A stretch of DNA of 64,000 nt from a virus (Duplodnaviria; Caudoviricetes), in IMG/VR virus record IMGVR_UViG_3300025470_000019, positions 1 through 64,000 of that record. One strand, written 5' to 3'. Within the stretch, counting starts at the first letter, position 1, and each line of letters opens with the position of its first letter. Both the position numbers and the translations under genes were made by a program. Positions 1 through 64,000 of the stretch are shown here, piece by piece. Below the pieces are notes generated by a model that saw only the letters and a list, made by a program, of their open reading frames with translations, was not told the origin of the DNA and searched no databases.

Positions 1-20
1 AGTCCAACTCTCTGGTACCA
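1..20 (+). tRNA. 3' end of a tRNA truncated by the window edge
   Basis: Ends ...ctggtACCA just upstream of a tRNA array; identity not determinable. Confidence 0.55.
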
Positions 21-26
21 AAATAT

Positions 27-102
27 CTAGGTGTGGGAAAGTTGGAAATCCGCCTGCTTTGGAAGCAGGAGAGCGCTGGGTCGGGACCAGCCACCTAGAC
101 CA
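27..102 (+). tRNA. tRNA-Pro(UGG), atypical T-loop (GTCGGGA) and A37
   Basis: Acceptor CTAGGTG/CACCTAG, anticodon arm CCTGC-TTTGGAA-GCAGG, encoded CCA. Confidence 0.85.
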
Positions 103-179
103 GTTTACTCCGCAGGTGTTAGGCACCGTAAGACGGCAGAATTATAGGAGAGTGTTTGTTTTGTATAAATCCTGCGATT

Positions 180-205
180 TATAAATACTCCATAAGGAGA
201 TTTAT
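180..205 (+). promoter_or_regulatory. T4-type late promoter TATAAATA within an RBS-occluding hairpin
   Basis: ATAAAT-A-CTCC-ataa-GGAG-ATTTAT directly before the HNH ATG. Confidence 0.75.
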
Positions 206-751
206 ATGTGGAAATGCAAACACTGCTCTCATGAATTTGATTTTAACAGAACTACAGAAAAAGCGAATCATTCTCGCCATTGTAATATGAATCCTACAAA
301 AAAGAGTTCATATGAACAATTGAAAGTTGGACAACAAGCAAATGTTGAACGAAAATTGGGCAGGTTGCAGAATTATGATGTATCTTGCGAATGTTGCGGT
401 AATACGTTTAGCGTAAAGGAAAGAGAAAAGCAATTTCCTAAACGCAAAAAATATTTTTGTTCTAGGTCTTGTGCCAATTCTTCTGGAGGAAAGGCTAAAG
501 CGGTTAAATATCATCAAGACGAAGTTGCTCATTATACTACTGTTGCTTGGAGACACCACGACAAAAAATGTTTGGTTTGTGGTGAAGAAAATGTCGTTGC
601 GGTTCATCATGTAAATGAAAATCATAACGATAATGATCCAAAGAATTTGGTTCCGTTATGTCCTACGCATCACCAATATATGCACAGCAGATATCGAGAT
701 TTAGTTCAAAGTCAAGTTGATGATTATATAAAAGTTAAATGGGGCACCTGA
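206..751 (+). CDS. HNH homing endonuclease with Zn-finger motifs
   Basis: CxxC motifs; VHHVNENHNDNDPKNLVPLCPTHH HNH motif; AT-rich. Confidence 0.85.
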   Translation: MWKCKHCSHEFDFNRTTEKANHSRHCNMNPTKKSSYEQLKVGQQANVERKLGRLQNYDVSCECCGNTFSVKEREKQFPKRKKYFCSRSCANSSGGKAKAVKYHQDEVAHYTTVAWRHHDKKCLVCGEENVVAVHHVNENHNDNDPKNLVPLCPTHHQYMHSRYRDLVQSQVDDYIKVKWGT

Positions 752-813
752 GTGGGTGCAGACTCTGCCCTTGCACGGCGGAAGATGGGGTTCGACTCCC
801 CAGTGCTCCACCA
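741..813 (+). tRNA. tRNA-Ala(UGC), compact
   Basis: Acceptor GGGGCAC/GTGCTCC with G3:U70, loop CTTGCAC, T-arm TGGGG-TTCGACT-CCCCA, CCA. Confidence 0.8.
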
Positions 814-818
814 ATATA

Positions 819-930
819 GACTTCCTCGGCTGAACCCGGGAAAGGATAGAGTTGTTGATACGTAGCAATAATTCTGTCTGGGAAGATACAGCGTCCGGAC
901 GTAATGTATCAAGGCACACTGTAGGAAGTC
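819..930 (+). ncRNA. Unidentified multi-stem structured RNA in tRNA array
   Basis: Closing helix GACTTCCT/AGGAAGTC; 13-bp GATAGAGTTGTTG/CAATAATTCTGTC; GATACA/TGTATC hairpin. Confidence 0.55.
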
Positions 931-939
931 ACTAAATTT

Positions 940-1022
940 GCGTCTATGGTGAAATTGGCAGACACGGCAGACTTAGAATCTGTTGCTTCGGCGTGGGGGT
1001 TCAAGTCCCTCTAGACGCACCA
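940..1022 (+). tRNA. tRNA-Leu(UAG)
   Basis: Cloverleaf with variable arm, GCAGA-CTTAGAA-TCTGT, CCA. Confidence 0.92.
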
Positions 1023-1030
1023 AGTTTTTT

Positions 1031-1105
1031 GCCTTTGTAGCTCAGTTGGTAGAGCGCTCGGTTGAAGCCCGAGGGTCTGGGGTTCGATTCCCTGCGAAGG
1101 CACCA
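1031..1105 (+). tRNA. tRNA-Phe(GAA)
   Basis: CTCGG-TTGAAGC-CCGAG anticodon arm, canonical D/T arms, CCA. Confidence 0.9.
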
Positions 1106-1112
1106 TAAATTA

Positions 1113-1215
1113 TCCAGCATTCTAGACAGGCTGGAGAGACCTAGCAAGGGTAACAGTGGGGAAATCTTGCGAATATCGGATTGCTGACCACAAGGATCAA
1201 AGGGCTAAACCGATA
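1113..1215 (+). ncRNA. Possible structured RNA in tRNA spacer
   Basis: Hairpins TCCAGC/GCTGGA, GCAAGG/TCTTGC and TATCGG/CCGATA. Confidence 0.35.
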
Positions 1216-1229
1216 AGGTGTAAGGAATT

Positions 1230-1315
1230 GGGAAGGTAAAGCTGTTCGGATACAGCAGTCAGACTGTAAATCTGATCCTTAACGGGGAGTGGTTCGAGTC
1301 CGCACCTTCCCACCA
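1230..1315 (+). tRNA. tRNA-Tyr(GUA)
   Basis: GGGAAGG/CCTTCCC acceptor, TCAGA-CTGTAAA-TCTGA, variable arm, CCA. Confidence 0.9.
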
Positions 1316-1321
1316 AGTTTT

Positions 1322-1397
1322 GGGGACGTAGCTCAATCGGGAGAGCACCAGCTTGTCACGCTGGAGGTAGTGGGATCGAAACCCATCGTCCTCGCCA
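1322..1397 (+). tRNA. tRNA-Asp(GUC)
   Basis: CCAGC-TTGTCAC-GCTGG; T-loop ATCGAAA; CCA. Confidence 0.9.
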
Positions 1398-1415
1398 ACC
1401 CTAAATAAGTTTAAT

Positions 1416-1489
1416 GCGGATATCGTATAATGGTATTATTACAGCCTTCCAAGCTGAAGACGCGAGTTCGATTCTCGCTATCCGCTCCA
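1416..1489 (+). tRNA. tRNA-Gly(UCC)
   Basis: GCGGATA/TATCCGC acceptor, CTTCCAA loop, CCA. Confidence 0.92.
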
Positions 1490-1497
1490 TTTATTAT

Positions 1498-1576
1498 CGC
1501 GGAGTAGAGGAGTCTGGTCGTCCTCGCCTGTCTCATAAGCAGGAAATCGTCGGTTCGAATCCGACTTCCGCAACCA
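1498..1576 (+). tRNA. tRNA-Met(CAU), initiator-like C1:A72 mismatch
   Basis: CGCGGAG 5' strand, CCTGT-CTCATAA-GCAGG, CCA. Confidence 0.88.
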
Positions 1577-1645
1577 AATATGCCCAAGTATCTTTGTCTA
1601 TAAATTCGAACTTATATAAATAATTTGAGTTTATAGGAGGTTCGA

Positions 1646-2146
1646 ATGAAGTGCGAAAACTGCGGAAATACACATATTGGATCATTTGGTTCTGGTAGAT
1701 TTTGTTCCAAGTCTTGTTCTAGAAGTTATTCAACTAAATCTAAACGAGATGATATAAATAAAAGAGTCAAAGAAAAGTTAACTGGAAGAACTCTTAGCGA
1801 AGAGCATCGACAGAAACTTAAAGATTCTTGGAAATCAGGTTCGTATGCTGAACGATGTGTGAGAAAACCACAACCAATAGAAGAATTATTGGTAGAACAG
1901 GGATTTGTTTCTACCCAACACATAAAACGAAGATTGTTTAAAGAAGGTCTAAAAGTAAATATATGTGAAGATTGTGGAATAGGAGATGAATATAATGGGA
2001 AACCTATTGTCCATCAACTCCACCATATTAATGGAAATCCTAAAGATCATCGCATAACAAATTTGCAAATACTCTGCCCTAACTGTCATTCTCAGACAGA
2101 TAATTGGTCAGGTAAAAAACATGCCCGAGTAGCTCAACTGGATTAG
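1646..2146 (+). CDS. HNH homing endonuclease
   Basis: CEDCG...HQLHHINGNPKDHRITNLQILCPNCH; late promoter TATAAATA at 1615-1622. Confidence 0.88.
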   Translation: MKCENCGNTHIGSFGSGRFCSKSCSRSYSTKSKRDDINKRVKEKLTGRTLSEEHRQKLKDSWKSGSYAERCVRKPQPIEELLVEQGFVSTQHIKRRLFKEGLKVNICEDCGIGDEYNGKPIVHQLHHINGNPKDHRITNLQILCPNCHSQTDNWSGKKHARVAQLD

Positions 2147-2200
2147 AGTGCTCGCCTACGAAGCGAAAGGTTGCAGGTTCGAATCCTGTCTTGGGCTCCA
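2123..2200 (+). tRNA. tRNA-Arg(ACG)
   Basis: GCCCGAG/CTTGGGC acceptor, CTACGAA loop, CCA. Confidence 0.9.
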
Positions 2201-2251
2201 GAATAATATGTCCCACACCTCTGCCTTTGGTACGTGTGGGATCTCTACTCT

Positions 2252-2328
2252 CTACCTGTAGGAAAGTCTGGTAATCCGTCTGCTTTGGGTGCAGAAGATC
2301 GGGAGTTCGAATCTCTCCAGGTAGACCA
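2252..2328 (+). tRNA. tRNA-Pro(UGG), second copy, canonical
   Basis: CTACCTG/CAGGTAG acceptor, TCTGC-TTTGGGT-GCAGA, CCA. Confidence 0.9.
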
Positions 2329-2334
2329 GTTCTT

Positions 2335-2408
2335 GTCGGTGAAGCATTAAAGTGATGTGTCAGTCTCCAAAACTGAAGAACACGGGGCGGTACCGTGCAC
2401 CTTCGCCA
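2335..2408 (+). tRNA. tRNA-Trp(CCA), atypical T-loop and acceptor mismatches
   Basis: TCAGT-CTCCAAA-ACTGA; T-arm CACGG-GGCGGTA-CCGTG; CCA. Confidence 0.75.
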
Positions 2409-2426
2409 ATTTTAATCAGGTGATTT

Positions 2427-2864
2427 ATGTTTGATGAAGCAAAGCAAGCAATTATTGAATCGAGTCAGACTTCATCGGTTTATGTCGGTGCGGATAGTAT
2501 TCGATATAAGAAGAACAAGGAATGGTGGGCAAAGTATTCTACCGTGATTATCCTTCACAAGGATTCCAAGCACGGTTGTCAGCTTTGGCACAACTCGGTT
2601 GATATGCGCGACTTTGGCAATCTTCGTCAGAGAATGATCACCGAAGCTGGGTTTGCTATTGAAGCAGCTTCAGAAATTATCGAGGTTATCGGAGATCGAA
2701 AGCTGGAAATTCACCTTGATATTAATCCTGATCCAAAGCACAAGTCTAGTATTGCCGTCAAGGAAGCCCTTGGCTACGTGAAGGGCAGTACTGGACTTGA
2801 TGCTAAGATCAAGCCTGAAGCATTTGCTGCTACTCATGCTGCGGATCATATGGTAAGAAGTTAA
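2427..2864 (+). CDS. RNase H-fold protein, YkuK/DUF458-like
   Basis: VYVGADS...Y.TVIILH...EIHLDINP motifs. Confidence 0.7.
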   Translation: MFDEAKQAIIESSQTSSVYVGADSIRYKKNKEWWAKYSTVIILHKDSKHGCQLWHNSVDMRDFGNLRQRMITEAGFAIEAASEIIEVIGDRKLEIHLDINPDPKHKSSIAVKEALGYVKGSTGLDAKIKPEAFAATHAADHMVRS

Positions 2865-2866
2865 GT

Positions 2867-2895
2867 GGTCGATTAGCTCAGCGGTAGAGCAACTT
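2867..2895 (+). pseudogene. Orphan tRNA 5' half (acceptor strand plus D-arm), Val-like
   Basis: GGTCGAT-TA-GCTC-AGCGGTA-GAGC-AACTT, then abrupt AT-rich HNH promoter. Confidence 0.75.
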
Positions 2896-2935
2896 AAAAA
2901 TATAAATAACTTAGTAATTGAGCTAAGGAGTTTAT

Positions 2936-3433
2936 ATGCATAAATGTGAAATTTGTGATAAAGAATTTGATAATTACCGCAAATTAAATGGCCACAAAAG
3001 CGTCCATCGCTCTGGTGGTAGATATTCGGTTTCTCGTAAAACTAATAAAGAATATTCTTGTTTATCTTGCGGGTCTTTCCCAGTCAAAGCGAAATATTGT
3101 AGTAATGCATGCCAAAGAGAATTTCAGTGGAAGCAGAATTATACTGCAATATCGAACGGAAAGGTTTTGTCTGAGGGGTTAATGCGCAGATATATTACTG
3201 AAGTTCGTGGATATATTTGTGAACACTGCAGCGTGGGCAATGAGTGGAATGGTAAATCGCTAACTCTACAACTAGATCATATAGACGGAAATAGTGATAA
3301 CAACGAACTTTCTAATTTAAGATGGTTGTGTCCTAATTGCCACACCCAAACCCAAACTTGGTGCGGGAGAAATAAGAAAAACACTAAAAGGAATAGATAT
3401 TTACGAAAATACAAAACAGGGGTCGTTAGTTAA
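2936..3433 (+). CDS. HNH homing endonuclease
   Basis: CEHC...LQLDHIDGNSDNNELSNLRWLCPNCH; C2H2-like N-terminus; TATAAATA at 2901-2908. Confidence 0.88.
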   Translation: MHKCEICDKEFDNYRKLNGHKSVHRSGGRYSVSRKTNKEYSCLSCGSFPVKAKYCSNACQREFQWKQNYTAISNGKVLSEGLMRRYITEVRGYICEHCSVGNEWNGKSLTLQLDHIDGNSDNNELSNLRWLCPNCHTQTQTWCGRNKKNTKRNRYLRKYKTGVVS

Positions 3434-3493
3434 ATGGTATAACCTCGCTTTTACATAGCGATGTCGGCAGTTCAATCCCGTCATCCGGTACCA
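3420..3493 (+). tRNA. tRNA-Val(UAC), degenerate/chimeric acceptor stem
   Basis: TCGCT-TTTACAT-AGCGA arm and CCA present, but 5' GGGTCGT pairs poorly with 3' ATCCGGT. Confidence 0.6.
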
Positions 3494-3559
3494 GAATTAT
3501 GTGTCATCCTCTGGGTGAGATATAGGGCAGGCAGTTTTAGATGTGATTAAAGGTGAATT

Positions 3560-3925
3560 ATGGAAGAGTCGCTAGAAGAGTTTCTTGAACGATGTAGGAA
3601 ACGCAATCGTGAGTTCGTTCAATATGGTATTGATAACTTCTGGTGGGAAACATACAAGGTGACTAATGGGGGTTCATGGGAACCAGTTCCCTTCCCCTAT
3701 GTGTTTGTAATGGATTGTCGTTGGCTTCGACAGATGAATAATGGTTTGTGGGAAACCATTGGTATTCTTGAGCCACATCAAAATACTATGGCACATGTTT
3801 TAGCGGCTTTTGATATTTTTGCAAGTGTATCTGAGGCAAAGAAAAACGGTTGGCATAAACCCATCACTCCTGGTGAATATCTGTTTAAGAAAACAGGTCG
3901 TAGATTGGTAGTTGAAGAAGAATAG
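3560..3925 (+). CDS. Hypothetical protein, C-terminus loosely S4-like
   Basis: ORF with SD; LAAFDIFASVSEAKKNGW segment. Confidence 0.6.
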   Translation: MEESLEEFLERCRKRNREFVQYGIDNFWWETYKVTNGGSWEPVPFPYVFVMDCRWLRQMNNGLWETIGILEPHQNTMAHVLAAFDIFASVSEAKKNGWHKPITPGEYLFKKTGRRLVVEEE

Positions 3926-3933
3926 ATATCACT

Positions 3934-4103
3934 GCCGACGGGCGGTGTAAGAAGTGTGACTGAATAATCTCCTGCCAGAGGAGATAAAGTAGACTCGGGG
4001 AGTGGTTCTCCTGCTCAACCAGCTAACGGGTCGTGGCGGCGAAATAGATACAGAGGTATTTGGCTAGCTGCTTGAGGGTATATCCGAATCCCTTCACTTC
4101 GCC
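3934..4103 (+). ncRNA. Unidentified ~170-nt structured RNA
   Basis: Long-range GAAGTG/CACTTC; hairpins ATCTCCT/AGGAGAT, GGGGAG/CTCCT, GAGGG/CCCTT; no ORF. Confidence 0.6.
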
Positions 4104-4120
4104 TTTATATAAATAGATGC

Positions 4121-4408
4121 ATGAACTATAATGCTATCTTTCAGTTGATTGCCGATGTCGGCTTCCCCATCGCAGCTGCAATGCTCGGTGGGGTTTTCGT
4201 GTATTTTGTCATCAACTATATTCTGGAGAGCGTCTTGAAGGCGATCAAAGGAATGCAAGGTATTATCATGGGGTTAGATAACCGAGTGAAAACTATGAAC
4301 CACGATATTATTCGTGTTGATACCGTAGTCAGTTCTGCTCTAGGTCTTCGCCCTGATATGGATCGTATTGCCCGAGCAGACGGAAAGAACGATGCTCGGA
4401 GGGATTGA
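4121..4408 (+). CDS. Small membrane protein (paralog pair, 1)
   Basis: LIADVGFPIAAA TM segment; late promoter at 4108-4115. Confidence 0.7.
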   Translation: MNYNAIFQLIADVGFPIAAAMLGGVFVYFVINYILESVLKAIKGMQGIIMGLDNRVKTMNHDIIRVDTVVSSALGLRPDMDRIARADGKNDARRD

Positions 4409-4683
4409 TGGATTTAAATGTTATTGCCCCTCTGATTAAACAATACGGATTTCCTATTGTTGCTTCGGTTGGTATGGGATACTTTGTATTTTTCATTTAT
4501 AAATTTGTTACTGATAGACTTATGCCTCTTATTGGAGAGACGAATGGAATTTTGATTGCACTGATTGATCGCATTAGAATGTTAGACAATGATCTCATTA
4601 GGCTACAACAGAAAGTAAGTGTTGTGCTGCAGATTAAAGGGGAACATAATTATGCAGATAAATCTGAAGATCGAAATCCTTAA
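4405..4683 (+). CDS. Small membrane protein (paralog pair, 2)
   Basis: LIKQYGFPIVAS; RI.MLDNDLIRL resembles the upstream paralog. Confidence 0.7.
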   Translation: MMDLNVIAPLIKQYGFPIVASVGMGYFVFFIYKFVTDRLMPLIGETNGILIALIDRIRMLDNDLIRLQQKVSVVLQIKGEHNYADKSEDRNP

Positions 4684-4733
4684 AGTCTTCACACTCGACT
4701 TCTCTTTCTGCTCAGAAAAGAAGGGGAAGAAAG

Positions 4734-5120
4734 ATGAGAAAGCTATTTCTACTTCTGGCTCTGACAGCAAGTCAGGCTAACGCTAGCGAACAAGTATTTC
4801 AATTCAAGAATCCTTCTTTTGGTGGCGGACCAGGAGCGAGTGCTCAGTGGATAACGACAGAAAACGAGCAGCATGCAAGACAACAGGCTATTCAGGATAA
4901 GATTGACGCTGCTTCTGAGAAGGCACACGAACTGTTTCTAAATGCATATAGACTGGGAGCTTGGAAACGAGCATACGCTATGGCGGTCTCTATGAGAGGA
5001 ATCTGGTCTGGACATCTTGCTGCGTATTATGATATGATGGCAGAAAGAATCAAAGATATTCAAGCTAATCCGCCACGCCCGAAAGAATGGGACGGAATTT
5101 ACCGTGCCCAAACTAAATGA
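4734..5120 (+). pseudogene. Chimeric ORF: CsgF-like N-terminus fused to adenylate-cyclase-like C-terminal tail
   Basis: Signal peptide plus QVFQFKNPSFGG (CsgF-like), then YYDMMAERI...PPRPKEWDGIYRAQTK (typical end of CHASE2/cyclase proteins). Confidence 0.6.
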
Positions 5121-5148
5121 GTTTATAGGGCAACGGCTAAATAAGAAT

Positions 5149-5730
5149 ATGAAACATACCCATCATATCATACCTAAACACATGGGCGGGTCAGATGACC
5201 CGGAAAACTTAATAGAATTAACAATAAAAGAACATGCCGAAGCGCACCGAGTATTGTATGAACAACATGGAAAATGGCAAGACAAAGTAGCATGGCAAGG
5301 ATTATTAGGGTTAATACCTCACGAGCAAATCATGAAAGAAATGTATGCTGCACGTCGAGGATCTGGAAATAATTTTTATGGAAAAAAACATACAGAAGAA
5401 ACAAAAAAACTTATTAGCGAAAAAACCAAAGGAAAATTAAAAGGTATTCCAAAATCTGCTGAGACTCGTAAAAAGATGAGCGAAAATAATGGTAGATCTC
5501 AGTTAGGAAAAACCCCTTGGAATAAAGGTAAGACTAGTGTTCAGCTAAAAAGTTTAGAAACTAAAATGAAAGTTAGCAAACCTGTAAATTACAACGGAAT
5601 TGAATATTATTCAATAAAAGAAGCAGCAATACAAAATAATACTACACCTTATTATATAAAAAAACACATAAAAGGAATCACAACTCTTAATAGGAAGTGT
5701 ACTACTCGAAACCGAAGAACAAATAAATAA
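5149..5730 (+). CDS. HNH endonuclease with NUMOD3-like repeats
   Basis: HHIIPKHMGGSDDPENLIELTIKEHAEAH; KHTEETKK motifs; start set at ATG after CTAAATA. Confidence 0.85.
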   Translation: MKHTHHIIPKHMGGSDDPENLIELTIKEHAEAHRVLYEQHGKWQDKVAWQGLLGLIPHEQIMKEMYAARRGSGNNFYGKKHTEETKKLISEKTKGKLKGIPKSAETRKKMSENNGRSQLGKTPWNKGKTSVQLKSLETKMKVSKPVNYNGIEYYSIKEAAIQNNTTPYYIKKHIKGITTLNRKCTTRNRRTNK

Positions 5731-5734
5731 TTCT

Positions 5735-6109
5735 ATGAGAGCACATGAATTTATAGTTGAAATGCCACAAGGAATTAGTTTTAATCCTGATAACAAAACA
5801 ACACAAGAAATTGCTAATCTGTATTCATTAGGATTTACACTAGCAGATATTGCTAAAGAATATCCGACATCGCAAACAGCATTGCTAAGAGTTCTAAAGT
5901 CACTTCCGTCATGGAATGATATTAAAACATCTAACAGAGAGTCAAGATCAAAGCAAGGGTTAGCAATCGGACGAAAAGGTACTACGCAAGAGAAACTTGA
6001 ACAAATGTCTAGAATGTTTGCAACTGGAGGATTTAATCATGGCATTTTTATCTTTGGTTGCTGCATTTTATTTTGGTTATCTTGTTTGCGCCTTTTTCAC
6101 TTTGGGTAG
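5735..6109 (+). CDS. Hypothetical HTH-like protein, probably 3'-truncated
   Basis: MRAHEFIVE start, QEIANLYSLGFTLADIAKEY; last ~25 aa read out of frame over next gene. Confidence 0.45.
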   Translation: MRAHEFIVEMPQGISFNPDNKTTQEIANLYSLGFTLADIAKEYPTSQTALLRVLKSLPSWNDIKTSNRESRSKQGLAIGRKGTTQEKLEQMSRMFATGGFNHGIFIFGCCILFWLSCLRLFHFG

Positions 6110-6257
6110 TTCCGATAGTGCTTGGGAACGTGGCTTTCGAGACGGCAAAAGGGCGAGTAAGATCGCTGGTCATGTGATTGCGAGAAACGATCCTATTGAT
6201 GAGATTATGGTTGAGCATAATGGTGATATGGCTCGCTACCGGAGAGTTGTCGATTAA
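6039..6257 (+). CDS. Small membrane protein
   Basis: SD GGAGG, hydrophobic N-terminus. Confidence 0.65.
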   Translation: MAFLSLVAAFYFGYLVCAFFTLGSSDSAWERGFRDGKRASKIAGHVIARNDPIDEIMVEHNGDMARYRRVVD

Positions 6258-6292
6258 TAAATAATCAATAACTCCAATAAAGGTAATTCCAT

Positions 6293-7204
6293 ATGTGCAC
6301 AGTAGTTGCTAAACATTTTGACAAACTTGGATGGGTTATCGCTAAGAATCGCGACCAAGACTATGTTTCGGACATTTCCTTTGACGACAAAATCCACAAG
6401 AATGTCGGCGAAATTCTGATCCTCGATGACCATGATACTGGTTATAAAGAGGGAATGAATTACAAAGGTCTGACTATTATTACAGCCAGCCTCACTCCTA
6501 ATCTTGATGACGAAACTGATCGCGCGGACGGAACCAAAATCTACGATGCTCTTAAGTTAGAGACACCAGAGAAAGCTGCCGACTATCTCGTTAAGCATAA
6601 GCTGACTGGGTTCTTGTTTATCGCTAACTCTGATAAGTTTGTTTTGGTTGAAGCTGGTAGAACCAACGATGACAAGGGTGGCTATCATAGCAAAGTCAGA
6701 GTTGTTCCCAAGACGGAAATCGTTGTAAGAACAAACCATGGTGTCGATCTTGCTTGGGCTGGGTTCCAATATGGAATTGATGAGCAGCAAGATATCTGGA
6801 GAAAGTCGAGCGAGTCAAGAAAGAAGCTCGCCGAAAAGGTCGCCAAGACAGCAAAAGATCCTGTTGCACTTCTGGACGGTCTCGCCAGCAAAATGGTTGA
6901 CGACCTTCAGATGAACGTTTTCAGAATTGAGTCAAAGCCAAAGCAAATGAGAACTATCTTTCAGTGGGCTCTTATTCCTTCTAAAAATGTTGCCATCGTT
7001 CGACCAATTCAGTGCAAAATGAAAGTCAGAGTCAGTAAAGAAAAGATTAAGATTGACGTTCTTGACAATACTCTTATCAAGAAAACATATGACGGTAAAG
7101 TAAAGCATTTTTCGAAATTAAAGATTACGCAAAACAAAGATTATATTATGGCAGTGCAAGAGCAACTGTTGCGATTCAAGGAATTTATTGGAAATGACGT
7201 TTAA
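6293..7204 (+). CDS. N-terminal-nucleophile (Cys) hydrolase, C45/NRDE-like
   Basis: M-CT start, KNRD motif, GMN, RTNHG. Confidence 0.7.
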   Translation: MCTVVAKHFDKLGWVIAKNRDQDYVSDISFDDKIHKNVGEILILDDHDTGYKEGMNYKGLTIITASLTPNLDDETDRADGTKIYDALKLETPEKAADYLVKHKLTGFLFIANSDKFVLVEAGRTNDDKGGYHSKVRVVPKTEIVVRTNHGVDLAWAGFQYGIDEQQDIWRKSSESRKKLAEKVAKTAKDPVALLDGLASKMVDDLQMNVFRIESKPKQMRTIFQWALIPSKNVAIVRPIQCKMKVRVSKEKIKIDVLDNTLIKKTYDGKVKHFSKLKITQNKDYIMAVQEQLLRFKEFIGNDV

Positions 7205-7376
7205 ACAATGGCTAGATGAGCAAGAAGGTTTTGCTGGTCCTAGAATGTATAGGTTAATGGATGATATCAATTCTCCTGATCCTAAGTATAACGATATGAT
7301 TTTGAAATGGCTTGAAGCCGCATGGCAGGTCGGTCATGACCATGCTGTGTATAAAATTGCGGATGATTTGAAATGA
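7194..7376 (+). CDS. Hypothetical protein
   Basis: Coupled ORF in operon. Confidence 0.6.
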   Translation: MTFKQWLDEQEGFAGPRMYRLMDDINSPDPKYNDMILKWLEAAWQVGHDHAVYKIADDLK

Positions 7377-8068
7377 AAGCAAATATTGGACCATATCGAT
7401 ACGATATTATTCCCGTTCGTGGATGGGAACGTCGTTATGAAATGTGGCGAGGAGAAAGCTATTTCCTAAAGGAAGCTGATTATACTTGGTATGATAAGAT
7501 CGTCTTTGAAATCTTCGACAAGCTAGAAAACCTTGTCCGACCAATCAATCATTGGTCATATCGTCGCAAACGCAAAATTAAAATCCAAATTGATCGCTAT
7601 GATGTTTGGAGCGCAGATCACACTCTCGCGCTGATCATTCATCCTGTTCTTGTTGAGCTTAAGAAACAGAAACAGGGTTCGCCGAACGTTGACGATTCTG
7701 ATGTTCCTGATTATCTGAAGTCAACTGCATCTCCGCCGAAAGAAAATGAATGGGATACTGACAATAACCATCATGCTCGTTGGGAATATGTTCTTGATGA
7801 AATGATCTGGGCATTTGAACAGCATACTCACGATGATTGCAACGATCATCAATTCCATCACAATTCTGATCAGCTTGAAATGCTGTTCGTTCCTACTGGA
7901 GATGATAAACTCGATAGCAAGGGTATGAAATCTATTGAATTCAATCACCAGAAAGATCCTACCAAGCCTGCATATTATGTTGATGAAGAAGGAAAGAAAG
8001 CACATTATGAACGAATCGCAAACGGAAGACGGCTCTTCGCCAAATATTATCAAGCTCTCTGGGATTGA
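7373..8068 (+). CDS. Hypothetical protein, T4-like phage type
   Basis: DVWSADHTLALII...WEYVLDEMIWAF...G.RLFAKYY..LWD. Confidence 0.7.
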   Translation: MKANIGPYRYDIIPVRGWERRYEMWRGESYFLKEADYTWYDKIVFEIFDKLENLVRPINHWSYRRKRKIKIQIDRYDVWSADHTLALIIHPVLVELKKQKQGSPNVDDSDVPDYLKSTASPPKENEWDTDNNHHARWEYVLDEMIWAFEQHTHDDCNDHQFHHNSDQLEMLFVPTGDDKLDSKGMKSIEFNHQKDPTKPAYYVDEEGKKAHYERIANGRRLFAKYYQALWD

Positions 8069-8078
8069 AAAGGTAGAG

Positions 8079-8264
8079 ATGCCAGAGCACTTGTTTACTG
8101 GTTTTATTACACTTGCACCACCAAAGAAATCTGATTGGTCCGCTCAAGTGCTAGGGAACATATTCTTTACCCCGGACATGGGGAAGGAACCGAATTGGTT
8201 CCATCGTAAAATGCAAGAAATTTGTTTTGGAATCCGCTGGAGGAAGAACCAAAATGCTAAATAA
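8079..8264 (+). CDS. Hypothetical protein
   Basis: SD then ATG; EPNWFHRKMQEICFGIRW. Confidence 0.6.
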   Translation: MPEHLFTGFITLAPPKKSDWSAQVLGNIFFTPDMGKEPNWFHRKMQEICFGIRWRKNQNAK

Positions 8265-8282
8265 AACAGTGAAGGAGGGCTA

Positions 8283-8597
8283 ATGCCAGTCTACGAATTT
8301 TATAACACCGATACCACAGAACAGTGGACTGATATCATGTCATACGATGACATGAAAGCCTTTCTTGCCGAAAATCCACATATCAATCCAGTCTATTCCA
8401 TCAATATCGTTGGCGGACATGGCGATCGCGTAAAGACAGATGCTGGGATGGGCGATCTGCTTGGACGCATTGCTAGAGCAAATCCCACTTCACCATTAGC
8501 CGAAAAGCATGGTGATAAGGGTATAAGGGCGACCAAATCCCGTGAAGCGGTCAAGAAAGCCCAATCTCGTCATGGTATCTCAACTCAAACATCATAA
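8283..8597 (+). CDS. Conserved small phage protein (FmdB-like N-terminus)
   Basis: MPVYEFYNTDT...; SD GGAGG. Confidence 0.65.
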   Translation: MPVYEFYNTDTTEQWTDIMSYDDMKAFLAENPHINPVYSINIVGGHGDRVKTDAGMGDLLGRIARANPTSPLAEKHGDKGIRATKSREAVKKAQSRHGISTQTS

Positions 8598-8673
8598 GGA
8601 GGAATTTGCGACCAATTCCGTTTTCGTTATGATTAAGTGATTCCCATCAATCTCCTTTAATAAGGGGCAAAAC

Positions 8674-9477
8674 ATGAATCAAAACTTAATTTTCGATACA
8701 AATCCTGAAGATTATACGCCTACTCGCAAAGAAAGAAAAATGTCGAGAAAAGCCCAACAAAGGGCAAGGGCAAATAATGTAGTTCAATTTGACCGTGGTC
8801 GCCAACAACAAAGAGGTCTAGAACTAGAATCAATTAAACCAAAAACTGCCAATCAAAGAAAAACATTTAAGTTGTATGGAGAGAATAAAAATCTCCTGCT
8901 TCATGGAGTTCCTGGAAGTGGTAAGACCTTTATCAGTCTTTACCTCGCTCTGGATGAAATATTAAATCAAAATTCCGAAACATTAAATAAAGTCGTGATC
9001 ATTAGAAGTGCCCAATCTTCTAAAGGAATTGGATTCCTACCAGGAACAGCCAAGCAGAAGATGGAAGTCTACGAAACACCCTACTCGACAATCTGCTCAA
9101 AGCTCTTTGATCGAGGCGATGCTTATCAATGCCTGAAAAACAAAGGCATTATCGAGTTCGAGTCTACATCGTTTCTCCGCGGCACAACGATTGACGATTC
9201 TATCATCATCGTAGATGAGGTCCAGAATCTTCTACATTCCGAATGGCTAACAGTTCTAACTCGCGTTGGAGAAAATTCCAGGCTTATTTTATGTGGAGAC
9301 AGAAGGCAAGACGATCTAACATCAAAACGATACAACGAGGAATCTGGAATAGAAAGCCTAATGAAGGTCTGTTCCAAAATATCTTCAATGTCAACAATTC
9401 AATTTGAGGTCGATGATATTGTCAGAAGTGGTTTTGCCAAAGAAGTCATTATGGCAATGATAGAATGTGGAATGTGA
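8674..9477 (+). CDS. phoH: PhoH-family ATPase
   Basis: GVPGSGKT Walker A, FLPG, FLRGTT, IVDEVQN, CGD..QDD, DDIVRSG. Confidence 0.95.
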   Translation: MNQNLIFDTNPEDYTPTRKERKMSRKAQQRARANNVVQFDRGRQQQRGLELESIKPKTANQRKTFKLYGENKNLLLHGVPGSGKTFISLYLALDEILNQNSETLNKVVIIRSAQSSKGIGFLPGTAKQKMEVYETPYSTICSKLFDRGDAYQCLKNKGIIEFESTSFLRGTTIDDSIIIVDEVQNLLHSEWLTVLTRVGENSRLILCGDRRQDDLTSKRYNEESGIESLMKVCSKISSMSTIQFEVDDIVRSGFAKEVIMAMIECGM

Positions 9478-9532
9478 CATAACACTTCTCTTGAAAAGGT
9501 AAGTTTTATAAATAGTGCATAGGAGAGATTTT

Positions 9533-10228
9533 ATGCACTATTTTTTTATATACAAAACAACAAATACTATAAACGGCAAATATTACATAGGCAAACACGA
9601 GACTGACAACATGGATGACGGATATCTTGGTTCGGGCATACAGTTGAATAGAGCCGTAAAAAAATATGGCAAAAAACAATTTGTGAGAGAAATATTATAT
9701 TATTGTAATAACAGCGAAGAGTTGTCTTCACTCGAATCAAAAATCGTTGATGAAGAGATTGTTCTTGATCCTCTGTCTTATAATATTGCACTCGGAGGCA
9801 AAGGAGGATGCATTGTTCTAAAAGAACATCATCCACTTAGAGATGCAGTTCTAGATAAAATGAGAAAAACTGTTAGATCGGAAGAACACAGAAATAAACT
9901 ATCAGAACAAACAAAAAAATTACACGAAACAAAACGTGTAGGAATGTACGGCAAAAAACAAACACAAAAACAAAAAGACACGGTTTCCGAAATGATGCGC
10001 GGAAAGAAAAAAACAACAGAAACCGTAGAAAAAATGAAAATGTCAATAAGCAAAACATTCGCAGATCCAAATTATGTGCATCCAAATAGAGGCAGACAGA
10101 GAGAAGATGCGAAGCAATTGGTCAAAAAAATACATTCAGAATCTCACGTTTGTCCTCACTGCGGAACTAATATGATAGGACCTAACTATTTTCGTTATCA
10201 CGGCGATAAATGTAAAAAAATGGCTTGA
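9533..10228 (+). CDS. GIY-YIG (Seg-like) homing endonuclease
   Basis: FIYKTTNTINGKYYIGKH...GYLGSG; TATAAATA at 9507-9514. Confidence 0.9.
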   Translation: MHYFFIYKTTNTINGKYYIGKHETDNMDDGYLGSGIQLNRAVKKYGKKQFVREILYYCNNSEELSSLESKIVDEEIVLDPLSYNIALGGKGGCIVLKEHHPLRDAVLDKMRKTVRSEEHRNKLSEQTKKLHETKRVGMYGKKQTQKQKDTVSEMMRGKKKTTETVEKMKMSISKTFADPNYVHPNRGRQREDAKQLVKKIHSESHVCPHCGTNMIGPNYFRYHGDKCKKMA

Positions 10229-10252
10229 CAATATTAAGGGGAGTGTTATACT
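10225..10252 (+). promoter_or_regulatory. Sigma70-like promoter TTGACA-16-TATACT
   Basis: Consensus-like hexamers before the exonuclease fragment. Confidence 0.5.
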
Positions 10253-10269
10253 CCAGGTGTAGCTCAATG

Positions 10270-10400
10270 ATATGGAATAATATGTTTAACCTTGACCTGA
10301 TTGAATTCGCTCCCCTTAACCGAATCGACGGTGCTGACCGACTGTATGAGACCCCTGGTGGTTCTTATCCTTCGGTCACCACTGTCCTTGATAAGACCAA
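10270..10400 (+). pseudogene. 5' fragment of a second exonuclease allele
   Basis: MFNLDLIEF...YETPGGSYPSVTTVLDKTK resembles intact MFELNLIEF...YTTPEGNVYPSVTNVLSKTK. Confidence 0.8.
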
Positions 10401-10646
10401 AACCTTTCTTATCAAGAACTCAAAACAGTACTGACTCGCGTTGGCGATAACTCAAGAATCGTGATTTGTGGAGACATAAATCAGGACGATTTGACGAGCA
10501 CTAGATATAACGAGGAATCGGGACTGTCTTCTATTATGAAAGTTCTTGAAAGAATCCCTTCGATGGCTAAAGTTGACTTTGAGGTTCAGGACATTGTTCG
10601 TTCTGGATTCGTCAAAGAATTTATTATTGCGGAGTTGCAACTATAG
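10398..10646 (+). pseudogene. phoH: Displaced 3' fragment of a second phoH allele
   Basis: QNLSYQELKTVLTRVGDNSRIVICGDINQDDL...QDIVRSGFVKEFI, no start codon. Confidence 0.85.
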
Positions 10647-10679
10647 CTTTACTTTTTATCCAAACTACGTTAGAATGAT
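10646..10679 (+). promoter_or_regulatory. Early-type promoter (variant copy)
   Basis: GCTTTAC...TTAGAATG matches the recurring motif. Confidence 0.6.
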
Positions 10680-10682
10680 TTT

Positions 10683-11342
10683 ATGTTTGAATTGAATCTG
10701 ATTGAATTTGAAGAAATTACTGTCCAAGCTACGACCGAGGGGAGAAAATATACAACTCCGGAAGGAAATGTATACCCCTCGGTCACTAACGTTCTAAGCA
10801 AGACCAAGGACATGACTGGCTTGATGGAATGGCGAAAGGCTGTCGGAGACGAAGCTGCCAATCGTGAAATGAATCGTGCTGCCAGTCGAGGCAACGGTCT
10901 CCACCTTCTATGCGAACGATTCATTCAGAATGAAGAGATCGATCTTCGTCACGAACTGCCTGTGCCAGTCCAGCTGTTCACTCAGCTTCGCCCAATCCTA
11001 AAGCGATTTGTCAATAACATTCGAGGGATCGAGTCGCCTCTCTACTCGGATTTTCTAAAGGTCGCTGGTCGTGTTGACTTGATTGCCGACTTTGATGGCG
11101 TTCGTGCTATCGTTGACTACAAGTCAAGCAACAACCCCAAACAAAAAGATTGGATTGAAGATTATTTCATCCAGACATCGATGTATTCCGTCATGTTTGA
11201 GGAGCGAACCAAGCTCCCAGTCCCAAGGCTCGCCATCCTGATAGCCAACGAGACAGGCGGAAAGCCATCAGTCTTCGTTGAGAAGCGTGACAATTTTATC
11301 AACAAAGCGATCGATCGGATTCATGAATATAGCAGATTGTAG
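10683..11342 (+). CDS. PD-(D/E)XK exonuclease of T4-like phages
   Basis: YPSVT, RGNGLH, AGRVDLIA, IVDYKSS, YFIQ. Confidence 0.88.
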   Translation: MFELNLIEFEEITVQATTEGRKYTTPEGNVYPSVTNVLSKTKDMTGLMEWRKAVGDEAANREMNRAASRGNGLHLLCERFIQNEEIDLRHELPVPVQLFTQLRPILKRFVNNIRGIESPLYSDFLKVAGRVDLIADFDGVRAIVDYKSSNNPKQKDWIEDYFIQTSMYSVMFEERTKLPVPRLAILIANETGGKPSVFVEKRDNFINKAIDRIHEYSRL

Positions 11343-11349
11343 CAGAAAG

Positions 11350-11385
11350 TGCTTTCCTTTTTTTCAAATCTAGGGTAGAATGAAT
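11350..11385 (+). promoter_or_regulatory. Early-type promoter
   Basis: TGCTTTCC-TTTTTTTCAAATCTAGGG-TAGAATGAAT. Confidence 0.75.
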
Positions 11386-11589
11386 AATAAGGAATGGAGT
11401 TTCTTCGTGAAAGAAAATTTTGTCGTTAACTTCTTCGTGAACAAAGACGGTCTAAATAGCCGCATGACTCTTCAAGGCACTCGTTCTATCCATCTCTCTA
11501 ACGCAACCTCGGATTTCGCTGTGCAGGCATACCTCCAGCGGACTTATCCTAATTCTACAATTACTATCAATGACATCCAATGGAGGTAA
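11380..11589 (+). CDS. Hypothetical early protein
   Basis: ORF directly after promoter; start uncertain. Confidence 0.55.
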   Translation: MNNKEWSFFVKENFVVNFFVNKDGLNSRMTLQGTRSIHLSNATSDFAVQAYLQRTYPNSTITINDIQWR

Positions 11590-11591
11590 TT

Positions 11592-11720
11592 ATGGAAAAT
11601 CGTAATCCTGTTGCTGGCAACGCTTGGCGCTACAACAAGCGTCAGATTATCCCGAACAAGAAAATTGAACCTAAGCAGAAGCACGCAAAGCGAGTGCTTG
11701 ACGAACTAATGGAGTATTGA
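11592..11720 (+). CDS. Small basic hypothetical protein (42 aa)
   Basis: SD GGAGG; MENRNPVAGNAWRYNKR...; below ORF-track cutoff. Confidence 0.55.
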   Translation: MENRNPVAGNAWRYNKRQIIPNKKIEPKQKHAKRVLDELMEY

Positions 11721-12224
11721 ATGTCTTATGTGATTTACGGCAAGGAAAATTGCCCATTTTGCGAACGAGCCAAGCGTCTTCTTGACTCAAAGGGTCTTGA
11801 ATATTCATACCTGACTCTGGGTGTGGACTACGATCGCGAGGAACTTCTCGAGATGGCTCCGAATGCCAGGACTGTGCCGCAGGTTTGGCAGATCGATCGT
11901 GCGACCGAGCATAGTGAAGAATGGACGTATGTTGGTGGTTTTGTAGAACTGGAAAGGTCTTTTATGAATGAAATTGAAGCTGTGCTTAACGAAGGTCACA
12001 CCGTTCAGGTGACATTTACCAAGGCTGATGGCACCGAGCGCACTATGCTTTGCACCAAGGATCCTGAAGTCATCGCTGAGCATGTCACTCCTACTGAAAA
12101 GAAGACTGATCGCGTTTATACGCCAGCTGAGGGTGTTGTGTCTGTGTTTGATCTCGAGAAGCTCGGCTATCGCAGCTTCCGTCTTGACAGCGTCAAGCAT
12201 TATTCTATTGTTGAGGAAGTTTAA
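11721..12224 (+). CDS. nrdC: Glutaredoxin fused to SH3/WYL-like beta-barrel domain
   Basis: CPFC, TVPQ, YVGGF; then VTFTKADGTERTMLCT...VFDLEKLGYRSFR. Confidence 0.8.
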   Translation: MSYVIYGKENCPFCERAKRLLDSKGLEYSYLTLGVDYDREELLEMAPNARTVPQVWQIDRATEHSEEWTYVGGFVELERSFMNEIEAVLNEGHTVQVTFTKADGTERTMLCTKDPEVIAEHVTPTEKKTDRVYTPAEGVVSVFDLEKLGYRSFRLDSVKHYSIVEEV

Positions 12225-12382
12225 TGCTTCAGCCACTAACCCGATGGGAACACATTCGGGCAGTGATTGCCAAGTGGATTGTTGTTAATGTTGCTAGTCG
12301 AATCAGCGCCATGGCTGTTTTGGCTTTATGTTTAGAAGTTTCCAGAACTTATATGGAACAGATTGAGGTGCAAGATGACTAA
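12224..12382 (+). CDS. Small hypothetical protein
   Basis: TAATG-coupled 52-aa ORF. Confidence 0.5.
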   Translation: MLQPLTRWEHIRAVIAKWIVVNVASRISAMAVLALCLEVSRTYMEQIEVQDD

Positions 12383-12749
12383 TTTTGAAATGGTTCGTGA
12401 GTTTATGTTGAAGTTCGGGCAAGAGGTTAAGACCAGCCCAGAACTGCCGAGCAAGGAAGTTCAACAGCTTCGTCTTGAGTTGATTGCTGAAGAGCTCAAT
12501 GAGCTTTGGGATGCTCTTGAGGATAATGATATTGTTGAGGTGGCCGACGCTCTGACTGATATTCTTTATGTGACTTATGGCGCAGGTCTTGCTTTCGGCA
12601 TTGACCTCGACAAGTGTTTCGCCGAAGTCCAGCGCAGCAATATGACCAAGCTGGGTGCTGATGGTAACCCGATCTATCGTGAAGATGGCAAGACCATCAA
12701 GGGACCGAACTACGAGCCGCCTAACCTGAAAGACATTATCAATGGCTAA
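12375..12749 (+). CDS. MazG-like NTP pyrophosphohydrolase
   Basis: LIAEELNEL...VADALTDILYV...EVQRSNMTK...GKTIKGPNY. Confidence 0.88.
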   Translation: MTNFEMVREFMLKFGQEVKTSPELPSKEVQQLRLELIAEELNELWDALEDNDIVEVADALTDILYVTYGAGLAFGIDLDKCFAEVQRSNMTKLGADGNPIYREDGKTIKGPNYEPPNLKDIING

Positions 12750-13713
12750 GGCTCTTGTAACTGGCGCGAATGGATTTATCGGTCGAGTCCTGTGTGTCAT
12801 TCTGAAAGAACATGGTTGGCAGGTTATTGCTAACGACATCAATGGTCCAGCTGAGGTTCCTTCTTGGCTGGACATCGATGCTGGTGATTATTTTCATATT
12901 GGCTCTTATGATCATCCTCGGCTGTATCTTGGCCAGAATTATGACGCCATCTTCCACCTTGGCGCAGACAGTCTTCTTGGTCCATCGGTAAAGAATCCTC
13001 TGAAATATTATCGTAACAACGTCGGCGAGATGGCCACCATGCTCGACAACGTAGTCAACTCAGGCTTCAAGGGTGCGTTCATCTTCGCTTCTTCGGCTGC
13101 GACCTATGGCGATCTTGAATCTAGGCATGGTCTGGAAGAATGGGAAGCTGGTGAGCCGATCAATCCATACGGTTCTACCAAGTGGGTTGGCGAGATGATG
13201 CTTCGCGAATCGTGTGCAGCTTATGGTCTGAAGGCATATGCAATGCGGTTCTTCAATGTCGCTGGTGCGTATAAGAATCGTGGTCAGAATCCTGATCAGC
13301 CGCATATTCTGACCAAAATGGCTATGGCTTCTTTGGCAGATGAGACGTTCTATATCAACGGAAACAAGTATCATACAACTGATGGCACTTGCGTTCGTGA
13401 TTATATCCACGTGGCTGATGTTTGCTCTGCTCTGATCGCTGCAGCAGAAACACTATATAATAAGCCTGAAGGTGAATATGACACCTTCAATGTCTGCAGC
13501 GGCGACTCAATCTCAAACCAAGAACTGGCTGAATTGTTCGTCGAAAAATATCCTCTCAGATATGATTACAAAGATGGGCGTCCTGGTGATCCGGGATATC
13601 TCATTGGCGACGCATACAAGCTATCGCAGCTTTGGGTGGATGGTCCTCGCTTCGACATCAACGACATTATCACCGATCATTATGAATATATCAAAGGACA
13701 ACTACAAAAATGA
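12742..13713 (+). CDS. galE: NDP-sugar epimerase, GalE-like
   Basis: GANGFIG, ASSAATYG, YGSTK, RFFNVAG, DGTCVRDYIHV, GRPGDP. Confidence 0.9.
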   Translation: MAKALVTGANGFIGRVLCVILKEHGWQVIANDINGPAEVPSWLDIDAGDYFHIGSYDHPRLYLGQNYDAIFHLGADSLLGPSVKNPLKYYRNNVGEMATMLDNVVNSGFKGAFIFASSAATYGDLESRHGLEEWEAGEPINPYGSTKWVGEMMLRESCAAYGLKAYAMRFFNVAGAYKNRGQNPDQPHILTKMAMASLADETFYINGNKYHTTDGTCVRDYIHVADVCSALIAAAETLYNKPEGEYDTFNVCSGDSISNQELAELFVEKYPLRYDYKDGRPGDPGYLIGDAYKLSQLWVDGPRFDINDIITDHYEYIKGQLQK

Positions 13714-14714
13714 GCATTTGGGAACGTAACGAACAGAATGCCAACTCTCAGGGTGGCACAGAAAAGATGATGGAAGGGATTATTTCGCGACTTGATCCCA
13801 AGTATCACGATAAGTTTCAGATTATTCCTTCGCGAGTCCGCGAACTAGCTGACGATCGAATTCGAATCTATCACCTTCACGATCTTCCTTGGGATCCTGA
13901 GACAAGTCACCTTCAGGATGAAAACAGCCGCAATCGTTTTCATAAGATCGTTTACTGCGGAAATTGGCAGATGAATATGTATCAGCATATTCTGAAGATT
14001 CCACAGAACCAGAAGACTTGTGTGATCGATACGGCAATTGATCCATTCCCCGCTGAAGTTGTCAACAAGAGCGACCCGAAGGACGAAATCCGCTTGGTTT
14101 ATACCAGCACTCCTCAGCGTGGTCTCTCGCTTCTTGTTCCTGTTTTTGAAGAGCTATGTAAGAAGCACGATAACCTTGTGCTTGACGTATTCTCGAGCTT
14201 CTCGATCTATGGTTGGCCAGACGCTGACAAGCAATTCGAGGAACTGTTTGATCGTTGCCGCGATAATCCGAATATCAACTATCATGGGTTTGCTCCGAAC
14301 GAAGTTGTTCGCGAAACGGTCGGTAAGGCTCACATCTTCTCATATCCTTCGATTTGGCCAGAATGCAACAGCCGTTCGCTGATCGAAGCCATGTCGGCTG
14401 GTTGCCTTTGCGTCCACCCGAACTATGCTGGATTGACCGATACCTCGGGCAGCATCACTGGACAATATCAGTGGGATCAGGACGTCAACGTCCATGCAAA
14501 CATGTTCTATACGGTTATGGATGACGCAATCACTCGTCTGCGTAGTGGTGTTGATATGGTGCCATATCTTCATTTTCAGAAAACATATGCTGACTATCGC
14601 TACAACTGGGATCGTATTGGCGCTCAGTGGAATGCACTGTGTGAATCTCTGCTGAATGAATATGAAGGAAAGAGTTTGGCAATTCCTGCCGCGAAATTTA
14701 TCTATAGGACATAG
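13710..14714 (+). CDS. GT-B (GT4-like) glycosyltransferase
   Basis: GGTE, YTSTPQRGL, YPSIWPE...EAMSAGC. Confidence 0.88.
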   Translation: MSIWERNEQNANSQGGTEKMMEGIISRLDPKYHDKFQIIPSRVRELADDRIRIYHLHDLPWDPETSHLQDENSRNRFHKIVYCGNWQMNMYQHILKIPQNQKTCVIDTAIDPFPAEVVNKSDPKDEIRLVYTSTPQRGLSLLVPVFEELCKKHDNLVLDVFSSFSIYGWPDADKQFEELFDRCRDNPNINYHGFAPNEVVRETVGKAHIFSYPSIWPECNSRSLIEAMSAGCLCVHPNYAGLTDTSGSITGQYQWDQDVNVHANMFYTVMDDAITRLRSGVDMVPYLHFQKTYADYRYNWDRIGAQWNALCESLLNEYEGKSLAIPAAKFIYRT

Positions 14715-14718
14715 TGAT

Positions 14719-14931
14719 ATGTATACCGTTAAACTTGATGGCGAACAGGTTAATCGCATTGTATTGAATGAGTTGAAGGATTCAAGAAAATCTTTCATCG
14801 TTGATCTTAATTCAGAAAATGCCAATATTTTCTATTGGGAAGAACCTGAAAAGGATAAGGCGGAGATTCAGCGCCACATCGATGCGCTTGATCTTCTTAT
14901 TGAATGGTTTCATATTCCTGGAGAAGAATGA
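14719..14931 (+). CDS. Hypothetical protein
   Basis: ORF in operon. Confidence 0.55.
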   Translation: MYTVKLDGEQVNRIVLNELKDSRKSFIVDLNSENANIFYWEEPEKDKAEIQRHIDALDLLIEWFHIPGEE

Positions 14932-15239
14932 TGGCATATTCGTTGCGTAGAACTCGTGATGGTGCTGGTGACTCTGGTCAAATGAGCAATGCTGTAACGT
15001 TTGTTCGAGATGAAAATGGAAGAGTGATCGATAAAACTGTCCACCATGATTCTGCACCAATGGTCGGAGCTGCAATGGTCGTTGGTTCGCATTATGCTCG
15101 CTCTTTCTCTGCGCAGGACTGGTGGCAGACTACGCCAATTACGGAAATTCTTGAGGAGCGAACTGACCCTGAGGATCCCAATTTCCTCTATGTTCGTTTC
15201 AAGACTGGCAACTCTGAATATGAATGGACAAGATTTTGA
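14928..15239 (+). CDS. Hypothetical protein
   Basis: ORF in operon; DWWQTTPITEI. Confidence 0.6.
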   Translation: MMAYSLRRTRDGAGDSGQMSNAVTFVRDENGRVIDKTVHHDSAPMVGAAMVVGSHYARSFSAQDWWQTTPITEILEERTDPEDPNFLYVRFKTGNSEYEWTRF

Positions 15240-15241
15240 TC

Positions 15242-15937
15242 TTAGCTAACAAATGTCCAACCTTTATGTTGCTTTTGCTTTCCTAGTATGACATACATTA
15301 ATTCTTTTGATCCTACTCCAGAATATTGATTAGATAATTCTGATCGTTTGCCAATAAAGATTCCGTGTTTTTCATGGAAAAACTTGTATATGGTTTCGTC
15401 TCTAGAAGGATTATTCAATTTCTTTTGTTCTGAAAATTCTTTACGCCGATCATCAGTCCAACTCGCGCGCATAGCCGATTTTGTCGATTCGGATTTACGA
15501 TTTCTGTTAATGGTCAAAGCTCTTTTTGCCTTTTCCTTATCAGATTGCGTCCTTCTTAGACCAAAGGTAGGAGAGAGTTCTCCGGACCTACCAAACATAG
15601 GGTTGCATTCTCCCGATCTATCGAAATGTTTTCTGTGGGGAAATTTCTTGCCTTTGGCGCAAGGAGGCATTCCGCCTCCAGCCACAATATTCCACCCAAT
15701 ATTATCGGTCGGTCTTAAATAAAATTCTAATTTTTTTGCTTGATCTTCTGACAAATTTTCTTGCACGATCTTCATCTCTGCGCCTCTTTTGAGCGCAGAT
15801 TTAACTTTAAAATTAGACTTTGATTGTTTGTGTTCGATTAAACGACGAGTTGGATTTTTACTTATACCAACATAACCGTCAGTTTGAATATTTTCGTGTT
15901 CTGGATAATGTATCCAATATACGCTATAAATAGTCAT
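15242..15937 (-). CDS. GIY-YIG homing endonuclease, antisense to neighbours
   Basis: YSVYWIH...GYVGISKNPTRRLIEH; NPMFG NUMOD motif. Confidence 0.88.
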   Translation of the reverse strand: MTIYSVYWIHYPEHENIQTDGYVGISKNPTRRLIEHKQSKSNFKVKSALKRGAEMKIVQENLSEDQAKKLEFYLRPTDNIGWNIVAGGGMPPCAKGKKFPHRKHFDRSGECNPMFGRSGELSPTFGLRRTQSDKEKAKRALTINRNRKSESTKSAMRASWTDDRRKEFSEQKKLNNPSRDETIYKFFHEKHGIFIGKRSELSNQYSGVGSKELMYVILGKQKQHKGWTFVS

Positions 15938-16011
15938 AAGCTGGTGCTCCTCTTAGCATTAGAGTGGTTGGAAGCGGGAACTTCGCGAACCACAATCATC
16001 CTTTATTTATA
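15938..16011 (-). promoter_or_regulatory. Late promoter plus conserved two-hairpin endonuclease leader (copy 1 of 6)
   Basis: TATAAATA..GTGGT-TCGCG-AAG-loop-CTT-CCA-ACCAC-TCTAA-TGCT-aagagg-AGCA-CCAGC-tt-ATG. Confidence 0.75.
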
Positions 16012-16045
16012 TAATTCTAACTTTGAACAGAAAGGAGAGACACCA

Positions 16046-16988
16046 ATGATACTTGCAAAAGCACCCTTACGTGTCAGTTTTTTTCGGTGGTGGGTCGGAT
16101 ATTCCGGCTCACTACCTACAGTGGGGAGGCTCGACCATTTCGACAGCGATCGACAAGTATGTCTATGTCGCTGTAGGTAAGACTCCTCAAAACCACATCA
16201 AGGTCAACTACTCCAAGCAGGAACTGGTGACCAAGGTCGACGATCTTCAAAATGAGATTGTCAAAAATGCCCTGAAGTATTTTGGGATTAAGAACAATAT
16301 CGAGATTACCACGTTTGCTGACATTCCTACGGTCGGAACAGGTCTAGCAGGTTCATCGGCATTCACCTGCGCATTGGTCGCTGCTCTTGCAGAATATTGC
16401 GGATTCTCTCGTTATAGCGAATATGAGCTAGCCGAGGCTGCTTGTCAAATTGAAATTCTAATGTGTGGTTGGAATATTGGAAAGCAGGATCAGTATGCTT
16501 CGGCTTTTGGTGGCATGAATTATATTCGCTACCTAAGCAGCGATAAGGTTAATGTCAGTAAGATGGATCCCAACGGAATTGATCACAACATGCTGCTGAT
16601 TCCGACGAACATTCAGCGCCATGCTGCTGAGGTCTTGAATAAGATCGACTTCAACGACAAGACTCCAGTCATCAGAGAACTTTCTCACATGGCTGATCTC
16701 CAATATCGTTATGAACCTACTCTTGAGCTTTATGGTCCTCTGCTGAACGAAGCATGGAAATATAAGAAACAGATGGAAGGCGGTATCAGCAATCCAGAGA
16801 TTGATGAGATGTATGAGCGTTGTAGAGAGGCTGGTGCGACTGGAGCGAAACTTCTTGGTGCAGGTGGTGGTGGCTATATGCTGGCTCTGACCGACAACAA
16901 GAATAAGATCAGAGCTGAATTCAACGATAGATGTTGCCTCGAAGTAAGAGTTGCTCTTGACGGAGCCAAGGTTGTTTACAAGGATTGA
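16046..16988 (+). CDS. hddA: GHMP sugar kinase (heptose-7-phosphate kinase, HddA-like); +1 frameshift in a T7 run near 5' end
   Basis: MILAKAPLRVSF|FGGGSD, GTGLAGSSA, GKQDQY, KLLGAGGGG; frames differ across 16078-16084. Confidence 0.85.
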
Positions 16989-16990
16989 CT

Positions 16991-17587
16991 ATGACGAAGC
17001 CACTGATTAAATTTTCCGATTATACCGATGCTGTGTTTGACGCAATGGAGAGTGTAGATGAACATTCTCTTGCTCTTGTTTATCTAACTCTGAACGAAGC
17101 TCGAGTGAACGGAAGAACTATTTTCGTTTGCGGTAATGGTGGTTCGGCTGCTATTGCTAATCACCTTGTCTGCGACTGTATGAAGGGTGTTGCAGTAGAT
17201 ACTGGAAATCATATGCATGTGACTTCGCTGTCTTGTAACGTTCCTTTGATGACTGCCATCGCTAACGATATCGGCTATGAGGATGTGTTTGCAAAGCAGC
17301 TAGAATGGCAAGCTGTTCCTGGGGATGTTTTGATCGCGATTAGCTCTAGCGGCAACTCGCCCAATATCTATAACGCACTTCTTTCGGCCAAGGATGTTGG
17401 AGTTAAGACGATCGCGATTTCTGGATTTACTGGTGGACAGGCTTGTGCTATTGCTGACCACTCTGTCCATATTAAGTCAGATAACTATGGTGTGATCGAA
17501 GACGTATCTCAGTCGGTGATGCATTATATCGCCCAGTGTCTTCGTCGAAATCTTTCCAATAAGAAACCAGAGGACATCATATACTGA
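16991..17587 (+). CDS. gmhA: Phosphoheptose isomerase (SIS), GmhA-like
   Basis: CGNGGSAA, TAIANDIGY, ISSSGNSPN, SGFTGG, IED. Confidence 0.92.
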   Translation: MTKPLIKFSDYTDAVFDAMESVDEHSLALVYLTLNEARVNGRTIFVCGNGGSAAIANHLVCDCMKGVAVDTGNHMHVTSLSCNVPLMTAIANDIGYEDVFAKQLEWQAVPGDVLIAISSSGNSPNIYNALLSAKDVGVKTIAISGFTGGQACAIADHSVHIKSDNYGVIEDVSQSVMHYIAQCLRRNLSNKKPEDIIY

Positions 17588-18063
17588 TGAAGAAGATTGA
17601 TCATGTTTTTCTCGATCTAGATGGGGTTGTGTTCGACTTCCATAGCGCAGTCGGCGATCAGCTCCACGATCGAGAAAAATGGTGGAACGAAGGATTCCCA
17701 AATTTTATCGAGGCTGGTGGCTTCGCTGATCTGCCTCTGCTGCCCGATGCCGAAGAGCTGATGAATTTTCTTAACGAAAACGTATGGGTCACAATCCTAT
17801 CTTCAGCTGGCGGGACTCCTAGGTTTGACGAGATCGTTGATCAGAAACTTGAAGCTCTGCACAGGAACGGAATCGAATATCCAGCGATCATCGTCCCTTC
17901 CAAGGGAGTCAAGAAAGATTTTGCGGGCGAGGGTCGCCTCCTGATTGACGACCATCCTGAGAATTGCCAAAACTTCATCGAGGCTGGTGGTGAGGCTATC
18001 GTCCACATCGACGCTGCAACCACGATAGCTCACATCAAAAAACATTACGAATTTTCAAATTAG
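17587..18063 (+). CDS. HAD phosphatase, 5'(3')-deoxyribonucleotidase-like
   Basis: FLDLDGV, LLIDDHPEN...GGEAI. Confidence 0.8.
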   Translation: MKKIDHVFLDLDGVVFDFHSAVGDQLHDREKWWNEGFPNFIEAGGFADLPLLPDAEELMNFLNENVWVTILSSAGGTPRFDEIVDQKLEALHRNGIEYPAIIVPSKGVKKDFAGEGRLLIDDHPENCQNFIEAGGEAIVHIDAATTIAHIKKHYEFSN

Positions 18064-18099
18064 TGCTTTACCTTTTTTCAAATCTAGGTTAGAATGAAT
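18064..18099 (+). promoter_or_regulatory. Early-type promoter
   Basis: TGCTTTACC-TTTTTTCAAATCTAGGT-TAGAATGAAT. Confidence 0.8.
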
Positions 18100-18127
18100 T
18101 ATAAGGTTGATTGAAAGGAAGTTTGAA

Positions 18128-18472
18128 ATGATCGTCCAAGTTTTCCACTCTGATCGTGAAATCGGTGGTTTCGTGCATGTCGCTGATATCGATGCCCCTG
18201 AGCATTATGATGCGACTCGTGCCCTCGAGTATGCTTTCCGTCGTACTCAGAACATCGAAGGTTCTTGGTCGATGGGTGAAACCATCGAGTTTGATGGTGA
18301 CACGATTCCTAACATGGACTATGATGCCAGCATCACTGTCGTCCAACCTCTCCGGACTTGGTCTGACGGTCGTGTGATGGGTCATCGTTCTTCGATGATG
18401 TATGACCGCATGATTGTTGATGGTGAAAACTACGAAGTCGATGCTTTCGGCTTCCGGAAGCTGGAGGCTTGA
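18128..18472 (+). CDS. Hypothetical early protein
   Basis: SD AAAGGA; HRSSMMYD...YEVDAFGF. Confidence 0.65.
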   Translation: MIVQVFHSDREIGGFVHVADIDAPEHYDATRALEYAFRRTQNIEGSWSMGETIEFDGDTIPNMDYDASITVVQPLRTWSDGRVMGHRSSMMYDRMIVDGENYEVDAFGFRKLEA

Positions 18473-18474
18473 TT

Positions 18475-18882
18475 ATGACTAAGATTGTTTACAATGCCTG
18501 CTTTGGTGGCTTCGGGCTCTCGCATGAAGCTGTTATGCGTTATGCCGAGATCAAGGGCATCACTCTTTATGTTAATGAGCAGAAGTGGGGTGGTAATGCC
18601 TACGCGACTGTTCCTTGGGATGAATATGATCGTATTCACGCTGAGTGCAAAAAGGAACGCAACTATCTTCGTGCGAATGAGCTGTATTTCAGCTATAATG
18701 ATATTGAACGCACCGATCCTGCGCTGGTTCAGGTCGTAGAGGAACTTGGCGATGCGGCTAATGGTGCGCATGCTAAGCTGCGTATCAAGGAGCTTTCGCC
18801 TGGTACTCTTTACCGCATCGATGAGTATGATGGAAGTGAGTCGGTGATGACTCAGGATAACTATGATTGGAGTGTTGCGTGA
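18475..18882 (+). CDS. Conserved phage hypothetical protein
   Basis: KIVYNACFGGFGLS...RTDPALVQVVEELG...IDEYDGSE. Confidence 0.7.
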   Translation: MTKIVYNACFGGFGLSHEAVMRYAEIKGITLYVNEQKWGGNAYATVPWDEYDRIHAECKKERNYLRANELYFSYNDIERTDPALVQVVEELGDAANGAHAKLRIKELSPGTLYRIDEYDGSESVMTQDNYDWSVA

Positions 18883-19286
18883 ACTACGAATTTCCTAACA
18901 TCTACAACATCGATGACGTACTGTGGGCTATCGAAGGTCGCGATGAGTTCGTCGTTGCCGAGAAGGAAGGATACACTGTCATCAACTACAACGTGATGAT
19001 GGCTGATACGTTTCCTGATGTGATCATTGATGCTGATCCTTATGATCAAGCTTCTGGTGTGGTTGAGCAGCAGGACTATAACGCAGCAATTCGCCGTGAA
19101 TGTAGAGGTCTGATATTCGACTCGAAGACTGGTGAAATCCTTCGTCGCCCTTTCCACAAGTTCTTCAATGTGAATGAGCGCGAAGAGACTCAGGATCATG
19201 TCATTAATCTGTCGCGTCCTCATGCTATCCAGAAGAAGTGCAGGTTGCTATTCCTGTATTTCGCGTTGGTCAAATGGGTCCACTAA
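18879..19286 (+). pseudogene. rnlA: RNA ligase 1 (RnlA-like), truncated just before the KxDG active site
   Basis: RECRGLIFD...RPFHKFFNVNE...PHAI then unrelated sequence. Confidence 0.75.
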
Positions 19287-19507
19287 GCACCGTTCCGGTG
19301 GAACATATTCATCTTGGAATTGACTGGGACAGCAATACCCTGTTTATTACTCCAAAAGGAGACGAATTGCGCGAAATCAATGTAGACGAGATTTCAGCTA
19401 TCATGAAAAAGTATGACGAACTTTGCTGGACTGAATACAAGATTTCCAAGATCAAGCGTGAAAACGAAGCTCTAAAGAAGAAGTTGAAGGAACTTGAAAA
19501 TGATTAA
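19229..19507 (+). pseudogene. 3' remnant of an unrelated coiled-coil gene
   Basis: Open frame EEVQVAIPVF...KLKELEND begins at the ligase breakpoint without a clear start. Confidence 0.45.
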
Positions 19508-19754
19508 CTTTGATATTCTTGGTAAGGCTATTAAAGATGTTGCCGGGTATGCTGCAATTGGAGTTGGAGCCGCTTTGGCAGGGATCACATTTGGTGGTTT
19601 GCTTATATACCTTGCAAGCAAATTTGGATTTATAGTTTTCCCAATCATTTGTTGTTTGTTTTTTCTTGGGATGGGCATCGTCTCTCGTTACGAACATCAT
19701 ACTAGATTGGATCAGGAATCCAAGAAAAAGATGATGGAAGTTTTGACACGATGA
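19494..19754 (+). CDS. Two-TM membrane protein
   Basis: Hydrophobic segments; SD present. Confidence 0.65.
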   Translation: MKMINFDILGKAIKDVAGYAAIGVGAALAGITFGGLLIYLASKFGFIVFPIICCLFFLGMGIVSRYEHHTRLDQESKKKMMEVLTR

Positions 19755-20052
19755 GTTTCCAGCTTCCGCCCGTAAGATGGGAACCTGTAAAAATACCGAA
19801 CGGTGGAAAAACCACGTTTGATGAAATGCGTGAGGGACTGAGTGAGGAACTTTACCGTCAAGGTGATGCCATTCTTGTTTGGGTAAACGAGGGAGACATA
19901 CTATGGCATACGCTTGCAAAATGACTAAGGATTAACAATGGAACTACTTAAAGAAAATAGCCACGACCTATCAGAAGTTTCCGCAGAACGTGATAGACAT
20001 ATGGCCACATTAGATATATGGTCGCTTGCACGAAAGAGACAGGAACTTGAAA

Positions 20053-20232
20053 ATGACTGAAGATCGGGCAACAGTTCTCCTTAATGCTGTTTTGGAAATC
20101 CTTAACAAGTGCGACGAAGGTCCATATGTTAAGGAATTCTTTGGTGAAACTGCTTTTTATGATGGTACTGATTGTGATGGATATTGTCTAAAAGACGATA
20201 TCGAACATTTTTTGGAGTATGGTGATGCCTAA
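20053..20232 (+). CDS. Hypothetical protein
   Basis: Coupled ORF. Confidence 0.55.
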   Translation: MTEDRATVLLNAVLEILNKCDEGPYVKEFFGETAFYDGTDCDGYCLKDDIEHFLEYGDA

Positions 20233-20692
20233 GTGCACAATTCTTGTTGGTGTTCCTGGTTCTGGTAAGTCCACGTGGCTCCAGCAACAGAACGTCGATC
20301 GTGGTGTAGTTGCCTCGACCGATAATGTCATTCAGTATCTGGGTGATCATTTCGGATTTGAATACAACGAAATCTTCAGCGAGACTATCCGTTTTGCTGA
20401 CATGGTCATGGTTCGGCGTATGATCTATAATGCTGAATGCGGTCGAGACATCTATGTCGATCGTACCAATATGTCGGAGAAATCTCGTCGTCAGTTTATC
20501 AACAAGCTGAAGAAGTATGGCTACGAGTTTGAGTGTGTGGTATTTCCGACTCCTGAACCTGAGGAATGGCAGCGTCGACTGAATTCGCGTCCTGGCAAGA
20601 CCATTCCTCAGGAAGCTATCGATCGTATGGTCAACAGCTATGAGATCCCTCTTGAGTCTGAAGGGTTCTCAAAAATTACGGTGATCAAATGA
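20225..20692 (+). CDS. Polynucleotide-kinase-like P-loop kinase (AAA_33)
   Basis: GVPGSGKST, STD, VDRTN, R. Confidence 0.85.
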   Translation: MPKCTILVGVPGSGKSTWLQQQNVDRGVVASTDNVIQYLGDHFGFEYNEIFSETIRFADMVMVRRMIYNAECGRDIYVDRTNMSEKSRRQFINKLKKYGYEFECVVFPTPEPEEWQRRLNSRPGKTIPQEAIDRMVNSYEIPLESEGFSKITVIK

Positions 20693-20970
20693 ATAAGCAA
20701 AGAGTCGACATAGACAACTCCTTTGATTTTGGCTTCAGCACAGTTTCTGAAATTGATCTGAAAAACCGAGAAAATGCTGTAGCCAAGCAGGTTCACGAGC
20801 AGGTCTCTAAGAATGCTCAGAGCAAGGTGGATCGGATGTATAAGATGATTATGCCACTGCTCGAGAATCTGAAAAAGGATTCGGAAACGAATGAGTATAT
20901 CTATTGGCCGAAACGTGCCGAGATCATCGATCAGTTTATCGACAAGCTCGATGATCTGATTGCTGAATGA
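20689..20970 (+). CDS. Conserved T4-like hypothetical protein
   Basis: DFGFS...PLLENLKKD..EYIYWPKR. Confidence 0.7.
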   Translation: MNKQRVDIDNSFDFGFSTVSEIDLKNRENAVAKQVHEQVSKNAQSKVDRMYKMIMPLLENLKKDSETNEYIYWPKRAEIIDQFIDKLDDLIAE

Positions 20971-20971
20971 A

Positions 20972-20997
20972 AAAGGGGAGCCAAGAGCTCCCCTTTC
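20972..20997. terminator. Bidirectional intrinsic terminator
   Basis: AAAAGGGGAG-CCAAGAG-CTCCCCTTT between convergent genes. Confidence 0.8.
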
Positions 20998-21144
20998 TTA
21001 TGGTCGACCTTGACCGCGATATGGCTTGAATGTCGCTCTCTTGCGTTTGTTCATAGAGCTGGTCTTTGGGTGTTTAATGTCTTGGGAAGTTTTCTTCGGG
21101 ATCCGCTCGTGCTTGACGACGATCTGTTTGGGTGCCTTTGCCAT
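20998..21144 (-). CDS. Small basic protein (48 aa), T4-like type
   Basis: MAKAPKQ...KTSSMNKRKRATFKPYRGQGRP, SD GGAG; not in ORF track. Confidence 0.7.
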   Translation of the reverse strand: MAKAPKQIVVKHERIPKKTSQDIKHPKTSSMNKRKRATFKPYRGQGRP

Positions 21145-21172
21145 AATTTTCTCCGTATTTTTCAAAAAATAA

Positions 21173-21204
21173 TGCTTTACCTTTTTTCAAATCTAAGGTA
21201 GAAT
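21173..21204 (+). promoter_or_regulatory. Early-type promoter
   Basis: TGCTTTACC-TTTTTTCAAATCTAAGG-TAGAAT. Confidence 0.8.
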
Positions 21205-21235
21205 GTATTTATAGTGATTGAAAGGGAAAAATGAT

Positions 21236-21505
21236 ATGGCTGCTCCTAAGACCGTCCTCCTCGGTGATCGCGTCCGTTACGAATCTGCTGCTGGTACGAT
21301 CCGTGGTGAAGTGATCCGCATCCGCCGTGCAATGAATGCTGCGAATCAGCTGATCAACTGGATTTACGTTGAATATCACAACGAAAAATCGCCTTCCAAG
21401 AAGTCGATTGCTGTTCTCGCTGAGACTGCCCTCGAGATGATGAAGTTTGTGGTGACGTTCCGCGACATCGACATTCAGATCGCTCGCGGCGAGAAGGCTG
21501 CATAA
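21236..21505 (+). CDS. Hypothetical early protein
   Basis: SD plus ATG after promoter. Confidence 0.65.
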   Translation: MAAPKTVLLGDRVRYESAAGTIRGEVIRIRRAMNAANQLINWIYVEYHNEKSPSKKSIAVLAETALEMMKFVVTFRDIDIQIARGEKAA

Positions 21506-21518
21506 TTTTTCAAAAAAG

Positions 21519-21554
21519 TGCTTTTCTTTTTTTCAAATTTAGGTTAGAATGAAT
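21519..21554 (+). promoter_or_regulatory. Early-type promoter
   Basis: Matches motif. Confidence 0.75.
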
Positions 21555-21578
21555 TATAGCTTGAAAGGAAACATTGGA

Positions 21579-21788
21579 ATGGAAAAGTCTTTTACCACTG
21601 GCGAACTGATCGCTCGTCTCTACGATAATCTTCGGATTATGGCTCCTCAGGGTGCTGAGAATTCCTACATCGCTGGCTACCTTCAGGGTGTTCTGGCTGA
21701 TGTCGCTGAACGTGGTATGGATGAGCTGGTTAACTACGTTGACTGGACTAACCAGCGTGTTGAAGCCAAGGCTAAGGGAGTTGCTTGA
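21579..21788 (+). CDS. Hypothetical early protein
   Basis: SD plus ATG after promoter. Confidence 0.6.
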   Translation: MEKSFTTGELIARLYDNLRIMAPQGAENSYIAGYLQGVLADVAERGMDELVNYVDWTNQRVEAKAKGVA

Positions 21789-21789
21789 A

Positions 21790-21990
21790 ATGACCTATGA
21801 AGAATTTGACAACATGTATGACGCCTCCTATGATCTCCAGGATGAGCATATGGAGTATATCATGGAAAACTGCCACGGTGAGCGTGCGATCTGCAATGGC
21901 GACAGTCTGATTGAGGCTCAGGAAGATGGCTACCTTTATGAGGATTTCCGCGACCACTATATTGAAAAGTGGGTCATGGTGAACGCATAA
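21790..21990 (+). CDS. Acidic hypothetical protein
   Basis: YMEYIMEN...RAICNGDSLI. Confidence 0.6.
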   Translation: MTYEEFDNMYDASYDLQDEHMEYIMENCHGERAICNGDSLIEAQEDGYLYEDFRDHYIEKWVMVNA

Positions 21991-21992
21991 AG

Positions 21993-22028
21993 TGCTTTCC
22001 TTATTTTCAAATTTAGGTTAGAATGAAT
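21993..22028 (+). promoter_or_regulatory. Early-type promoter
   Basis: Matches motif. Confidence 0.75.
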
Positions 22029-22050
22029 TATTGGATTGAAAGGATTTGTT

Positions 22051-22617
22051 ATGCTTCGCAATATTCATGAATTGAGCAACCAAACTTTCTCTGACGTCCA
22101 GAGCGATTATTTTGTTGCAAGAAAGATTTTGGGCTATATGACCAGCGGTCAGATTTTGGTTGAAGACCCGATGACTCGAGAACTCCTCACCAGCGGTCAA
22201 AACCAATATGGCTTTGAAAAGCTCTTTGAGCTTCTGGCTCGTCTCGGTATGTTTCATGCAGGCAATATGGGCGAGATTATCTATTGCCTGGAAAACAAAG
22301 ATTCTTTGGCCAAGCGGAATCATTCTCCGTGTGACACGGTCAAAGGTGCTGAAGTCAAGACTTCCAAGAGCATTCGGAAGCACACGAATCCAAAAACTGG
22401 AAAGTTTTCATATTATTTTCGAATTTCCGGTCTGGAGAAGAAAGATCGATCGAAGGTCGCTGTCGGAATCAACTATGGCGGTATGCGCCAAACTGCGATT
22501 CTCGATCTGACGGGTCACACCGGAAAGCACCTGAATATTCCCTGCAACGCACATGGCGTGATCAAGAAGAACACCAAGTGGGGTCAGTTTTTTGAAATGA
22601 AATCTATCGCAGCATAA
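22051..22617 (+). CDS. Hypothetical early protein, possible PD-(D/E)XK nuclease
   Basis: GEII...CDTVKGAEVKTS resembles the D-x-E-x-K core. Confidence 0.6.
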   Translation: MLRNIHELSNQTFSDVQSDYFVARKILGYMTSGQILVEDPMTRELLTSGQNQYGFEKLFELLARLGMFHAGNMGEIIYCLENKDSLAKRNHSPCDTVKGAEVKTSKSIRKHTNPKTGKFSYYFRISGLEKKDRSKVAVGINYGGMRQTAILDLTGHTGKHLNIPCNAHGVIKKNTKWGQFFEMKSIAA

Positions 22618-22622
22618 AATAA

Positions 22623-22658
22623 TGCTTTACCTTTTTTCAAATTTAGGTTAGAATGAAT
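22623..22658 (+). promoter_or_regulatory. Early-type promoter
   Basis: Matches motif. Confidence 0.8.
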
Positions 22659-22679
22659 TATAGCTTGAAAGGAACTGAT

Positions 22680-23009
22680 ATGACAAATTTTGACCGTGCC
22701 ACCCTCAAGGCTCTCCGCTCGGAAATGGCGGCTGTCCTCGAAAAGTTCGGCATGTCTCGATCGCTCTTCACCGATGCCTATGGGAGCTTGATCAGTAAGC
22801 TGATTGCGGCGCGAATGGCTGCAGGGCTAAGGCAGACCGATGTTGCTAAGCGCCTCGGGAAGCCGCAGTCGTTCGTTTCGAAGGTTGAAACAGGCGAGCG
22901 GCGATTGGACGTCATCGAGTTCGTTGTCGTAATGCGTGCGGTGGGTGCGGACCCAGTGTCCGTCATGCGGGAGGTTGCGGAGACGGTAACCAGCGACCTA
23001 AAAATCTAA
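22680..23009 (+). CDS. Chimera: 24-aa phage early-gene N-terminus fused to bacterial-type XRE HTH regulator
   Basis: MTNFDRATLKALRSEMAAVLEKFG + MSRS...LRQTDVAKRLGKPQSFVSKVETGERRLDVIEF; GC and codon shift at 22752. Confidence 0.8.
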   Translation: MTNFDRATLKALRSEMAAVLEKFGMSRSLFTDAYGSLISKLIAARMAAGLRQTDVAKRLGKPQSFVSKVETGERRLDVIEFVVVMRAVGADPVSVMREVAETVTSDLKI

Positions 23010-23112
23010 CAGACGACCGTCGCTTGCGCCCAACGTATTATAAAACTTAGGTTTCATAATGACCGCCACCTAAGCGACTGATCCAGAGTCGTTTTCCTCA
23101 AGCGTATGATTT

Positions 23113-23148
23113 TGCTTTCTTTATTTTCAAATTTAGGTTAGAATGAAT
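23113..23148 (+). promoter_or_regulatory. Early-type promoter
   Basis: Matches motif. Confidence 0.75.
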
Positions 23149-23195
23149 AATAGGAAAGGGAATGGTTCCCTCTCCTCTCTTAAAGGAATTATATT

Positions 23196-24158
23196 ATGGC
23201 TCATGAACTCGAAATGATCGGTGATCGCGCTTCGATGGCTTATGCTGGCGATCTCCCTTGGCACGGTCTCGGCACCAAGGTGTCGAATGACCTGACTCCC
23301 GACCAAATGATGAAGGCTGCTGGTCTCGACTGGACGGTCGACAAGGTTCCCGTCTACGCCGATGTCTATGGCAAGCAGGTCGACGTTGGTCGTCAGGCTC
23401 TCGTTCGCTCGTCGGATCATAAGGTCCTCGACATTATCAGCGACGGCTGGAATCCCGTCCAGAACCACGAGGCTTTCGAATTCTTCAATGATTTCGTTGC
23501 CGCTGGCGATATGGAGATGCATACTGCAGGCTCGCTGAAGGGTGGGCTGAAGGTCTGGGCGCTCGCCAAGGTCAATGAGTCCTTCGAGATCAATGGTGGT
23601 GATCAGGTTGATGGCTACCTTCTCTTCTCCAACCCTCACCAGTACGGTGCTAGCGTCGATGTGCGCTTCACTCCGATCCGTGTGGTTTGCAATAACACGC
23701 TGACCATGGCTCTCGGTAGCAAGGCTGAAAAGATGTTCCGCCTTAACCACCGTCGTCAGTTTGACGCCGACATGGCCAAGGAGGTCCTGGGCGTTTCTAA
23801 GGACAAGCTGGCTCGCTACAAGGAAATGGCGGCTTACCTGTCGACCAAGCGTTTCACCAACGAGTCGATCGTCGAGTACTTCAACCGAGTGTTCCCGATG
23901 ACTAACGGCGAGAAGGCTAAGACTGGCGAGCTCGGTTCGCGTGCAGCGAATCAGGCTTTTGATGTCCTCGAGAGCCAGCCTGGTGCTGAATATGCTCGTG
24001 GCAGCTGGTGGCAGGCTTTCAATGCCGTCACCTACTCGACTGATCACCTGCTGGGTCGTTCGACGGATACCCGCCTGACCTCGGCTTGGTATGGTGTGAA
24101 TCAGCGCCGTAAGATCGAGGCTGGTAACCTCGCTCTGGAGATGGCTGGTGCAGCCTAA
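23196..24158 (+). CDS. DUF932/DUF945 (TIGR03299-like) protein
   Basis: PWHGLG, AGLDW.V, PVQN.EAF, TAGSLKGG, TPIRVVCNNT. Confidence 0.88.
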   Translation: MAHELEMIGDRASMAYAGDLPWHGLGTKVSNDLTPDQMMKAAGLDWTVDKVPVYADVYGKQVDVGRQALVRSSDHKVLDIISDGWNPVQNHEAFEFFNDFVAAGDMEMHTAGSLKGGLKVWALAKVNESFEINGGDQVDGYLLFSNPHQYGASVDVRFTPIRVVCNNTLTMALGSKAEKMFRLNHRRQFDADMAKEVLGVSKDKLARYKEMAAYLSTKRFTNESIVEYFNRVFPMTNGEKAKTGELGSRAANQAFDVLESQPGAEYARGSWWQAFNAVTYSTDHLLGRSTDTRLTSAWYGVNQRRKIEAGNLALEMAGAA

Positions 24159-24159
24159 G

Positions 24160-24372
24160 ATAGCCTACCTGATCGATGAGAATGCTGAGGCTGAGGCTCG
24201 TGCCAAGATCGCTACGGCTGAGGGTGATGCTAAGGCTACCCAGATTGAAGCCAATGCTATCTCGTCTAACCCCCAGATCCTTACCCAGCGTATGATCGAA
24301 AAGTGGGACGGTCACTATCCTCAGTACGTTGGTGGCGGCTTGCCTCTGCCGACCCTCGCGATCAAGAAGTAA
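24160..24372 (+). pseudogene. C-terminal remnant of an SPFH/prohibitin-family gene
   Basis: EAEARAKIATAEGDAKA...IEKWDGHYPQYVGG; no start or SPFH core. Confidence 0.7.
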
Positions 24373-24382
24373 CTCCCGACTG

Positions 24383-24416
24383 TGAGGGAATCTTTTTTGG
24401 GTTCCCTCACTTTTTT
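24383..24416 (+). terminator. Intrinsic terminator
   Basis: GTGAGGGAATC...GGTTCCCTCAC plus T-tract. Confidence 0.8.
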
Positions 24417-24451
24417 GCTTTCTTTATTTTCAAATCTAGGTTAGAATGAAT
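24416..24451 (+). promoter_or_regulatory. Early-type promoter
   Basis: Matches motif. Confidence 0.75.
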
Positions 24452-24471
24452 AATAGGAAAGGGAGTTTGCT

Positions 24472-24672
24472 ATGAAGTATGTCTTGATTATCGGTGGTAT
24501 CCTTCTTATGGCTGGCGCTGCTGGGTCTTCGGACTTCTATGACCAGTGCAAGGCTGCGGCTGACTGTGTTGCGGGCGATCCCCCGAGCACTCTCCGAATC
24601 ATTCTCCAGAGCCTCGCTGGTCTGGCGATGCTGTTTATCGGTGTCGCTAAGTCTCTTCAAGATGACGCTTGA
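24472..24672 (+). CDS. Small membrane/secreted protein
   Basis: Two hydrophobic segments, CxxxxxC. Confidence 0.6.
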   Translation: MKYVLIIGGILLMAGAAGSSDFYDQCKAAADCVAGDPPSTLRIILQSLAGLAMLFIGVAKSLQDDA

Positions 24673-24985
24673 TTCATTCTTTGAACCAGAAATGGTGAAC
24701 GAAGTCCAGACGCTGGATGAGAAGATCAAACAGCGTAGGACGCAAATGCTGATACATTCCTATCGGTATTATGTCCTAGACGACCCTGTGATCACTGACG
24801 AAAAGTGGCAACAGTGGGCTGATGAGTTGGTCGAGCTTCAAAAGCGAAAGCTGAAGATTGGCTTCTACGATAAAGAATTCTCTGACTGGACTGGTGCTAC
24901 TGGAATGCATCTTCCATTCGATAAGTGGATTAGAGACAAGGTAAAATACCTAAATAAAATATCAGTTGTTGACAATCAACAATAA
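24662..24985 (+). CDS. Stand-alone NAD-dependent DNA ligase domain Ia-like protein
   Basis: HSYRYYVLDDPVITDEKWQQWADELVEL. Confidence 0.7.
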   Translation: MTLDSFFEPEMVNEVQTLDEKIKQRRTQMLIHSYRYYVLDDPVITDEKWQQWADELVELQKRKLKIGFYDKEFSDWTGATGMHLPFDKWIRDKVKYLNKISVVDNQQ

Positions 24986-25318
24986 AGGCGGAAAGACTGG
25001 GGTTCGACTCCCCACACCTCCACCATCATTCATTACCTTTGTGGTGCCTGCTGGGCAGCAATGGCTTTCTCGGTTACTCGTAAGTGATCATAACGGTAAC
25101 TGTGGATAGTGAAAAGGTCTCCTAGCGCAAGGAGATACCCAACGTGATGGATGATGATGGGGGTGAACTGGGATCGATTTTCGTGTAATAGGGCGATCGA
25201 GACTGATTCGGTGGTCGAGCGACCAAAAACAATAAATGCTAACGATAACGAAAGCATTGCTCTAGCTGCATAAGCTAGACTAGGGTTCGGTGGGTACCTC
25301 GTAACAGAAACCCACCAC
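24960..25318 (+). ncRNA. ssrA: tmRNA, circularly permuted two-piece (alphaproteobacterial type); tag ANDNESIALAA at 25238-25273
   Basis: T-arm plus CACCTCC-A-CCA (ends 25025) precedes the 5' acceptor GGGGGTG (25159), with G3:U70; tag ORF; terminal GGTGGGT...ACCCACC hairpin. Confidence 0.9.
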
Positions 25319-25322
25319 TTAT

Positions 25323-25349
25323 TCCCCTGTCGTCTAACGGTAGGACATC
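25323..25349 (+). pseudogene. Orphan tRNA-Gln-like 5' half
   Basis: TCCCCTG-TC-GTCT-AACGGTA-GGAC-A then AT-rich endonuclease leader. Confidence 0.75.
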
Positions 25350-25384
25350 TAAATATTTTGATAAATAAAACATAAGGATAAGAT

Positions 25385-26020
25385 ATGTTTTATACAATAT
25401 ATTCGATAACAAATTTATCAGATGGCAAAATATATATCGGAAAGCATAAAACCAATAATTTAGATGATGGTTATATGGGTTCTGGTACACTGATTCGTAG
25501 AGCCATTTCTAAACATGGTATCGAAAACTTTAAAAAAGAAATTTTATTCGTTTTCGATAACAAAAACGAAATGGACTTAAAAGAAAAAGAATTAGTCAAT
25601 GAAAATTTTGTTTTGTCTACGTTAACCTACAACTTATCTTTAGGTGGAAAAGGTGGGTGGAATCCTAGTAAATCTAAAGTCGCATTTCTTGGAAAAAAGC
25701 ATTCCGAAGAAAGTAGAAAACGAATAGGTGAAGCTAGTAGGAATAGAATTCATTCACCAGAATCCAAAAAGAAAATGAGTGATTCTCGTAGGGGTGTCTC
25801 AAAACCCAATACATCTATTTCTCTTAAAGGAAAAATGAAAACAGATGAACATAAAAAGAAAATAAGTGAATCGCTGAAAAATAGAGATCCTAAAAAAGTT
25901 CCTAAGGGTTATAAAAGAAAATCTAAACAGATATGGATCAATAACGGAGAATATTCTACCAGAATTAACTCAGAGTTGTTGATTCCAAACGGATTCATCA
26001 AAGGAAGATTAAAGAAATAG
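25385..26020 (+). CDS. GIY-YIG (Seg-like) homing endonuclease with NUMOD3
   Basis: YTIYSITNLSDGKIYIGKH...GYMGSG; KKHSEESRK. Confidence 0.9.
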   Translation: MFYTIYSITNLSDGKIYIGKHKTNNLDDGYMGSGTLIRRAISKHGIENFKKEILFVFDNKNEMDLKEKELVNENFVLSTLTYNLSLGGKGGWNPSKSKVAFLGKKHSEESRKRIGEASRNRIHSPESKKKMSDSRRGVSKPNTSISLKGKMKTDEHKKKISESLKNRDPKKVPKGYKRKSKQIWINNGEYSTRINSELLIPNGFIKGRLKK

Positions 26021-26021
26021 T

Positions 26022-26097
26022 TGCTCTCTGGTGCAATTGGCAGCACGTCTGACTCTGACTCAGAAGGTTCCAGGTTCGACCCCTGGGAGAGCATCCA
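26022..26097 (+). tRNA. tRNA-Gln(CUG)
   Basis: TGCTCTC/GAGAGCA, TCTGA-CTCTGAC-TCAGA, CCA. Confidence 0.9.
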
Positions 26098-26106
26098 ATT
26101 TTTTAG

Positions 26107-26135
26107 TTGACATCACAGTCAACACCGTGTATAAT
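26107..26135 (+). promoter_or_regulatory. Perfect sigma70 promoter TTGACA-17-TATAAT
   Basis: TTGACA tcacagtcaacaccgtg TATAAT. Confidence 0.8.
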
Positions 26136-26152
26136 ACGAAAACAATTTACAT

Positions 26153-26226
26153 TGCCCCTTCCTCTAATGGTAAGAGAGCGGACTTTGAATCCGTCAATCT
26201 TGGTTCGAATCCAGTCGGGGGATCCA
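26153..26226 (+). tRNA. tRNA-Gln(UUG), chimeric acceptor and T stems
   Basis: GCGGA-CTTTGAA-TCCGT; 5' TGCCCCT mispairs with 3' CGGGGGA at two positions. Confidence 0.7.
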
Positions 26227-26550
26227 CGTTTAACCGTTCTCAAAGCACGGTAGACCGTTTTCCATAACCCCTCTAGATGACCTAAATACTATTGTTAATA
26301 CTGGAGGAAACTGCCTCCATTGACTCTTACACCAGCTTCAAGTCCTTATGTGGCTAAGAAAGCGATAAAGATTTCGGTCTTTATCACCGACGAAAACACT
26401 AATGATTTTGCATTCTCAGTAAGAGGAGAATGGATGTAGAAGATACCTCTATAATTAATCTCGTTTCTGTATCTTCTCATAGCGTTATTGCCCCTGAATT
26501 GTTTTATACAGGCAATAATTAGCCAAGTCATTAAATTGATGAGGATACAA

Positions 26551-27123
26551 ATGAGACTCTTCGAACATAGAAAAGATTTTCCTTTTATAAGATGGGCTGA
26601 GGGATTCTTGCTCGGCGCTATCGCGATAATTGTAATTATAAGTCTGATTCCACACAATCAGCCAAAACCAGTAATCATTGAGAAACCTATCATTAAGGTT
26701 ATTGAGAAACCAACTATCGTCAAAGTCCCAGTCCGATTGACTGCCCATGACCAGCAACAAATCCAGTGCCTCGCCGAAAACACATATTTCGAGGCTGGTA
26801 ACCAATCAACAAAAGGCAAAATTGCCGTCAACAATGTTGTTATGAATAGAGTAAAGGATCCTTCCCACCGATTCGGTAAGACTGCTTGCGCCGTGGTTGC
26901 TCAAAAGACCAAAGGCACCTGCCAGTTCTCGTGGAAGTGTATGAGATTGAAAATTCATAGCCATGAACAATTCGCTGAAAGCAAGCGAGTTGCTGAACAA
27001 GTTTATCTTGGTAACGTCGGAGACGTTACAGGAGGCGCAAAATTTTATCACGCTAACTACGTAAATCCACACTGGAATTTGCATAGATTAATCCAGATCG
27101 GTGCACATATTTTTTACGCTTGA
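26551..27123 (+). CDS. Cell-wall hydrolase (SleB/Hydrolase_2) with N-terminal TM
   Basis: CLAENTYFEAG, AVNNVVMNRV, CQFSW, GAKFYHA, IGAHIFY. Confidence 0.9.
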   Translation: MRLFEHRKDFPFIRWAEGFLLGAIAIIVIISLIPHNQPKPVIIEKPIIKVIEKPTIVKVPVRLTAHDQQQIQCLAENTYFEAGNQSTKGKIAVNNVVMNRVKDPSHRFGKTACAVVAQKTKGTCQFSWKCMRLKIHSHEQFAESKRVAEQVYLGNVGDVTGGAKFYHANYVNPHWNLHRLIQIGAHIFYA

Positions 27124-27368
27124 TGAAGGAACACTATATAATGAGTATGACTAAGATTAAAGAGTTGTGCGAAGTGATTGAAGAACTGGTTTGGAAGCAC
27201 GATATTCCTTACATGGACGCGATCGTTTTATATTGCGAAACGAATAACATCGAAATTGAAACGATCGCCAAGTTTGTTAAGAATAATGATATGCTGAAAG
27301 CAAGGGTTCAGATTGAAGCTGAAGGTCTCAATTATCTTCCGAAGTCGTCTACCCTTCCTATTGATTGA
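27120..27368 (+). CDS. gp33: Late transcription co-activator gp33
   Basis: IEELV...YMDAIVLYCE.N.IE.E...K.....KARVQIEAE.LNYL. Confidence 0.85.
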   Translation: MMKEHYIMSMTKIKELCEVIEELVWKHDIPYMDAIVLYCETNNIEIETIAKFVKNNDMLKARVQIEAEGLNYLPKSSTLPID

Positions 27369-27381
27369 ATAAGGAATCATA

Positions 27382-27960
27382 ATGTCTACAAAGTTGAATT
27401 TTAATATTGGTGGTCTCCCTATCCATCTTGGTGGTCACGAAAACGAGACCCACCTAGATGAAGGTGCTCTTGATTATATCATCAATACCTTTGGAGTTAA
27501 GTCGATGGTAGACATCGGCTGTGGTCCGGCTGGTATGGTCGAGCTGGCTCGCTCCAAGGGTATTGAAGTTCTGGGCGTTGATGGCGACTTTATTGTCGAT
27601 CGCGCTGTTACTGATATTGTCATTCATGATTATCAGGTTGCTCCCTATGTCCCCGAAAAGAACTATGACCTTGCTTGGACTGTCGAATTCGTCGAGCATA
27701 TCGAGGAAGGTTATATGCGCAATTTCATCTCAACGATGGATAAGTGCAAGTATGTGCTGATGACTCATGCGCTTCCTGGTCAGCCAGGACACCACCATGT
27801 TAATTGTCAGACTGTCGAATACTGGATTCACATGATGAATGCATTCGGCTTTACTACTGATGTGGAACACACGAATGCTATTCGTGCTGCTTCTACTATG
27901 AAGGAACGCTATATCCGCGAACAGTCTCTGTTCCTCGTGAATAGAAATTATACCGGATAA
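27382..27960 (+). CDS. Class I SAM-dependent methyltransferase
   Basis: MVDIGCGPAG, GVDG, EFVEHI, HHHVNCQ. Confidence 0.8.
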   Translation: MSTKLNFNIGGLPIHLGGHENETHLDEGALDYIINTFGVKSMVDIGCGPAGMVELARSKGIEVLGVDGDFIVDRAVTDIVIHDYQVAPYVPEKNYDLAWTVEFVEHIEEGYMRNFISTMDKCKYVLMTHALPGQPGHHHVNCQTVEYWIHMMNAFGFTTDVEHTNAIRAASTMKERYIREQSLFLVNRNYTG

Positions 27961-28068
27961 GCAAATAGTGCTTTACTTTAAAAGAAAAGTAGAGTATAAA
28001 TATAACTGTGATTATGAATAACGTGAAACAAAACTGTCTATACACTGTAACACAAGGAAATAATACGT

Positions 28069-29019
28069 ATGTCAAACTTTGCATCTCTTAAGAATTCGAG
28101 CCAAGATTCTCTCCGTAAGCTGACCGAACAGGTTAGCAAGATGACCTCCCCATCGGGCGGTAAGGAAGAAGAAGCCAACAAGTTCTGGAAGGCTACCGTC
28201 GATAAGACTGGTAACGGCTCGGCAATCCTTCGCTTTCTCCCTGCACCTGACGGTGAAGATGTTCCTTTCGTTCGTTTCTGGGACCATGGTTTCCAGGGAC
28301 CAACCGGAAAGTGGTATATCGAGAAGTCGCGCACTTCGCTCGGCGAGAAGGATCCTGTAGCTGAATACAACTCGAAGCTGTGGCGCGAATCTGATAATGA
28401 TGATTCTCCGCAGCGCAAGCAGGCTCGCAAGCAGAAGCGTCGCGAGCATTTCGTTGCCAATATTCTCGTTGTCAAGGATCCTGCTAATCCTGAAAACAAC
28501 GGCAAGGTCTTCCTCTACGATTTCGGTAAGAAGATTTTCAATAAGCTCAACGAACTGATGCATCCGATCGATGACGGTATCGAAGAAGTTAAGGCGATCG
28601 ATCCATTTAATATGTGGTCGGGTGCTGACTTCTACCTTCGCATTCGTAACGTCGATGGCTACCGTAACTACGACAAGTCGAGCTTCGGTGATCAGAAGGC
28701 AATCAGTGATGACGATGACGCTCTTGAAGCTATCTGGAAGTCTGAGCATTCGCTGAAGGATTTCGTTGACCCTAAGAACTACAAGTCGTTCGAGGATCTC
28801 GAAAAGCGTCTGAACGAAGTTCTTGACCTCAATACTCATATCCGTCGCACTGATGAGCCTATGGCTCGTGCTGAGGCTCCTGTCCAAAAGACAGCCCAGC
28901 CAGCTGCTTCTACCTTTGACGTTGAAGAAGATGATGTTCCTTGGAGCAACTCTAGTGCAGCTACGACCGAAGAAGACGATGACATGTCGTTTTTTCGCCG
29001 ACTAGCCGAGGAAGATTGA
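28069..29019 (+). CDS. gp32: Single-stranded DNA-binding protein gp32
   Basis: DKTGNGSAILRFLP, HGFQGPTGKWYIE, GADF.L.IR...NYDKS, acidic tail. Confidence 0.95.
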   Translation: MSNFASLKNSSQDSLRKLTEQVSKMTSPSGGKEEEANKFWKATVDKTGNGSAILRFLPAPDGEDVPFVRFWDHGFQGPTGKWYIEKSRTSLGEKDPVAEYNSKLWRESDNDDSPQRKQARKQKRREHFVANILVVKDPANPENNGKVFLYDFGKKIFNKLNELMHPIDDGIEEVKAIDPFNMWSGADFYLRIRNVDGYRNYDKSSFGDQKAISDDDDALEAIWKSEHSLKDFVDPKNYKSFEDLEKRLNEVLDLNTHIRRTDEPMARAEAPVQKTAQPAASTFDVEEDDVPWSNSSAATTEEDDDMSFFRRLAEED

Positions 29020-29020
29020 T

Positions 29021-29617
29021 TTAGTCTAACTGGGATAGATGTTTATTTGATTTTAGATGTCTATCCCAGTTCATACTACCTTTAATAGACCTTGCACAAA
29101 CTTTACAATGATTAACAACCCTATTTTTTGCGGACTCTGATAATTTTTTCTTTGTTGCTTCTGAATGTTTAATTCCAACCGTTCTTTTTAGGTTCTCATG
29201 AACAGGCTTGCCTTTCAATCTATTTGATCTTTCTTTCTTGGCCTGTTCTGAGTGTTTACATCCTTTTGGTTTTCCTTTTATCATTGGCAAACCAAGGACG
29301 AGTCTCACTTCGTTTGTCATGCCCTTTGTGTGGCTCCAAGAACCGTGGCCTCCAACTGTCATGTTATACGTGTCATCTCTGCGTATAAAGGCATCATTGA
29401 CAATCTGAGATTCTTTCAGATACATATCTTCTTCGGAATCCAAATAAAATAGTATTGTTTTTGTGAAAGATTCTACACCATATTTTTTTATAGCGGACTT
29501 TATTGCGGTTCCTGAACCCATATATCTATCTTGTGGATTATGCGTTTTATGTGAACCTACATATATTTTATCATTGACTTTATTTTTGACTTCATATACA
29601 GTATAATAAATAGGCAT
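29021..29617 (-). CDS. GIY-YIG homing endonuclease, antisense
   Basis: YTVYEVKNKVNDKIYVGSH...YMGSG; KHSE repeats. Confidence 0.9.
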   Translation of the reverse strand: MPIYYTVYEVKNKVNDKIYVGSHKTHNPQDRYMGSGTAIKSAIKKYGVESFTKTILFYLDSEEDMYLKESQIVNDAFIRRDDTYNMTVGGHGSWSHTKGMTNEVRLVLGLPMIKGKPKGCKHSEQAKKERSNRLKGKPVHENLKRTVGIKHSEATKKKLSESAKNRVVNHCKVCARSIKGSMNWDRHLKSNKHLSQLD

Positions 29618-29687
29618 GCTGATTCTCCTACCATAGAGTTAGAGTGACTGGATACAGGAATATCGCGAGTCACATAAAATTATTTAG
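29618..29687 (-). promoter_or_regulatory. Late promoter plus conserved two-hairpin leader (copy 2)
   Basis: CTAAATA..GTGAC-TCGCG-ATA-loop-TAT-CCA-GTCAC-TCTAA-CTCT..GGAGAA-TCAGC-ATG. Confidence 0.75.
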
Positions 29688-29714
29688 TAAAACAAGACTA
29701 AATAACGAGCTAGT

Positions 29715-29755
29715 CGGGGAGGAAACCTTTCTTCCTTTCAAATCCTCCCCGACGA
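29715..29755. other. Strong GC hairpin upstream of tRNA-Ser
   Basis: GTCGGGGAGGA/TCCTCCCCGAC 11-bp stem. Confidence 0.55.
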
Positions 29756-29764
29756 ACAACTAAC

Positions 29765-29854
29765 GGAGGTGTGGCAGAGCTTGGTTTATTGCACCTGACT
29801 TGAAATCAGACGTACTGAAAGGTACCGTGGGTTCGAATCCTACCACCTCCGCCA
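29765..29854 (+). tRNA. tRNA-Ser(UGA)
   Basis: GGAGGTG/CACCTCC, CTTGAAA loop, long variable arm, CCA. Confidence 0.92.
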
Positions 29855-29882
29855 TCTATTTTAATAATATTAATAATTTTAT

Positions 29883-29956
29883 TGCCCTTTCGTCTAGCGG
29901 TAGGACCTCGCACTTTGACTGCGAAGACCGAGGTTCGAATCCTCGCGGGGCATCCA
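29883..29956 (+). tRNA. tRNA-Gln(UUG)
   Basis: TCGCA-CTTTGAC-TGCGA, canonical T-arm, CCA. Confidence 0.88.
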
Positions 29957-29971
29957 TTTTAGGAGTTTATC

Positions 29972-30391
29972 ATGGCAAAAGCAATTCTTGAAGAAATTGA
30001 ATTCAAAAACGATCTTGGTCAGACCATCAAGCCTGGAGACGAAGTCGTAATTGTTACCACTGGCTATAGCCATAGCGTTTCGACCAACAAGGGAACATAT
30101 GTTGGCATGGTCAATGGTGGCGCATCTATTGTAAAGCAGGTCAAGACTTCTTACTATGCATTTAAGAGTAATGGCGAGAGGGTTCCACGCTCTTGGTGGA
30201 ATGAAATGTATGCTGAACAGCGTGCCTTGGTATCAGATGGACGCAATGCTGATAAAAACTATCGCTACTGGGCTGATCCTCAATATAAGGAAATTCAAGA
30301 GAAGCGTTATGCTCTTATCGAAAAGAAGTATGAAATCTTCCCACGGAAGACGACTCTGAAACTGAACCGAGCATATAAGCTCGCAGCCTAA
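29972..30391 (+). CDS. Hypothetical protein
   Basis: SD AGGAG; FKNDLGQTIKPGDEVV. Confidence 0.65.
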   Translation: MAKAILEEIEFKNDLGQTIKPGDEVVIVTTGYSHSVSTNKGTYVGMVNGGASIVKQVKTSYYAFKSNGERVPRSWWNEMYAEQRALVSDGRNADKNYRYWADPQYKEIQEKRYALIEKKYEIFPRKTTLKLNRAYKLAA

Positions 30392-30404
30392 AGGAAATTA
30401 TATT

Positions 30405-30647
30405 ATGACTGATGCAACTGCAACTGATGACCGCCTCCGCCTTCTGATCGAACGCATTGAGCGACTCAATGAAGAGAAGAAGGGTATTTCTGACGATATC
30501 CGTGATGTCTATAACGAAGGTGCTGCTACTGGATACGACAAGAAGATTATGCGAAAGATGATTAGAATCCGCAAGCAGAATCGTGATGATCGTTTGAACG
30601 AAGAAGCTATGACCGAAACATATAAGGCAGCACTGGGGATTGAATAA
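30405..30647 (+). CDS. gapR: GapR/DUF2312 nucleoid-associated DNA-binding protein
   Basis: LRLLIERIERLNEEKKGISDDIRDVY.E...GYD.KI.RK.I..RK...Y.AALG. Confidence 0.88.
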   Translation: MTDATATDDRLRLLIERIERLNEEKKGISDDIRDVYNEGAATGYDKKIMRKMIRIRKQNRDDRLNEEAMTETYKAALGIE

Positions 30648-30853
30648 TGACAATGATTAAGGAATACTACGGGAACCAGCCTTTTGGTACTCGAACCTCG
30701 TCTGTCCATGACGACGTTAAGGGATATGTGGTTTCGTTTCTGGACAACAACCAAGTCTTGAATCGAATTATCTATCCCGAACTATCTCTGGCTGAAGATG
30801 CAGCCTCTGGTTGGTGTAATGGTCGAGGTGGACCGACGGTCTTGAATGGATAA
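30647..30853 (+). CDS. Hypothetical protein
   Basis: Coupled ORF. Confidence 0.6.
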   Translation: MTMIKEYYGNQPFGTRTSSVHDDVKGYVVSFLDNNQVLNRIIYPELSLAEDAASGWCNGRGGPTVLNG

Positions 30854-30854
30854 A

Positions 30855-30884
30855 AGAAAGGGGAGCCAAGAGCTCCCCTTTTAG
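30855..30884. terminator. Bidirectional intrinsic terminator
   Basis: Same GGGAGCCAAGAGCTCCC core as the 20972 terminator, flanked by A/T tracts. Confidence 0.8.
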
Positions 30885-30934
30885 TTTTGAGATTCACCCA
30901 TATTATGCTCGGGTTTCGATCTCAGTAATTATAT

Positions 30935-31180
30935 TTAGTTGTTGTCGTCGGTAGGTGCTTTTGGAGCAAACTTCTCCACTCCAGTAATACCCATGCCGCC
31001 AATGACGATATACATGATTGCATTAAACATAAATTCTTCAACAGTAAACTTCCAGAACAGATTAGCAATGAAAGCAGTTGCCATAAGAACTGTGCAAAGA
31101 AGAACGACCAGTCTCTTTGACGATGGCGACCCATTAGGATCTTCCATGATACCTTTGATATAGCTAACGATTCCACCCAT
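30935..31180 (-). CDS. Two-TM membrane protein (holin-like)
   Basis: SSKRLV..., two TM helices. Confidence 0.55.
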   Translation of the reverse strand: MGGIVSYIKGIMEDPNGSPSSKRLVVLLCTVLMATAFIANLFWKFTVEEFMFNAIMYIVIGGMGITGVEKFAPKAPTDDNN

Positions 31181-31191
31181 TTGTTTTCTCC

Positions 31192-33075
31192 TTAATATGC
31201 GAAATAGAATGTATCGAGCGAGTTGCGAACACCAGCAGTTGACGACGCTGGGCTAATTGACCCACCTCCGCCACCACCGCCATTGTTCACGACAGTGCTA
31301 CTCATAATATTCCCTTGTTGCTTTTGATCCTTCTCAGCTTCCTTCATTTCTTTCTTTTCGGAAGCTGCTTTGGTCTGAGCAACGAGATCGTTTGACTGTT
31401 TTGATACAGGTGGCTTTGCTTGCTGTGCAGGTTGCTTTGGCTGTTCAGTAACTTTCTTTTCAGGAGTGGCTTGCTTATCATCTCCGCCACCGAATAGCTT
31501 ATATGCTCCGTAGCCAATGCCGCCGACAACTGCCGCAGCGCCAAGACCAGCAAGGATTTCAGGAGCAGCAGCCAAGGCAGAAGCTCCCATACCTATTCCC
31601 TCTGCGGCTCCAGCTAGCCCTGCAACTCCCTCTGCAGCCCCAGCCAGACCTGCGGCACCTTCAGCTAGCCCTGCAGCTCCCTCTGCAGCCCCAGCCAGAC
31701 CTGCGGCACCTTCAGCTGCGCCAGCTGCACCCTCGGCAGCGCCAACTGCTTCACCAGCCGCACCTTCAGCTGCAGCTGGGTTTGGAGTTTCGATAGGCTT
31801 ACCCTTCTTTGAGAATTTTTCTTTCAGCTTATCGAAGAGTTTGGATTTACCCTTTGACTTGTTTTCTTCTGGCTGAGCCTCAGCATCCTCAGGAGTTTCT
31901 TCTGGCTCTTCAGCTTCTTTCTTCTTGCCGAATGGGTTTGGAAGATATTTGAGCATACGCAGCATTGGCATATCTTCAGCCATTCTACTACCAATTGCTG
32001 AACCGAGATCTTGACCGAGATCGCTTTCAGAAAATCTCTTTAGCAGACCCTTCTTCTTTGGAGCTGCTTCTTCTTGCTTTTCTTCTTCCTGTTCTCTCAG
32101 CTCTTCCTCAATTTCCTTTTTGGATAGAACCTTGCCGTCTTTGCGGTAGGAGAAATCTTTTTCTGAAGCAGGAGCGATGCCCTTCTTCTTCAGCTTCTCA
32201 ATTTCTTCAGGAGTTAGCTCGCTGAGTTTCTTATCAGCAGTGAAGCCTTGTTTTTCCTTTTCTTTTTTGGCATCTTCTTTCTTCTGCTCTTCTTCTACTT
32301 TTTCAGCATCTTTTTTCTTAGCCTCATCATCTTCAGCTTTATCTTCTTGTTTTTTCTTTTCGGTCTCGTCTTTTTCTTTCGCTGGCTTTTCTGCCTTGGT
32401 TCCCAGCAAGAAGTTTAGAATTGACTTCAGCGTTTCATCAATTGAAGTAAACAGACCCATTGAGCTTGACGATTCTTTGCCAACACCAGTCGCGTCATCT
32501 TTTTCAGTTTTTGGTTCTGACCATCTCTTAAGATAAGAAGGCGATTGTTTGTCAATTTGATTCTTGAATGCGTCAGAAAACGAAGAGAAGAAAGTTGGCT
32601 GCTCACCATTCTTCTTTTTCTTTCCGTTGGAAGTTATCTCGGAAATTGGTCTTGCTGGCTCAGGAACAGCTTGTTTTGCAGGCTTGGAAGGCTCTGGCTT
32701 TTCCTTTGCATTCTTAACTTTTTCTTCTTCAGCAGTTTCTGGAGAAGGAAGGGCAGATTCCCTTTCGTTTTCTCCTTCAGTGTTACGAATTTCTTCATCT
32801 TCTCGCTGCTCGTCTTCATCAGTGTCTCTTTGAGCTTGTGTTGGCTCTTGATTCTTTTCAGTTTGGTCTCTGCCTTCAGAGGTAGTTGTCTTAGTGCCAA
32901 CGAATGCAGTTTTTTCTGCGCCTTGATCTTGGTCGGCCATTTTCTCGAAAATACCATCGAGCATGATGGAAGTGACATTGCTGGCTTCCTTTTTGCCAGA
33001 CATCCACTTTTGTTTCTTTTCGTCGTAGGTGTATGTTTCACCACCGATATTGACTGGCTCTCTTTTGATACCCAC
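31192..33075 (-). CDS. Low-complexity baseplate-hub/tape-measure-like protein
   Basis: Follows gp26/gp51; charged helical and Ala/Gly repeats; GTG start with SD. Confidence 0.55.
   Translation of the reverse strand: MGIKREPVNIGGETYTYDEKKQKWMSGKKEASNVTSIMLDGIFEKMADQDQGAEKTAFVGTKTTTSEGRDQTEKNQEPTQAQRDTDEDEQREDEEIRNTEGENERESALPSPETAEEEKVKNAKEKPEPSKPAKQAVPEPARPISEITSNGKKKKNGEQPTFFSSFSDAFKNQIDKQSPSYLKRWSEPKTEKDDATGVGKESSSSMGLFTSIDETLKSILNFLLGTKAEKPAKEKDETEKKKQEDKAEDDEAKKKDAEKVEEEQKKEDAKKEKEKQGFTADKKLSELTPEEIEKLKKKGIAPASEKDFSYRKDGKVLSKKEIEEELREQEEEKQEEAAPKKKGLLKRFSESDLGQDLGSAIGSRMAEDMPMLRMLKYLPNPFGKKKEAEEPEETPEDAEAQPEENKSKGKSKLFDKLKEKFSKKGKPIETPNPAAAEGAAGEAVGAAEGAAGAAEGAAGLAGAAEGAAGLAEGAAGLAGAAEGVAGLAGAAEGIGMGASALAAAPEILAGLGAAAVVGGIGYGAYKLFGGGDDKQATPEKKVTEQPKQPAQQAKPPVSKQSNDLVAQTKAASEKKEMKEAEKDQKQQGNIMSSTVVNNGGGGGGGSISPASSTAGVRNSLDTFYFAY
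31612..31713. repeat. 51-bp tandem repeat x2 (17 aa, AEGAAGLAGAAEG[V/A]AGL) inside AAEGAAG tract
   Basis: Two near-identical units, 31612-31662 and 31663-31713. Confidence 0.85.
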
Positions 33076-33084
33076 TGCTTTTCC

Positions 33085-33261
33085 TTAGTTCTTGGCTAAT
33101 TCATCCTGTATCATTTTCTGTAATAGTCCAACGTAGATGTCTCTTTCAAACGGGAACATCGACTCTATTTCATTAATTGAATATTTATGGTGCTGAGCCA
33201 AATTGAATATCAGATAATAGTAATTCAAAAGGCTAGTATGACTCAGCCCTATTGAAAAAAA
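33085..33261 (-). CDS. gp51: gp51-like baseplate assembly chaperone, lacking a clear start
   Basis: SLLNYY.LIFNLAQHHKYSINEIESMFPFERDIYVGLL; open from the T7 run in the -1 frame of gp26. Confidence 0.8.
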   Translation of the reverse strand, partial: FFSIGLSHTSLLNYYYLIFNLAQHHKYSINEIESMFPFERDIYVGLLQKMIQDELAKN

Positions 33262-33959
33262 TCGCGATAACCCTCCAGCTTGATAAGTCTATTGTTGCCC
33301 TTCTCGTTTACGTACTTAATGTCGTATGTGAGTTTTGGCATCTTGTCAAGGAAATCGTTAACGATTTCTTCATATTGCTTCGAATTCAGATTATTTATGA
33401 ATTCAACCTTTTCCTCCTGAGAGAAGTCAGCTCCAATATAAGTTTCTTCACCATCAACAATAACGTCAATACAAGCCGCAACCATCTCGATAGCTGAGTC
33501 AACATTTGTTACATTGAGCTTGTTGATAGTTAATAGAGTTTCAAGAGTAGGAAAGTTTAGAGAAATAGCAATCTTATCGCTGATCTGGAATGACTTCTTT
33601 TGTTCAGGATTAAAAGCAGGAACGATGGTGTCCAAATCGACATCAAAATCGCGAACAATGCCATCCTCTTTGTCTCTATAACGCAGATTCGAAACGTTAT
33701 TGACCGATCGTGCTCTCAGCTGAAGGAAGAAATACTCAACATCAAACAACGGAAGGGTGCTTACGTTAATATCCGAAATGCAGCAATTCTGAAGAACCTG
33801 ACCGAGTGCGTTAATAACTTCTCGTTCTTCTCCACTTTCTTCAGCGATAAGGAAGATCTTTTCTTCTCTCACTGTAAACTGTCTGAACCTGACAGGATTC
33901 GCCACGGAAAGCAGTTTAATTTCAAATGTTGGCATATCCAACACTGGTAACTTAGCCAT
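33249..33959 (-). CDS. gp26: Baseplate hub assembly protein gp26
   Basis: FRQFTVREEKI, FDVEYFFLQLRARSV, FLDKMPKL, LEGYRDFF. Confidence 0.9.
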   Translation of the reverse strand: MAKLPVLDMPTFEIKLLSVANPVRFRQFTVREEKIFLIAEESGEEREVINALGQVLQNCCISDINVSTLPLFDVEYFFLQLRARSVNNVSNLRYRDKEDGIVRDFDVDLDTIVPAFNPEQKKSFQISDKIAISLNFPTLETLLTINKLNVTNVDSAIEMVAACIDVIVDGEETYIGADFSQEEKVEFINNLNSKQYEEIVNDFLDKMPKLTYDIKYVNEKGNNRLIKLEGYRDFFQ

Positions 33960-33976
33960 AGTTTAATTCCCTCGCT

Positions 33977-34648
33977 TTAAGTAATTTTTGGTGGCACTCC
34001 AGGAACATATGGTGGAATATTTCCTGGGTTATTCACTGGGGTTGTTTCGTTTTGTAATTGTCCAGTAATTGGAGCTGGTGTCTGTCTAGGAGTTGCGTCC
34101 TGAACACCAGAGACAGCTCCAACAGTTTCTGTATAGTAGAAGTATGCAAACGTGACAGGAATAGAGATCATGCTGTTTCTAGCTGCCCAGCTGAAAGGTA
34201 CTGAGCCGATCGTTTCAGGAAACGCCAAAGAAAAATGCCAGTTCGCGATCTTTCTGCCATACGTATCGTACTGAATCAAATCCATATCTGATGAGTAGTT
34301 GGTTCTATATTGGACTTGCTGAAGATTTTTACCGTGTGTGTCAAACAGAAGATCAGCCCAAGAATTGAGTAGCTTCAGATTGTCTGCTCTCGCATCGCAG
34401 TAAACAGAAACGTTCAGTCTCTCGAATCTAGCGCCAACAACATATGGCTGTCTGAAGCCTTGACCTAGACGAGCAATCTCGACAGTCTCTGCGCTTCTTG
34501 AAGGTAGAGTGGCAGAGTGGCAAAGCAGCGATAGCTTTTTGCCGTCTCCTTTGAGGATGCTAGGAAGCGTGATCAGTAATTCAAAGTGAGCTTCTCTTGC
34601 GAATCCCTCAACATTATTCTGAATAAATTCGTTGATATTAAAAGCCAC
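33977..34648 (-). CDS. gp54: Baseplate tail-tube initiator gp54-like (tube fold)
   Basis: GTG start MAFNINEF; ATLPSR, QYD..G, FPETIGSVPFSW. Confidence 0.75.
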   Translation of the reverse strand: MAFNINEFIQNNVEGFAREAHFELLITLPSILKGDGKKLSLLCHSATLPSRSAETVEIARLGQGFRQPYVVGARFERLNVSVYCDARADNLKLLNSWADLLFDTHGKNLQQVQYRTNYSSDMDLIQYDTYGRKIANWHFSLAFPETIGSVPFSWAARNSMISIPVTFAYFYYTETVGAVSGVQDATPRQTPAPITGQLQNETTPVNNPGNIPPYVPGVPPKIT

Positions 34649-35240
34649 TTCTTGAATCCTTCCAAACGGTGCTCGTTGATGCTTTCTGGAATTTCTGCGT
34701 TGGTAGAAACAAAGCAGTGTCCCAATCTTTCGGTTCCACATAAATGAACCTAGACTTAACTTGATTGGTCAAATAATGTTTAAAGCATGGCTTAAACAGA
34801 GCCAAATTCGAAGCACCTTTCAAAGTCTGGTAGCTGATATTTAGTTTGGTTGAGTCATCATATTTTTGATTATTCGTTACAGTGTATAACGCATCCATAA
34901 GACGAGCTCTTAATACTGGCTGGAGGTAATGTAGGTTCAGACCATAGAACCCATTATCCGCTGGACCAACCATAAAGATTAGAGGGAAAGCGTCCCAGTA
35001 TGGTAGTTTCTCTTTGTGTTTGGCATCATAGACATACATATACATACGTCCAGGAAGAACCTTGTCCGAGAGAGTCGCACCCTCAAAGAACTTATTCTGT
35101 TGGAGTCTTGGTCCTCTGTAATCAGCAGCTTTTCTACGGAACCAATCTCGAGCATCTTTCGTTTTGTTTGGCACAATGTTCTGCGCAGCCGCACGTTTGA
35201 GCACGCTGCTATAGACATATTGTTCGGTTGTTTGTGCCAC
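34638..35240 (-). CDS. gp2: DNA end protector gp2
   Basis: PGRMYMYVYDAKHKEKLPYWDAFPLIF, GLNLHYL. Confidence 0.92.
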   Translation of the reverse strand: MAQTTEQYVYSSVLKRAAAQNIVPNKTKDARDWFRRKAADYRGPRLQQNKFFEGATLSDKVLPGRMYMYVYDAKHKEKLPYWDAFPLIFMVGPADNGFYGLNLHYLQPVLRARLMDALYTVTNNQKYDDSTKLNISYQTLKGASNLALFKPCFKHYLTNQVKSRFIYVEPKDWDTALFLPTQKFQKASTSTVWKDSRSGF

Positions 35241-35253
35241 AAATATTCCTTTT

Positions 35254-35317
35254 TATAAATAGATGGTAGTCGCGGATGGCGGTCCCACTACCACTAATAC
35301 TAACTGGAGTATCAGCT
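35254..35317 (+). promoter_or_regulatory. Late promoter plus conserved two-hairpin leader (copy 3)
   Basis: TATAAATA..GGTAG-TCGCG-GAT-ggcg-GTC-CCA-CTACC-ACTAA-TACT-aactgg-AGTA-TCAGC-t-ATG. Confidence 0.75.
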
Positions 35318-35866
35318 ATGATATATTTATATATTAAACAACACCAAAAAACTGGTCTGAAATATTTCGGAAAAACCGTAAAAGCCAATCCATTCAAATA
35401 TAATGGTTCAGGCAGTTATTGGTATAAACATCTAAAAGAACATGGAAAACACATTAGAACCATAGAAATATGGGGGTTCGATGACCAACAGTTGTGCACA
35501 CAATTTGCTTTAAAATTTTCTAAAGACAATAATATAGTAGAATCTAAAGAATGGGCGAATTTAGTCCCTGAAGATGGTATAAGTGGAGGCAGCATCGGTA
35601 GCCGTAAAGGAAGAAAATTATCAGAACAAACAAAAGCAAAAATGTCTAAAACTAGAAAAGGATACAAATATGGTCCTGAGTTTGCAGAAAGATTTAGACA
35701 AAGATTATTAGGTGTTCCTAAAACTGAAGAACAAAAACGCAAAATGCGCTTGGCAAAATTAGGCAAACCTCAATCCGAAGAACACAAAATGAAACGATCG
35801 GAAGCTATGAAACGAGCACACGCTATTAAAAAGTTATCCCTAAATCTTTCTCAGTTACGATCTTAA
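35318..35866 (+). CDS. GIY-YIG-type homing endonuclease, antisense
   Basis: IYLYIKQH..TGLKYFGKT...Y.GSG.YW; start reassigned to ATG after leader. Confidence 0.88.
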   Translation: MIYLYIKQHQKTGLKYFGKTVKANPFKYNGSGSYWYKHLKEHGKHIRTIEIWGFDDQQLCTQFALKFSKDNNIVESKEWANLVPEDGISGGSIGSRKGRKLSEQTKAKMSKTRKGYKYGPEFAERFRQRLLGVPKTEEQKRKMRLAKLGKPQSEEHKMKRSEAMKRAHAIKKLSLNLSQLRS

Positions 35867-36260
35867 ACTGCCAGCCTCTGTCGTCACAGAATCTTTTAGC
35901 GGCATCCCATTTTGCTTGATTTATAAGATATGTGCTAACCTCGGTCAAATACCTTCTGGTTTGTCTCGCTTTCTTTGCTGGTGGTCTTGTCTGAGCGTCA
36001 GGCTTAATTTCAAAAACGAATCTATCACCATTAACGTTCTCAGCATAAATATCAGGAAAGTATCTATGCAGTTTGTTATCAATAGGACTTAGGTATGGAA
36101 TAGAGAATTCTTCTGATGCCCAGCGAGTTATATTCGGGTCGGCATCAAGACGAACGAATAGCCTCTGTTCCCAACTACTCCTATAAATAATGTTGTTAGG
36201 ATTCCCAATATACTTCTCAGGATTCTTTGGGATAAATCGTCCTTTGTATGTTTTGAACAT
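35826..36260 (-). CDS. gp4: Head completion nuclease gp4
   Basis: YKGRF.P.NP.KY.G...IIYRSSWE, W.SEE, RYFPD, EIKP. Confidence 0.92.
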   Translation of the reverse strand: MFKTYKGRFIPKNPEKYIGNPNNIIYRSSWEQRLFVRLDADPNITRWASEEFSIPYLSPIDNKLHRYFPDIYAENVNGDRFVFEIKPDAQTRPPAKKARQTRRYLTEVSTYLINQAKWDAAKRFCDDRGWQFKIVTEKDLGITF

Positions 36261-36314
36261 GTATAGAAAACTCTAAATAATATAATAGATCCTTCTTATT
36301 TAGGTATAGAACGA

Positions 36315-37160
36315 ATGGGCCAAACACCGCAACAAAAGACTGGAGCTGCTAAGAAAGCTGCATCAGGAACAACACCATTAACTTACCCACCAGCCCTCGG
36401 TGAAGCTCCTATTAAGTTTGGGATTACTCTGAGAGATTACGGTAGTTTTAAGATTGGTCCAGGAGCAGTTACCGCATCAATTTACCTCCCAATGCCAACA
36501 GCTGGTCTAGTTGATAACTTCCCTGTTGAGTTTGATACAAAATCCATGGGAGCTTTGGGCGGCATCGTCAGCAGCGGTATTGACGCTGTCCAATCAGGCG
36601 GACAGAGCGTTGGTGATGGTCTATGGGCTGGACTGAAAGCGATCGGCAGAAACGTCGGTCAATCTGTTGTTGCTGGTCTTGGCGACGTTGCGGGTGTTGG
36701 TGGAGATGTTGCGAAAGCTCAAGGCGAGCTTGCAACAGGTCTTGTCAATAACCCAAACTACGCCGTTCTATTCAAGGGTGTGAAGCCAAGAACGTTTAGC
36801 TTCACTTGGAGACTTGTGGCTGTTAGCCCTCAAGAATCAGGAACGATTACCAATATCATAACTGCATTAAAGAAAGCAGCACTCCCAGCCACTTCCGGAA
36901 CTGCTGACCATTTTACTCTCACTTATCCTAACATTGCTTACCTAAGCGTCCTTGGTCCTGAGAAGAATGCCATGCTGACGTTTAGTAAGAAAGGCGCATT
37001 TATTGAAGACGTCAATGTAAAATATGATGGTCCTGGTCACGCTGCATTCTTCGTTGGAACGAAAGCGCCAGTTCAAATTGATCTTACAATTTCTGTTCGC
37101 GAGAGAGGCATCGTCACTCGTGAGGATATTGGCGTTTCACATTATGGAAATCCGGAGTAA
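36315..37160 (+). CDS. gp48: Baseplate tail-tube cap gp48-like
   Basis: IYLPMP, NP...LFKG...R.F.F.W.L..., YP, P....L...E. Confidence 0.8.
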   Translation: MGQTPQQKTGAAKKAASGTTPLTYPPALGEAPIKFGITLRDYGSFKIGPGAVTASIYLPMPTAGLVDNFPVEFDTKSMGALGGIVSSGIDAVQSGGQSVGDGLWAGLKAIGRNVGQSVVAGLGDVAGVGGDVAKAQGELATGLVNNPNYAVLFKGVKPRTFSFTWRLVAVSPQESGTITNIITALKKAALPATSGTADHFTLTYPNIAYLSVLGPEKNAMLTFSKKGAFIEDVNVKYDGPGHAAFFVGTKAPVQIDLTISVRERGIVTREDIGVSHYGNPE

Positions 37161-37163
37161 CCA

Positions 37164-37760
37164 ATGTCTAGTTATTTTGTCAATTTCCCAAGAATCAAAT
37201 ATTTCAACACGGTCGCTAAGAATATCACTCTTCGCGCTGGCTTCGTCAAGAAGCTAAAGGAAGATTCTTCTGCGTTCTATCCATACCAAATCGGAGAAGG
37301 CGAGAGAGCTGACACCGTCGCGGCGATGTATTATGACAATCCTGATTTTGATTGGTTGGTGTATCTAGCTAACGACATCGTCGACCCATACACTCAATGG
37401 CCAAAGAGTCAGCAAGAGTTTAACGACTATATTGTAAAGAAGTATGGATCACAACAGGCTGCACGTTCTCAGGTAGCTTTCTATAGAAAGAACCCAGACA
37501 TTGCATATGTTAAGAATGACGGAACTGATTATTCGACTTCAGCCACTTCTGACGGAACTTATACTATTTCGGTAACAAATGAAGACATTCGGATTACTGC
37601 AGACACTTATGCTTTGATTAGCGATAAATCAAACTACTATCCTGTATATGCATATGATTATGAAATTGAGCTAAATGAAGAAAAGAGAAACATTGTTCTG
37701 ATCGACGAAGATTATGCGAATAGAACATGGATGCAATTGAGAGATCTATTAAATGGCTGA
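37164..37760 (+). CDS. gp53: Baseplate wedge protein gp53
   Basis: YF..FP.I.Y, ERADTVA..YY.....WLV.LAN.I.DP..QWP. Confidence 0.9.
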   Translation: MSSYFVNFPRIKYFNTVAKNITLRAGFVKKLKEDSSAFYPYQIGEGERADTVAAMYYDNPDFDWLVYLANDIVDPYTQWPKSQQEFNDYIVKKYGSQQAARSQVAFYRKNPDIAYVKNDGTDYSTSATSDGTYTISVTNEDIRITADTYALISDKSNYYPVYAYDYEIELNEEKRNIVLIDEDYANRTWMQLRDLLNG

Positions 37761-39312
37761 GAATGCATCTGGAAGTGCTGTAGATACTCTTGGGTTCATG
37801 AAGCGTTTTGTTGTAACGCTCGTTAGCCCAGACAATAAACAAAGAAAAGTTATTACTCGAATGGTCGATACACTGACGATCACCGAGGACATCTTCAAAA
37901 ATAGTTTGTATGGCGCTGTTAGAATTATTGACGCTGTCGACCTCCTTGGCGGCGGACCATTTGACGCAAAGTCAAAGGACGCTGCAGTTTTTCCTATCAT
38001 CGGAGAAGAGTTTTTAGAAATTGAAATTCTATTGGACGGAAAGCCACCAGTCAAACTTCGTTTCGCCATCTATCGCATTTCCGATATTATCTACAAAGAT
38101 AACAACACCAAGAAAGAATATACTCTTGAGTTCTGCAGCGAAGAGCATCTGATTGATGCCACGACTGCGATCATGAAGTCATACAATCAGCCAAATAGTG
38201 ACACTGCTAAGGCGATTCTTAAAGACTACCTCAAGAATGAATCGACAGATAACGGCAAATTCAAAAAGAATATCGTTAACCTGCAGCCAACCAAAGGACC
38301 ACAGAAAGTGGTTATCCCTAGACTGAGCCCATTCCAGGCAATGGAGTTTCTGGCTCGTCGTTCTATCGCTCAGGATACGTTTGAGTCAGGTTCTTATCTG
38401 TTCTTCGAGAACTTCGATGGGTTCAGTTTCTGTGATGTCGAATACCTTATCAAGAAGGGTGTCGACAAAGCCAAAGCAAACAAGAAAGATTATGAATATT
38501 TCTACGAATCAACTCTGACTGCCAATCAGAAGAAAGAAGATCCGCAGAGACAATTCAAAACTATCACCACGATGCAACATACAGTATCTTTCGATACAAT
38601 CCAAAAACTCAAATTTGGTATGTATGAGTCTGACGTTATTCTGTATGACTTCATCAATCACAAAACAATTCCGACAAGATTTAGATTCGCAAATAATGAC
38701 ACGAGAGACAATAACAAAACATTGACCCTCGGCAATAAAGAAGATAAGTCATATCCCGAAAACAGTCTTACCTTTTTGAAGAGCTATATCTCCAATGATG
38801 ATAAGGATGTGAAATATACTCGCAAATTCTTTATCGCAAAAGACACATCATCCACCACTCTTGATAACTACTTGGATAATGTTTATCCAGCCAGAGCTTC
38901 ATACTTCACAAGACTAGCTCAGAACATGTATACCATCAATACATTTGGTGATACAACTATCAGAGCTGGCGATGTAATCATGTTAAACATCCCAGAAAGT
39001 CAAGGCGAGAATAACGACGGCGGTATCGACAAATATCAATCAGGATATTATTTGATTGGAACAATTCGCCATATCTTCTCAGCCACTACATATATGACAA
39101 AGATGGACATTTACAAGAATGCTATTGGCGCTCAGTTGACGAATACTGAAGAAGCTAAGAATACCAAGGTTAAGCCAACCGACAATAAAGCGATTGCCGA
39201 GCAGGCTCCAGCTGATCAGTCTCCTGAAGCTGTAGAAGCGGCGGATCCCGAGGACCCTAACCAGAAAAATTCAAGCCCATCAGTTGTTGGATTCTTGAAA
39301 GGACTATTATGA
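37753..39312 (+). CDS. Baseplate hub protein, gp27-like
   Basis: EDIF...G...I.D, IIGEE, FFENFDG, GD...RAGDVI, G.YLI..IRH; position between gp53 and gp5. Confidence 0.7.
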   Translation: MAENASGSAVDTLGFMKRFVVTLVSPDNKQRKVITRMVDTLTITEDIFKNSLYGAVRIIDAVDLLGGGPFDAKSKDAAVFPIIGEEFLEIEILLDGKPPVKLRFAIYRISDIIYKDNNTKKEYTLEFCSEEHLIDATTAIMKSYNQPNSDTAKAILKDYLKNESTDNGKFKKNIVNLQPTKGPQKVVIPRLSPFQAMEFLARRSIAQDTFESGSYLFFENFDGFSFCDVEYLIKKGVDKAKANKKDYEYFYESTLTANQKKEDPQRQFKTITTMQHTVSFDTIQKLKFGMYESDVILYDFINHKTIPTRFRFANNDTRDNNKTLTLGNKEDKSYPENSLTFLKSYISNDDKDVKYTRKFFIAKDTSSTTLDNYLDNVYPARASYFTRLAQNMYTINTFGDTTIRAGDVIMLNIPESQGENNDGGIDKYQSGYYLIGTIRHIFSATTYMTKMDIYKNAIGAQLTNTEEAKNTKVKPTDNKAIAEQAPADQSPEAVEAADPEDPNQKNSSPSVVGFLKGLL

Positions 39313-40337
39313 TTGGAAGAACTGAACATCTTATAAACGATCCGCACTTTATCGGCGTAGATAAGTTCGTACTCTTTTTCGGTGTTGTTGAAGATAGAGA
39401 TGATCCTCTACAGCTAGGTAGAGTCCGTATTAGAATTTTCGGCGTCCATCCAGACGACAAGTCATTAGTTGCAACGGAAGATCTTCCATGGTCGTTCCCT
39501 ATTATGCCAATTACTGCGCCTCAATACGGTGGCGTAGGTTCTGGTCCAGTTGGAATTATGCCAGGTTCAACAGTCGTTGGATTCTTTGCTGATGGTTTAG
39601 ACAGACAGATTCCTATGCATTTTGGCACTATGTCTGGCGGCACTGGACACTTTGCTGCAGGAGCGAATGGCGACGCTGCTAATATGGATCCGGCGACTCC
39701 ATATAATCCTGACGGTATTTCTGGCTCTATTGATCCAAAATCCTCAATGGTTGTTAAGGGTGTTCAGCTCGGAAAGATTCTTCTAAGCAATTTCGCCTCT
39801 CAAGGTCTTAAGCCACATCATGCTGCTGCTATCTGCGGTAATCTAGGAGAAGAATCTGGCGGGTTCCCTGTGCCTGCTATTCATGAAAGAGGTAAAGGTG
39901 TTGGCGGTAGCCCAAGCACTCCACCGTCACGTAGCTCTGTTGGTGTTGGTTATGGTTGGGGACAATGGACAAACAACAATCGACTGACCAAGTTCCTCGA
40001 TTGGTGCGACAAATATCACCTTGAGCCATCCGATCAGCAAACTCAAATTAAGTACTTCACATATGAAATCACCACTGTCCCACCATACAGCAAACACTTT
40101 CAGACTTTGATGAAGGGCGGAACAGCAACCATTAATAATACTAGATTCACCAAGCCAAATGGTACTTACAATCTAGATGACGTTGATCAGGCGACTGCTT
40201 GGTGGATGTGGGTATATGAAGTGCCAGGAGCTCCTAATCTTGCAGCAAGACAGAAGATCGCTAGATCAATTCGCGATCAGTTAGTGGGCGGATCCGCTGG
40301 ATCTTCAGTAAGAACAAACGGCAAACCTGAGAAATAG
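39309..40337 (+). CDS. gp5: gp5 N-terminal OB-fold fused to phage-tail-lysozyme domain
   Basis: FFGVVEDRDDPLQLGRVRIRIFG...VVGFFADG; AAAICGNLGEESG, GYGWGQWT. Confidence 0.85.
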   Translation: MIGRTEHLINDPHFIGVDKFVLFFGVVEDRDDPLQLGRVRIRIFGVHPDDKSLVATEDLPWSFPIMPITAPQYGGVGSGPVGIMPGSTVVGFFADGLDRQIPMHFGTMSGGTGHFAAGANGDAANMDPATPYNPDGISGSIDPKSSMVVKGVQLGKILLSNFASQGLKPHHAAAICGNLGEESGGFPVPAIHERGKGVGGSPSTPPSRSSVGVGYGWGQWTNNNRLTKFLDWCDKYHLEPSDQQTQIKYFTYEITTVPPYSKHFQTLMKGGTATINNTRFTKPNGTYNLDDVDQATAWWMWVYEVPGAPNLAARQKIARSIRDQLVGGSAGSSVRTNGKPEK

Positions 40338-40345
40338 GATATAAC

Positions 40346-42928
40346 ATGGTCGCATCGAGTAATACAATTCCAGTCGCTCCACCTTCTCCAACCCAACCAG
40401 GAGCAGATCAGCCTGTAATCAAGTCAGGCGAATCTCATTATGACGTTGATATTGGAGTTAGTTGGGCGCCAACATCAAACACAGTAGCTGGTGGTGGCGT
40501 CGGCGTTTCTCCTCCACCATATCCATCATACACAACTGTCAACAGACCGCCTGATCCGCCATCAAATGCACTTGATCCATTACAAGCTCTTGGCGCACCA
40601 CCTTCACCTCTTGTCAAATTAATCGGTAATACAAAAATTACCACCATGCTTGATGTTGCAACAAACAAGCTGGTGACTACGGTTATTGATACAACAACAA
40701 ATCAGCTTCTTGGTGCGATGTCTGGATTAGGTTCTGATCCTACTGCGCTTGTATCTCAGCTGACTCAGAATTCAACTGGCGCAAAAAATGCACTATCGGT
40801 AGCCGAAACTTCTCTTGCAAGTGCTCAATCTATTCTTGCTGATCCAAATGCAACTGATGCACAGAAAGCTCTGGCTCAGGTAAATATTGATTCAGCAAAC
40901 AAAACGATCGCATCATTATCATCACAGACCACAGCTCTTACAGAAGCTGCGGCTCATTTAACTGATAATTTCTCTTTTGACGTATCCCAAATTACTGATT
41001 TTGCTTCTAAAATTGATAGCATAGCAAATTCATTGGCCAGCGGAATTGATCCTGTTTCTCTTGCTCTAAAGCAAGGCGAAGAAATATACAATCAAGCTGC
41101 ATCTATCTTTGGCAGCACTCAAGGAACTGGCAGCTCATTACCTTTCCTAGAGCAAGTCAAGACTCTTGATACATCTTCTGTAGAGATTATTCCGTTCACA
41201 AAACGAACAAACATCAACACAGTTTCTAGTATCGACAATGGCGGTAATGATAAGGCATATTTCCCTACCGTTCCTGCGGCGAACAATATCGTTAACCCAG
41301 GAGCAAACAGTGTCGCTAATCCAAGCGATCGTGTTACTAATACAATCGCCAATGAACCTGTTAGAGAATTCGAAGGGTTATATCCATACAATAAATCAAA
41401 CAAGAGCGAAAGCGGACATCTTCTTGAAGTTGATGACACTCCTGGCAAAGAAAGAATCCTAACTGAACATAAGAGTGGCACCTATCATGAAATGACTGAG
41501 CATGGTGACTTGATCACTAAAGTGGTTAATGATAATTATTTGATCATTGCCGAGAACGAAATCGTTACCATTCAAGGCAAAGCCAACCTACGTATTCTAG
41601 GCGATGTTAACGTCAAGATCGGTGGTGCTATGATTATTAACCCTGATGGTGGTGTTTATGTCGCCACGAAGGGAGACTTCAGAGTCCATGCTAGGTCTAT
41701 TCATATGGAAGCTGATTCAGGAGACGTCAACGTCAAGGCATCAGGCAAGACTAGAATTACGTCAGGCGACGAGCTTCATGTAAATTCAAAGAACAATATT
41801 ATTGAATCCTCAGGCAAGACATCTATGAAGTCTGGTGGCACGAATACGATTCAAGCGGCAGGAATTAACTTCAACTCAAGCAAGGATGTTAATCTTCGTG
41901 CGGATGGCATTATCGCTTCCGCTTCGACCGGAGACACTACTATCAACAGTGCTGGAAACTTGAACGCGAAGGCTGCTGGATCAATCAACCAGAAGAGTGC
42001 GGGAAGTAATTATATCACTGCGTCTTCTCTTGAGCTCAATGCAACTCTTAATGCAAAGGCAACCACTAATCTTCAAGGAACAGACCCTCAAGGTGGAATT
42101 GTTACTCCAATCAATGGCTCTGGTGCTGCTGACGCTGGCGAAGGAACTGCTGCTGGTGTATTCGTTGCTGATGATGCAGATACGGCAAAGGGTTCAGGTA
42201 TCACTCACTCGGTCAACGTTGATGACTTCCTACAGAATCTAGACGATGAGGATGACGTAACGAGAGCAGCAGCGATTAAACATGCTGTGGAAACTGGAGT
42301 CATTAGTCAGGCTGACGCAGACAAGATGAATGCACCTCCTGGGACACCATCAGCGAGCGATACATCAGGAGCAGGAAACGTTTCGCCTAGCGTATCAAAG
42401 GCTACTGTTGGTGATCTTGGTAGCCATGCGCCAGCCGACAATCTCAAATTGTCAAAATATTTTACTGTTGCTATGTTGAGCAGTCACTGTGAAGCTGGTA
42501 GCCATGTCATTGGACCGCAGCTTGGATTGTCTGTGACAGATATTACTGGCAACCTACAGCTACTGGCCCAGAACTGTCTCGATAAGATCAAGGATCAATA
42601 TCCTGATATGAGAATCAGCTCTGGTTTCAGAGATCTAGCTTCAAATAACAGAACTGCTGGCGCATCTAAGACTTCTCAGCACTTGAAGGGTGAAGCTGTT
42701 GATATCAAATTCAGTCACGCTGATAAAGCTCAGTCCCAATACTATGAAATAGCCAAATGGATCAAGAACAATATCCCATTTGACCAGCTAATTTTGGAGT
42801 ATGGTATGCCTTCAACCGACCGTCCATGGATTCACATTTCGTTTACAACTGGACAAAAGCATAGTCCAAGAGTGTCAACGAAAGTTCACGGCAAGACGGT
42901 CGGCGAAGGTTTACATCAGATGAGGTAA
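40346..42928 (+). CDS. gp5: gp5 C-terminal spike region plus M15-type peptidase
   Basis: YPYNK...ESGH..EVDDTPG.ERI...H.SGT; beta-helix-like repeats; ISSGFR, SQHLKGEAVDI, WIHISF. Confidence 0.8.
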   Translation: MVASSNTIPVAPPSPTQPGADQPVIKSGESHYDVDIGVSWAPTSNTVAGGGVGVSPPPYPSYTTVNRPPDPPSNALDPLQALGAPPSPLVKLIGNTKITTMLDVATNKLVTTVIDTTTNQLLGAMSGLGSDPTALVSQLTQNSTGAKNALSVAETSLASAQSILADPNATDAQKALAQVNIDSANKTIASLSSQTTALTEAAAHLTDNFSFDVSQITDFASKIDSIANSLASGIDPVSLALKQGEEIYNQAASIFGSTQGTGSSLPFLEQVKTLDTSSVEIIPFTKRTNINTVSSIDNGGNDKAYFPTVPAANNIVNPGANSVANPSDRVTNTIANEPVREFEGLYPYNKSNKSESGHLLEVDDTPGKERILTEHKSGTYHEMTEHGDLITKVVNDNYLIIAENEIVTIQGKANLRILGDVNVKIGGAMIINPDGGVYVATKGDFRVHARSIHMEADSGDVNVKASGKTRITSGDELHVNSKNNIIESSGKTSMKSGGTNTIQAAGINFNSSKDVNLRADGIIASASTGDTTINSAGNLNAKAAGSINQKSAGSNYITASSLELNATLNAKATTNLQGTDPQGGIVTPINGSGAADAGEGTAAGVFVADDADTAKGSGITHSVNVDDFLQNLDDEDDVTRAAAIKHAVETGVISQADADKMNAPPGTPSASDTSGAGNVSPSVSKATVGDLGSHAPADNLKLSKYFTVAMLSSHCEAGSHVIGPQLGLSVTDITGNLQLLAQNCLDKIKDQYPDMRISSGFRDLASNNRTAGASKTSQHLKGEAVDIKFSHADKAQSQYYEIAKWIKNNIPFDQLILEYGMPSTDRPWIHISFTTGQKHSPRVSTKVHGKTVGEGLHQMR

Positions 42929-43495
42929 TTAGAAAGAGTGCTTGAACGCAAGTCCAATAGCATCTGAACGAGTCGTTCCGGTAGTACGGTAGTACTGAAC
43001 ACCAAGGTTATTACCATGGCCGATCGAAAGACCGAGACCACCATTCAGCTCATTTTCATCAAGACGACGAGTCAGAGTGAATGAGCCACGATGACTATAG
43101 CCAACGTTAGCAACAACTGGACCAGCAATCTTATGTGAGGTAGTCACGCCAGCACCCCAAAATCCGTAGTCGTCACCAAGACCCAGCGACTCACCAGCTT
43201 CGGCATATGCTGCGGTCTTGAAGCCAAGAACGGTAGGAAGGGCAGGACCAACGCGAGCCGACACCTTCGAGGTAAGAGGACCAGCGCCATTCTTCTGCTT
43301 TACTTCAATTTCAGCGCCATAATTCAGAAGCGAATTCAGTGGAGCAGTATACTGAACGTTGTATTCAGTCGAGTCGGGCTTCGTGCCACCACGAACGTCT
43401 CCAAGGCGAACTTCAGCCTGAATAGTGCCTGCCATAGCAGGAGCAGAAACGGCAGAAAGAGTTACCGCAGTAAGAGCAAAAATTGTATTCTTCAT
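42929..43495 (-). CDS. Outer-membrane beta-barrel protein with signal peptide
   Basis: Sec signal APAMA, amphipathic beta strands, C-terminal Phe (AFKHSF). Confidence 0.75.
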   Translation of the reverse strand: MKNTIFALTAVTLSAVSAPAMAGTIQAEVRLGDVRGGTKPDSTEYNVQYTAPLNSLLNYGAEIEVKQKNGAGPLTSKVSARVGPALPTVLGFKTAAYAEAGESLGLGDDYGFWGAGVTTSHKIAGPVVANVGYSHRGSFTLTRRLDENELNGGLGLSIGHGNNLGVQYYRTTGTTRSDAIGLAFKHSF

Positions 43496-43498
43496 ATT

Positions 43499-43900
43499 TT
43501 AATTACTTTCTTTGATTCGACAACGAAGCTCAGAAGAGCTATAGTTGTGCTTTCGTTTACAAAAATAAACAGGAATGTCTAAACCATATCCTGTATACGA
43601 TTTACTGTCGAGATAATCTTCGCCCAAGAATCGGATGTCGATTTGAGTATTCGCCAGCAAATTTAGTAAGTCCTCTTCGGTATCGTAGGGGACAATATCA
43701 TCTACAACCTGCAGTGCTTTGAGTTGTAGATATCTTTCGAATGTAGATTGAATAGGAACATTCTTATCTTTTCGATCAATGCTTGGATCGGTATGGAGAC
43801 CAACAACCAAACGGTCACACTTTGATTTAGCTTCTGCTAACATAAGGATATGTCCAGGATGCAGAAGATCAAAGGCACCAGCAACAAAACCAATTTTCAT
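43499..43900 (-). CDS. Cytidylyltransferase (TagD/HldE-like)
   Basis: GAFDLLHPGH, LGEDY, YSSSELR. Confidence 0.88.
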   Translation of the reverse strand: MKIGFVAGAFDLLHPGHILMLAEAKSKCDRLVVGLHTDPSIDRKDKNVPIQSTFERYLQLKALQVVDDIVPYDTEEDLLNLLANTQIDIRFLGEDYLDSKSYTGYGLDIPVYFCKRKHNYSSSELRCRIKESN

Positions 43901-43917
43901 AATAAATCAAATCCTAA

Positions 43918-44289
43918 TTAACGCGGCGCTTGCCTCGACACAGTAGTTGAATGTATCTTTTGCGCCTTAAAGTATTTTTGAAATATATCCTGAACCAAAT
44001 CAGAATCGTATGGCTTACAAGAAAATATATCTACATAAGCAGAATTTCTATCTGCAGGACAAAAATGAGCTGATACATTAGAGTCTTGCAGAAGCTGATA
44101 GATAGAATAGCCTATTTTATTTGGATCGTTCGTATCACACCAGATAATATTAAGATTCCCAATTTTAACCATTTCAATAGATTCCAAAAGATCATCAACA
44201 AAGGTCTGAAATACTTGTTTGTCCATAATAGCAGATGAATCACATTCTGCGGCATCAATCATTGTAATCCAACCCCATGGCTTGCTCAT
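43918..44289 (-). CDS. speD: S-adenosylmethionine decarboxylase
   Basis: G.S..QLLQDSNVSAHF...YVDIFSC. Confidence 0.8.
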   Translation of the reverse strand: MSKPWGWITMIDAAECDSSAIMDKQVFQTFVDDLLESIEMVKIGNLNIIWCDTNDPNKIGYSIYQLLQDSNVSAHFCPADRNSAYVDIFSCKPYDSDLVQDIFQKYFKAQKIHSTTVSRQAPR

Positions 44290-44307
44290 TATTAGAATCC
44301 TTTTTAC

Positions 44308-44372
44308 CTAAATAAAAGTGGTTCGCGATGTACCACCATCCAACCACACTAACGTCACTGGAGACAATCAGC
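44308..44372 (+). promoter_or_regulatory. Late promoter plus conserved two-hairpin leader (copy 4)
   Basis: CTAAATA..GTGGT-TCGCG-ATG-loop-CAT-CCA-ACCAC-ACTAA-CGTC-actgga-GACA-ATCAGC-ATG. Confidence 0.75.
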
Positions 44373-45017
44373 ATGATTATTTATCTTTATGTAAAACGCC
44401 ATAAAATTACTGGTCTGAAATATTTTGGTAAAACCATACAAAATCCATGGATTTATCCTGGATCGGGCAAATATTGGAACCGACATCTAAAAGTCCACGA
44501 AAACAATGTTGAGACTATAGAAGTTTGGGGATTTGACGATCAAATTTTATGTTGTGAGTTTGCGCAAAAATATTCAAAATTACATAATATCGTTGAATCC
44601 AAAGATTGGGCCAACCTCATTCCGGAAACAGGAACTGATGGAGGATTTACTACATCTAGAGAACAACAAAAGAAAATTTGGGAAAATTCAGCTTTGCGCG
44701 AAAAACACCATAACAGCATAAAACGCTCATGGACTGAAAAACGAAAAGTGATCGCTTCAAATAATACATCAGAACAATGGAAACGTCAGGATAAATCTTT
44801 AATAGCAGAAAAAATGGTCAAAACCAAAAAAGAAAAATACCCTGACGGTAATCCAAATGTGGGCGTTTATGTAAGAACGGAAGAAATTAAACACAAAATG
44901 AAACTTGCGGCTAAAGAACGAGATTTAATCAAGATAGTTTGCGAACAATGTTCGAAAGAATCTAATAGATCTAATTATGCTCGCTGGCACGGATCTAATT
45001 GCAAAACTTTACGCTAG
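44373..45017 (+). CDS. GIY-YIG-type homing endonuclease, antisense
   Basis: IYLYVKRH..TGLKYFGKT...YPGSGKYW; C-terminal Zn motif. Confidence 0.88.
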   Translation: MIIYLYVKRHKITGLKYFGKTIQNPWIYPGSGKYWNRHLKVHENNVETIEVWGFDDQILCCEFAQKYSKLHNIVESKDWANLIPETGTDGGFTTSREQQKKIWENSALREKHHNSIKRSWTEKRKVIASNNTSEQWKRQDKSLIAEKMVKTKKEKYPDGNPNVGVYVRTEEIKHKMKLAAKERDLIKIVCEQCSKESNRSNYARWHGSNCKTLR

Positions 45018-45190
45018 TAGTCCTGATCATCGTCGTATAAACTTTCTATATCCAGTTTGCGTAGAGCACTATTTATTCTTTTTTCGTAGCGGTGATTCCG
45101 CCTTTCCTTCAGTGCTCTATATTCACCACCGTCTTCATCATCATACAATTTAGAAGTATTACGGCGATAATCGTTACGGCTCTTAGACAT
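45014..45190 (-). CDS. Small hypothetical protein
   Basis: MSKSRNDYRR... Confidence 0.55.
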   Translation of the reverse strand: MSKSRNDYRRNTSKLYDDEDGGEYRALKERRNHRYEKRINSALRKLDIESLYDDDQDY

Positions 45191-45216
45191 ATTCCCTGCG
45201 CTGCTATACAATTGAG

Positions 45217-45822
45217 TTATTCTTCTGGTTCTTCTTCGTGCTCGTCAGTTGACGAGCCATCCGGATGATTCCTCGCTATGTGTTGGGCGAGTGGTCCTGG
45301 TAAGAATAGCCCATCCTCTGCGGTAGATACGCACCCAAAAGGGCAGGGAACTGCGTTTTTTCTCTTGGCACGCTTTTCTTCTTCAGTAAGCTCAGGAGGC
45401 TCAGGAAGGAAGTTAGGGAATGTCTTCTTCACTAGCTCATAGGTGATGCTAGGATAGAGAGACTTCTTGTCCTTCATAGCCAGAATCAGATCAGCATCGT
45501 CAGGGTCAAGCGACTCGAGAAGCTGAACGAAAAGCGACTGGCGCTTCAGGTCGTGCATAGGAGGAGCAATACCTTCAATGAAATACTTGAGGGTCTTAGC
45601 TTCGCGGTAGAGAGTACCCTGAGCATCCTGGCTCTTCTCGAGCTTCTTGAAAGGAGGAGCGCCTTCAGGCAGAAGGAACTTTACCTCAGGATGGAAGGTA
45701 GCGTGCAGAACCTGCATCAATGGTTGAATTTCAACACATGTGCCGAGAGCGTTCTGTCGTTCTTGGAAATTCTTAATACCAGAGATCGTCTTAAGAATCT
45801 CTGCAATGCCTTGTCTGTTCAC
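45217..45822 (-). CDS. Conserved T4-like protein downstream of RNase H, with Zn-finger-like tail
   Basis: F.LPEGAPPF, LYRE, KR..LF.QLLE.L...DA.L...KDK; CPFGC...HIARNH. Confidence 0.75.
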   Translation of the reverse strand: MNRQGIAEILKTISGIKNFQERQNALGTCVEIQPLMQVLHATFHPEVKFLLPEGAPPFKKLEKSQDAQGTLYREAKTLKYFIEGIAPPMHDLKRQSLFVQLLESLDPDDADLILAMKDKKSLYPSITYELVKKTFPNFLPEPPELTEEEKRAKRKNAVPCPFGCVSTAEDGLFLPGPLAQHIARNHPDGSSTDEHEEEPEE

Positions 45823-45989
45823 TGTTCATTCGCCTTTAGAAATTGTTTAAACTCAGCAACTATATCAACGAAACGACGAACAGGATCATCGCTGCCTTTA
45901 CTTCGCTTTGCATTGTATATATTTGCACCTCTATATAGTAATGAATAGAGTTTCGCTGCTTCAGCTTGTTCGCGAGTACGATCAGTCAT
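45819..45989 (-). CDS. Small hypothetical protein (56 aa)
   Basis: Coupled ORF MTDRTREQAEAAK... Confidence 0.5.
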   Translation of the reverse strand: MTDRTREQAEAAKLYSLLYRGANIYNAKRSKGSDDPVRRFVDIVAEFKQFLKANEQ

Positions 45990-46422
45990 TGACAAACTCC
46001 TGAATTACAAATTCACCACCATCGACAGTAACTCTAGCAGTCGGACACATATTGGTTCGTGTATAATCACGACCACCATCGATCATAGCACCCTTCTTAG
46101 CTACGTAGTCATGACGATAGCGAGAAACGATGACCTCGCCATCCGCACACACCGAACCAACGATAGGCTCAGAGAAACAAGACTCAGCGTTGGTGATATA
46201 GATAGAATCGTTTTGAATGAACATACCAAAATAGTTGGAATGGCCAGCGTCACGGTTCGGATTCTCGACATAGAACACATCGACTGGTCGTTCGTTCCAT
46301 GAATTACCATCCAGCCTCTTAGTGCACCAGTAACCCATATACTTGGCTTCCTTCAGGGCTTCAATTTTACGAATTTGAGATTCGGTGAAGTGATAGCCAT
46401 CCTTCGGTAACTCAATAAACAT
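45982..46422 (-). CDS. Conserved phage hypothetical protein
   Basis: SRYRHDYV...MIDGGRDYTR. Confidence 0.7.
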   Translation of the reverse strand: MFIELPKDGYHFTESQIRKIEALKEAKYMGYWCTKRLDGNSWNERPVDVFYVENPNRDAGHSNYFGMFIQNDSIYITNAESCFSEPIVGSVCADGEVIVSRYRHDYVAKKGAMIDGGRDYTRTNMCPTARVTVDGGEFVIQEFVND

Positions 46423-47258
46423 CAGAAGTCTCCAACGGATTCCATAAGGTTCTTCATCTTATTCTCGATGAAATAGCTGAACAGCTTAGAGCGATTGCCC
46501 CATTCCTGACCATCAAACTGCTCGATCACCTGAGCTTCGATGTAGTCAGGAATGCAGTCAAAGTCGATCAGCTGCTTATTGCGGAGGAAGTTGCGCTTCA
46601 CCTCGCCGTCAAGGGCATCGGGGTTAGCCATAATCTCGTCAATGCGCTTAGTAGTGACAGGCTTCTGGCGCAGACCCATGACGAACGTATTGTCCGCTGA
46701 CAGGCAGTTGGGCACACCGTCCCCGCCATCCCCCCGAATGATATGCTCTAGGAGATATTGCTTGGGGTTAGCGCAAACGATTTCCTTCTTAAGGATCGGG
46801 CTGTATTGCTTCACCATAGGATAAGCCTGCAGCTGCTGGTAGTCCTTATCAGAGGAGGCGATAAGGATGCCCTCAGCATGATAGTGCTTAGTGAGGACAG
46901 CGATGATATCGTCAGCCTCAGCGTGCGGGACTTGGATCACCTTGTAGGGGAAATTCTCACGCAGCTCAATCTTAAACTTATCGAGGCAACCGAAGATCAT
47001 GTTCCAATCCATATCGGATTCTTCACGAGCCTTCTTGCGGTGAGCCTTGTAGTAAGGGAAGATTTGCTTGCGCCAATAGTTCTTGTCATCACAAGCGATG
47101 ACGACGTCACCATAATCCTTATACTTCATTTTCATAGAACGAATGCTGTTAAGGAGAATATGACGAAGCAAGTTCTCCTCAACAGGCAGGTTCTTCTGAC
47201 CTCCCATCTGCGCGAACACAGAAGAGATCAGGAATTGAGAGAGGTCAATAATAATCAT
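46422..47258 (-). CDS. rnh: T4-type RNase H (5'-3' exonuclease)
   Basis: YWRKQIFPYYKAHR, EADDII, SSDKDY.QL, GDGGDGVPN. Confidence 0.95.
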   Translation of the reverse strand: MIIIDLSQFLISSVFAQMGGQKNLPVEENLLRHILLNSIRSMKMKYKDYGDVVIACDDKNYWRKQIFPYYKAHRKKAREESDMDWNMIFGCLDKFKIELRENFPYKVIQVPHAEADDIIAVLTKHYHAEGILIASSDKDYQQLQAYPMVKQYSPILKKEIVCANPKQYLLEHIIRGDGGDGVPNCLSADNTFVMGLRQKPVTTKRIDEIMANPDALDGEVKRNFLRNKQLIDFDCIPDYIEAQVIEQFDGQEWGNRSKLFSYFIENKMKNLMESVGDF

Positions 47259-47701
47259 TTCGAAAGCCTTGCTTGAATTTCAAGATAGAACTGGTTGTAT
47301 TTAGCCAGCCGAGCGATATCCTTTTCGGTGATACCCTTCAGCCGACGGATGTCGGTGTTATGACGAAGGTCAGCCAGCTTCACACGCATCGCGTCTTCAT
47401 TGGCGAACACACCCTGCTTATATTGCTCATAGCTTTGGCCAGGCATCTTGGTGAGGGCAGCGACAGCCTCAAGGATACGAACGGTACAACCGATATCGGC
47501 GAGGTCAGCCCATGTCGTCTTAGTGTCTTCAACCACATCGTGGAGGAGAGCGATGCACTGGAGTTCCTCATCGTCAGACTTGAGGTAGTGCATTACCTTC
47601 ATCGGGTGGAGAATGTAGGGGTTGCCGCCACGGTCGAATTGACCAGCGTGAGCGTTAGTGGCGAGAACGAGGACTTTGCCGAGGAGTTCGCCTTTTTTCA
47701 T
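47255..47701 (-). CDS. HD-domain hydrolase, SpoT/Mesh1 (ppGpp hydrolase)-like
   Basis: AH.GQ.D..G.PYILHP, ALLHDVVEDT, VKLADLRHN. Confidence 0.85.
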   Translation of the reverse strand: MKKGELLGKVLVLATNAHAGQFDRGGNPYILHPMKVMHYLKSDDEELQCIALLHDVVEDTKTTWADLADIGCTVRILEAVAALTKMPGQSYEQYKQGVFANEDAMRVKLADLRHNTDIRRLKGITEKDIARLAKYNQFYLEIQARLSK

Positions 47702-47722
47702 ATAAAATTCCCTTTCCTTATT

Positions 47723-47758
47723 ATTCATTCTAACCTAGATTTGAAAATAAGGAAAGCA
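47723..47758 (-). promoter_or_regulatory. Early-type promoter
   Basis: Reverse complement of motif. Confidence 0.8.
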
Positions 47759-47763
47759 CTTTC

Positions 47764-48042
47764 TTACTGAATCGTGAGCCCAGTGGTCTGCTTGAGGTAT
47801 TGGCCAGCCACCATCTTATCGGTCGGGAAGTGGCAGATCACCACGGTCGCCGGAAACTCAATCGTTATGTCCTGAGGCGCAGAGAAGGCGAACGGAACGA
47901 GACCCAGCCCCTGTGCACCCATCATGAAGGTCACTGGCTTCTTGAGCCGGACGGTTCCCTCATCGCTAGGTTCGAACCGACCGATAACCTCCTCGCCGGA
48001 GGTCAGCTTGATCGTGATTGTATCATTCAACTTATAATTCAT
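47764..48042 (-). CDS. Sm-like small protein
   Basis: IKLTSGEEVIG...LKKP...GLVPF. Confidence 0.65.
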   Translation of the reverse strand: MNYKLNDTITIKLTSGEEVIGRFEPSDEGTVRLKKPVTFMMGAQGLGLVPFAFSAPQDITIEFPATVVICHFPTDKMVAGQYLKQTTGLTIQ

Positions 48043-48043
48043 T

Positions 48044-48364
48044 TTATTCCTCATCGTTATCAGGATTGTCGATCATCAATTCAATTTCAATTTCTTCGTC
48101 TTTGATAATCTGTTTAGCAAGTTCTTGAAAGGGATGCTCGACACCAAGGCATGAGCAAATAAATGACTCCATAGCCTCGAGAAAGAGAATCATCTCTGGT
48201 GTTTCCATCATATGCGATGGATCAATACCCATGTCATCTAAATCATTAACAATATCGTTAGCAAAATCGCAAGTCAATTGGTGAGCATAATCAGTGTTAT
48301 TAAAAGCGAGGGTTGCTTCTTTCTCTTTCTTCTTTGAGACAAAATCAACCACATTGTTTGCCAT
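48044..48364 (-). CDS. Hypothetical protein
   Basis: NNVVDF; HPFQELA. Confidence 0.65.
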   Translation of the reverse strand: MANNVVDFVSKKKEKEATLAFNNTDYAHQLTCDFANDIVNDLDDMGIDPSHMMETPEMILFLEAMESFICSCLGVEHPFQELAKQIIKDEEIEIELMIDNPDNDEE

Positions 48365-49443
48365 TAGGTCACCTTCAGGAGAATAGTTTCAGAATTAATC
48401 CTACCGTTCAAAGGAGAACCAGCAGTCTTCACTGTATCTAGGAACTTTCTGAGACCTACCTTACCCAAGCCAAAGAATTCCTTCAGCTGCTCCTCCGGCT
48501 TGCGCAGGGTCTTGCTGATAGACAGCTCAGGGTCGAAGCCAGTGACCGAAGTCCCCTTGACCATGAATCCCTTTGGCGCATTGCTCTGATAGAAGCCGAT
48601 GCGTCGGGTCTTGGTGTTATAGACCCATAGCTGGGTTGCCCCGATGATCGACTGAGGATTGACCGAGGCGAGCTTCAGAGCCGAGTCAGTGGGCTGATAC
48701 TTGAGCCACTTGACCAGATCGGCGGCTGGCTTAATCTTGATCGCCTTTGGCGCACGAACCTTGACCACCTTCTTATTATTGAGGTAGCGATCAAAGTCAT
48801 GCATCATATCGCCATAGACTTTTTGCCAAAATTTGAGAGTCTTGCCGTAGCTTTCCTTGACCTGCTCATCACCAGACATAACTTCGTCATATGACCGCTT
48901 GTAGAAGTCTCGAAGAGTGTTAGCAGCCTGAACCGAAGCCTGCTTAGCTGTAAGGAAGTTATACATGCTAAACTCTGCGTTCTTGTCGAGTTCTTCTTCA
49001 GCATCACAGATCATATTGTCGATGTTACGCTTAATGCGATCCTGGATCGAGATGACGTTGGTCTTGACGGTCGGCTTGACTTCCTTGACGCCATGGCGAG
49101 CAAGCTCAGCGACCCTCTCGTTGAAGCGAGCCATGTAGGCTTCATTGAAGGTAGTCCCGTTAAGCATCATACGAGCCATCCAGCAGGTGGTCGTCGGAGT
49201 CCGCCACTCAATGGCAGAACGGATGTCGCGGATCAACTGAGGGTCGCGCCCATCCTTCTTGAGATATTCGATGAGCCAGCTCTTGCCCTTAGTCATGTCG
49301 GACATGTAGTTATACCAGTTGAAGGCATCCATCAACTGGGATTCGGTCGCCGAGCCGACGATGATAGGTTCGTCGCCATAATGTTTCTGGTCAAAGCTCT
49401 TGACCTGAGTTCTGGTTTTGATTTTCTTAGCTGCTTTGGCCAT
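48364..49443 (-). CDS. Conserved T4-like early protein of unknown function
   Basis: FNWYNY, LWVYNTKTR, SKTLRKPEEQL, NGRIN..TILL. Confidence 0.75.
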   Translation of the reverse strand: MAKAAKKIKTRTQVKSFDQKHYGDEPIIVGSATESQLMDAFNWYNYMSDMTKGKSWLIEYLKKDGRDPQLIRDIRSAIEWRTPTTTCWMARMMLNGTTFNEAYMARFNERVAELARHGVKEVKPTVKTNVISIQDRIKRNIDNMICDAEEELDKNAEFSMYNFLTAKQASVQAANTLRDFYKRSYDEVMSGDEQVKESYGKTLKFWQKVYGDMMHDFDRYLNNKKVVKVRAPKAIKIKPAADLVKWLKYQPTDSALKLASVNPQSIIGATQLWVYNTKTRRIGFYQSNAPKGFMVKGTSVTGFDPELSISKTLRKPEEQLKEFFGLGKVGLRKFLDTVKTAGSPLNGRINSETILLKVT

Positions 49444-49464
49444 TTAAAGTCTCCATTCCTTATT

Positions 49465-49500
49465 ATTCATTCTAACCTAGATTTGAAAATAAGGCAAGTG
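49465..49500 (-). promoter_or_regulatory. Early-type promoter
   Basis: Reverse complement of motif. Confidence 0.7.
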
Positions 49501-49514
49501 AAAAATTCTTTTGA

Positions 49515-49583
49515 TATAAATATGAATGTGGTTCGCGATGCGTCAACATCCAACCACTCTAACGCTTACAAGGAGCATCAGCC
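49515..49583 (+). promoter_or_regulatory. Late promoter plus conserved two-hairpin leader (copy 5)
   Basis: TATAAATA..GTGGT-TCGCG-ATG-loop-CAT-CCA-ACCAC-TCTAA-CGCT-tacaagg-AGCA-TCAGC-c-ATG. Confidence 0.75.
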
Positions 49584-50135
49584 ATGGCTATTTATAGAAA
49601 AATCTACGAACGACATTTTGGACCAATCCCTAAAGAAGAAAACGGTCGCACTTTCGAGATACACCATATAGATGGGGATCGGACTAATAACAGCATCAAT
49701 AACCTTAGATGCGTTTCCATTGAAGAACATTATAATATTCATTACGCCCAACAAGATTGGGGTGCATGCGGGGCGATCGCACAAAGAATGAATTTGTCGT
49801 TGGACAAAATTTCCAATCTAAGAAGCAAACATGCATTAGCAAGAGTAGCCGACGGAACAAATCCATTCTTAATCCTAAGTAAAATTAGATCTGAAAATGG
49901 AACTCATAATTGGATGACTGAACAACATTCAGAAAAAACAAGAGAGCGCCAAATTTCTAGATTAGAACTCGGGGATCACGAATTTTGTAAACGATCTGTT
50001 TGCCCTTACTGTGATAAGGAAGGGCAGTATGCCGTAATGGCCAGATGGCATTTCAATAATTGTAAATTGAATCCAAACTACACATCAAAACCCAAAAGAA
50101 AATATAAAAAGAAACGGCTGAATCAGACCACCTAG
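49584..50135 (+). CDS. HNH homing endonuclease, antisense
   Basis: YRKIYERHFGPIP...EIHHIDGDRTNNSINNL...EHY.IH; CPYC tail. Confidence 0.88.
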   Translation: MAIYRKIYERHFGPIPKEENGRTFEIHHIDGDRTNNSINNLRCVSIEEHYNIHYAQQDWGACGAIAQRMNLSLDKISNLRSKHALARVADGTNPFLILSKIRSENGTHNWMTEQHSEKTRERQISRLELGDHEFCKRSVCPYCDKEGQYAVMARWHFNNCKLNPNYTSKPKRKYKKKRLNQTT

Positions 50136-50204
50136 GGAATTTACTTCTCATTTAAGAGAAACCCAATATACGAACGTCCATTCGAGATTCAGCCGCTCAG
50201 TAAA

Positions 50205-50240
50205 CTCATTCTAACCTAGAATTTTAATTAAGTAAAGCAT
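50205..50240 (-). promoter_or_regulatory. Early-type promoter with no clear downstream ORF, facing the HNH gene
   Basis: rc AATGCTTTAC-TTAATTAAAATTCTAGGT-TAGAATGAG. Confidence 0.6.
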
Positions 50241-50315
50241 TAATATGCCAGCTCATAGAAGCGAAGACCACAAGCCACACGCGAACGGAGCAGCTTGGCG
50301 CGGAATACAATAGGA

Positions 50316-50807
50316 CTAAGCACCCTCGCCTACGAACCAAGGCTTAGTGGGATCGTGGCGAGTAAGCCACTTCTGATAGAGCCCTACTTCCATGCCATAT
50401 GCGATAATCTCCCAAGGGCTGTCAAAATAGTGGTCCTCATTGCGCTTGGGCTTCCAGATCTCGCCCATCCAACGGCTGGTCATCTTCAGCCCACCCTTGG
50501 TGGGGATCATGATGCCTCCCTGCAGCTCATTCTTAGCATGCTGCTTCACATGAACCATCTCGTGACCGAGGGTCTTGATCATTTCCTCAATGTCCTGCTT
50601 GCGCAGCCCGATGGTGAACCAGCGAGGGTTGCGGGTGCCTTCCTCGTCGACGCACTCGCCCATAACATCAAGGGTCTTGCTCACCTCAATGTCGATATTG
50701 AGATTGCGGACCAAACGTGGATCCATGAGCTGAGCTGCAAAGAAGCGAGCAGCCTCCTCCAGCTTTGCCTTATCGCGCTTGCCGAGACCAGTGACCGTGA
50801 GATTCAT
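50316..50807 (-). CDS. Zincin metallopeptidase-like protein
   Basis: LGHEMVHVKQ (HExxH), PWE..AY. Confidence 0.75.
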   Translation of the reverse strand: MNLTVTGLGKRDKAKLEEAARFFAAQLMDPRLVRNLNIDIEVSKTLDVMGECVDEEGTRNPRWFTIGLRKQDIEEMIKTLGHEMVHVKQHAKNELQGGIMIPTKGGLKMTSRWMGEIWKPKRNEDHYFDSPWEIIAYGMEVGLYQKWLTRHDPTKPWFVGEGA

Positions 50808-50827
50808 ATCAGACTCCATTCCCATTC

Positions 50828-50863
50828 CTCATTCTAACCTAGATTGGAAAAAAAGGAAAGCAT
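50828..50863 (-). promoter_or_regulatory. Early-type promoter
   Basis: Reverse complement of motif. Confidence 0.75.
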
Positions 50864-50886
50864 TATCTTTGGTACAAATCAGTGAG

Positions 50887-52695
50887 TTAGGCTATCGCAG
50901 TAACAAAGGTGTTGTTTGCGGTTCCGTCCAGACAAAAATACTTGACATACATTGTGTTATGAGAACTGAGATAGAACGACGATCCGCCTGTGGCTTGTGT
51001 TGAGGCAACACCATGATTAAACTGCTGAGTTCCGCCAACATTATTGAAGATAAACAGTTCAACAGATTTTCCGGCAGTCAGGTTTTGGAGATTGGCAGTA
51101 ACTGTGCCTTGGTTTGTGTGAATATGAACAAAGTTATCTGTCGAGAAATCGATCAATACTGTGTTCGAAACTACGTTAGCAATTCTAACATTAGGAGCTT
51201 TGTATGCTGTATTTTGGTGAGAACCATCAGTAAAAGTAATGCCAGCATTTGAATTTGGGTTATTAACAAAACTCATTCCATTCGCATAAAATGCAACTGT
51301 TTCGTTTTGTATGGTGTTGGAACCTGTAGGCGTCAACTGGAAAGTAATTTTTGTTCCTGTATTGGCAGTATAAAAATCTTCGGCTGCCATCATATTGATG
51401 CGTCCAATAGAACCAGCGTATGTGTTACCGTCGGCTGTCCATCCTTGCATACTCATACGAATAATCGTGTCGTTTGCTTGAGTTTGTGTAGGCGAAACAA
51501 CAGTTCCGCGTGCTCCGCGCCCAGCAATTGCTGCGTAAGTGTTTGGGCCAAACGCATCAATACTGATACGAGCGGGTTGACCATCTTGCGCCGTTGCTTG
51601 TAATAATGTGCCATTATAGTTGCGCGGTTGCGCTACGCCAGAATTTGATCCAACAATAGATAGAGCAGAGTTCGTAGTTAATATTGTATTTGGAGTATGA
51701 ATCTGCACTTGACCGGTTCTATCGACAGCAAATGTGGGATTAGAATTTGTTCCTGTAGAATAAACAACAATAGGTCTATTGATAACAAGATTACCAGTAG
51801 CAGCAGTAGAACCAATATAGAATACTGCATTCGAATCTGTAAGACCAATAAAATTGTTTTGTAGTAAGAAATTACCTACTCTAAATCCAGCATTTGATTG
51901 TTCTGAAGTATTTGCTGATGTTGAGATGAAAAATACACCATTTGATACAGTCAATCTTTGATCTGGATAAGATGTATTTTGATCAGAGAAAATAATTGAA
52001 TTTGAGCCAACCCACATCGATTCCCAACGATTTGTTGTGTTGCCAAGAGAATATACTCCATTTGTGCTAGGAATAATACTTGATGGGACATGCAGCCAGT
52101 CAACAGTAGTGGTAACATTCGCGAATTCAAATTTCTTTACGTCAGTATTATAACGCAGAAACATATTGTTTGCGATACTGTTTCTGTCAACGTCATCAAG
52201 ATATCTCAGCTTGACTTCACCACCACCAGCAACGACTCCTGAAGCATTGCGGGCAAACCTATGCAGGTCAGCCAGAGTCTTCTTCATTAGGTCTATTTCT
52301 TTTCGAATACTATTCGGAATAGAATCGGTCTTGGCTACATATTCATCACGAGGAATCTTGGACAGAAGTTCAACTGACTTGGTGATTATATCTTTCTGTG
52401 GAAACTGTGGCATTGGCTGAGCACCAAGAGGAATAGCAACAGGCTCCTCGAGGATGATAGGTTCGACAAACTCATCCATTGATTCAACCAGAGCTTCGTG
52501 TAGGGATTCACTCTGCTGCTCTGTGATAATGGCTTTTTCTAGCTGTATCTCTTCGGGAGTGGGAAGTGCATCATTACGTTTGAGGTATTGTTCCAGTGCA
52601 CTGGCAGTCTGCCTGCGTTGTTGATCCGCAAGCATCTTTTCCTCATGCTTCTGTCTCGCAGCTCTGATACTTTCTAGGAAGATGTTATCTTTCAT
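50887..52695 (-). CDS. Late structural fibre-like protein
   Basis: TATAAATA (minus strand, 52723-52730); charged N-terminus, LRYLDDVD, T/N/S/G-rich beta body. Confidence 0.65.
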   Translation of the reverse strand: MKDNIFLESIRAARQKHEEKMLADQQRRQTASALEQYLKRNDALPTPEEIQLEKAIITEQQSESLHEALVESMDEFVEPIILEEPVAIPLGAQPMPQFPQKDIITKSVELLSKIPRDEYVAKTDSIPNSIRKEIDLMKKTLADLHRFARNASGVVAGGGEVKLRYLDDVDRNSIANNMFLRYNTDVKKFEFANVTTTVDWLHVPSSIIPSTNGVYSLGNTTNRWESMWVGSNSIIFSDQNTSYPDQRLTVSNGVFFISTSANTSEQSNAGFRVGNFLLQNNFIGLTDSNAVFYIGSTAATGNLVINRPIVVYSTGTNSNPTFAVDRTGQVQIHTPNTILTTNSALSIVGSNSGVAQPRNYNGTLLQATAQDGQPARISIDAFGPNTYAAIAGRGARGTVVSPTQTQANDTIIRMSMQGWTADGNTYAGSIGRINMMAAEDFYTANTGTKITFQLTPTGSNTIQNETVAFYANGMSFVNNPNSNAGITFTDGSHQNTAYKAPNVRIANVVSNTVLIDFSTDNFVHIHTNQGTVTANLQNLTAGKSVELFIFNNVGGTQQFNHGVASTQATGGSSFYLSSHNTMYVKYFCLDGTANNTFVTAIA

Positions 52696-52774
52696 ATCAA
52701 TTCCTTTAGGGGATATCCGGTCTATTTATAATTCCCCAGCACAAACCTAAATATAAGAAACTGCGGAGACATGA

Positions 52775-53179
52775 ATGGCCAATTCACCGATTCAACAACA
52801 GACATTCTACTCGGATTTTCTCTTTGACTTCAAGAGGAATCCTGCCACTCATGACATCCTTACTGTAACAAATGAGCAGTCTGTTATTAACTCTATCAAG
52901 AAGATTCTCCGCACAAACAATTATGAAGTGCCATACAATCCTCGCTTCGGTGCCAATATTTACCATTATCTTTTTGAGCCATTTACAGAGTTTACACAGG
53001 ATGCGTTAGAGAAAGAAATTACATATGCAATCGAGGCATATGAACCAAGGGCGAATCTAATCAGTGTAACTGTTACTGGCAGTCCTGACGAGAACAGTAT
53101 CGACATCACCATTGTTGTGTCGGTAATAAATAATCCAAACCCAATAACAGTTACAACAACACTCAGCAGGATTCGCTAA
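52775..53179 (+). CDS. gp25: Baseplate wedge subunit gp25
   Basis: YSDF, VINSIKKILRT...E.PYNPRFG, AIEAYEPR. Confidence 0.92.
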   Translation: MANSPIQQQTFYSDFLFDFKRNPATHDILTVTNEQSVINSIKKILRTNNYEVPYNPRFGANIYHYLFEPFTEFTQDALEKEITYAIEAYEPRANLISVTVTGSPDENSIDITIVVSVINNPNPITVTTTLSRIR

Positions 53180-53789
53180 ACCTGCGTTTCTGAGACTCTC
53201 TCATTTTGAGTTTGGTCTCTTCAGTATGCGGCTTACGTTTCTTACCTTTTTGTGATTCAGATATTTTCTTTCTGGTGTATTCAGAGTGTTTACACCCAGT
53301 GCGAGAATTTCTCATCTTATTTCTTGTCTCTTTAGAAACAATTTTGTTTTTTTGTGATTCTGAATTTTTGAGTTTAGATTCTTCAGACACAGGAGCTCTA
53401 GTTTCCCAAGCTATGCGCATTTTGAATTTTGTTTCCTCAGAGCGTTTCTTTCCTGTTGCCGATTCTCTTATTTTTCTTCTGTGGTCCTCGGATAGTATTG
53501 TTCCATTTGGAGTGCCACTCAACCCATTTTCTTCTATCATATTAGCCCATTCGTCGGACTCAACAATATTGTTCTGTTTTGAGAAATTTAAAGCAAACTC
53601 TGTACATTTTTCTTGTTCATCAAACTCATACAATTCAATTGTGTTGATGTGTTCAATTCCATATTTCTTAACGTGCCTAAGCCAATACTTACCCGACCCT
53701 GTGTAAGTATATGGATTCTCTCTAATAGTTTTGCCAAAATACTTCAGACCCGTTATGGCATGCTGCTTAACGTACAGATAAATAATCAT
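53163..53789 (-). CDS. GIY-YIG-type homing endonuclease with NUMOD3 repeats, antisense
   Basis: IYLYVKQH..TGLKYFGKT...YTGSGKYW; HSEYTR/HTEETK. Confidence 0.88.
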   Translation of the reverse strand: MIIYLYVKQHAITGLKYFGKTIRENPYTYTGSGKYWLRHVKKYGIEHINTIELYEFDEQEKCTEFALNFSKQNNIVESDEWANMIEENGLSGTPNGTILSEDHRRKIRESATGKKRSEETKFKMRIAWETRAPVSEESKLKNSESQKNKIVSKETRNKMRNSRTGCKHSEYTRKKISESQKGKKRKPHTEETKLKMRESQKRRFSESC

Positions 53790-53859
53790 AGCTGGTTCTC
53801 CTTACTGGGCTAGAGGTAGTGGGTTTCTTGCCGGTCACCGCGACTACCAGTTATTTATA
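53790..53859 (-). promoter_or_regulatory. Late promoter plus conserved two-hairpin leader (copy 6); overlaps divergent late promoter for gp6 (53858-53865, +)
   Basis: TATAAATA..GGTAG-TCGCG-GT..AC-CCA-CTACC-TCTAG-CCC..AAGGAGAA-CCAGC-t-ATG. Confidence 0.7.
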
Positions 53860-53898
53860 TAAATACAAATATTAACAGAGAGGCAATGAGGATCCAAA

Positions 53899-55662
53899 AT
53901 GGCCAATAATGTATTAGCAGTTACACAACTAGACTTTACAGGTATTAAAGATAGCCTCAAGACGTTTCTACGCAATTATCCACAGTTCATGGACTATGAC
54001 TTTGAAGGTAGCAACCTAGGAACATTGCTTGATGTGTTAAGCTACAACACATATCTGAATTCGTTCTACACGAACCAAGCAATTAACGAAATGTTCCTTG
54101 ATACTGCTGTATTAAGAGACTCTGTTGTGTCACATGCCAAGGAACTTAACTATCTCCCTCGCTCTGCTCGTTCTGCCGAGGCAAAGATCGACCTGACTAT
54201 CTATCCTACAGACTCTCCTGCAACCATTACGATTCCGTCAGGAACAAAATTCACTGGCTCATCTGGCCAGTCTGTATATACATTTCAGACTAACGAAGCG
54301 ATTGTCATCACTCCATACAACAATACATACACAGCTAATGCAGTGTCAATCTTTGAGGGAACGACAGTAACAGAAAATTTCATTGTGAATACTGCTATTA
54401 CTGACCAGAGATATATTCTATCCAATCCTAACATCGACACGACTTCACTAATCATCTCTGTATCCAACTCAACAGGCTCATCTGAGACATGGACTTTCTC
54501 TCCGAGTCTGTTAAATGTAACCACAACATCAAAGATATACTTCCTACAAGCCACTGCTGACAAATATGAAGTCCTGTTTGGTGATAATATCGCTGGTCTG
54601 TATCCTCCTAACAACGGAACAATCACTGCTACCTATAGAACATGCAACCAAGACTCGCCAAATGGCATTAAAGCATTCAAAGCTGCACAGAATCTTGGTG
54701 GATATTCTAACTTCTTTGTGACTACGAGCAAGGATGCGAATAATCTAATTATCTCGGCTACAGGTGGAGCTAGTCCTGAAAGTGTAGGTAGTATTAAGCT
54801 AAATGCTCCTCGTGCGTTCCAGACGCTTGAAAGAGCCGTGACAGCGAATGATTATAAAAACATTCTTTTTAATGCATATCCGGAAATCAGAGCGATCAAT
54901 GTCTATGGTGGCGAGGAATTGTCTCCTCCACAATATGGCAGAGTGTATATCTCCGTTGATGTGACGAATGTGGTTGGTCTGTCTGATACTGAGAAGAATA
55001 AGATCCAGAGCTTCATCTCCACTCGTACACCAATCTCTATCTCTCCTGTGGTGGTGGCGCCTGACTATACGTTTGCCAGTGTGGTGACTGATGTGCAGTA
55101 TAACTACAATACCAGCACACTGTCTCCTGCTGACATTCAGTCTGCTGTGCTGTCTGCCATCTCTGCGTATAACAATGCGAGTCTGATTAACTTCAATACC
55201 AAGCTGAGATACTCAAAGCTGGTCGCTGCCATTGATGGTGCTGATGTGTCTATCACACAGAGCAATACCAGAGTGATGATCTTCAAGAAGATTAATCCTA
55301 CTCTGTCTACGAATTACTCTGTTGCTCTAGACTACCAGAATACTCTCGTCGCTGGGACTGTGACATCTTCTGGCTTCACATATGCTGGTGTGGCTGCAAC
55401 ATTCCGTGATGATGGTGCTGGCAAGATTCAGATCATTACCACACTGAACAATGTGGTGACTGTGCTGAATAACAGTGTTGGGACGATTGATTATACCACT
55501 GGCATTATCAACCTCGTGAATCTCAATGTCTCTGAGTATGTGGGTAATGCCATTAATATCTTTGCAGAGACAGATCTGTCTGACTTCTCTGCAGTGAGAA
55601 ACACAATCCTTGAGATTGATGCCAATGAAGTAACCATTAACGTAACAGGGGTTCGCCAGTAA
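53899..55662 (+). CDS. gp6: Baseplate wedge protein gp6
   Basis: LDF..IK, DYDFEGSN, LDVLSYNT, RAVT..DY, GGEE..PPQYG. Confidence 0.93.
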   Translation: MANNVLAVTQLDFTGIKDSLKTFLRNYPQFMDYDFEGSNLGTLLDVLSYNTYLNSFYTNQAINEMFLDTAVLRDSVVSHAKELNYLPRSARSAEAKIDLTIYPTDSPATITIPSGTKFTGSSGQSVYTFQTNEAIVITPYNNTYTANAVSIFEGTTVTENFIVNTAITDQRYILSNPNIDTTSLIISVSNSTGSSETWTFSPSLLNVTTTSKIYFLQATADKYEVLFGDNIAGLYPPNNGTITATYRTCNQDSPNGIKAFKAAQNLGGYSNFFVTTSKDANNLIISATGGASPESVGSIKLNAPRAFQTLERAVTANDYKNILFNAYPEIRAINVYGGEELSPPQYGRVYISVDVTNVVGLSDTEKNKIQSFISTRTPISISPVVVAPDYTFASVVTDVQYNYNTSTLSPADIQSAVLSAISAYNNASLINFNTKLRYSKLVAAIDGADVSITQSNTRVMIFKKINPTLSTNYSVALDYQNTLVAGTVTSSGFTYAGVAATFRDDGAGKIQIITTLNNVVTVLNNSVGTIDYTTGIINLVNLNVSEYVGNAINIFAETDLSDFSAVRNTILEIDANEVTINVTGVRQ

Positions 55663-58466
55663 TGTTCGACAAGACTATCTCGACTGCTGTTGCTTACCAC
55701 TTCCCTGAGTTCTATAGAGCTGAGGGTGCCAACTTCGTTCAGTTTGTCAAGGCATACTACGAGTGGATGGAGCAGAGTGGCTATGAGATTGACGCATCTA
55801 AGTCTCTTCTAGACTACAAAGACATCGACACAACTGTTGATCAGTTCGCTGATCGTTTCAAGAATGAGTTTCTGGTTAACTTCCCTGCCATTACTCCTGC
55901 CAATAGAAATATCCTCGTCAAGAGAGTCAAAGACTTCTATACCAGTAAGGGTAGCACACAGGGTCTTCAATTGCTGTTTCGTCTTCTCTATGATGATGAC
56001 ATTACTGTATATGATCCTGGCACAGATATTCTCAAGCCATCTGATGGTATCTGGAAGGTTCCACAGTATATCGAAGTAGAATCAAATCCCAAGAGCAAGA
56101 CCTTCACCAATCAGGTGGTGACAGGTGCCATCAGTGGTGCCACTGCGTTTGTTGATTCAGTCTACTCTACCACTATCAAGCAGAGATTCATTGACGTTCT
56201 CCGAGTGAGTGATGTCATGGGGAATTTTATCTATGGAGAACTGATTACTGTTGATGGTAATCTTACTGATGCACCAAAGGTGACAGGATCTCTCACCTCT
56301 ATTAATGTTGTAAATGGTGGTGCCAATAATACAATTGGTGATCTATTCAATATCACAAGTTCTACCTATGGCAAGTTAGGATCAGCTCGTGTTGTTTCTA
56401 CTACTGATGGTAGCGGCAGAGTTAATTTCCAGCTCGTAGATGGTGGCTCTGGCTTTACTACTGATGCTGCTCAGGTGCATGTGTCGAGCAATGTTCTCTA
56501 TGTTTCCAAGTTCACACAGAGTAATGCACAAAGAAGTGCATTGGTTACTGACTTTGAATATGTCAACCAGCCACTTACTACTCTCAGCTACTCTGTCACG
56601 GTTCCTGTCACTGTCAATGCAGCTTCGGTTGCAGGCTCTAATGTCTATGGCTATGATGCTACCAACACTCTGGTGGCGAATGGTGTTGTGGTTGCGACGA
56701 ATGCTGCCAGTAATGGTGTCACGATTAGTGTTCTCAGTGGAGACTTCACCCTCGCAGCGAATGTGACGACCACTGGGAACTCAGTAGTCTTTGATGGGTT
56801 CAGCACCGCCGATGCTACAGCTAGAGGCATTGTCACAGGATCTAATGCGACTCACGTTGGTCTTCACTCTGTCACCAACAAGTTCTATGCCAATGCCATG
56901 ACATATGGTGAGACGAGCAACACCTTCTTAACTGTCACTGCACTTTCGACCGGAAGTGGTGCTACGTTTGGTATTTCTTTCCTAACCAACACTGAAGTCG
57001 TTTCTGTTTATAACGATGTCATTGGTGGCAATAATGTCAATGGTATTCCCTACCTGAATATGGTGATCTCTGGTAGTAATTCCAACACTGGACTTCTGCC
57101 TGCCACTGGGTCTATCACCTGCAACAGTGCTACCAGCAACGTGACAGGTGTGGGAAGTCTATTTACGACCGAGCTGGCAGTTGGTGGTGGTCTTTATACC
57201 ACTGGGAATGTCTTTATTGGCACGGTGAATGCTATCACTAATGCTACTGCACTTCAGCTTAGTGCAGTAGCCAAGGCGAACGTCTCGAGCTCCTTATACA
57301 AATACAACACTGGACAGCTTGGCTTTACCAAGACACCTACTGCAACATATAACAGCTTCCTGTTCGATATTCTTTCATACAGTAATTATACAATTGGTAG
57401 TATCGCTCAGCTTGGTAGCATCAACCCAGGAATGAATTACAATATTAATCCATTCGTGGCAGTTCGTAACGATGTGATTGCAGCGTATAATAGAAAGAAT
57501 CTCATTCTGTCACTTGCGAATAAGACAGGTGTTTTCGCAATTGGTGACGTTGTAAGTCAGAATGTGGTGACTTCATATACGACCGTGCAGTTTAATGCTA
57601 ACACTGCAGGATTCATTTCTGGCGAACCTGTCACACAGAGCAATGGCACTTCTAACTCATATGCGACGGTCTCTTCGATCAATGGTTACTACCTGACACT
57701 TACTGATGTCAAGGGCACTTTCTCAGGAAACAGCCTTGGTGGACAGGCAATCAAGGGAATCAGCTCGACCGCAACTGCCAACGTGCTGGCTGTCAGCTCA
57801 CCTTCGTCTAACTCTATTGCCAAGGGTATTATTACCAGACAGATTGATTCATTCACATACGAGGTCAAGAGAACATCGTTCAACACGACTTATGTGACAG
57901 GTGTTGGTATTACGACCACTTCAGGTGGTACGGCGAATATTGTTTCTGTGACACAGAATACAGCATCAAGACCAATGGGCTTCAATGCTTCCCTTACTGC
58001 GAACGTGTCTACTGCCAAGGGAATTGCCGCTACACTGCAGGTTCTGGATTCGGGTCATGGTTACTTCCCAGGTGAGACGGTGACTCTGACAAGCTCGAAC
58101 GTGAATAATCAGTTCGTGATCACTGGCACAGCGAATGTTTTCTATAATGGTGTTGGAACAGGTTACTGGGAAAACAACCAAGGCAAGCTCAGCTCAGACA
58201 AGTATATCCAGGATAACTACTACTACCAAGACTTCGCATATGAAGTACAGTCTAAGCTGTCATTAGATAAATACTCTGAAGTCTTAAAACAACTCGCCCA
58301 CGTTGCTGGAACAAAGATGTTCGGTAGAGTTAATGTTGGATCCAAGTCCATCATGAACTTTGCGCCTGTTTCGGCTATCGTTGTATTGGTTGACAATGAG
58401 ATAAGACAGAGAAATAATAATCTGACCACCGATCGTGCTGGCACCGTAATTCAATTAAGAGGTTAA
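55662..58466 (+). CDS. gp7: Baseplate wedge initiator, gp7-like
   Basis: FPEFY...FV.FVKAYYEWME, SKGS, KYIQDNYYYQ.F.YE, HVAGTK.FG. Confidence 0.8.
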   Translation: MFDKTISTAVAYHFPEFYRAEGANFVQFVKAYYEWMEQSGYEIDASKSLLDYKDIDTTVDQFADRFKNEFLVNFPAITPANRNILVKRVKDFYTSKGSTQGLQLLFRLLYDDDITVYDPGTDILKPSDGIWKVPQYIEVESNPKSKTFTNQVVTGAISGATAFVDSVYSTTIKQRFIDVLRVSDVMGNFIYGELITVDGNLTDAPKVTGSLTSINVVNGGANNTIGDLFNITSSTYGKLGSARVVSTTDGSGRVNFQLVDGGSGFTTDAAQVHVSSNVLYVSKFTQSNAQRSALVTDFEYVNQPLTTLSYSVTVPVTVNAASVAGSNVYGYDATNTLVANGVVVATNAASNGVTISVLSGDFTLAANVTTTGNSVVFDGFSTADATARGIVTGSNATHVGLHSVTNKFYANAMTYGETSNTFLTVTALSTGSGATFGISFLTNTEVVSVYNDVIGGNNVNGIPYLNMVISGSNSNTGLLPATGSITCNSATSNVTGVGSLFTTELAVGGGLYTTGNVFIGTVNAITNATALQLSAVAKANVSSSLYKYNTGQLGFTKTPTATYNSFLFDILSYSNYTIGSIAQLGSINPGMNYNINPFVAVRNDVIAAYNRKNLILSLANKTGVFAIGDVVSQNVVTSYTTVQFNANTAGFISGEPVTQSNGTSNSYATVSSINGYYLTLTDVKGTFSGNSLGGQAIKGISSTATANVLAVSSPSSNSIAKGIITRQIDSFTYEVKRTSFNTTYVTGVGITTTSGGTANIVSVTQNTASRPMGFNASLTANVSTAKGIAATLQVLDSGHGYFPGETVTLTSSNVNNQFVITGTANVFYNGVGTGYWENNQGKLSSDKYIQDNYYYQDFAYEVQSKLSLDKYSEVLKQLAHVAGTKMFGRVNVGSKSIMNFAPVSAIVVLVDNEIRQRNNNLTTDRAGTVIQLRG

Positions 58467-58470
58467 TTCT

Positions 58471-59607
58471 ATGGCAAATACCTATATCTACCAAATGACC
58501 GACACGTGGAATTCGCTTGCGTCGGATTACGTCGGCATTGGTCTAGATGTTACTGACACGTCTTCCACTTCCAACTCAGCTCTGATGAACCTTTCGGTTG
58601 GTGGCGCGAATCAGTTTACTGTGTTTAAGTCGGGAGACGTTTTCGCAACTGGTGGTTTAGCTGCCAATGCTATCAATACGTTAAAGCTGGCTGATGGTAT
58701 CATCGTCGACTACTCAGCTGCGGCTAGTATGGGTCGTATTATGGTAGGTCTGGGAGATGGCTTTACCTTCTATTCAGGTAACAGCACTGCAGTTGGTGCT
58801 AACGTTGTCATGATGACTATTAGCAACACTGGTGTGGCTCAGCTTGGTAACTCCTCTGCGAACGTGCAGCTTGGTGGTACGACCGTTCTTGGCACTCCAG
58901 CTGTGGCTGTTGGCTATGGTAACTCGAACTCGTCAGTAGACATCGTTGTCACGAATTCTAATACTGGTGGTAACACCTCGGCTGACTTTGCGGCTTATGA
59001 TGGTAGCGGTCTCAGTGGTGTCAACTTCATTGACATGGGTATTAATGGCAATACTTGGTCAAATTCTTCATGGACGATCAATGGTCCATCGGATGGCTAT
59101 CTCTATACAGGTAACACGAACCTCTCAATTGGTACTGCAGGTGGTGCTGTCACCAATGGCTATATTAACTTCTTCACCGCAGGCACATTAGCTGCCAACG
59201 AAAGAATGCGTATCACTCCAGGTGGTAACGTTGGTATTGGCAATACTGCACCTGATGCGACGTTCAAGGTGACAGGAACTGCAAATATCTCGGGTAACGT
59301 AGTTCTTAGCTCTAATAGCCTTCTTCTAGGAACAGGTGGCACAGCTGCGGCTCAGTCGGCTAATGGTTGGACAATGCTTCCTAATGGTATGAAGGCGAAC
59401 TATGGCTGGATCGCTGCGAATAGCTCTGTTGCGAATGCTACCTTTACTAGCCCATTCACTACAGCTTGCCTTCATGTATTCCTGACTTCTGTTAGTGCCA
59501 CTGCCACTGGTCCATATTTGATCCAGCCAGCGAATACGACTGTTGCTCCTATTAGAACAACTTCAGCTACTGCCGCTAACGTCGCCTACTATGCAATAGG
59601 ATATTAA
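58471..59607 (+). CDS. Short fibre/baseplate structural protein
   Basis: G/N/T-rich; C-terminal GWTMLPNG..ANYG...F..PF domain typical of fibre tips. Confidence 0.6.
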   Translation: MANTYIYQMTDTWNSLASDYVGIGLDVTDTSSTSNSALMNLSVGGANQFTVFKSGDVFATGGLAANAINTLKLADGIIVDYSAAASMGRIMVGLGDGFTFYSGNSTAVGANVVMMTISNTGVAQLGNSSANVQLGGTTVLGTPAVAVGYGNSNSSVDIVVTNSNTGGNTSADFAAYDGSGLSGVNFIDMGINGNTWSNSSWTINGPSDGYLYTGNTNLSIGTAGGAVTNGYINFFTAGTLAANERMRITPGGNVGIGNTAPDATFKVTGTANISGNVVLSSNSLLLGTGGTAAAQSANGWTMLPNGMKANYGWIAANSSVANATFTSPFTTACLHVFLTSVSATATGPYLIQPANTTVAPIRTTSATAANVAYYAIGY

Positions 59608-59610
59608 TAG

Positions 59611-61680
59611 ATGAGTCTGAATAACACGATCAATTTTACCCTTCGTAGGAATTTGTGGATTATCACGAATGATGCTGCGAGTGGTCGTTTCTATACCTTT
59701 GCAGCTAAGGCAAGTGCATGGCCAGATGATACACAGCCACCTAGCCTTGACAACTCTGTGGGACTCAACGACTACCAGATCAATAATGAAATTCTTTTTG
59801 GGAAATATGTCGATCCAGTAAGTGGTGTTAAGAGCCTAGCCAAAAGAGCTGACTGGACTTCAGGTACTGTCTATGCACAGTATGATGATCAGGATCCTCT
59901 TCTATTCGACAAGAACTTCTTTGTAGTTGCACCTGAAGGTGGCTCTTACCATGTATTCAAGTGTCTCTCAAATAATAACGGTGCGCCATCAACTTTCCAA
60001 CCAAGATTTTCTGAGACGGCTGCTGATGACGTTTTCTATGCCACGGCGGATGGCTATCAGTGGAAATATCTCTATACCATTGACAGCACAGATTTTACGA
60101 ACTTCTCCACGACAGATTATATTCCGGTCATTGCCAATACTTCGGTAACAGCGAATGCTGTTCCTGGTGCACTTGAGACCTTCATTATCACTTCTCCTGG
60201 TGGTAACTATAACTCATTCACCAATGGTTACTTCACCGATACTGCTATTGGTGGTAATACTTTGTATTATGGACTTCAGGGACCAGATACGACTATTCTT
60301 GTCACATCGTCGGCGAATGCGTTTAACGTTGGTGAGTTGATCTCTCAGTCGACCTATGGTGGTTCAGGCGTCCTTGCCACACAAACTCTGGCAGCGAATG
60401 GTTCAGCTCGAATCCTTACTCTTCGTAACGTTCAGAATTACTTCAGTCCCACAGGTGCAGCTCTTACTGGTAACGTTTCTACCAACACTGCTTCGGTTAC
60501 AGACGTTTCTTCTGCTCAGATTTCATCGAATGCGAATTTCTATAGTGGCTCTTCTCTGTATATCTCGTCAGGTACTGGTGCAGGGCAGATTGCTACTATT
60601 GACCAGTATTATGTCACTGGTAATGCAAGACGTGTTCTTCTTAATACTCCATTTGGTACGACTCCTGATCTTACCTCGAAATATGTGATTACACCTCGTG
60701 TTTATATCACTGGAGATGGCACAGGAGCTTCTGCTATTGCCACTGTTGATCAGGCATCAAGAACTATTACTCAAATTCAGGTAATCAATCGCGGGTCAGG
60801 ATATACCTATGCCAACGTGTTTATCTATGGTAACACAGGATCGACATCGCTTGCTTCTAATAATGCTGTAGTTCGTGCAATTATTCCTCCTCGTGGTGGT
60901 CATGGTGCTGATCTTGGTTCAGAACTGAGCGCGACGACTCTTGGCTTCTCGACTACCTTTAATAACACTGAGAGTGGTCTTATTCCTGGAGCTGGTACGA
61001 AATATCGTCGAGTTGGTATTATTGTTGATCCAAAGTGGGCAAACGTTGCACTGACCTATAGCTATAGCAGTGTTCCAACCTTCCCAGTTGCAGCCAATAC
61101 ACTGGTTCGTGGCTCGGTGTCTAATGCCTATGGATATGTGATTTCGACTTCAGGTGGTACGAATACCGTCACACTGTCCAATGTCTCTGGTGTTTTCTCG
61201 ACCAGCGATGTTCTTACAGCGACATATTCAAACGGAGCGACTGCTGTTGCTGCTTCGGCGAATGTTGTGGTGCTTTCTTCTACAGGTCAGGGTAATGCCT
61301 TTGATCAGAGAACTCTTCTGATTTGCCCAGCGTCAACTCTTTCAGGTACTCTGTTTAGTGCAGGTGAAAAGGTTGTTCAGACTGACCTTGTTATTGATGG
61401 TGCTTTTGGTGTTGTCGAGTCAGTTTCTCTTATTAGCGGAAACTACTATATTTACATTACAGAATCAAAAAATACATGGCAGTCGTCAGACCTTCCGTCA
61501 TCTTCTTATAAATACATATATGATGACGCAACAAGACAAAGAAGACTTCGTGTGGATACTGTAAATCCTCCAAAGATGGTACCATATACTGGTGACATTC
61601 TATATACAGAGAATATCCAACCGATCACTAGAAGCGGCACTCAGTCGGAAACAGTTAAACTTATACTTGGGTTCAGTTAA
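59611..61680 (+). CDS. gp8: Baseplate wedge protein gp8-like
   Basis: DWTSGTVY.QYDD, VFKCL.NN, DGYQWKYLY, PRGGHG, YTGDILY.EN..PI.R. Confidence 0.85.
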   Translation: MSLNNTINFTLRRNLWIITNDAASGRFYTFAAKASAWPDDTQPPSLDNSVGLNDYQINNEILFGKYVDPVSGVKSLAKRADWTSGTVYAQYDDQDPLLFDKNFFVVAPEGGSYHVFKCLSNNNGAPSTFQPRFSETAADDVFYATADGYQWKYLYTIDSTDFTNFSTTDYIPVIANTSVTANAVPGALETFIITSPGGNYNSFTNGYFTDTAIGGNTLYYGLQGPDTTILVTSSANAFNVGELISQSTYGGSGVLATQTLAANGSARILTLRNVQNYFSPTGAALTGNVSTNTASVTDVSSAQISSNANFYSGSSLYISSGTGAGQIATIDQYYVTGNARRVLLNTPFGTTPDLTSKYVITPRVYITGDGTGASAIATVDQASRTITQIQVINRGSGYTYANVFIYGNTGSTSLASNNAVVRAIIPPRGGHGADLGSELSATTLGFSTTFNNTESGLIPGAGTKYRRVGIIVDPKWANVALTYSYSSVPTFPVAANTLVRGSVSNAYGYVISTSGGTNTVTLSNVSGVFSTSDVLTATYSNGATAVAASANVVVLSSTGQGNAFDQRTLLICPASTLSGTLFSAGEKVVQTDLVIDGAFGVVESVSLISGNYYIYITESKNTWQSSDLPSSSYKYIYDDATRQRRLRVDTVNPPKMVPYTGDILYTENIQPITRSGTQSETVKLILGFS

Positions 61681-61689
61681 GGAATAAAA

Positions 61690-64000
61690 ATGGGAATCGA
61701 AACTGATCTAAACGTATCGCCTTATTATGACGATGCAAATAATGCTATTAATGAAAATTATCATCGGATCCTTTTCCGACCATCAGTTGCAGTGCAGGCT
61801 CGTGAGCTAACTCAACTTCAGGATATCCTACAGAACCAGATTGAGCGTTTTGGCGATAATATTTTCGTTTCAGGTACGATCCTCAAAGGATGCAACTTTA
61901 ACTTCGATACCCAGTATAACTACGTTAACATCCTAGACAATAGACCTATTGACACAATTCCTGTCACCGCATCAAGCTATGTCAATCTTGTTGGTTATGA
62001 ATCAACTTCTAATCTCTATGCTATCTGCGTCAATTATCAGGATGGCTATGAGTCTCAGGCTCCCAACCTCAAGACTCTATACTTCAAGTATCTAAACACT
62101 GGTGTTGCTGGTCAGAGTGCGTTTTCTCCAGGAAGCCAAATTAAGTTCTATTCGACAACTGAAATTGCTGGGGCGAATGCTTCAACGCTAGTGGCAAATG
62201 GCGACGTTACTGTTGCTTCTGTTTCTAATGCTGTCGGCATCGGCTATGCTATGTCTGTTTCTTCTGGTGTAATTTTCCAGAAGGGTCACTTTATTCAGGT
62301 AGCCAACAATTCGACTGCTATTGTGTCGAAATACACCAATGCACCGAACAATGCTGTCACTGGTTTCTATATTCAAGAGAATATCGTTACTGAGCTGAGC
62401 GACACGAATCTCTACGATCCAGCTTCAGGTTCAACAAACTTCAATGCTCCTGGCGCTCATCGCCTTCAGCTTACTCCAGTTCTTACCACATATCCAGCTG
62501 ATTCGGCTCCGTCGAATAACTTCCTGGCTCTGGTTGAGTGGGAAAATGGAAATATCGTTCGTTCGTTCCAACAGACTCAATACAGCGGTCTGGGTAACGA
62601 ACTTGCTCGCCGTACCAAAGAAGAATCAGGCGATTACTTCATTAAGCCATTCAAACTCCATATGGAGAATGTGAACACGACTCACAACTATATCGTGTCG
62701 TCGGCTGGTCTGGCTTATATTGACGGTCACCGTGTCGAGCAACTCAGCAATATCAAGACAAATGTCCGCAAGGGTACCGACGTCAAGAACGTCAAGAATC
62801 AAATCCTCAACACCTCATACGATAACTCTATCGTTGTTAAGGAATATGTTGGTAACATTCCATCGAACGTTGGTGCTACTATTTCTCTCACTGACTCGGC
62901 TGGCGCAAAGGTAACTGCTGGTGGTGGTTCTATTACCGTTTCTGGTAACGTAATCGGTACAGCCAAGGTTCTTTCGGTTCAATTTGATTCTGGTATTGTC
63001 GGAACTCCAACTGCTCAATATCGTATCTACCTTTCAGATGTCCGTATGAATTCGGGCAACAACTTTAAAGACTCTAAGGGTGTATACTACAGCGGATCGG
63101 CTAAGGGATTTGCTGATGTTATCACAGCTCTAGACAAAACCACAAACACCCAGATTGTTGAGCTGTCTCAGCCTTCAAAGGGTCCTCTGATTTTCAAGAC
63201 AGCAAAGAGCGGTCTTCAAAATCTAAACAGTGCTGGTGTTCTTCCTGACTACACCTATAGTACTGTTTCAAACGTTGCATTCAACACTACTGCTGCTGGT
63301 AATACTAACTCTATTACTCTAAGCGGTTCAACCATTTTCCCATATGGATATGGCGCTCTAAGCACGGATCAAGAAAGATCTATCGTTGTAACTCCGATCT
63401 CGTTTGTCAGCGGTGCTAATAGCGCAAACGTCACTCTGACAAAGAGCGGCACTATTCAGTACTTCTCATCCAATGCTGTTGTGAACGGCACTTCTACTGC
63501 GTTTACTTCTGAATATCAGGTTGGCGACTTTATCTGCATTGACACTATCGTAAAGCAGATTACAGCCATCGGTAATAATACCTCAATGACTCTGAGCAAT
63601 ACATTTGCTACAGCAAATAGCGGTGCGCACCACCATAAGTGCTACCAGCTGAATGTTCCTATTAACTTTGCTGAACGTCAATCTTCGATGACAGTTACTG
63701 ACGCTGCTCAGCAAAACATGGTAATGTCTCTTATTGCAGCAAATGGTTCATATGAAGTTCTGACTACAAACGCTGTATTCTCGGTTTATCATAATGCATT
63801 GATTCCAACTGATGCTGATAAGGGTCTTCAGGCAAACACTGTTACGGTAAGAATTAACGTCGGCAATAATGCTGCGAATTCTCCTTATGGTCCATTCTGC
63901 CTTGGTATTCCTTACGCTTATAATCTTCGCAGTGTTTATAGCTCTTCTAATTCGTTCAGCTTCCAAGCAAACACTACTGCATCAAGCAACCAAATTGCAA
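61690..64000 (+). CDS. Large tail structural protein (DUF4815/VrlC-like), runs off window end
   Basis: NVSPYYDD...RILFRP..AVQARELTQLQ.ILQNQIERFG; RRTKEESGDY. Confidence 0.85.
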   Translation, partial: MGIETDLNVSPYYDDANNAINENYHRILFRPSVAVQARELTQLQDILQNQIERFGDNIFVSGTILKGCNFNFDTQYNYVNILDNRPIDTIPVTASSYVNLVGYESTSNLYAICVNYQDGYESQAPNLKTLYFKYLNTGVAGQSAFSPGSQIKFYSTTEIAGANASTLVANGDVTVASVSNAVGIGYAMSVSSGVIFQKGHFIQVANNSTAIVSKYTNAPNNAVTGFYIQENIVTELSDTNLYDPASGSTNFNAPGAHRLQLTPVLTTYPADSAPSNNFLALVEWENGNIVRSFQQTQYSGLGNELARRTKEESGDYFIKPFKLHMENVNTTHNYIVSSAGLAYIDGHRVEQLSNIKTNVRKGTDVKNVKNQILNTSYDNSIVVKEYVGNIPSNVGATISLTDSAGAKVTAGGGSITVSGNVIGTAKVLSVQFDSGIVGTPTAQYRIYLSDVRMNSGNNFKDSKGVYYSGSAKGFADVITALDKTTNTQIVELSQPSKGPLIFKTAKSGLQNLNSAGVLPDYTYSTVSNVAFNTTAAGNTNSITLSGSTIFPYGYGALSTDQERSIVVTPISFVSGANSANVTLTKSGTIQYFSSNAVVNGTSTAFTSEYQVGDFICIDTIVKQITAIGNNTSMTLSNTFATANSGAHHHKCYQLNVPINFAERQSSMTVTDAAQQNMVMSLIAANGSYEVLTTNAVFSVYHNALIPTDADKGLQANTVTVRINVGNNAANSPYGPFCLGIPYAYNLRSVYSSSNSFSFQANTTASSNQIA

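Follow-up and report, generated by a model that had tools for sequence, protein, structure and literature searches.

HNH endonuclease genes ending inside tRNA genes of a T4-like freshwater phage: a probable outcome of mobile nuclease-plus-tRNA cassettes

In phage T4, segB is a free-standing homing endonuclease gene that lies in a tRNA cluster, with a tRNA gene directly behind it (PMC2330249; PMC13096335). It has been proposed that maturation of tRNA-Arg cuts the stop codon of segB off from the last codon, lowering expression of segB, and the same effect of tRNA maturation has been proposed for the F-Tfl nucleases of phage T5 (PMC2330249). Stop-codon removal by tRNA maturation is thus an idea already published for T4 SegB, and not a new one. 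In fungal mitochondria, endonuclease ORFs termed mORFs create gene hybrids, as seen in atp6 of Allomyces macrogynus and in atp6, atp9, cox2 and nad3 of Glomus (PMC3630166; Paquin et al. 1994, PMC45324).

Here, we analyse a window of 64,000 nt that opens a 79-kb contig of a T4-like freshwater phage, by comparison with loci that are mostly metagenome contigs; all features described below are on the plus strand. Three ORFs, at positions 206–751, 1646–2146 and 2936–3433 (HNH1, HNH2 and HNH3), are free-standing homing endonuclease genes: they match HNH endonuclease families among the PHROGs (E-values of 6e-15, 6e-27 and 2e-30, respectively), with Pfam HNH matches slightly below the curated cut-offs in all three cases. 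A sequence-only reading of this DNA had placed the stop codon of each ORF inside the next tRNA gene, and had described a GIY-YIG ORF (25385–26020) that stops just short of tRNA-Gln. All three overlaps were confirmed (11, 24 and 14 nt, respectively), and the GIY-YIG ORF does end 1 nt upstream of the tRNA-Gln(CUG) start at 26022. We hold with good confidence that the overlaps are the outcome of mobile nuclease-plus-tRNA cassettes that inserted into resident tRNA genes of the same anticodon.

The HNH genes resemble segB in that each sits in a phage tRNA cluster, immediately ahead of a tRNA gene, and in their absence from the otherwise homologous clusters of relatives. SegB targets the tRNA genes themselves, as the nucleases here would. 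However, SegB is a GIY-YIG enzyme, a type represented here solely by the ORF at 25385, the three others being HNH; neither the splitting of a tRNA gene nor the carriage of a replacement 5' part is described for SegB, unlike the cassettes here; and segB has no nearby promoter of its own (PMC2330249), whereas a late-promoter motif accompanies each of the three HNH genes here. One T4-like coliphage has an annotated homing endonuclease gene that terminates 5 nt ahead of tRNA-Arg. The T5 F-Tfl nucleases, which we compare by description only, are HNH enzymes encoded among tRNA genes, as here, according to a 2004 report as cited in PMC2330249. HNH2 and HNH3 show DNA and protein similarity both to TflIV-like genes of T4-like coliphages (the HNH2 DNA resembles TflIV-like HNH genes that lie in tRNA clusters of these phages) and to HNH genes of T5-like phages. 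T5-type HNH genes overlap tRNA genes by 1 nt or not at all, compared with 11–24 nt here (phage HdH2, which is T5-like, has an HNH stop that reaches 1 nt into tRNA-Thr), and neither orphan tRNA halves nor replacement tRNAs are reported in the descriptions of that system.

The HNH3 locus is the most informative. The stop codon of an RNaseH-like gene is followed immediately by a remnant of the resident tRNA-Val(UAC), an orphan 5' half (2867–2895) that has the acceptor strand and D arm and reaches into the anticodon stem. Six close relatives, whose RNaseH-like proteins are 77–93% identical, have an intact tRNA-Val beginning -1 to 3 nt past the stop of that same gene. An X6 contig carries an uninvaded allele, in which position 2891 is joined to 3462 via an 18-nt anticodon arm; the HNH3 insertion is present in a further X6 contig, which comes from a different sample and covers 2451–3499 with 17 differences. 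Following the orphan half are the cassette leader (2896–2935; late-promoter motif at 2901–2908, Shine-Dalgarno (SD) sequence and hairpin) and HNH3 itself, identified by ORF, PHROG and alignment evidence and encoding a C2H2-like N-terminal finger. Its last four codons and stop (TAA, 3431–3433) lie in a tRNA-Val-like 5' part. HNH3 homologues (45–67% identity) at seven other loci (L015–L020 and L022) enter tRNA-Val by 10–44 nt, such that the overlap noted in the sequence-only reading is conserved in homologous loci. Since these homologues come from seven other viral contigs, the HNH/tRNA overlap pattern is, on this comparison, beyond chance. The HNH core is invariant in the family alignment (A1). 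About 36 nt of the leader is identical in L015–L018, and the sequence upstream of the cassette varies: the RNaseH-like gene in the window, tRNA-Leu in L015–L018 and L022, and tRNA-Cys in L020. In L015, L017 and L018, an orphan 5' half pairs 7/7 (6 Watson-Crick, 1 G:U) with a 3' remnant past the cassette's complete tRNA-Val.

The tRNA-Val that HNH3 enters in the window is a chimeric pseudo-tRNA-Val(UAC) (3420–3493). It scores 35.9 bits against Rfam, compared with 60–66 bits for tRNA-Val in relatives, and ARAGORN calls no tRNA at these positions. The acceptor strands form 1 Watson-Crick and 2 G:U pairs out of 7, the T stem contains an A-C mismatch, and predicted folding gives no cloverleaf (z 0.17). 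The 3' strand matches the intact tRNA-Val of locus L041. The sequence up to ~3461 is probably cassette-derived, with the T arm and 3' acceptor strand from ~3462 being resident. HNH3 would then have split tRNA-Val within the anticodon stem, leaving a chimeric, unfoldable tRNA-Val here, unlike in other phages.

HNH2 appears to have split a different resident gene. Comparison with relatives, and pairing, mark positions 1582–1592 as the orphan first 11 nt of a resident tRNA-Arg(ACG)-like gene: relatives L030–L040 have, in the same place after tRNA-Met or tRNA-Gly, an uninterrupted ~83-nt element that begins with the same 11 nt, and the seven acceptor nucleotides of the orphan pair 7/7 with 2190–2196. 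The cassette leader (1593–1645) has its late-promoter motif (1615–1622) within a hairpin whose 3' arm covers the region from SD to start codon. HNH2, recognized as an ORF with a PHROG match and an N-terminal zinc finger, gives sub-threshold matches throughout against Pfam HNH, HNH_3 and zf-FCS. Its final seven codons and stop (TAG, 2144–2146) are positions 1–24 of tRNA-Arg(ACG) (2123–2200; ARAGORN; Rfam 58.9 bits). This tRNA looks functional, with 6 Watson-Crick pairs and 1 G:U in the acceptor stem, and its final 29 nt (2172–2200) match the 3' end of the relatives' resident element exactly. The 5' two-thirds were probably brought by the cassette, and the 3' end would be either cassette-borne or resident. 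The insertion would thus have split the resident gene after nucleotide 11, then rebuilt a working tRNA-Arg.

At HNH1, the sequence to the left, up to ~145, resembles that directly preceding an ordinary tRNA-Ala in relative L031; no clear orphan tRNA piece was found at this left junction. The leader (146–205) contains a late-promoter motif (180–187) and an SD sequence, and its hairpin brings the promoter element into pairing with the region from SD to start codon. The free-standing HNH1 gene (ORF; PHROG) matches Pfam HNH_2 at 18.9 bits, under the cut-off, and has distant homologues in the tRNA clusters of jumbo phages. Its stop (TGA, 749–751) occupies positions 9–11 of a putatively cassette-borne tRNA-Ala(UGC) (741–813; ARAGORN), with G3:U70, an unusual D arm and an encoded CCA. 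The acceptor, anticodon and T arms fold and the D arm is non-standard; as a tRNA the element reaches 25 bits, with a tmRNA model favoured by Rfam. Relatives carry a different, canonical tRNA-Ala at this site, followed by the same spacer as in the window, and in an X7 metagenome contig position 143 is joined to 806. These comparisons suggest that the tRNA-Ala of the HNH1 cassette replaced the ordinary resident one outright. L018 shares the odd tRNA-Ala, with a compensatory T-stem change, and has merely ~45 nt between it and tRNA-Met, similar to the 3' end of HNH1. Stages of decay are visible, because L018 retains this remnant and the HNH gene of L022 has an in-frame stop (with the tRNA-Val junction kept). 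In sequence comparisons, uninvaded alleles therefore exist at all three HNH sites (Val, Arg-like and Ala). Homologue searches found no close homologues of HNH1 or HNH2 elsewhere, and the mobility of each is suggested by a single insertion together with empty alleles.

The nuclease/tRNA design recurs with tRNA-Ala in L017 and, on the basis of sequence reading and pairing, in a probable fourth cassette of the window (25323–26226). The latter consists of an orphan tRNA-Gln 5' half (25323–25349), the GIY-YIG gene (25385–26020; PHROG homing endonuclease, E-value 2e-54), directly after it a complete tRNA-Gln(CUG) (26022–26097), and a degenerate tRNA-Gln(UUG) (26153–26226; Rfam 34.4 bits over 26153–26223). 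The 3' strand of the degenerate copy fits the distant orphan strand (6 Watson-Crick, 1 G:U); its own 5' strand has two mismatches with it. Such halves look like exons, and the places of insertion, within or close to the anticodon stem (Val, Gln and the L017 Ala), resemble the known position of tRNA group I introns, raising the idea that self-splicing introns carry the HNH genes and that the flanking halves are ligated as RNA. We regard this as extremely improbable: a scan of positions 1–31000 with group I and group II intron models gave no match at E-values up to 1, non-coding sequence amounts to just ~40 nt ahead of each ORF and is absent behind it, the orphan Val half of the window pairs poorly with the 3' strand (3 Watson-Crick, 2 G:U), and the downstream tRNA is complete in most loci, so splicing is not needed.

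The cassettes share an order of elements: T4-type late promoter, hairpin, HNH ORF, and a directly fused tRNA gene or tRNA 5' part. The late-promoter motif TATAAATA occurs 19 times, versus 2.35 expected, and stands once 18–27 nt upstream of each HNH start (for HNH1, at 180). Predicted hairpins in the leaders have folding energies of -12.2 (HNH1; z -2.7), -14.4 (HNH2; z -3.7; none of 200 shuffles equally stable) and -12.8 kcal/mol (HNH3; z -4.1). In a known type of control, a late promoter sits just upstream of or within a hairpin that hides the SD sequence and start codon in longer early transcripts; motif and predicted folding suggest the same layout here. The hairpin would hide the ribosome site in read-through transcripts, and the nucleases would be produced from late transcripts only. 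We infer that they cut uninvaded tRNA genes close to the insertion points, the carried tRNA copies escaping through differing D-stem and acceptor sequences. Each cassette would have landed in the phage's resident tRNA gene with the matching anticodon. The earlier suggestion that the overlap ties a selfish gene to a tRNA is borne out, in that nuclease and tRNA (or tRNA 5' part) co-travel as one cassette; the overlap may also preserve the linkage between the nuclease and its carried tRNA copy.

How such overlaps arise is readily seen. The HNH ORFs have no stop of their own, using stop triplets of the tRNA 5' region. Among 484 phage tRNA genes, 53% have TAG at positions 8–10, and 61% of tRNA/frame combinations yield a stop within 45 nt. 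Because tRNA 5' regions so often offer in-frame stops, an ORF/tRNA overlap is cheap to produce. Each HNH ORF would end at the first in-frame triplet so supplied, and the overlap would therefore be a by-product of fusion. Nor is it nuclease-specific: in L038, a methyltransferase ORF ends at positions 8–10 of tRNA-Val, and general compaction of tRNA clusters thus contributes. Could compaction alone, with ORFs drifting into the next tRNA by chance stop loss and no cassette mobility or tRNA replacement, account for the window? The methyltransferase overlap and the stop-rich tRNA 5' regions speak for it, as do counts in the comparison loci, where, of 125 distinct ORFs with an end close to a tRNA, 25 overlap it and 39 end within 10 nt. 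However, it leaves unexplained why orphan halves pair with 3' remnants some distance away, why close relatives have empty alleles, why the leader is identical in differing contexts, and why the tRNAs diverge from their resident counterparts precisely at sites with a nuclease. The tRNA remnants and empty alleles largely refute it, and we rate it as improbable.

The sequence-only reading had instead given the overlaps a selected function: RNase P cleavage would yield non-stop HNH mRNA, and tmRNA, possibly the phage's own, would tag the truncated nuclease for degradation, capping the dose of a toxic enzyme. The phage tmRNA and its ANDNESIALAA tag are indeed present: ARAGORN (24933–25364) and Rfam identify a two-piece (permuted) tmRNA at ~24926–25319 with an 11-residue tag (RF04321 tmRNA_permuted, 103.9 bits; RF01849 alpha_tmRNA, 80.6 bits). 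The geometry also fits, in that RNase P would cut 9–24 nt ahead of the stops, the tRNAs behind HNH1 and HNH2 have good acceptor and T arms, and the catalytic domains finish well upstream of the tRNA-encoded tails. The HNH3 family has no stop ahead of tRNA-Val in any of eight loci (the window and seven others), and the same logic has been put forward for T4 SegB and T5 F-Tfl (PMC2330249). Yet the eight HNH3 loci are a single cassette lineage, not independent cases, and the window's tRNA-Val behind HNH3 has no acceptor stem, and is therefore a poor RNase P substrate. Related nucleases end 3–8 nt ahead of their tRNA or overlap it by just 1 nt, a non-nuclease ORF overlaps a tRNA too, and overlap depth ranges between 10 and 44 nt, which fits an ORF simply running to the nearest in-frame stop. 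Each HNH gene already has a control of known type, late promoter plus hairpin over the ribosome site, and the contig of the closest relative, which is without HNH3, carries the tmRNA as well. A tmRNA link to HNH products is unsupported, and a selected function of this kind seems to us unlikely. In terms of the cassettes, RNase P cutting of late transcripts would remove the stop codon where the tRNA is intact, and may lower nuclease output as a side effect.

The cassettes find a parallel in the fungal mORFs. In both, an endonuclease ORF carries a foreign copy of part of its target gene, and the copy takes over, with the native remnant beside it. The mORF targets are protein-coding genes, while the target here is an RNA gene; the piece carried by a mORF is a C-terminal coding end ahead of the ORF, whereas here it is a tRNA 5' part or whole tRNA behind the ORF, overlapping its last codons. 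By analogy, mORFs and the phage cassettes would work alike: they break a gene, and bring the patch.

The sequence-only reading placed the stop codons of three HNH endonuclease ORFs inside the tRNA sequences that follow them, and in this ARAGORN, the ORF list and the sequence concur. HNH1 (206–751) stops 11 nt into tRNA-Ala(UGC) (741–813), HNH2 (1646–2146) stops 24 nt into tRNA-Arg(ACG) (2123–2200), and HNH3 (2936–3433) stops 14 nt into a tRNA-Val(UAC)-like sequence (3420–3493); a GIY-YIG ORF (25385–26020) ends 1 nt before tRNA-Gln(CUG). HNH1, HNH2 and HNH3 match PHROG HNH families with E values of 6e-15, 6e-27 and 2e-30, respectively, while their matches to Pfam HNH, HNH_2 and HNH_3 (18.9–21.3 bits) lie slightly below the curated cut-offs. 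An alignment (A1) contains an invariant core of Asp-His, Asn and Cys-Pro-x-Cys-His, the HNH catalytic and zinc-binding signature. Two of the three tRNAs behind the HNH ORFs are unusual: the tRNA-Val-like sequence receives no ARAGORN call and 35.9 bits in Rfam, and the tRNA-Ala is scored as a tRNA with just 25 bits. A fourth HNH gene (HNH plus NUMOD3) lies at 5104–5730, just beyond the tRNA region, and overlaps the preceding ORF by 17 nt.

The window is taken from an IMG/VR viral contig of 79,101 bases, of which it forms the first 64 kb; the contig is estimated to be ~47% complete. Its DNA is present in freshwater metagenomes. Megablast of positions 1–4000 against cultured phages returned no match and no near-identical relative. 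An 860-aa baseplate-hub/lysozyme-like protein finds its nearest homologues (30–36% identity) in T4-like phages of Caulobacter, Methylophilales, Synechococcus and Pseudomonas. The phage tmRNA that had been proposed is real, and is of the permuted, two-piece form: it is recognized both by Rfam (RF04321; 103.9 bits, gathering score 47) and by ARAGORN, which places the acceptor piece ahead of the coding piece and reads a tag ending in Leu-Ala-Ala. Two further features were seen in and around the tRNA region: (i) a manA RNA motif at 3930–4104 (RF01745; 61.4 bits, above the gathering score), likewise found 3' of the tRNA region in comparison loci L032, L015 and L017, and (ii) a weak tRNA-Trp(CCA)-like sequence at 2335–2408 (24.5 bits), with a pairing acceptor stem and a non-standard T loop, in the place where loci L030 and L033 carry an ordinary tRNA-Trp.

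Our best reading of the nuclease–tRNA junctions, drawn from comparative sequence data, is that they belong to mobile nuclease-plus-tRNA cassettes, a variant of free-standing homing endonucleases. The presence of the cassettes is polymorphic: comparison loci L030–L040 lack all three HNH genes at the syntenic sites, and empty alleles occur in contigs from other samples. The HNH ORFs lie outside introns and inteins, each with its own start codon, Shine–Dalgarno sequence and promoter motif. A group I intron in the tRNA anticodon loop was considered and rejected: positions 1–31000 contain no Rfam intron match at E up to 1, and the sole non-coding sequence is a leader of ~40 nt, with no catalytic core.

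Relatives were defined as loci encoding homologues of the RNaseH-like gene that lies between HNH2 and HNH3 (2427–2864), and their tRNAs and ORFs were mapped. An intact tRNA-Val(UAC) begins from -1 to 3 nt after the RNaseH-like gene in six close relatives, with no nuclease between the two. The same position in the window holds only the first 29 nt of tRNA-Val (2867–2895), followed by a 40-nt leader, HNH3 and the tRNA-Val-like sequence. The 3' strand of the latter is of the resident type (identical to that of locus L041) and the 5' strand is foreign; the acceptor strands form one Watson–Crick and two G:U pairs of seven, the T stem is mismatched, and no cloverleaf fold is obtained. A metagenome contig from another sample joins position 2891 to 3462 via an 18-nt anticodon arm, and is an uninvaded tRNA-Val allele. 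A second contig from that same sample covers the entire HNH3 insertion (2451–3499, 17 differences), and hence the arrangement is not an accident of assembly. Contigs from metagenome runs X1 and X9 link the orphan tRNA-Val half (2891) to the middle of HNH3 (3267), skipping 375 nt; a variant form of the cassette, or a truncated one, may be present in these lakes.

Homologues of HNH3 were found in seven other contigs (45–67% identity), and all seven enter tRNA-Val(UAC), by 10, 23 or 44 nt. Their surroundings vary, with tRNA-Leu or tRNA-Cys upstream instead of the RNaseH-like gene, while ~36 nt of the leader are identical across the window and loci L015–L018. An orphan 5' half of tRNA-Val precedes each homologous cassette, and in L015–L019 the cassette contains its own complete tRNA-Val, followed by a 3' remnant of the resident gene. 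The orphan 5' half and the resident 3' remnant pair at 7/7 positions in L015, L017 and L018 (six Watson–Crick, one G:U), whereas the orphan half of L015 makes only two Watson–Crick pairs and one G:U pair with the cassette's own tRNA strand. Carried tRNA-Val copies diverge from resident ones in both the D stem and the acceptor stem, and the changes compensate one another; this pattern fits carried copies that would be immune to the nuclease. The nuclease gene of L022 contains an in-frame stop, with the junction retained.

At the HNH2 site, between tRNA-Met or tRNA-Gly and tRNA-Pro(UGG), loci L030–L040 carry a conserved, tRNA-like element of ~83 nt, with an Arg(ACG) anticodon arm, a good acceptor stem and a T arm, but no D arm and a long extra region. 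It receives no ARAGORN call, and in L031 and L032 no Rfam match at E up to 0.01; the L040 copy shows compensatory changes in the anticodon stem. What remains of this element in the window is its first 11 nt (1582–1592) and last 29 nt (2172–2200); the space between the two is taken up by the leader, HNH2 and two-thirds of a canonical tRNA-Arg(ACG), from its 5' side. The acceptor stem of the rebuilt tRNA-Arg is sound (six Watson–Crick pairs, one G:U), and the tRNA scores 58.9 bits. No exact match to the 5' part of the cassette tRNA-Arg was found in the viral contigs searched.

For HNH1, the left flank (to ~145) matches the sequence directly before an ordinary tRNA-Ala in L031, and the spacer after 813 is common to the window and its relatives. 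Between these common flanks lie a leader, HNH1 and a tRNA-Ala that is divergent and has an odd D arm; a contig in another sample links 143 to 806. The odd tRNA-Ala recurs in locus L018, where its T stem has changed in a compensatory way and ~45 nt similar to the 3' end of HNH1 precede it. This observation supports a functional tRNA-Ala that persists beyond its nuclease. The viral contigs yielded no relatives of HNH1. An ORF entering tRNA-Ala in L017 was considered as such a relative and set aside: the two are alike only in the N-terminal zinc-finger region (E = 0.002), and the PHROG matches of the L017 ORF are all to families of unknown function, placing it outside the HNH1 nuclease family. 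The T arm of the cassette tRNA-Ala is the same as that of the tmRNA acceptor piece over 17 nt (741–813 versus 24990–25026); the best Rfam score of 741–813 is to tmRNA (23 bits), and the cassette tRNA-Ala of L017 also matches the tmRNA model (35.7 bits).

In the fourth cassette (25323–26226), an orphan 5' half of tRNA-Gln and the GIY-YIG gene are followed by tRNA-Gln(CUG), which is complete, and tRNA-Gln(UUG), which is degraded. The nuclease at 25385–26020 is SegE-like, and the orphan half fits the 3' strand of the degraded tRNA-Gln(UUG), judged by sequence reading and pairing count. Between the two tRNA-Gln genes lies a sigma-70-like promoter (26108–26136; TTGACA, 17-nt spacer, TATAAT).

The position of the stop codons follows from the junction itself: the ORFs join the tRNA without a spacer and without a stop codon of their own. 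Protein homology runs out near the tRNA start, and in the HNH3 family the depth of overlap changes with the tRNA sequence. Stops are in ready supply in tRNA 5' regions: of 484 distinct phage tRNA genes, 256 carry TAG at positions 8–10, and a stop is reached within 45 nt in 61% of tRNA/frame combinations. In the fetched loci, 125 ORFs end close to a tRNA, of which 25 overlap it and 39 stop within 10 nt of it; the larger overlapping ORFs that have a family match are mostly nucleases. Overlap does extend beyond nucleases, since a 225-aa SAM-methyltransferase ORF between the RNaseH-like gene and tRNA-Val (4442–5119 in L038 and L039) ends at positions 8–10 of that tRNA. In L015, an ORF of the DUF559/MTES_1575 type (restriction-endonuclease-like; 965–1534) runs 18 nt into tRNA-Lys(UUU), and so brings another nuclease family to the same kind of junction. 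In Gordonia phage Mareelih (L028; OP820470.1), an annotated HNH-endonuclease-like region (770–1294) covers an annotated tRNA-Tyr and reaches the edge of tRNA-Pro; this cultured actinophage may hold what is left of a cassette after decay.

Two known systems resemble the cassettes in part. Like SegB of phage T4, the HNH genes sit immediately before a tRNA gene within a phage tRNA cluster, and share the same target class. However, SegB is a GIY-YIG enzyme, as is only 25385–26020 here, and it is not reported to split a tRNA gene and then patch it. The second likeness is to fungal mitochondrial mORFs, in which the ORF brings in a foreign, divergent gene part and the native part stays behind as a remnant; the counterparts here are the orphan pieces (1582–1592 and 2867–2895) and the carried tRNA parts that differ from resident alleles. 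Yet mORFs target protein-coding genes and replace the C-terminal coding end in frame, while the cassettes replace the 5' part of a tRNA gene, and their patch sits behind the ORF and overlaps it. We found no description of tRNA-splitting nuclease-plus-tRNA cassettes in the literature searched.

Expression signals bear on a further proposal: that RNase P removes the nuclease stop codons, generating non-stop mRNAs that are tagged by the phage tmRNA. The window contains 19 copies of the T4 late-promoter motif TATAAATA, against 2.35 expected, among them those at 180, 1615 and 2901, 18–27 nt ahead of the HNH starts. Each HNH leader contains a predicted hairpin (z = -2.7, -3.7 and -4.1) that pairs the late-promoter motif with the region from the Shine–Dalgarno sequence to the start codon. 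In T4, endonuclease genes with this arrangement are translated only from late transcripts that start inside the hairpin; motif and predicted fold indicate the same arrangement here. If translation is indeed late-only, the nuclease message would be a late transcript running into the tRNA; any maturation of the tRNA from this message would then require RNase P to cleave within the ORF, 9–24 nt ahead of the stop.

In intact cassettes (for example HNH2 with tRNA-Arg, and HNH3 with tRNA-Val in L015–L020), one late transcript would then serve as both nuclease message and tRNA precursor, and with every maturation event RNase P would make a non-stop mRNA of it. Only about as much nuclease would be produced as the ribosomes loaded by then could make, tagging would send the truncated protein to degradation, and the phage's two-piece tmRNA would help to free stalled ribosomes late in infection. 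If true, the selfish nuclease would carry its own limit on dose, and a phage tmRNA would have a natural task. The logic holds, but the idea is not new: cleavage of segB between its last codon and its stop, during tRNA-Arg maturation, was proposed as a means of lowering its expression, and the same was proposed for the F-Tfl enzymes of T5 (PMC2330249). The literature searched contained no test of stop-codon removal, for which the deep overlaps would be good material.

Several points oppose a selected role for stop removal. Firstly, the HNH3-linked tRNA in the window is broken. Secondly, related nucleases stop 3–8 nt before the tRNA, or merely 1 nt inside it. Thirdly, the closest relative lacks HNH3 yet has a tmRNA; among the contigs of five relatives it is the only one in which a tmRNA was found, but the other contigs are fragments, 29–66% complete, whose lack of a match is uninformative. 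We therefore regard non-stop formation as a likely side effect in intact cassettes. That the complete chain operates in these—from maturation through capped output and tagging to ribosome clearance by the phage tmRNA—seems improbable to us, and tagging by the phage tmRNA is speculative.

Homing endonucleases usually spare their host via self-splicing introns, inteins, or insertion sites between genes. The cassettes would represent a third route, in which a conserved RNA gene is broken and a replacement for it supplied. The suggestion that the overlap ties a selfish gene to a useful tRNA is supported as regards linkage, since the last codons of the nuclease lie in the replacement tRNA and the two are thus hard to separate. 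Four cassettes in one phage appear at different stages (one complete replacement, one rebuild that works and two that failed) and, together with the empty alleles of close relatives, allow the life cycle of the element to be followed in sequence. The empty alleles are also clear substrates for cleavage tests. Finally, cassettes of this kind would help to explain the rapid change of phage tRNA sets, a turnover that matters because phage tRNAs counter tRNA-cleaving bacterial defences (PMC13096335).

Follow-up and report, generated by a model that had tools for sequence, protein, structure and literature searches.

A covarying RNA fold on the strand opposite homing endonuclease genes, set between facing late-promoter boxes in T4-like phages

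The selfish genes of large phages are chiefly homing endonucleases, and to our knowledge the ways in which these are kept harmless to their carrier have been studied one gene at a time, for the most part in T4. An apparently undescribed, strongly covarying RNA family, absent from Rfam, is reported here that accompanies many unrelated endonuclease genes in uncultured T4-like phages and in at least two cultured phages. The cassette to which it belongs (~85 bases) is, judged from its sequence, probably a portable bidirectional late-transcription unit of the homing endonucleases of T4-like phages. Two late-promoter boxes that face each other, a fold belonging to the strand opposite the gene and an outward box placed within the first codons whatever the frame point to a general, portable kind of control, in which repression of the nuclease would be coupled to expression of a neighbouring gene. 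If this is correct, it would explain the N-terminus M-x-I-Y shared by these nucleases, and annotators would be able to recognize free-standing endonuclease cassettes by it and to place their start codons correctly.

The window is a 64,000-nucleotide stretch of a phage record from IMG/VR (IMGVR_UViG_3300025470_000019, positions 1 to 64,000). A sequence-only reading had listed six copies of a leader in it, and their coordinates and strands, as well as the number of exactly six, were confirmed (Table 1). A pattern built from the invariants of that reading (TCGCG..CCA..NCTAR) matches these six sites only in the window, with 0.17 matches expected from shuffles, and a stem-aware scan of the entire 79-kb contig returns the same six copies and none additional. 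With filters off, a covariance model scores the six at 59-74 bits and everything elsewhere at ≤9 bits. The arrangement at copy 2, with the endonuclease gene tail-to-tail with gp32, is as in phage Cr30. The sense box of copy 6 overlaps, back to back, a + strand TATAAATA (53858-53865) that precedes gp6, and the likely Cr30 counterparts of the two genes flanking this cassette, matched by position and size rather than by alignment, are adjacent in that phage.

Table 1. Features of the six cassette copies in the window
Copy	Feature	Position	Strand	Remarks
1	Sense late-promoter box TATAAATA	16004..16011	-	
1	Structured core	15935..15993	-	hairpin 1, linker, hairpin 2, CAGC, ATG; selected fold on + strand
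1	Outward-facing box TATAAATA	15925..15932	+	within endonuclease codons 2-4
1	GIY-YIG endonuclease gene, 231 aa	15242..15937	-	inverted relative to both neighbours
2	Sense late-promoter box ACTAAATA	29681..29688	-	
2	Structured core	29615..29673	-	selected fold on + strand
2	Outward box AATAAATA	29605..29612	+	codons 2-4
2	GIY-YIG/SegE-like endonuclease gene, 198 aa	29021..29617	-	tail-to-tail with gp32 (28069-29019 +)
3	Sense late-promoter box TATAAATA	35254..35261	+	
3	Structured core	35265..35320	+	selected fold on - strand
3	Outward box TATAAATA	35324..35331	-	codons 3-5
3	Neighbour gene	34638-35240	-	start 22 nt past element; no further late box between
3	Seg-like endonuclease gene, 182 aa	35318..35866	+	NUMOD3, phrog_314
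4	Sense late-promoter box CCTAAATA	44307..44314	+	
4	Structured core	44318..44375	+	selected fold on - strand
4	Outward box GATAAATA	44378..44385	-	codons 2-5
4	Neighbour gene	43918-44289	-	start 28 nt past element
4	Seg-like endonuclease gene, 214 aa	44373..45017	+	
5	Sense late-promoter box TATAAATA	49515..49522	+	
5	Structured core	49528..49586	+	selected fold on - strand
5	Outward box TATAAATA	49589..49596	-	codons 2-4
5	Neighbour gene	48364-49443	-	start 84 nt past element
5	HNH_3 endonuclease gene, 183 aa	49584..50135	+	
6	Sense late-promoter box TATAAATA	53852..53859	-	
6	Structured core	53787..53848	-	hairpin-1 loop longer; selected fold on + strand
6	Outward box GATAAATA	53777..53784	+	codons 2-5
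6	Seg-like endonuclease gene, 208 aa	53163..53789	-	NUMOD3; between 134-aa gene and gp6

The genes behind the cassette are GIY-YIG-type or seg-like, plus one HNH. The copy 1 protein clears the Pfam cut-off for GIY-YIG, and the copy 2 protein (GIY-YIG/SegE) lies slightly under it. Copies 3, 4 and 6 encode a single seg-like family (NUMOD3), of which the copy 3 member matches phrog_314 ‘homing endonuclease’, the copy 4 member shares 61% identity with it across the N-terminal 100 aa, and the copy 6 member finds the copy 2 protein by BLASTP (E 3e-5). Copy 5 precedes an HNH_3 gene, the product of which derives its N-terminus, M-A-I-Y, from the shared cassette. Downstream ORFs in general are mostly homing endonucleases: phrog_314 matches 28 of the 42 scanned (the six window genes counted), phrog_655 matches 17, and several HNH families match too. 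One module, first codons included, heads GIY-YIG-type, HNH and other endonuclease genes, and such sharing between unrelated ORFs, the argument used for PeSL cassettes, implies exchange by recombination. The earlier suggestion holds that the element is portable, covaries and marks out one family of endonuclease cassettes across unrelated catalytic families.

Beyond the window, 45 further copies were found among 81 IMG/VR loci, and six in a single 95-kb contig; the IMG/VR copies were gathered with a sequence pattern, which biases the alignment towards that pattern. Among cultured phages, Caulobacter phage Cr30 carries one copy (NC_025422.1:136931-137005) and Sinorhizobium phage phiM9 two (NC_028676.1:14773-14843 and 28180-28240). 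Nearly all copies precede genes for GIY-YIG-type, HNH or other homing endonucleases. The covariance model (R2) has no match in T4, Aeh1, S-PM2, P-SSM2, KVP40 or phiM12, nor in HTVC008M, Melnitz, DLP_6, Pam2 or SRILMA. A megablast search of cultured phages with a 6.6-kb structural-gene stretch (36315-42928) returned no near-identical phage record, and blastn with one IMG/VR cassette copy (L033) gave only a 30-nt chance match. Whether Rfam already covered the element had been left undecided, and a search of Rfam 15 found no family that does. At gathering thresholds, a scan of the whole window reports tRNAs, tmRNA and manA only, and a permissive scan of copy 5 yields chance matches only (E 0.7-4, ≤16 bits).

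In the six window copies hairpin 1 covaries as claimed, being 98% paired with two-sided changes at 7 of its 11 pairs. Its TCGCG and CCA segments, drawn at first outside the stems, are not single-stranded but paired (U-A, bulge, G-C, bulge, G-C), and the pairs of this segment covary in relatives. Hairpin 2, drawn originally on the sense strand around the Shine-Dalgarno sequence, is weak in that form: it has just 3-4 bp, is 62% paired in the six copies and leaves GGAG partly in the loop. The conserved unit does include the ATG, as described, but does not end there, since it extends into codons 2-4 as a TATTTA box.

On the evidence of the alignment, what selection has preserved is the fold on the endonuclease-antisense strand. 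The sequence-only reading had offered, as one possibility, a ligand- or protein-sensing translational switch in the sense transcript, and base-pair statistics argue against it by placing the selected fold on the opposite strand. In the mRNA-sense reading of 42 distinct IMG/VR copies, paired columns contain 38 A.C/C.A and 0 G.U. On the antisense strand 95.0% of cells pair, compared with 86.5% in sense. Hairpin 1 alone is 99.2% paired on the antisense strand, with 12 G.U against 2 in sense. The invariants CUAAC and YCAGC pair on the antisense strand only, as an 8-bp helix. One G.U of hairpin 2 on that strand is conserved in 41 of 43 copies, and the pair adjoining it occurs as U.G (20), U-A (12) or C-G (8), never as C.A. 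A strand-biased mutation spectrum could contribute to the A.C excess in hairpin 1 but offers no explanation for the G.U pairs conserved in hairpin 2. The same antisense structure is given independently by RNAalifold, and RNAfold gives the antisense strand the lower free energy in 45 of 48 copies (mean -18.0 kcal/mol, compared with -13.2 kcal/mol for sense; Wilcoxon p 4e-9).

The covariation observed was reached by none of 500 shuffles. Pairs that had seemed invariant also covary, both in copies retrieved with the model and in a copy (L001) located through protein similarity, with changes from G-C to A-U via G.U and from U-A to C-G. Read from its 5′ end, the predicted outward RNA consists of a G, a helix of CUGAUGCU and AGCGUUAG enclosing a loop with the anti-Shine-Dalgarno sequence, and an A. 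A second hairpin follows (5-bp stem, U-A, G-C, G-C, 3-bp stem and loop), and then an A and a U-rich stretch. Two bulged G residues, on the 3′ strand of this hairpin, are changed in no copy. Generic antisense action leaves the strict identity of the bulged G residues and their flanking pairs unexplained, which hints at a protein or tertiary contact.

A second late-promoter box (TAAATA) lies antisense within codons 2-4, in all three reading frames. Behind the ATG, 43 of 49 copies carry TA(T/C)TTA, at frame offsets 2, 0/3 and 1, and the use of all three frames identifies the embedded box as a nucleotide-level signal. Its complement reads (A/T/G)ATAAATA in 28 copies. Of 44 boxed copies, 35 keep the TAAATA core on the antisense strand (34 of 48 in another count); in 9 of 48 it is replaced by TAAGTA, probably a poor late promoter. 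The commonest T4 late-promoter variant is AATAAATA (PMC2988020). On both sides of the structured core (~58 nt), the modal distance to the box is 5 nt, in agreement with a late box at -13 to -6 (PMC2988020). Within the window TATAAATA is 8-fold enriched (19 occurrences vs 2.35 expected), with embedded boxes making up 3 of the 19, and the five leaderless endonuclease genes of the window have no embedded box. It had been held that the element lies wholly downstream of its promoter, unlike I-TevI-type hairpins. That description was incomplete, as the promoter box is the exact complement of the box in codons 2-4, which is a late promoter in the facing orientation or else the 3′ strand of a helix that closes the structure.

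Cassettes are inverted relative to both neighbours in all six cases in this genome and in about 70% elsewhere, whereas the leaderless endonuclease genes of the window are all co-oriented (5/5). In 23 of the 28 cassettes with a callable neighbour start, a Shine-Dalgarno sequence and start codon of the neighbour occur 22-240 nt past the element, mostly within 135 nt, with no TAAATA between. A rule that the module is always inverted was rejected, as roughly 11 of the 45 IMG/VR cassettes are co-oriented with both neighbours. These keep the embedded box about as often. In them an outward RNA would have no gene to serve and the box is still kept, so that its core function cannot lie in providing the neighbour with a promoter. 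Also rejected was a split-gene context of the kind described by Dassa et al. (PMC2677866): five co-oriented cassettes lie between ordinary phage genes. Flanking genes of these five include those for terminase, neck protein and nucleases, and the five cassettes are intergenic.

The proposed mechanism starts from features read in the sequences themselves, namely the fold and its strand, the two boxes with their spacing, and the association with endonucleases; from these we infer that the outward box fires and that its RNA acts. The T4-type late promoter (NATAAATA) is directed into the endonuclease gene, and the late box on the other strand, in codons 2-4, is directed outward. The predicted transcripts would start at opposite edges of the core and be complementary across it. 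As a first step, the outward RNA would base-pair to the endonuclease mRNA over its ribosome site and start codon, while convergent transcription would disturb the inward promoter, both effects keeping nuclease output low. As a second step, in inverted cassettes, the outward transcript would continue into the adjacent phage gene, which would gain a late promoter and a structured 5′ leader. Such supply would compensate for the polar effect of the insertion, and the cassette could then not easily be deleted.

An extension of this scheme, tentative and on the whole unlikely, is a mobile addiction or insulation device. Here the outward RNA, its bulged-G hairpin recognized by a phage or host protein, would silence the endonuclease and also give the adjoining essential gene its only late promoter and leader. 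If so, deletion of the selfish gene would be lethal, and the hairpin would be a new RNA-protein recognition module spreading with endonucleases across a clade of T4-like phages.

Several other explanations bear on the same data. The embedded box might instead drive a discrete antisense RNA of ~65 nt that ends at hairpin 1′ and a U-rich tail and acts purely as a countertranscript repressor, which we consider unlikely. The order of elements (promoter, two stem-loops, ACUUUUAUUUAU) is what such an RNA calls for, as is complete complementarity to the Shine-Dalgarno sequence and AUG, and the box is retained in co-oriented cassettes as well. Its 3′ end is the difficulty. All 49 copies score below zero on the d'Aubenton-Carafa terminator discriminant, with a mean T-score of 1.39 and without exception an A as the first base of the tail. 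Several window copies have no U-rich tail, and a simple terminator consensus scan raises no flag; an intrinsic terminator was rejected on the scan and the discriminant score.

Less likely again is a translational mask of the I-TevI/mobE type, the principle of which is established for I-TevI, segB and mobE (PMC2988022). On read-through RNA the promoter box UAUAAAUA would pair with UAUUUAUA in codons 2-4, closing a three-way junction over the ribosome site, which would be blocked until late initiation within the 5′ arm freed it; read-through antisense RNA could contain this helix as well. The two boxes are exactly complementary in most copies, the TACTTA variants (9/48) would still pair, as G.U, on the antisense strand only, and RNAfold closes the box helix in several antisense folds. 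However, cognate box pairs are not more stable than non-cognate ones (permutation p 0.93 in sense, 0.65 in antisense) and do not covary beyond them, and with ~70% of cassettes inverted, sense read-through from upstream is not expected. The box helix alone would leave the Shine-Dalgarno sequence uncovered, and the equal 5-nt spacing, expected of two promoters, would be a coincidence for a helix.

A sense-strand cis-regulatory leader, in which the mRNA folds hairpin 1 and a Shine-Dalgarno-containing hairpin 2 and a ligand or protein switches translation, is very unlikely. Hairpin 1 is 97% paired on the sense strand too and would sit at the extreme 5′ end of the late mRNA, GGAG lies in or beside a short stem, and the spacing to the ATG is fixed. 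Against this, the wobble pairs lie on the other strand, CUAAC and YCAGC are left as unexplained single-stranded invariants with two A.C clashes, and the sense fold is no better than that of shuffled sequence (z -1.0 to -1.4), in addition to the weakness of hairpin 2 noted above. A conserved pocket or alternative pairing, as in a riboswitch, was not seen in the sense alignment.

The element might also work as DNA, either as a single-stranded or cruciform structure or as a homology patch for swapping of 5′ modules and movement by recombination. G.T is the best-tolerated mismatch in DNA hairpins as well. Unrelated genes of the GIY-YIG-type and HNH classes begin with one and the same module, which takes in the first four codons, the hairpin-1 stems of copies 4 and 5 are identical outside the loop although their ORFs are unrelated, and PeSL cassettes offer a precedent (PMC2839356, PMC4122927). 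Nevertheless, a homology patch requires neither covariation, conserved bulges nor strand asymmetry, recombination would homogenize stems rather than let them covary, and no protein recognizing such DNA travels with the cassette, all of which makes this explanation highly improbable. A hammerhead-like ribozyme (CUGA) was rejected, as CUGAU pairs with GUUAG, no GAAA core is present and no Rfam match was found.

The bidirectional unit favoured here can be set beside several known systems. The sar RNA/Pant system of P22 and RNA-OUT/RNA-IN of IS10 are cases of cis-antisense control from face-to-face promoters. As in these, the predicted antisense promoter of the cassette lies just inside the target gene, where an outward-facing promoter is present as a consensus sequence. 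The predicted RNA spans the ribosome-binding site and start codon, and by sequence and fold the antisense RNA is the stably folded partner. In contrast to sar and RNA-OUT, both cassette promoters are of the phage late class, no good terminator is present that would yield a discrete small RNA, the hairpin has invariant bulges, and the predicted outward RNA would often continue into a phage gene.

Late-promoter-in-hairpin translational masks are known for I-TevI, I-TevII, I-TevIII, segB and mobE of T-even phages and Aeh1 (PMC2988022). The cassette resembles these masks in having a T4-type late promoter directly before a homing endonuclease gene and complementary to a downstream segment, with low and late nuclease output as the presumed purpose. 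The masks are idiosyncratic sense-strand hairpins over the ribosome-binding site, one per gene, whereas the cassette represents a conserved two-hairpin family found in many phages before unrelated genes. Its fold is on the opposite strand, no stable sense-strand hairpin encloses its ribosome-binding site, and the cassettes are mostly inverted, unlike the co-oriented early or middle unit that gives read-through into the masked genes.

Antisense RNA over a homing endonuclease gene also has a precedent in a T4-like phage. According to the account in PMC2984593 of Millard et al. 2010, CfrI of cyanophage S-PM2 is an antisense RNA of ~225 nt that overlaps a homing endonuclease gene, is co-expressed with it and links it to psbA at a single locus. 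The cassette and CfrI do not match in sequence or structure (R2 finds nothing in S-PM2).

PeSL cassettes of T4-type phages are made up of an early promoter and a terminator stem-loop and lie beside many kinds of ORF (PMC2839356, PMC4122927). Like them, the present element is a short promoter and stem-loop composite that is repeated in the genome, flanks variable genes and is common to unrelated ORFs. It differs in that late NATAAATA boxes on both strands replace the early (sigma-70-like) promoter, the stem-loop is not terminator-like, and the unit is endonuclease-specific, includes the first codons and has a covarying, bulged fold.

A further likeness is to a motif from marine metagenomes. Dassa et al. 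2009 (PMC2677866) describe hairpins with TATAAATA and two MEME motifs before free-standing endonucleases in ‘fractured genes’, and interpret the hairpin as a mobE-like sense hairpin. As far as that description goes, a conserved hairpin and a late box before GIY-YIG and other free-standing endonucleases of uncultured phages are common to both, and the hairpin of Dassa et al. may be the same motif or a related one.

All six copies of the leader proposed by the sequence-only reading are present (table). A pattern made of the bases it took as invariant matches those six sites and no others in the 64 kb, against 0.17 expected, and a scan that took the stems into account found no further copies anywhere in the 79-kb contig. 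R1, a covariance model trained on the six and searched with filters off, scores them at 59–74 bits and all other sequence at 9 bits or less. Covariation in hairpin 1 is borne out, this hairpin being 98% paired across the six copies with both-side changes in 7 of 11 pairs, and the question of a known family is answered by Rfam, where none matches the element on either strand. The contig, from IMG/VR, is that of a T4-like phage, with gp32, gp5, gp6 and other baseplate genes, and its closest cultured relative is Caulobacter phage Cr30 (gp6 43.5% identity). GIY-YIG-type and HNH genes do follow the leaders as had been read, the former comprising one clear GIY-YIG, one weak GIY-YIG/SegE and three genes of a single seg-like family (NUMOD3, phrog_314), and the latter one HNH_3 gene.

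Features of the window, with the cassettes, endonuclease genes lacking them and other elements
Feature	Position	Strand	Remarks
Cassette copy 1	15938-16011	-	
Cassette copy 2	29618-29687	-	
Cassette copy 3	35254-35317	+	
Cassette copy 4	44308-44372	+	
Cassette copy 5	49515-49583	+	
Cassette copy 6	53790-53859	-	
Two TATAAATA boxes	53852-53865	-, +	Back to back, 2-nt overlap; - strand box for copy-6 endonuclease, + strand box faces gp6
Endonuclease genes without cassette	180-751, 1615-2146, 2901-3433, 9507-10228, 25358-26020	+	Late box, short leader, ATG only
Leaderless endonuclease gene with a hairpin	9534		7 bp (GTGCATA..TATGCAC), immediately after promoter, enclosing SD and ATG
tmRNA, phage-encoded	24926-25319	+	Permuted (two-piece, alpha-type); RF04321 103.9 bits, RF01849 80.6 bits; adjoins GIY-YIG gene (25385-26020) and tRNA genes
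manA RNA motif (RF01745)	3930-4104	+	61.4 bits vs gathering score 55.2; early/tRNA region
tRNA genes, three clusters	27-3487, 26022-26223, 29765-29953	+	At least 13 by Rfam; HNH and GIY-YIG genes without the leader lie among them
C-terminal segment, copy 4 seg-like gene	44937-45005		
C-terminal segment, copy 5 HNH gene	49998-50066		
gp5-like baseplate hub/lysozyme, first ORF	39309-40337	+	phrog_430, profile positions 10-111
gp5-like baseplate hub/lysozyme, adjacent ORF	40346-42928	+	phrog_430, profile positions 277-656

The selected fold lies on the antisense strand, not on the sense strand as first read. When paired columns of 42 distinct IMG/VR copies are read in sense, they hold no G.U and 38 A.C or C.A oppositions. 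Re-alignment of 43 sequences on the antisense strand (A4) gives a structure 95% paired, vs 86.5% for the same pairs in sense, with hairpin 1 at 99.2%; its covariation is matched by none of 500 shuffles, and all slid controls collapse. RNAalifold returned the same antisense structure unprompted, and in 45 of 48 copies RNAfold predicted greater stability for the antisense strand. The motifs (T/A)CTA(A/G) and (T/C)CAGC, previously taken for invariant single strands, form an antisense helix, CUGAUGCU with AGCGUUAG. In A4 this helix keeps one G.U in 41 of 43 copies, varies at its second position (U.G 20, U-A 12, C-G 8) and third (A-U 35, G.U 5, G-C 2), and at these three positions never shows a combination that pairs in sense only. 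TCGCG/CCA is likewise a paired segment, read on the antisense strand as U-A, G-C and G-C, the 3' strand carrying two bulged G. Among model-found copies and one found by protein similarity, its pairs covary (G-C to A-U through G.U; U-A to C-G) and the two bulged G never change, an invariance that suggests a protein partner. Mutation biased by strand might contribute to the excess of A.C in hairpin 1; it cannot be the source of the conserved G.U pairs.

The conserved unit runs beyond the ATG, with TA(T/C)TTA in 43 of 49 copies, 4–7 nt (mode 5) from CAGC. This box turns up in each of the three reading frames (34 copies encode M-x-I-Y, 7 M-Y-L or M-I-Y-L, and 2 M-I-F-I) and is therefore a nucleotide signal, which explains why unrelated enzymes have a common N-terminus. 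In 28 copies the strand complementary to the box reads AATAAATA, TATAAATA or GATAAATA. In T4 late promoters an 8-bp box, TATAAATA, occupies positions -13 to -6, the commonest variant having A at -13 (PMC2988020), and the predicted +1 is thus the first core base on both strands: inward the G of hairpin 1, outward the G of GCUGA. Box-to-core spacing has a mode of 5 nt in both directions. The window holds 19 TATAAATA against 2.35 expected (8-fold enrichment), found before gp32, gp6 and leaderless endonuclease genes; embedded boxes account for three of them (copies 1, 3 and 5). The window's five leaderless endonuclease genes contain no embedded box. Counting the back-to-back pair at copy 6, three late boxes fall within 90 bp at that locus. 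Alternatively, the two boxes might form a closing helix with each other, like that of I-TevI, and in the nine TACTTA variants such pairing would persist on the antisense strand only. Pairs of cognate boxes have no extra stability.

The element is widespread. An IMG/VR pattern scan found at least 120 stretches, and R1 detects 45 copies among the 81 IMG/VR loci listed, nearly all with (N)ATAAATA and 3–5 nt upstream and ATG at the end; one 95-kb contig has six. The 42 downstream ORFs scanned, including the six window genes, are for the most part homing endonucleases: phrog_314 matches 28 and phrog_655 matches 17, with further matches to several HNH families, NUMOD3 and GIY-YIG. In the window, the seg-like gene of copy 4 and the HNH gene of copy 5 both end in a related C-terminal segment of 23 aa, rich in Cys and His (52% identity, E 1e-4), which suggests a shuffling of DNA-binding modules among catalytic families. 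Contigs G001, G003 and G005 from IMG/VR, of 88–144 kb, have CheckV completeness of 25–41%, implying carrier genomes of roughly 350 kb and hence a cassette present in jumbo T4-like phages too.

Cr30 has one copy, before the annotated homing endonuclease gp204 adjoining gp32, the arrangement of window copy 2, and Sinorhizobium phage phiM9 (NC_028676.1) has two, before gp031 and gp057. The former gene (locus 14718-15329) is annotated "NAD synthetase", with an annotated start upstream of the element that is probably wrong; the latter (locus 28228-28917) is an HNH gene whose ATG lies upstream of CCAGC, placing the conserved box at a codon position unlike that of other copies. Model searches found no copy in T4, Aeh1, S-PM2, P-SSM2, KVP40, phiM12, HTVC008M, Melnitz, DLP_6, Pam2 or SRILMA.

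In the window, each of the six cassettes runs opposite to the genes on either side of it, and all five leaderless endonuclease genes are co-oriented; about 70% of the IMG/VR copies listed are inverted, and about 11 of 45 listed cassettes are truly co-oriented between ordinary phage genes. Among the 28 cassettes with a callable neighbour start, 23 have the neighbour's Shine-Dalgarno and start 22–240 nt past the element (most within 135 nt) and no intervening TAAATA, so the outward box is often the late promoter closest to a phage gene. Three of the window copies (3, 4 and 5) follow this pattern, and copy 6 has its additional TATAAATA for gp6. By our count the box is kept about as frequently in co-oriented cassettes as in others, and supplying a neighbour's promoter therefore cannot be its sole role.

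The most likely reading, held with moderate confidence, makes the cassette a late unit transcribed in both directions, with the outward RNA as the selected, folded molecule. Sequence comparison establishes the fold, folding strand, boxes, box spacing and gene association; from these we infer promoter activity and the existence, length and effect of an outward RNA. Such an RNA would complement the nuclease mRNA at its ribosome site and start codon, allowing antisense pairing, and its promoter would face that of the nuclease across about 70 bp, allowing interference; nuclease expression should thereby be damped. In inverted insertions the RNA would extend into the late gene next door and give it a structured 5' leader, offsetting insertion polarity and tying neighbour expression to cassette retention. 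The same case for retention was made by Edgell and colleagues on promoters that lie within T4 seg and mob genes (PMC2988022). The idea is testable in two cultured carriers, Cr30 and phiM9.

The hairpin tail reads A, then C/U, then U-rich. As a terminator, hairpin and tail failed the classical discriminant in 49 of 49 copies and were not flagged by a consensus terminator scan, and a discrete small RNA is therefore not claimed.

Among the closest known systems, P22 sar and IS10 RNA-OUT are face-to-face antisense systems that resemble the cassette in one aspect and differ in fold, strand and the two late promoters. The other close systems are CfrI of S-PM2 (PMC2984593), PeSL cassettes (PMC2839356, PMC4122927) and the late-promoter bypass hairpins known from T-even endonuclease genes; these likewise each have one aspect in common with it, but its fold, strand and pair of late promoters occur in none. 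Dassa et al. (PMC2677866) described hairpins with TATAAATA and two motifs before metagenomic free-standing endonuclease genes, read as mobE-like; judged by description, their hairpin motif may be the present element.

Follow-up and report, generated by a model that had tools for sequence, protein, structure and literature searches.

The -1 frameshift of E. coli dnaX (tau/gamma) takes place at the heptamer A_AAA_AAG, with an SD-like element upstream and a hairpin downstream. Among phages, the E/E' tail chaperone frameshift of P2 uses a T-run site, and a -1 frameshift of the tail assembly chaperone (TAC) genes was reportedly found by Xu, Hendrix and Duda in 2004 to be conserved in long-tailed phages. 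The G-T frameshift, of which lambda gpG/gpGT is the familiar case, has been described as conserved among long-tailed phages "except T4" (Atkins et al. 2016, PMC5009743). T4 makes the pair from two genes, 26 and 51, which would account for the T4 group being the reported exception to the frameshift. T4 gp26 and gp51 are both listed as hub assembly chaperones, gp51 not being found in the particle (Leiman et al. 2010, PMC3004832). The gp51 of cyanophages was noted to have "only ~20%" of the usual length, and gp51 to be "missing only in Aeh1", no frameshift being proposed (Sullivan et al. 2010, PMC3037559).

The DNA analysed here, called the window throughout, is a stretch of 64,000 nucleotides from an uncultured freshwater T4-like phage. 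We consider it very probable, on comparative grounds, that its gene 26 carries a programmed -1 ribosomal frameshift with products of 236 and 291 amino acids, and that in position, in architecture and, as modest scores suggest, in N-terminal fold this pair corresponds within the T4 group to lambda gpG/gpGT. Its placement as a new member of the tail-chaperone frameshift class appears well supported. A full-text literature search with thin coverage of subscription journals found no published report of a slip in gene 26.

Gene 26 and its neighbours

All features of the module are on the minus strand. Those which define it are as follows.

33977–34741, minus strand: tube-like gene of the gp54/gp19 family, the next gene upstream of gene 26; matches phrog_45 (tail tube) with E 3.5e-32
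33249–33959, minus strand: gene 26, zero-frame ORF of 236 amino acids; PF12322, phrog_150; short ("G-like") product, a putative hub/tape-measure chaperone
33255–33261, minus strand: slippery heptamer T_TTT_TTT in the X_XXY_YYZ register (plus strand: A7), separated by 3 nt from the gene 26 stop
33085–33261, minus strand: -1 frame extension (the "gp51" part of the predicted long product), 58 codons including the two re-read Phe codons, then TAA
31192–33075, minus strand: tape-measure-like gene (gp29 position), 627 amino acids, GTG start after AAGGA; weak phrog_1533 match, E 2e-5

The product of gene 26 possesses the PF12322 [T4_baseplate] domain (E 7.4e-50, residues 9–235, 170.1 bits against a cutoff of 24.5) and matches positions 5–233 of the 282 in phrog_150 ("baseplate hub"); judged by these profiles, it is a homolog of T4 gp26. 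Searches with it returned 46 homologs, all of 204–246 amino acids, and the identical 236-residue protein was called on 10 contigs. Megablast against GenBank phages found no relatives of the region at the DNA level.

The tube-like ORF also scores 26.4 bits against PF23849 [Phage_TTP_2], slightly below the 27-bit cutoff, and its counterpart is annotated as gp54 in Aeh1 and in the KVP40-like phage R11Z. At the position of the 627-residue ORF, HTVC008M and phiM12 have a gene annotated as tape measure. The order on the minus strand is tube-like gene, gene 26, gp51-like extension and tape-measure-like gene, and it is the same in phiM12, HTVC008M, Aeh1 and R11Z. The first-pass annotation had proposed this order for the window, and the matches to phrog_45, PF12322, phrog_634 and phrog_1533 uphold it.

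As listed, the tube-like ORF overlaps a gp2-like ORF (34638–35240) by about 100 nt. Since its PHROG match starts at residue 31, the true start is probably further downstream. The tail-chaperone module is flanked by homing-endonuclease-like genes at 29021–29617 (minus strand) and 35276–35866 (plus strand). One of the two is of the GIY-YIG/NUMOD3 type with a C2H2 zinc finger, and the other, bearing a NUMOD3 motif, sits between gp2 and gp4 in the opposite orientation.

The slippery heptamer and the -1 frame

Gene 26 ends with GGT TAT CGC GAT TTT TTT CAA TAG, the stop codon occupying 33251–33249. From 33261 the -1 frame reads FFSIGLSHTSLLNYYYLIFNLAQHHKYSINEIESMFPFERDIYVGLLQKMIQDELAKN and continues to a TAA stop at 33087–33085; the peptide which it specifies begins FFSIGLSHTSLLNYYYLIFNLAQHHKYSINEIESMFPFERDIYVGLL. 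This extension matches phrog_634 ("baseplate hub assembly catalyst", gp51) with an E value of 4e-20, and it also matches phrog_150 at positions 231–279, contiguous with the gp26 match to the same family. The predicted long product is of 233 + 58 = 291 amino acids.

The first ATG of the extension is at residue 35. The only canonical start before it is a TTG at residue 12 (ORF 33085–33228), and no SD-like motif is visible in the sequence upstream of that codon. Sequence and translation therefore bear out two observations made when the window was first read, namely that T TTT TTT at the end of gp26 leads in the -1 frame into the gp51 motif, and that gp51 lacks both an ATG near its start and an evident SD.

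Conservation in related phages

The loci compared were 79 from IMG/VR and those of SynMITS9220M01, S-MbCM7, phiM12, pf16, Mendera, ACP17, Aeh1, R11Z and HTVC008M, VmeM-32 being added later. In the 90 distinct readable loci gp26 is 26–51% identical to the window protein, a range at which synonymous sites are saturated. In 90/90 loci the extension is in the -1 frame and an in-register T_TTT_TTN precedes the gene 26 stop by 0–24 nt, a count which, like those that follow, ignores shared ancestry.

Positions 1–6 of the heptamer are invariant in all 90, and only position 7 varies (T, C or A). A check of gene 26 3' ends across T4-like genomes had been proposed, and the slippery run proved to be invariant in Kyanoviridae, phiM12, pf16, Mendera, ACP17, R11Z, VmeM-32, Aeh1, HTVC008M and the 79 IMG/VR contigs. 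The base preceding Phe-Phe is T in every one of the 90 loci against a background of 72% for Y-ending codons, while the codon to which it belongs may be GAT, AGT, AAT, GCT, ACT, TCT, GGT or TTT (eight codons, seven amino acids). The first Phe codon is likewise always TTT (90/90, background 69%); the second is unconstrained (TTT in 45 loci, TTC in 43 and TTA in 2). As judged from these alignments, the constraint on the heptamer is one on nucleotides, it matches the X_XXY_YYZ rule exactly, and the conservation far exceeds chance.

Immediately downstream of the heptamer, near-invariant columns fall on second codon positions of the -1 frame (+10 T in 90/90, +16 T in 88/90, +22 A in 87/90). Amino-acid conservation in this frame begins right at the heptamer, and the peptide has the motif FF.[ILV].LSH..L.NYY. 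When the 58-residue extension was used in a tblastn search, 491 GenBank phage records were matched; each of 60 sampled rows overlaps the gene 26 end and, with one exception, begins at query residue 1. A profile search of 1.84 billion representatives found the extension in 2173 clusters. It is from sequence comparison that the signal, its strict conservation, the coding of the -1 frame from the slip site onwards and the collinearity with T4 gp51 described below are known.

These matches imply that hundreds of phage genomes in GenBank lack a ribosomal-slippage annotation at gene 26. Since the cyanomyoviruses are among the most abundant viruses of the ocean, the recoded gene would be very widespread.

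In Salmonella phage Det7 (KP797973.1, Ackermannviridae; positions 2200–2410 of the extracted locus) gene 26 is likewise followed by the extension in the -1 frame. The sequence at the junction, GAG ATT TTC ATT TAA, contains no X_XXY_YYZ heptamer, and a 43-residue ORF is annotated there from an internal ATG. The extension may be reached in this phage through a weak or non-canonical slip, or it may have a separate start.

Relationship to T4 gp26 and gp51

T4 gp51 (249 amino acids) consists of a complete PF12322 domain (residues 1–201, E 3.9e-52) followed by the same extension. It covers positions 13–280 of the 282 in phrog_150 in one chain and also matches phrog_634, and the profile of the window extension aligns with its residues 200–244 (hhalign, E 3.6e-5). 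Because T4 gp51 is a PF12322 domain plus extension, the 291-residue fusion predicted for the window is collinear with it through the junction. T4 gp26 (208 amino acids) is the short form, and ends GLKEFFELL.

Like the predicted pair, the T4 proteins come as a short and a long product with the PF12322 domain; the short one has the same GL.[DE]FF end, and the long one the same C-terminal extension. They differ in that T4 has two separate, divergently transcribed paralogous genes and no slippery run, whereas in the window one gene must make both. Among complete genomes, T4 has two PF12322 genes while SynMITS9220M01, phiM12, Aeh1 and HTVC008M have one each. There is also one in the 79-kb record from which the window was taken, a record which is 47% complete and whose missing part may hold a second.

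Separate genes 26 and 51 are present in the lineages of T4, Gelderlandvirus NP4, Dhakavirus IME08, Lazarusvirus fHyAci03, Krischvirus JSE and Aeromonas phage 25. The heptamer is absent from all six of these two-gene lineages, even where Phe-Phe is kept (GAG TTC TTT in T4; also GAA TTC TTT). VmeM-32, without an annotated gene 51 beside gene 26, has GAT TTT TTT and a -1 ORF.

We lean towards the reading that the frameshift is ancestral to the T4 superfamily, with gp26/gp26-51 as the equivalents of gpG/gpGT, and that T4 and its close kin exchanged the recoding signal for a gene duplication. The members of the superfamily which this reading takes in are the cyanomyoviruses, pelagiphage, rhizobiophage, KVP40-like and Aeh1-like phages, and others. 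The exception made for T4 would then be only apparent. Most of the T4 superfamily would fall inside the tail-chaperone frameshift rule, with T4 itself as the two-gene version (cf. PMC5009743), and the long-unclear roles of T4 gp26 and gp51 would become those of tape-measure/hub chaperones, which provides a concrete functional hypothesis for both proteins. The frameshift would also account for the "only ~20%" gp51 of cyanophages and vibriophages and for the "missing" gp51 of Aeh1 (PMC3037559). In Aeh1 (AY266303.2; positions 2205–2390 of the extracted locus) the extension is found in the -1 frame after GAT TTT TTC, and is unannotated in GenBank.

Proposed mechanism and candidate stimulators

From these comparisons we infer the slippage itself, its efficiency, its stimulators and the binding partners of its products as follows. 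Most ribosomes would read GAT TTT TTT CAA TAG and release the 236-residue gp26. A minority, with two tRNA-Phe on UUU UUU, would slip back by one base on U_UUU_UUU and decode 56 more codons in the -1 frame, giving the 291-residue gp26-51 fusion. The predicted fusion junction is ...GYRDFFSIGLSH..., and the peptide expected to span it is DFFSIGLSHTSLLNYYYLIFNLAQHHK. The two products would be the single-gene equivalent of T4 gp26 and gp51, that is, of the hub assembly chaperones. The gp26 part common to both would act on the tape-measure/hub protein, and a second contact would be added by the extension.

Two elements beside the heptamer may stimulate the slip, and both are put forward as candidates only.

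33271–33276, minus strand: SD-like GGAGGG, candidate dnaX-type upstream stimulator, 9 nt upstream of the heptamer
33189–33249, minus strand: hairpin with core GCUGAGUCA / UGGCUCAGC, candidate downstream stimulator, beginning 5 nt after the heptamer

The conserved Glu codon at the SD-like site is GAG in 32 loci versus GAA in 20, the background in these genes being 26% GAG. Of 89 loci, 25 have GGAGG and 52 have some SD-like 4-mer. The hairpin has a minimum free energy of -18.7 kcal/mol (z -2.88). In 28 members of the clade its core is paired in 92% of cells versus approximately 30% with slid partners, and there are five double-change cells in two pairs; since both arms are coding, the evidence for the hairpin is moderate. 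RNAalifold on the ungapped family alignment found no family-wide downstream RNA structure, and only clade-level stems are supported.

Both elements of the dnaX type (SD-like sequence ~10 nt upstream, stem-loop 5–9 nt downstream) are present in the window. The resemblance to dnaX extends to the homopolymeric heptamer, with GGAGGG about 9–10 nt upstream and the hairpin 5 nt downstream. Unlike the shift in dnaX, which truncates the protein, that proposed here would extend it, and the stimulators of the window are candidates and specific to the clade.

Start codons and alternatives to ribosomal slippage

One might suppose that gp51 is a small ORF translated alone, from any start or through reinitiation after the gene 26 stop, and that the T run merely reflects the coding of Phe-Phe. 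The extension is annotated as a CDS in SynMITS9220M01, phiM12, pf16, Mendera and HTVC008M, and GenBank annotates hundreds of cyanophages so. An ATG falls within extension residues 1–12 in 31/87 loci, and one clade has an ATG ("MW...") 14 codons upstream in the -1 frame. This last codon overlaps a conserved Cys codon of gp26 in the zero frame (A|TGY) and so could be an incidental by-product.

The start codons of gp51, for which a comparison across T4-like genomes had likewise been suggested, are not conserved. In 33/87 loci there is no ATG, GTG or TTG before residue 12, and hence no canonical start ahead of the conserved core; in the window there is no ATG before residue 35. An ATG with an SD-like motif occurs in only 3/87 loci, SD-based arguments being weak for cyanophages. 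Across the 2173 clusters gene callers start the extension at profile positions 1, 4, 5, 6, 8, 10, 12–14, 16, 17, 20 and 22, or 14 codons upstream. Most candidate starts lie downstream of the heptamer, where conservation sets in. Furthermore, the coding of Phe-Phe fails to explain the invariant wobble T and the invariant TTT of the first Phe, because TTC is free at the second Phe and in the two-gene phages. T4 gp51, finally, bears the extension on a full gp26-type domain. Independent translation as the general explanation is accordingly improbable, though some clades may initiate gp51 separately.

Less probable still is transcriptional slippage, in which RNA polymerase would add one U on the T run such that a fraction of the mRNAs encoded the fusion in frame. 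The window has a run of seven T, insertion of one more would yield an identical protein, and rare metagenomic proteins have both parts in one frame, joined at Phe-Phe. Efficient polymerase slippage, however, needs longer runs, of about 8–9, and in approximately half of the loci the run is of six T only (T_TTT_TTC), position 7 not being constrained to T. The signal fits the ribosomal X_XXY_YYZ pattern, and in some loci an SD-like element and a hairpin are spaced as at ribosomal sites.

A homopolymer error of sequencing or assembly in what is truly one continuous ORF, or a decaying gene with an untranslated remnant, might come to mind with an error-prone T run in a metagenome assembly, but is effectively refuted by the comparative data: the same frame break is found in 90/90 independent loci including finished isolate genomes, the 10 contigs carry an identical 236-residue protein, the probable source contig, the only one to span the T run where contigs of other runs stop short of it, shows no indel, and the amino-acid sequence of the extension is conserved across the 2173 clusters.

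Three metagenomic proteins have an unusual arrangement. In P0129 the PF12322 domain is joined in frame to the extension at the Phe-Phe junction, and in P0064 an in-frame fusion runs through approximately seven residues which match neither product; these two are either natural fused variants or the result of homopolymer indels. In P0081 the extension is followed by a metallo-beta-lactamase-like segment, and this protein may come from a chimeric assembly.

Fold of gp26 and comparison with tail assembly chaperones

The AlphaFold2 model of gp26 has a pLDDT of 90.9. When residues 1–91 were compared with known structures by VIA-align, the best matches were three structures of the phage tail assembly chaperone type, the HK97 TAC [2ob9, Z 7.2], 3fgx [Z 7.2] and B. 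subtilis YqbN [3klu, Z 7.0], the next row being at 4.5. With the domain modelled separately, the order was unchanged (Z 7.4, 6.7 and 6.6, then 4.9 and 4.0). The chaperone alignments comprise 83–86 residues with an rmsd of 3.7–4.7, at Z values below 8 and under the safe level of the tool. Foldseek ranked the same three entries first with the domain model (E 0.14–1), and found nothing in the PDB at E <= 0.001 for the model of the whole protein. Neither a profile search of PDB sequences nor a permissive Pfam scan found a sequence link of gp26 to TAC families. The models are suggestive of a gpG-like chaperone fold in the N-terminal domain. A complex prediction for gp26 with the 627-residue tape-measure-like protein gave no answer (score 0.00), and speaks neither for nor against binding.

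Like lambda G and T, the window has two overlapping ORFs between a tube-family and a tape-measure-like gene, a heptamer a few codons before the upstream stop, and a downstream -1 ORF without its own start. The arrangement is kept despite sequence divergence, and the best structural matches of the N-terminal domain (2ob9, 3klu), at modest scores, are of the gpG type. Unlike gpG, gp26 is larger (236 amino acids), has an extra C-terminal alpha/beta domain and has no detected sequence similarity to TACs; lambda T has ~140 residues as against ~56 in the window extension. A G/GT pair is further marked by a fusion made at a low ratio and by two forms which are both required for tail assembly, are missing from virions and bind tape measure and tube. 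The homologs in T4 figure as baseplate-hub assembly factors, and any binding of gp26 to tape measure or tube is a prediction. With P2 E/E' the window shares a contractile-tailed phage as host of the signal, a U-rich heptamer and a location upstream of the tape measure, the protein family being unrelated. The equation of gp26/gp26-51 with the G/GT pair, which the first-pass annotation had offered as an inference, gains support from the architecture of T4 gp51 and from the N-terminal fold matches, the fusion protein and its role being predicted.

The C-terminal domain of gp26 (residues 87–232, window 33249–33700) repeatedly matched C-terminal peptide-binding/dimerisation domains of Hsp40/DnaJ proteins (2q2g, 7zhs, 3agz, 3i38, 6jzb, 3lz8 and 1xao). 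These matches are weak (Z 2.8–3.9 over ~46–49 residues) and may be due to chance. Cys-x-x-Cys pairs are found in the C-terminal region of T4 gp26, gp51 and many relatives, and are lacking in the window protein. In Acinetobacter phage Abraxas [MT385367.1] the gp26 homolog is named "tape measure protein assembly chaperone" in GenBank.
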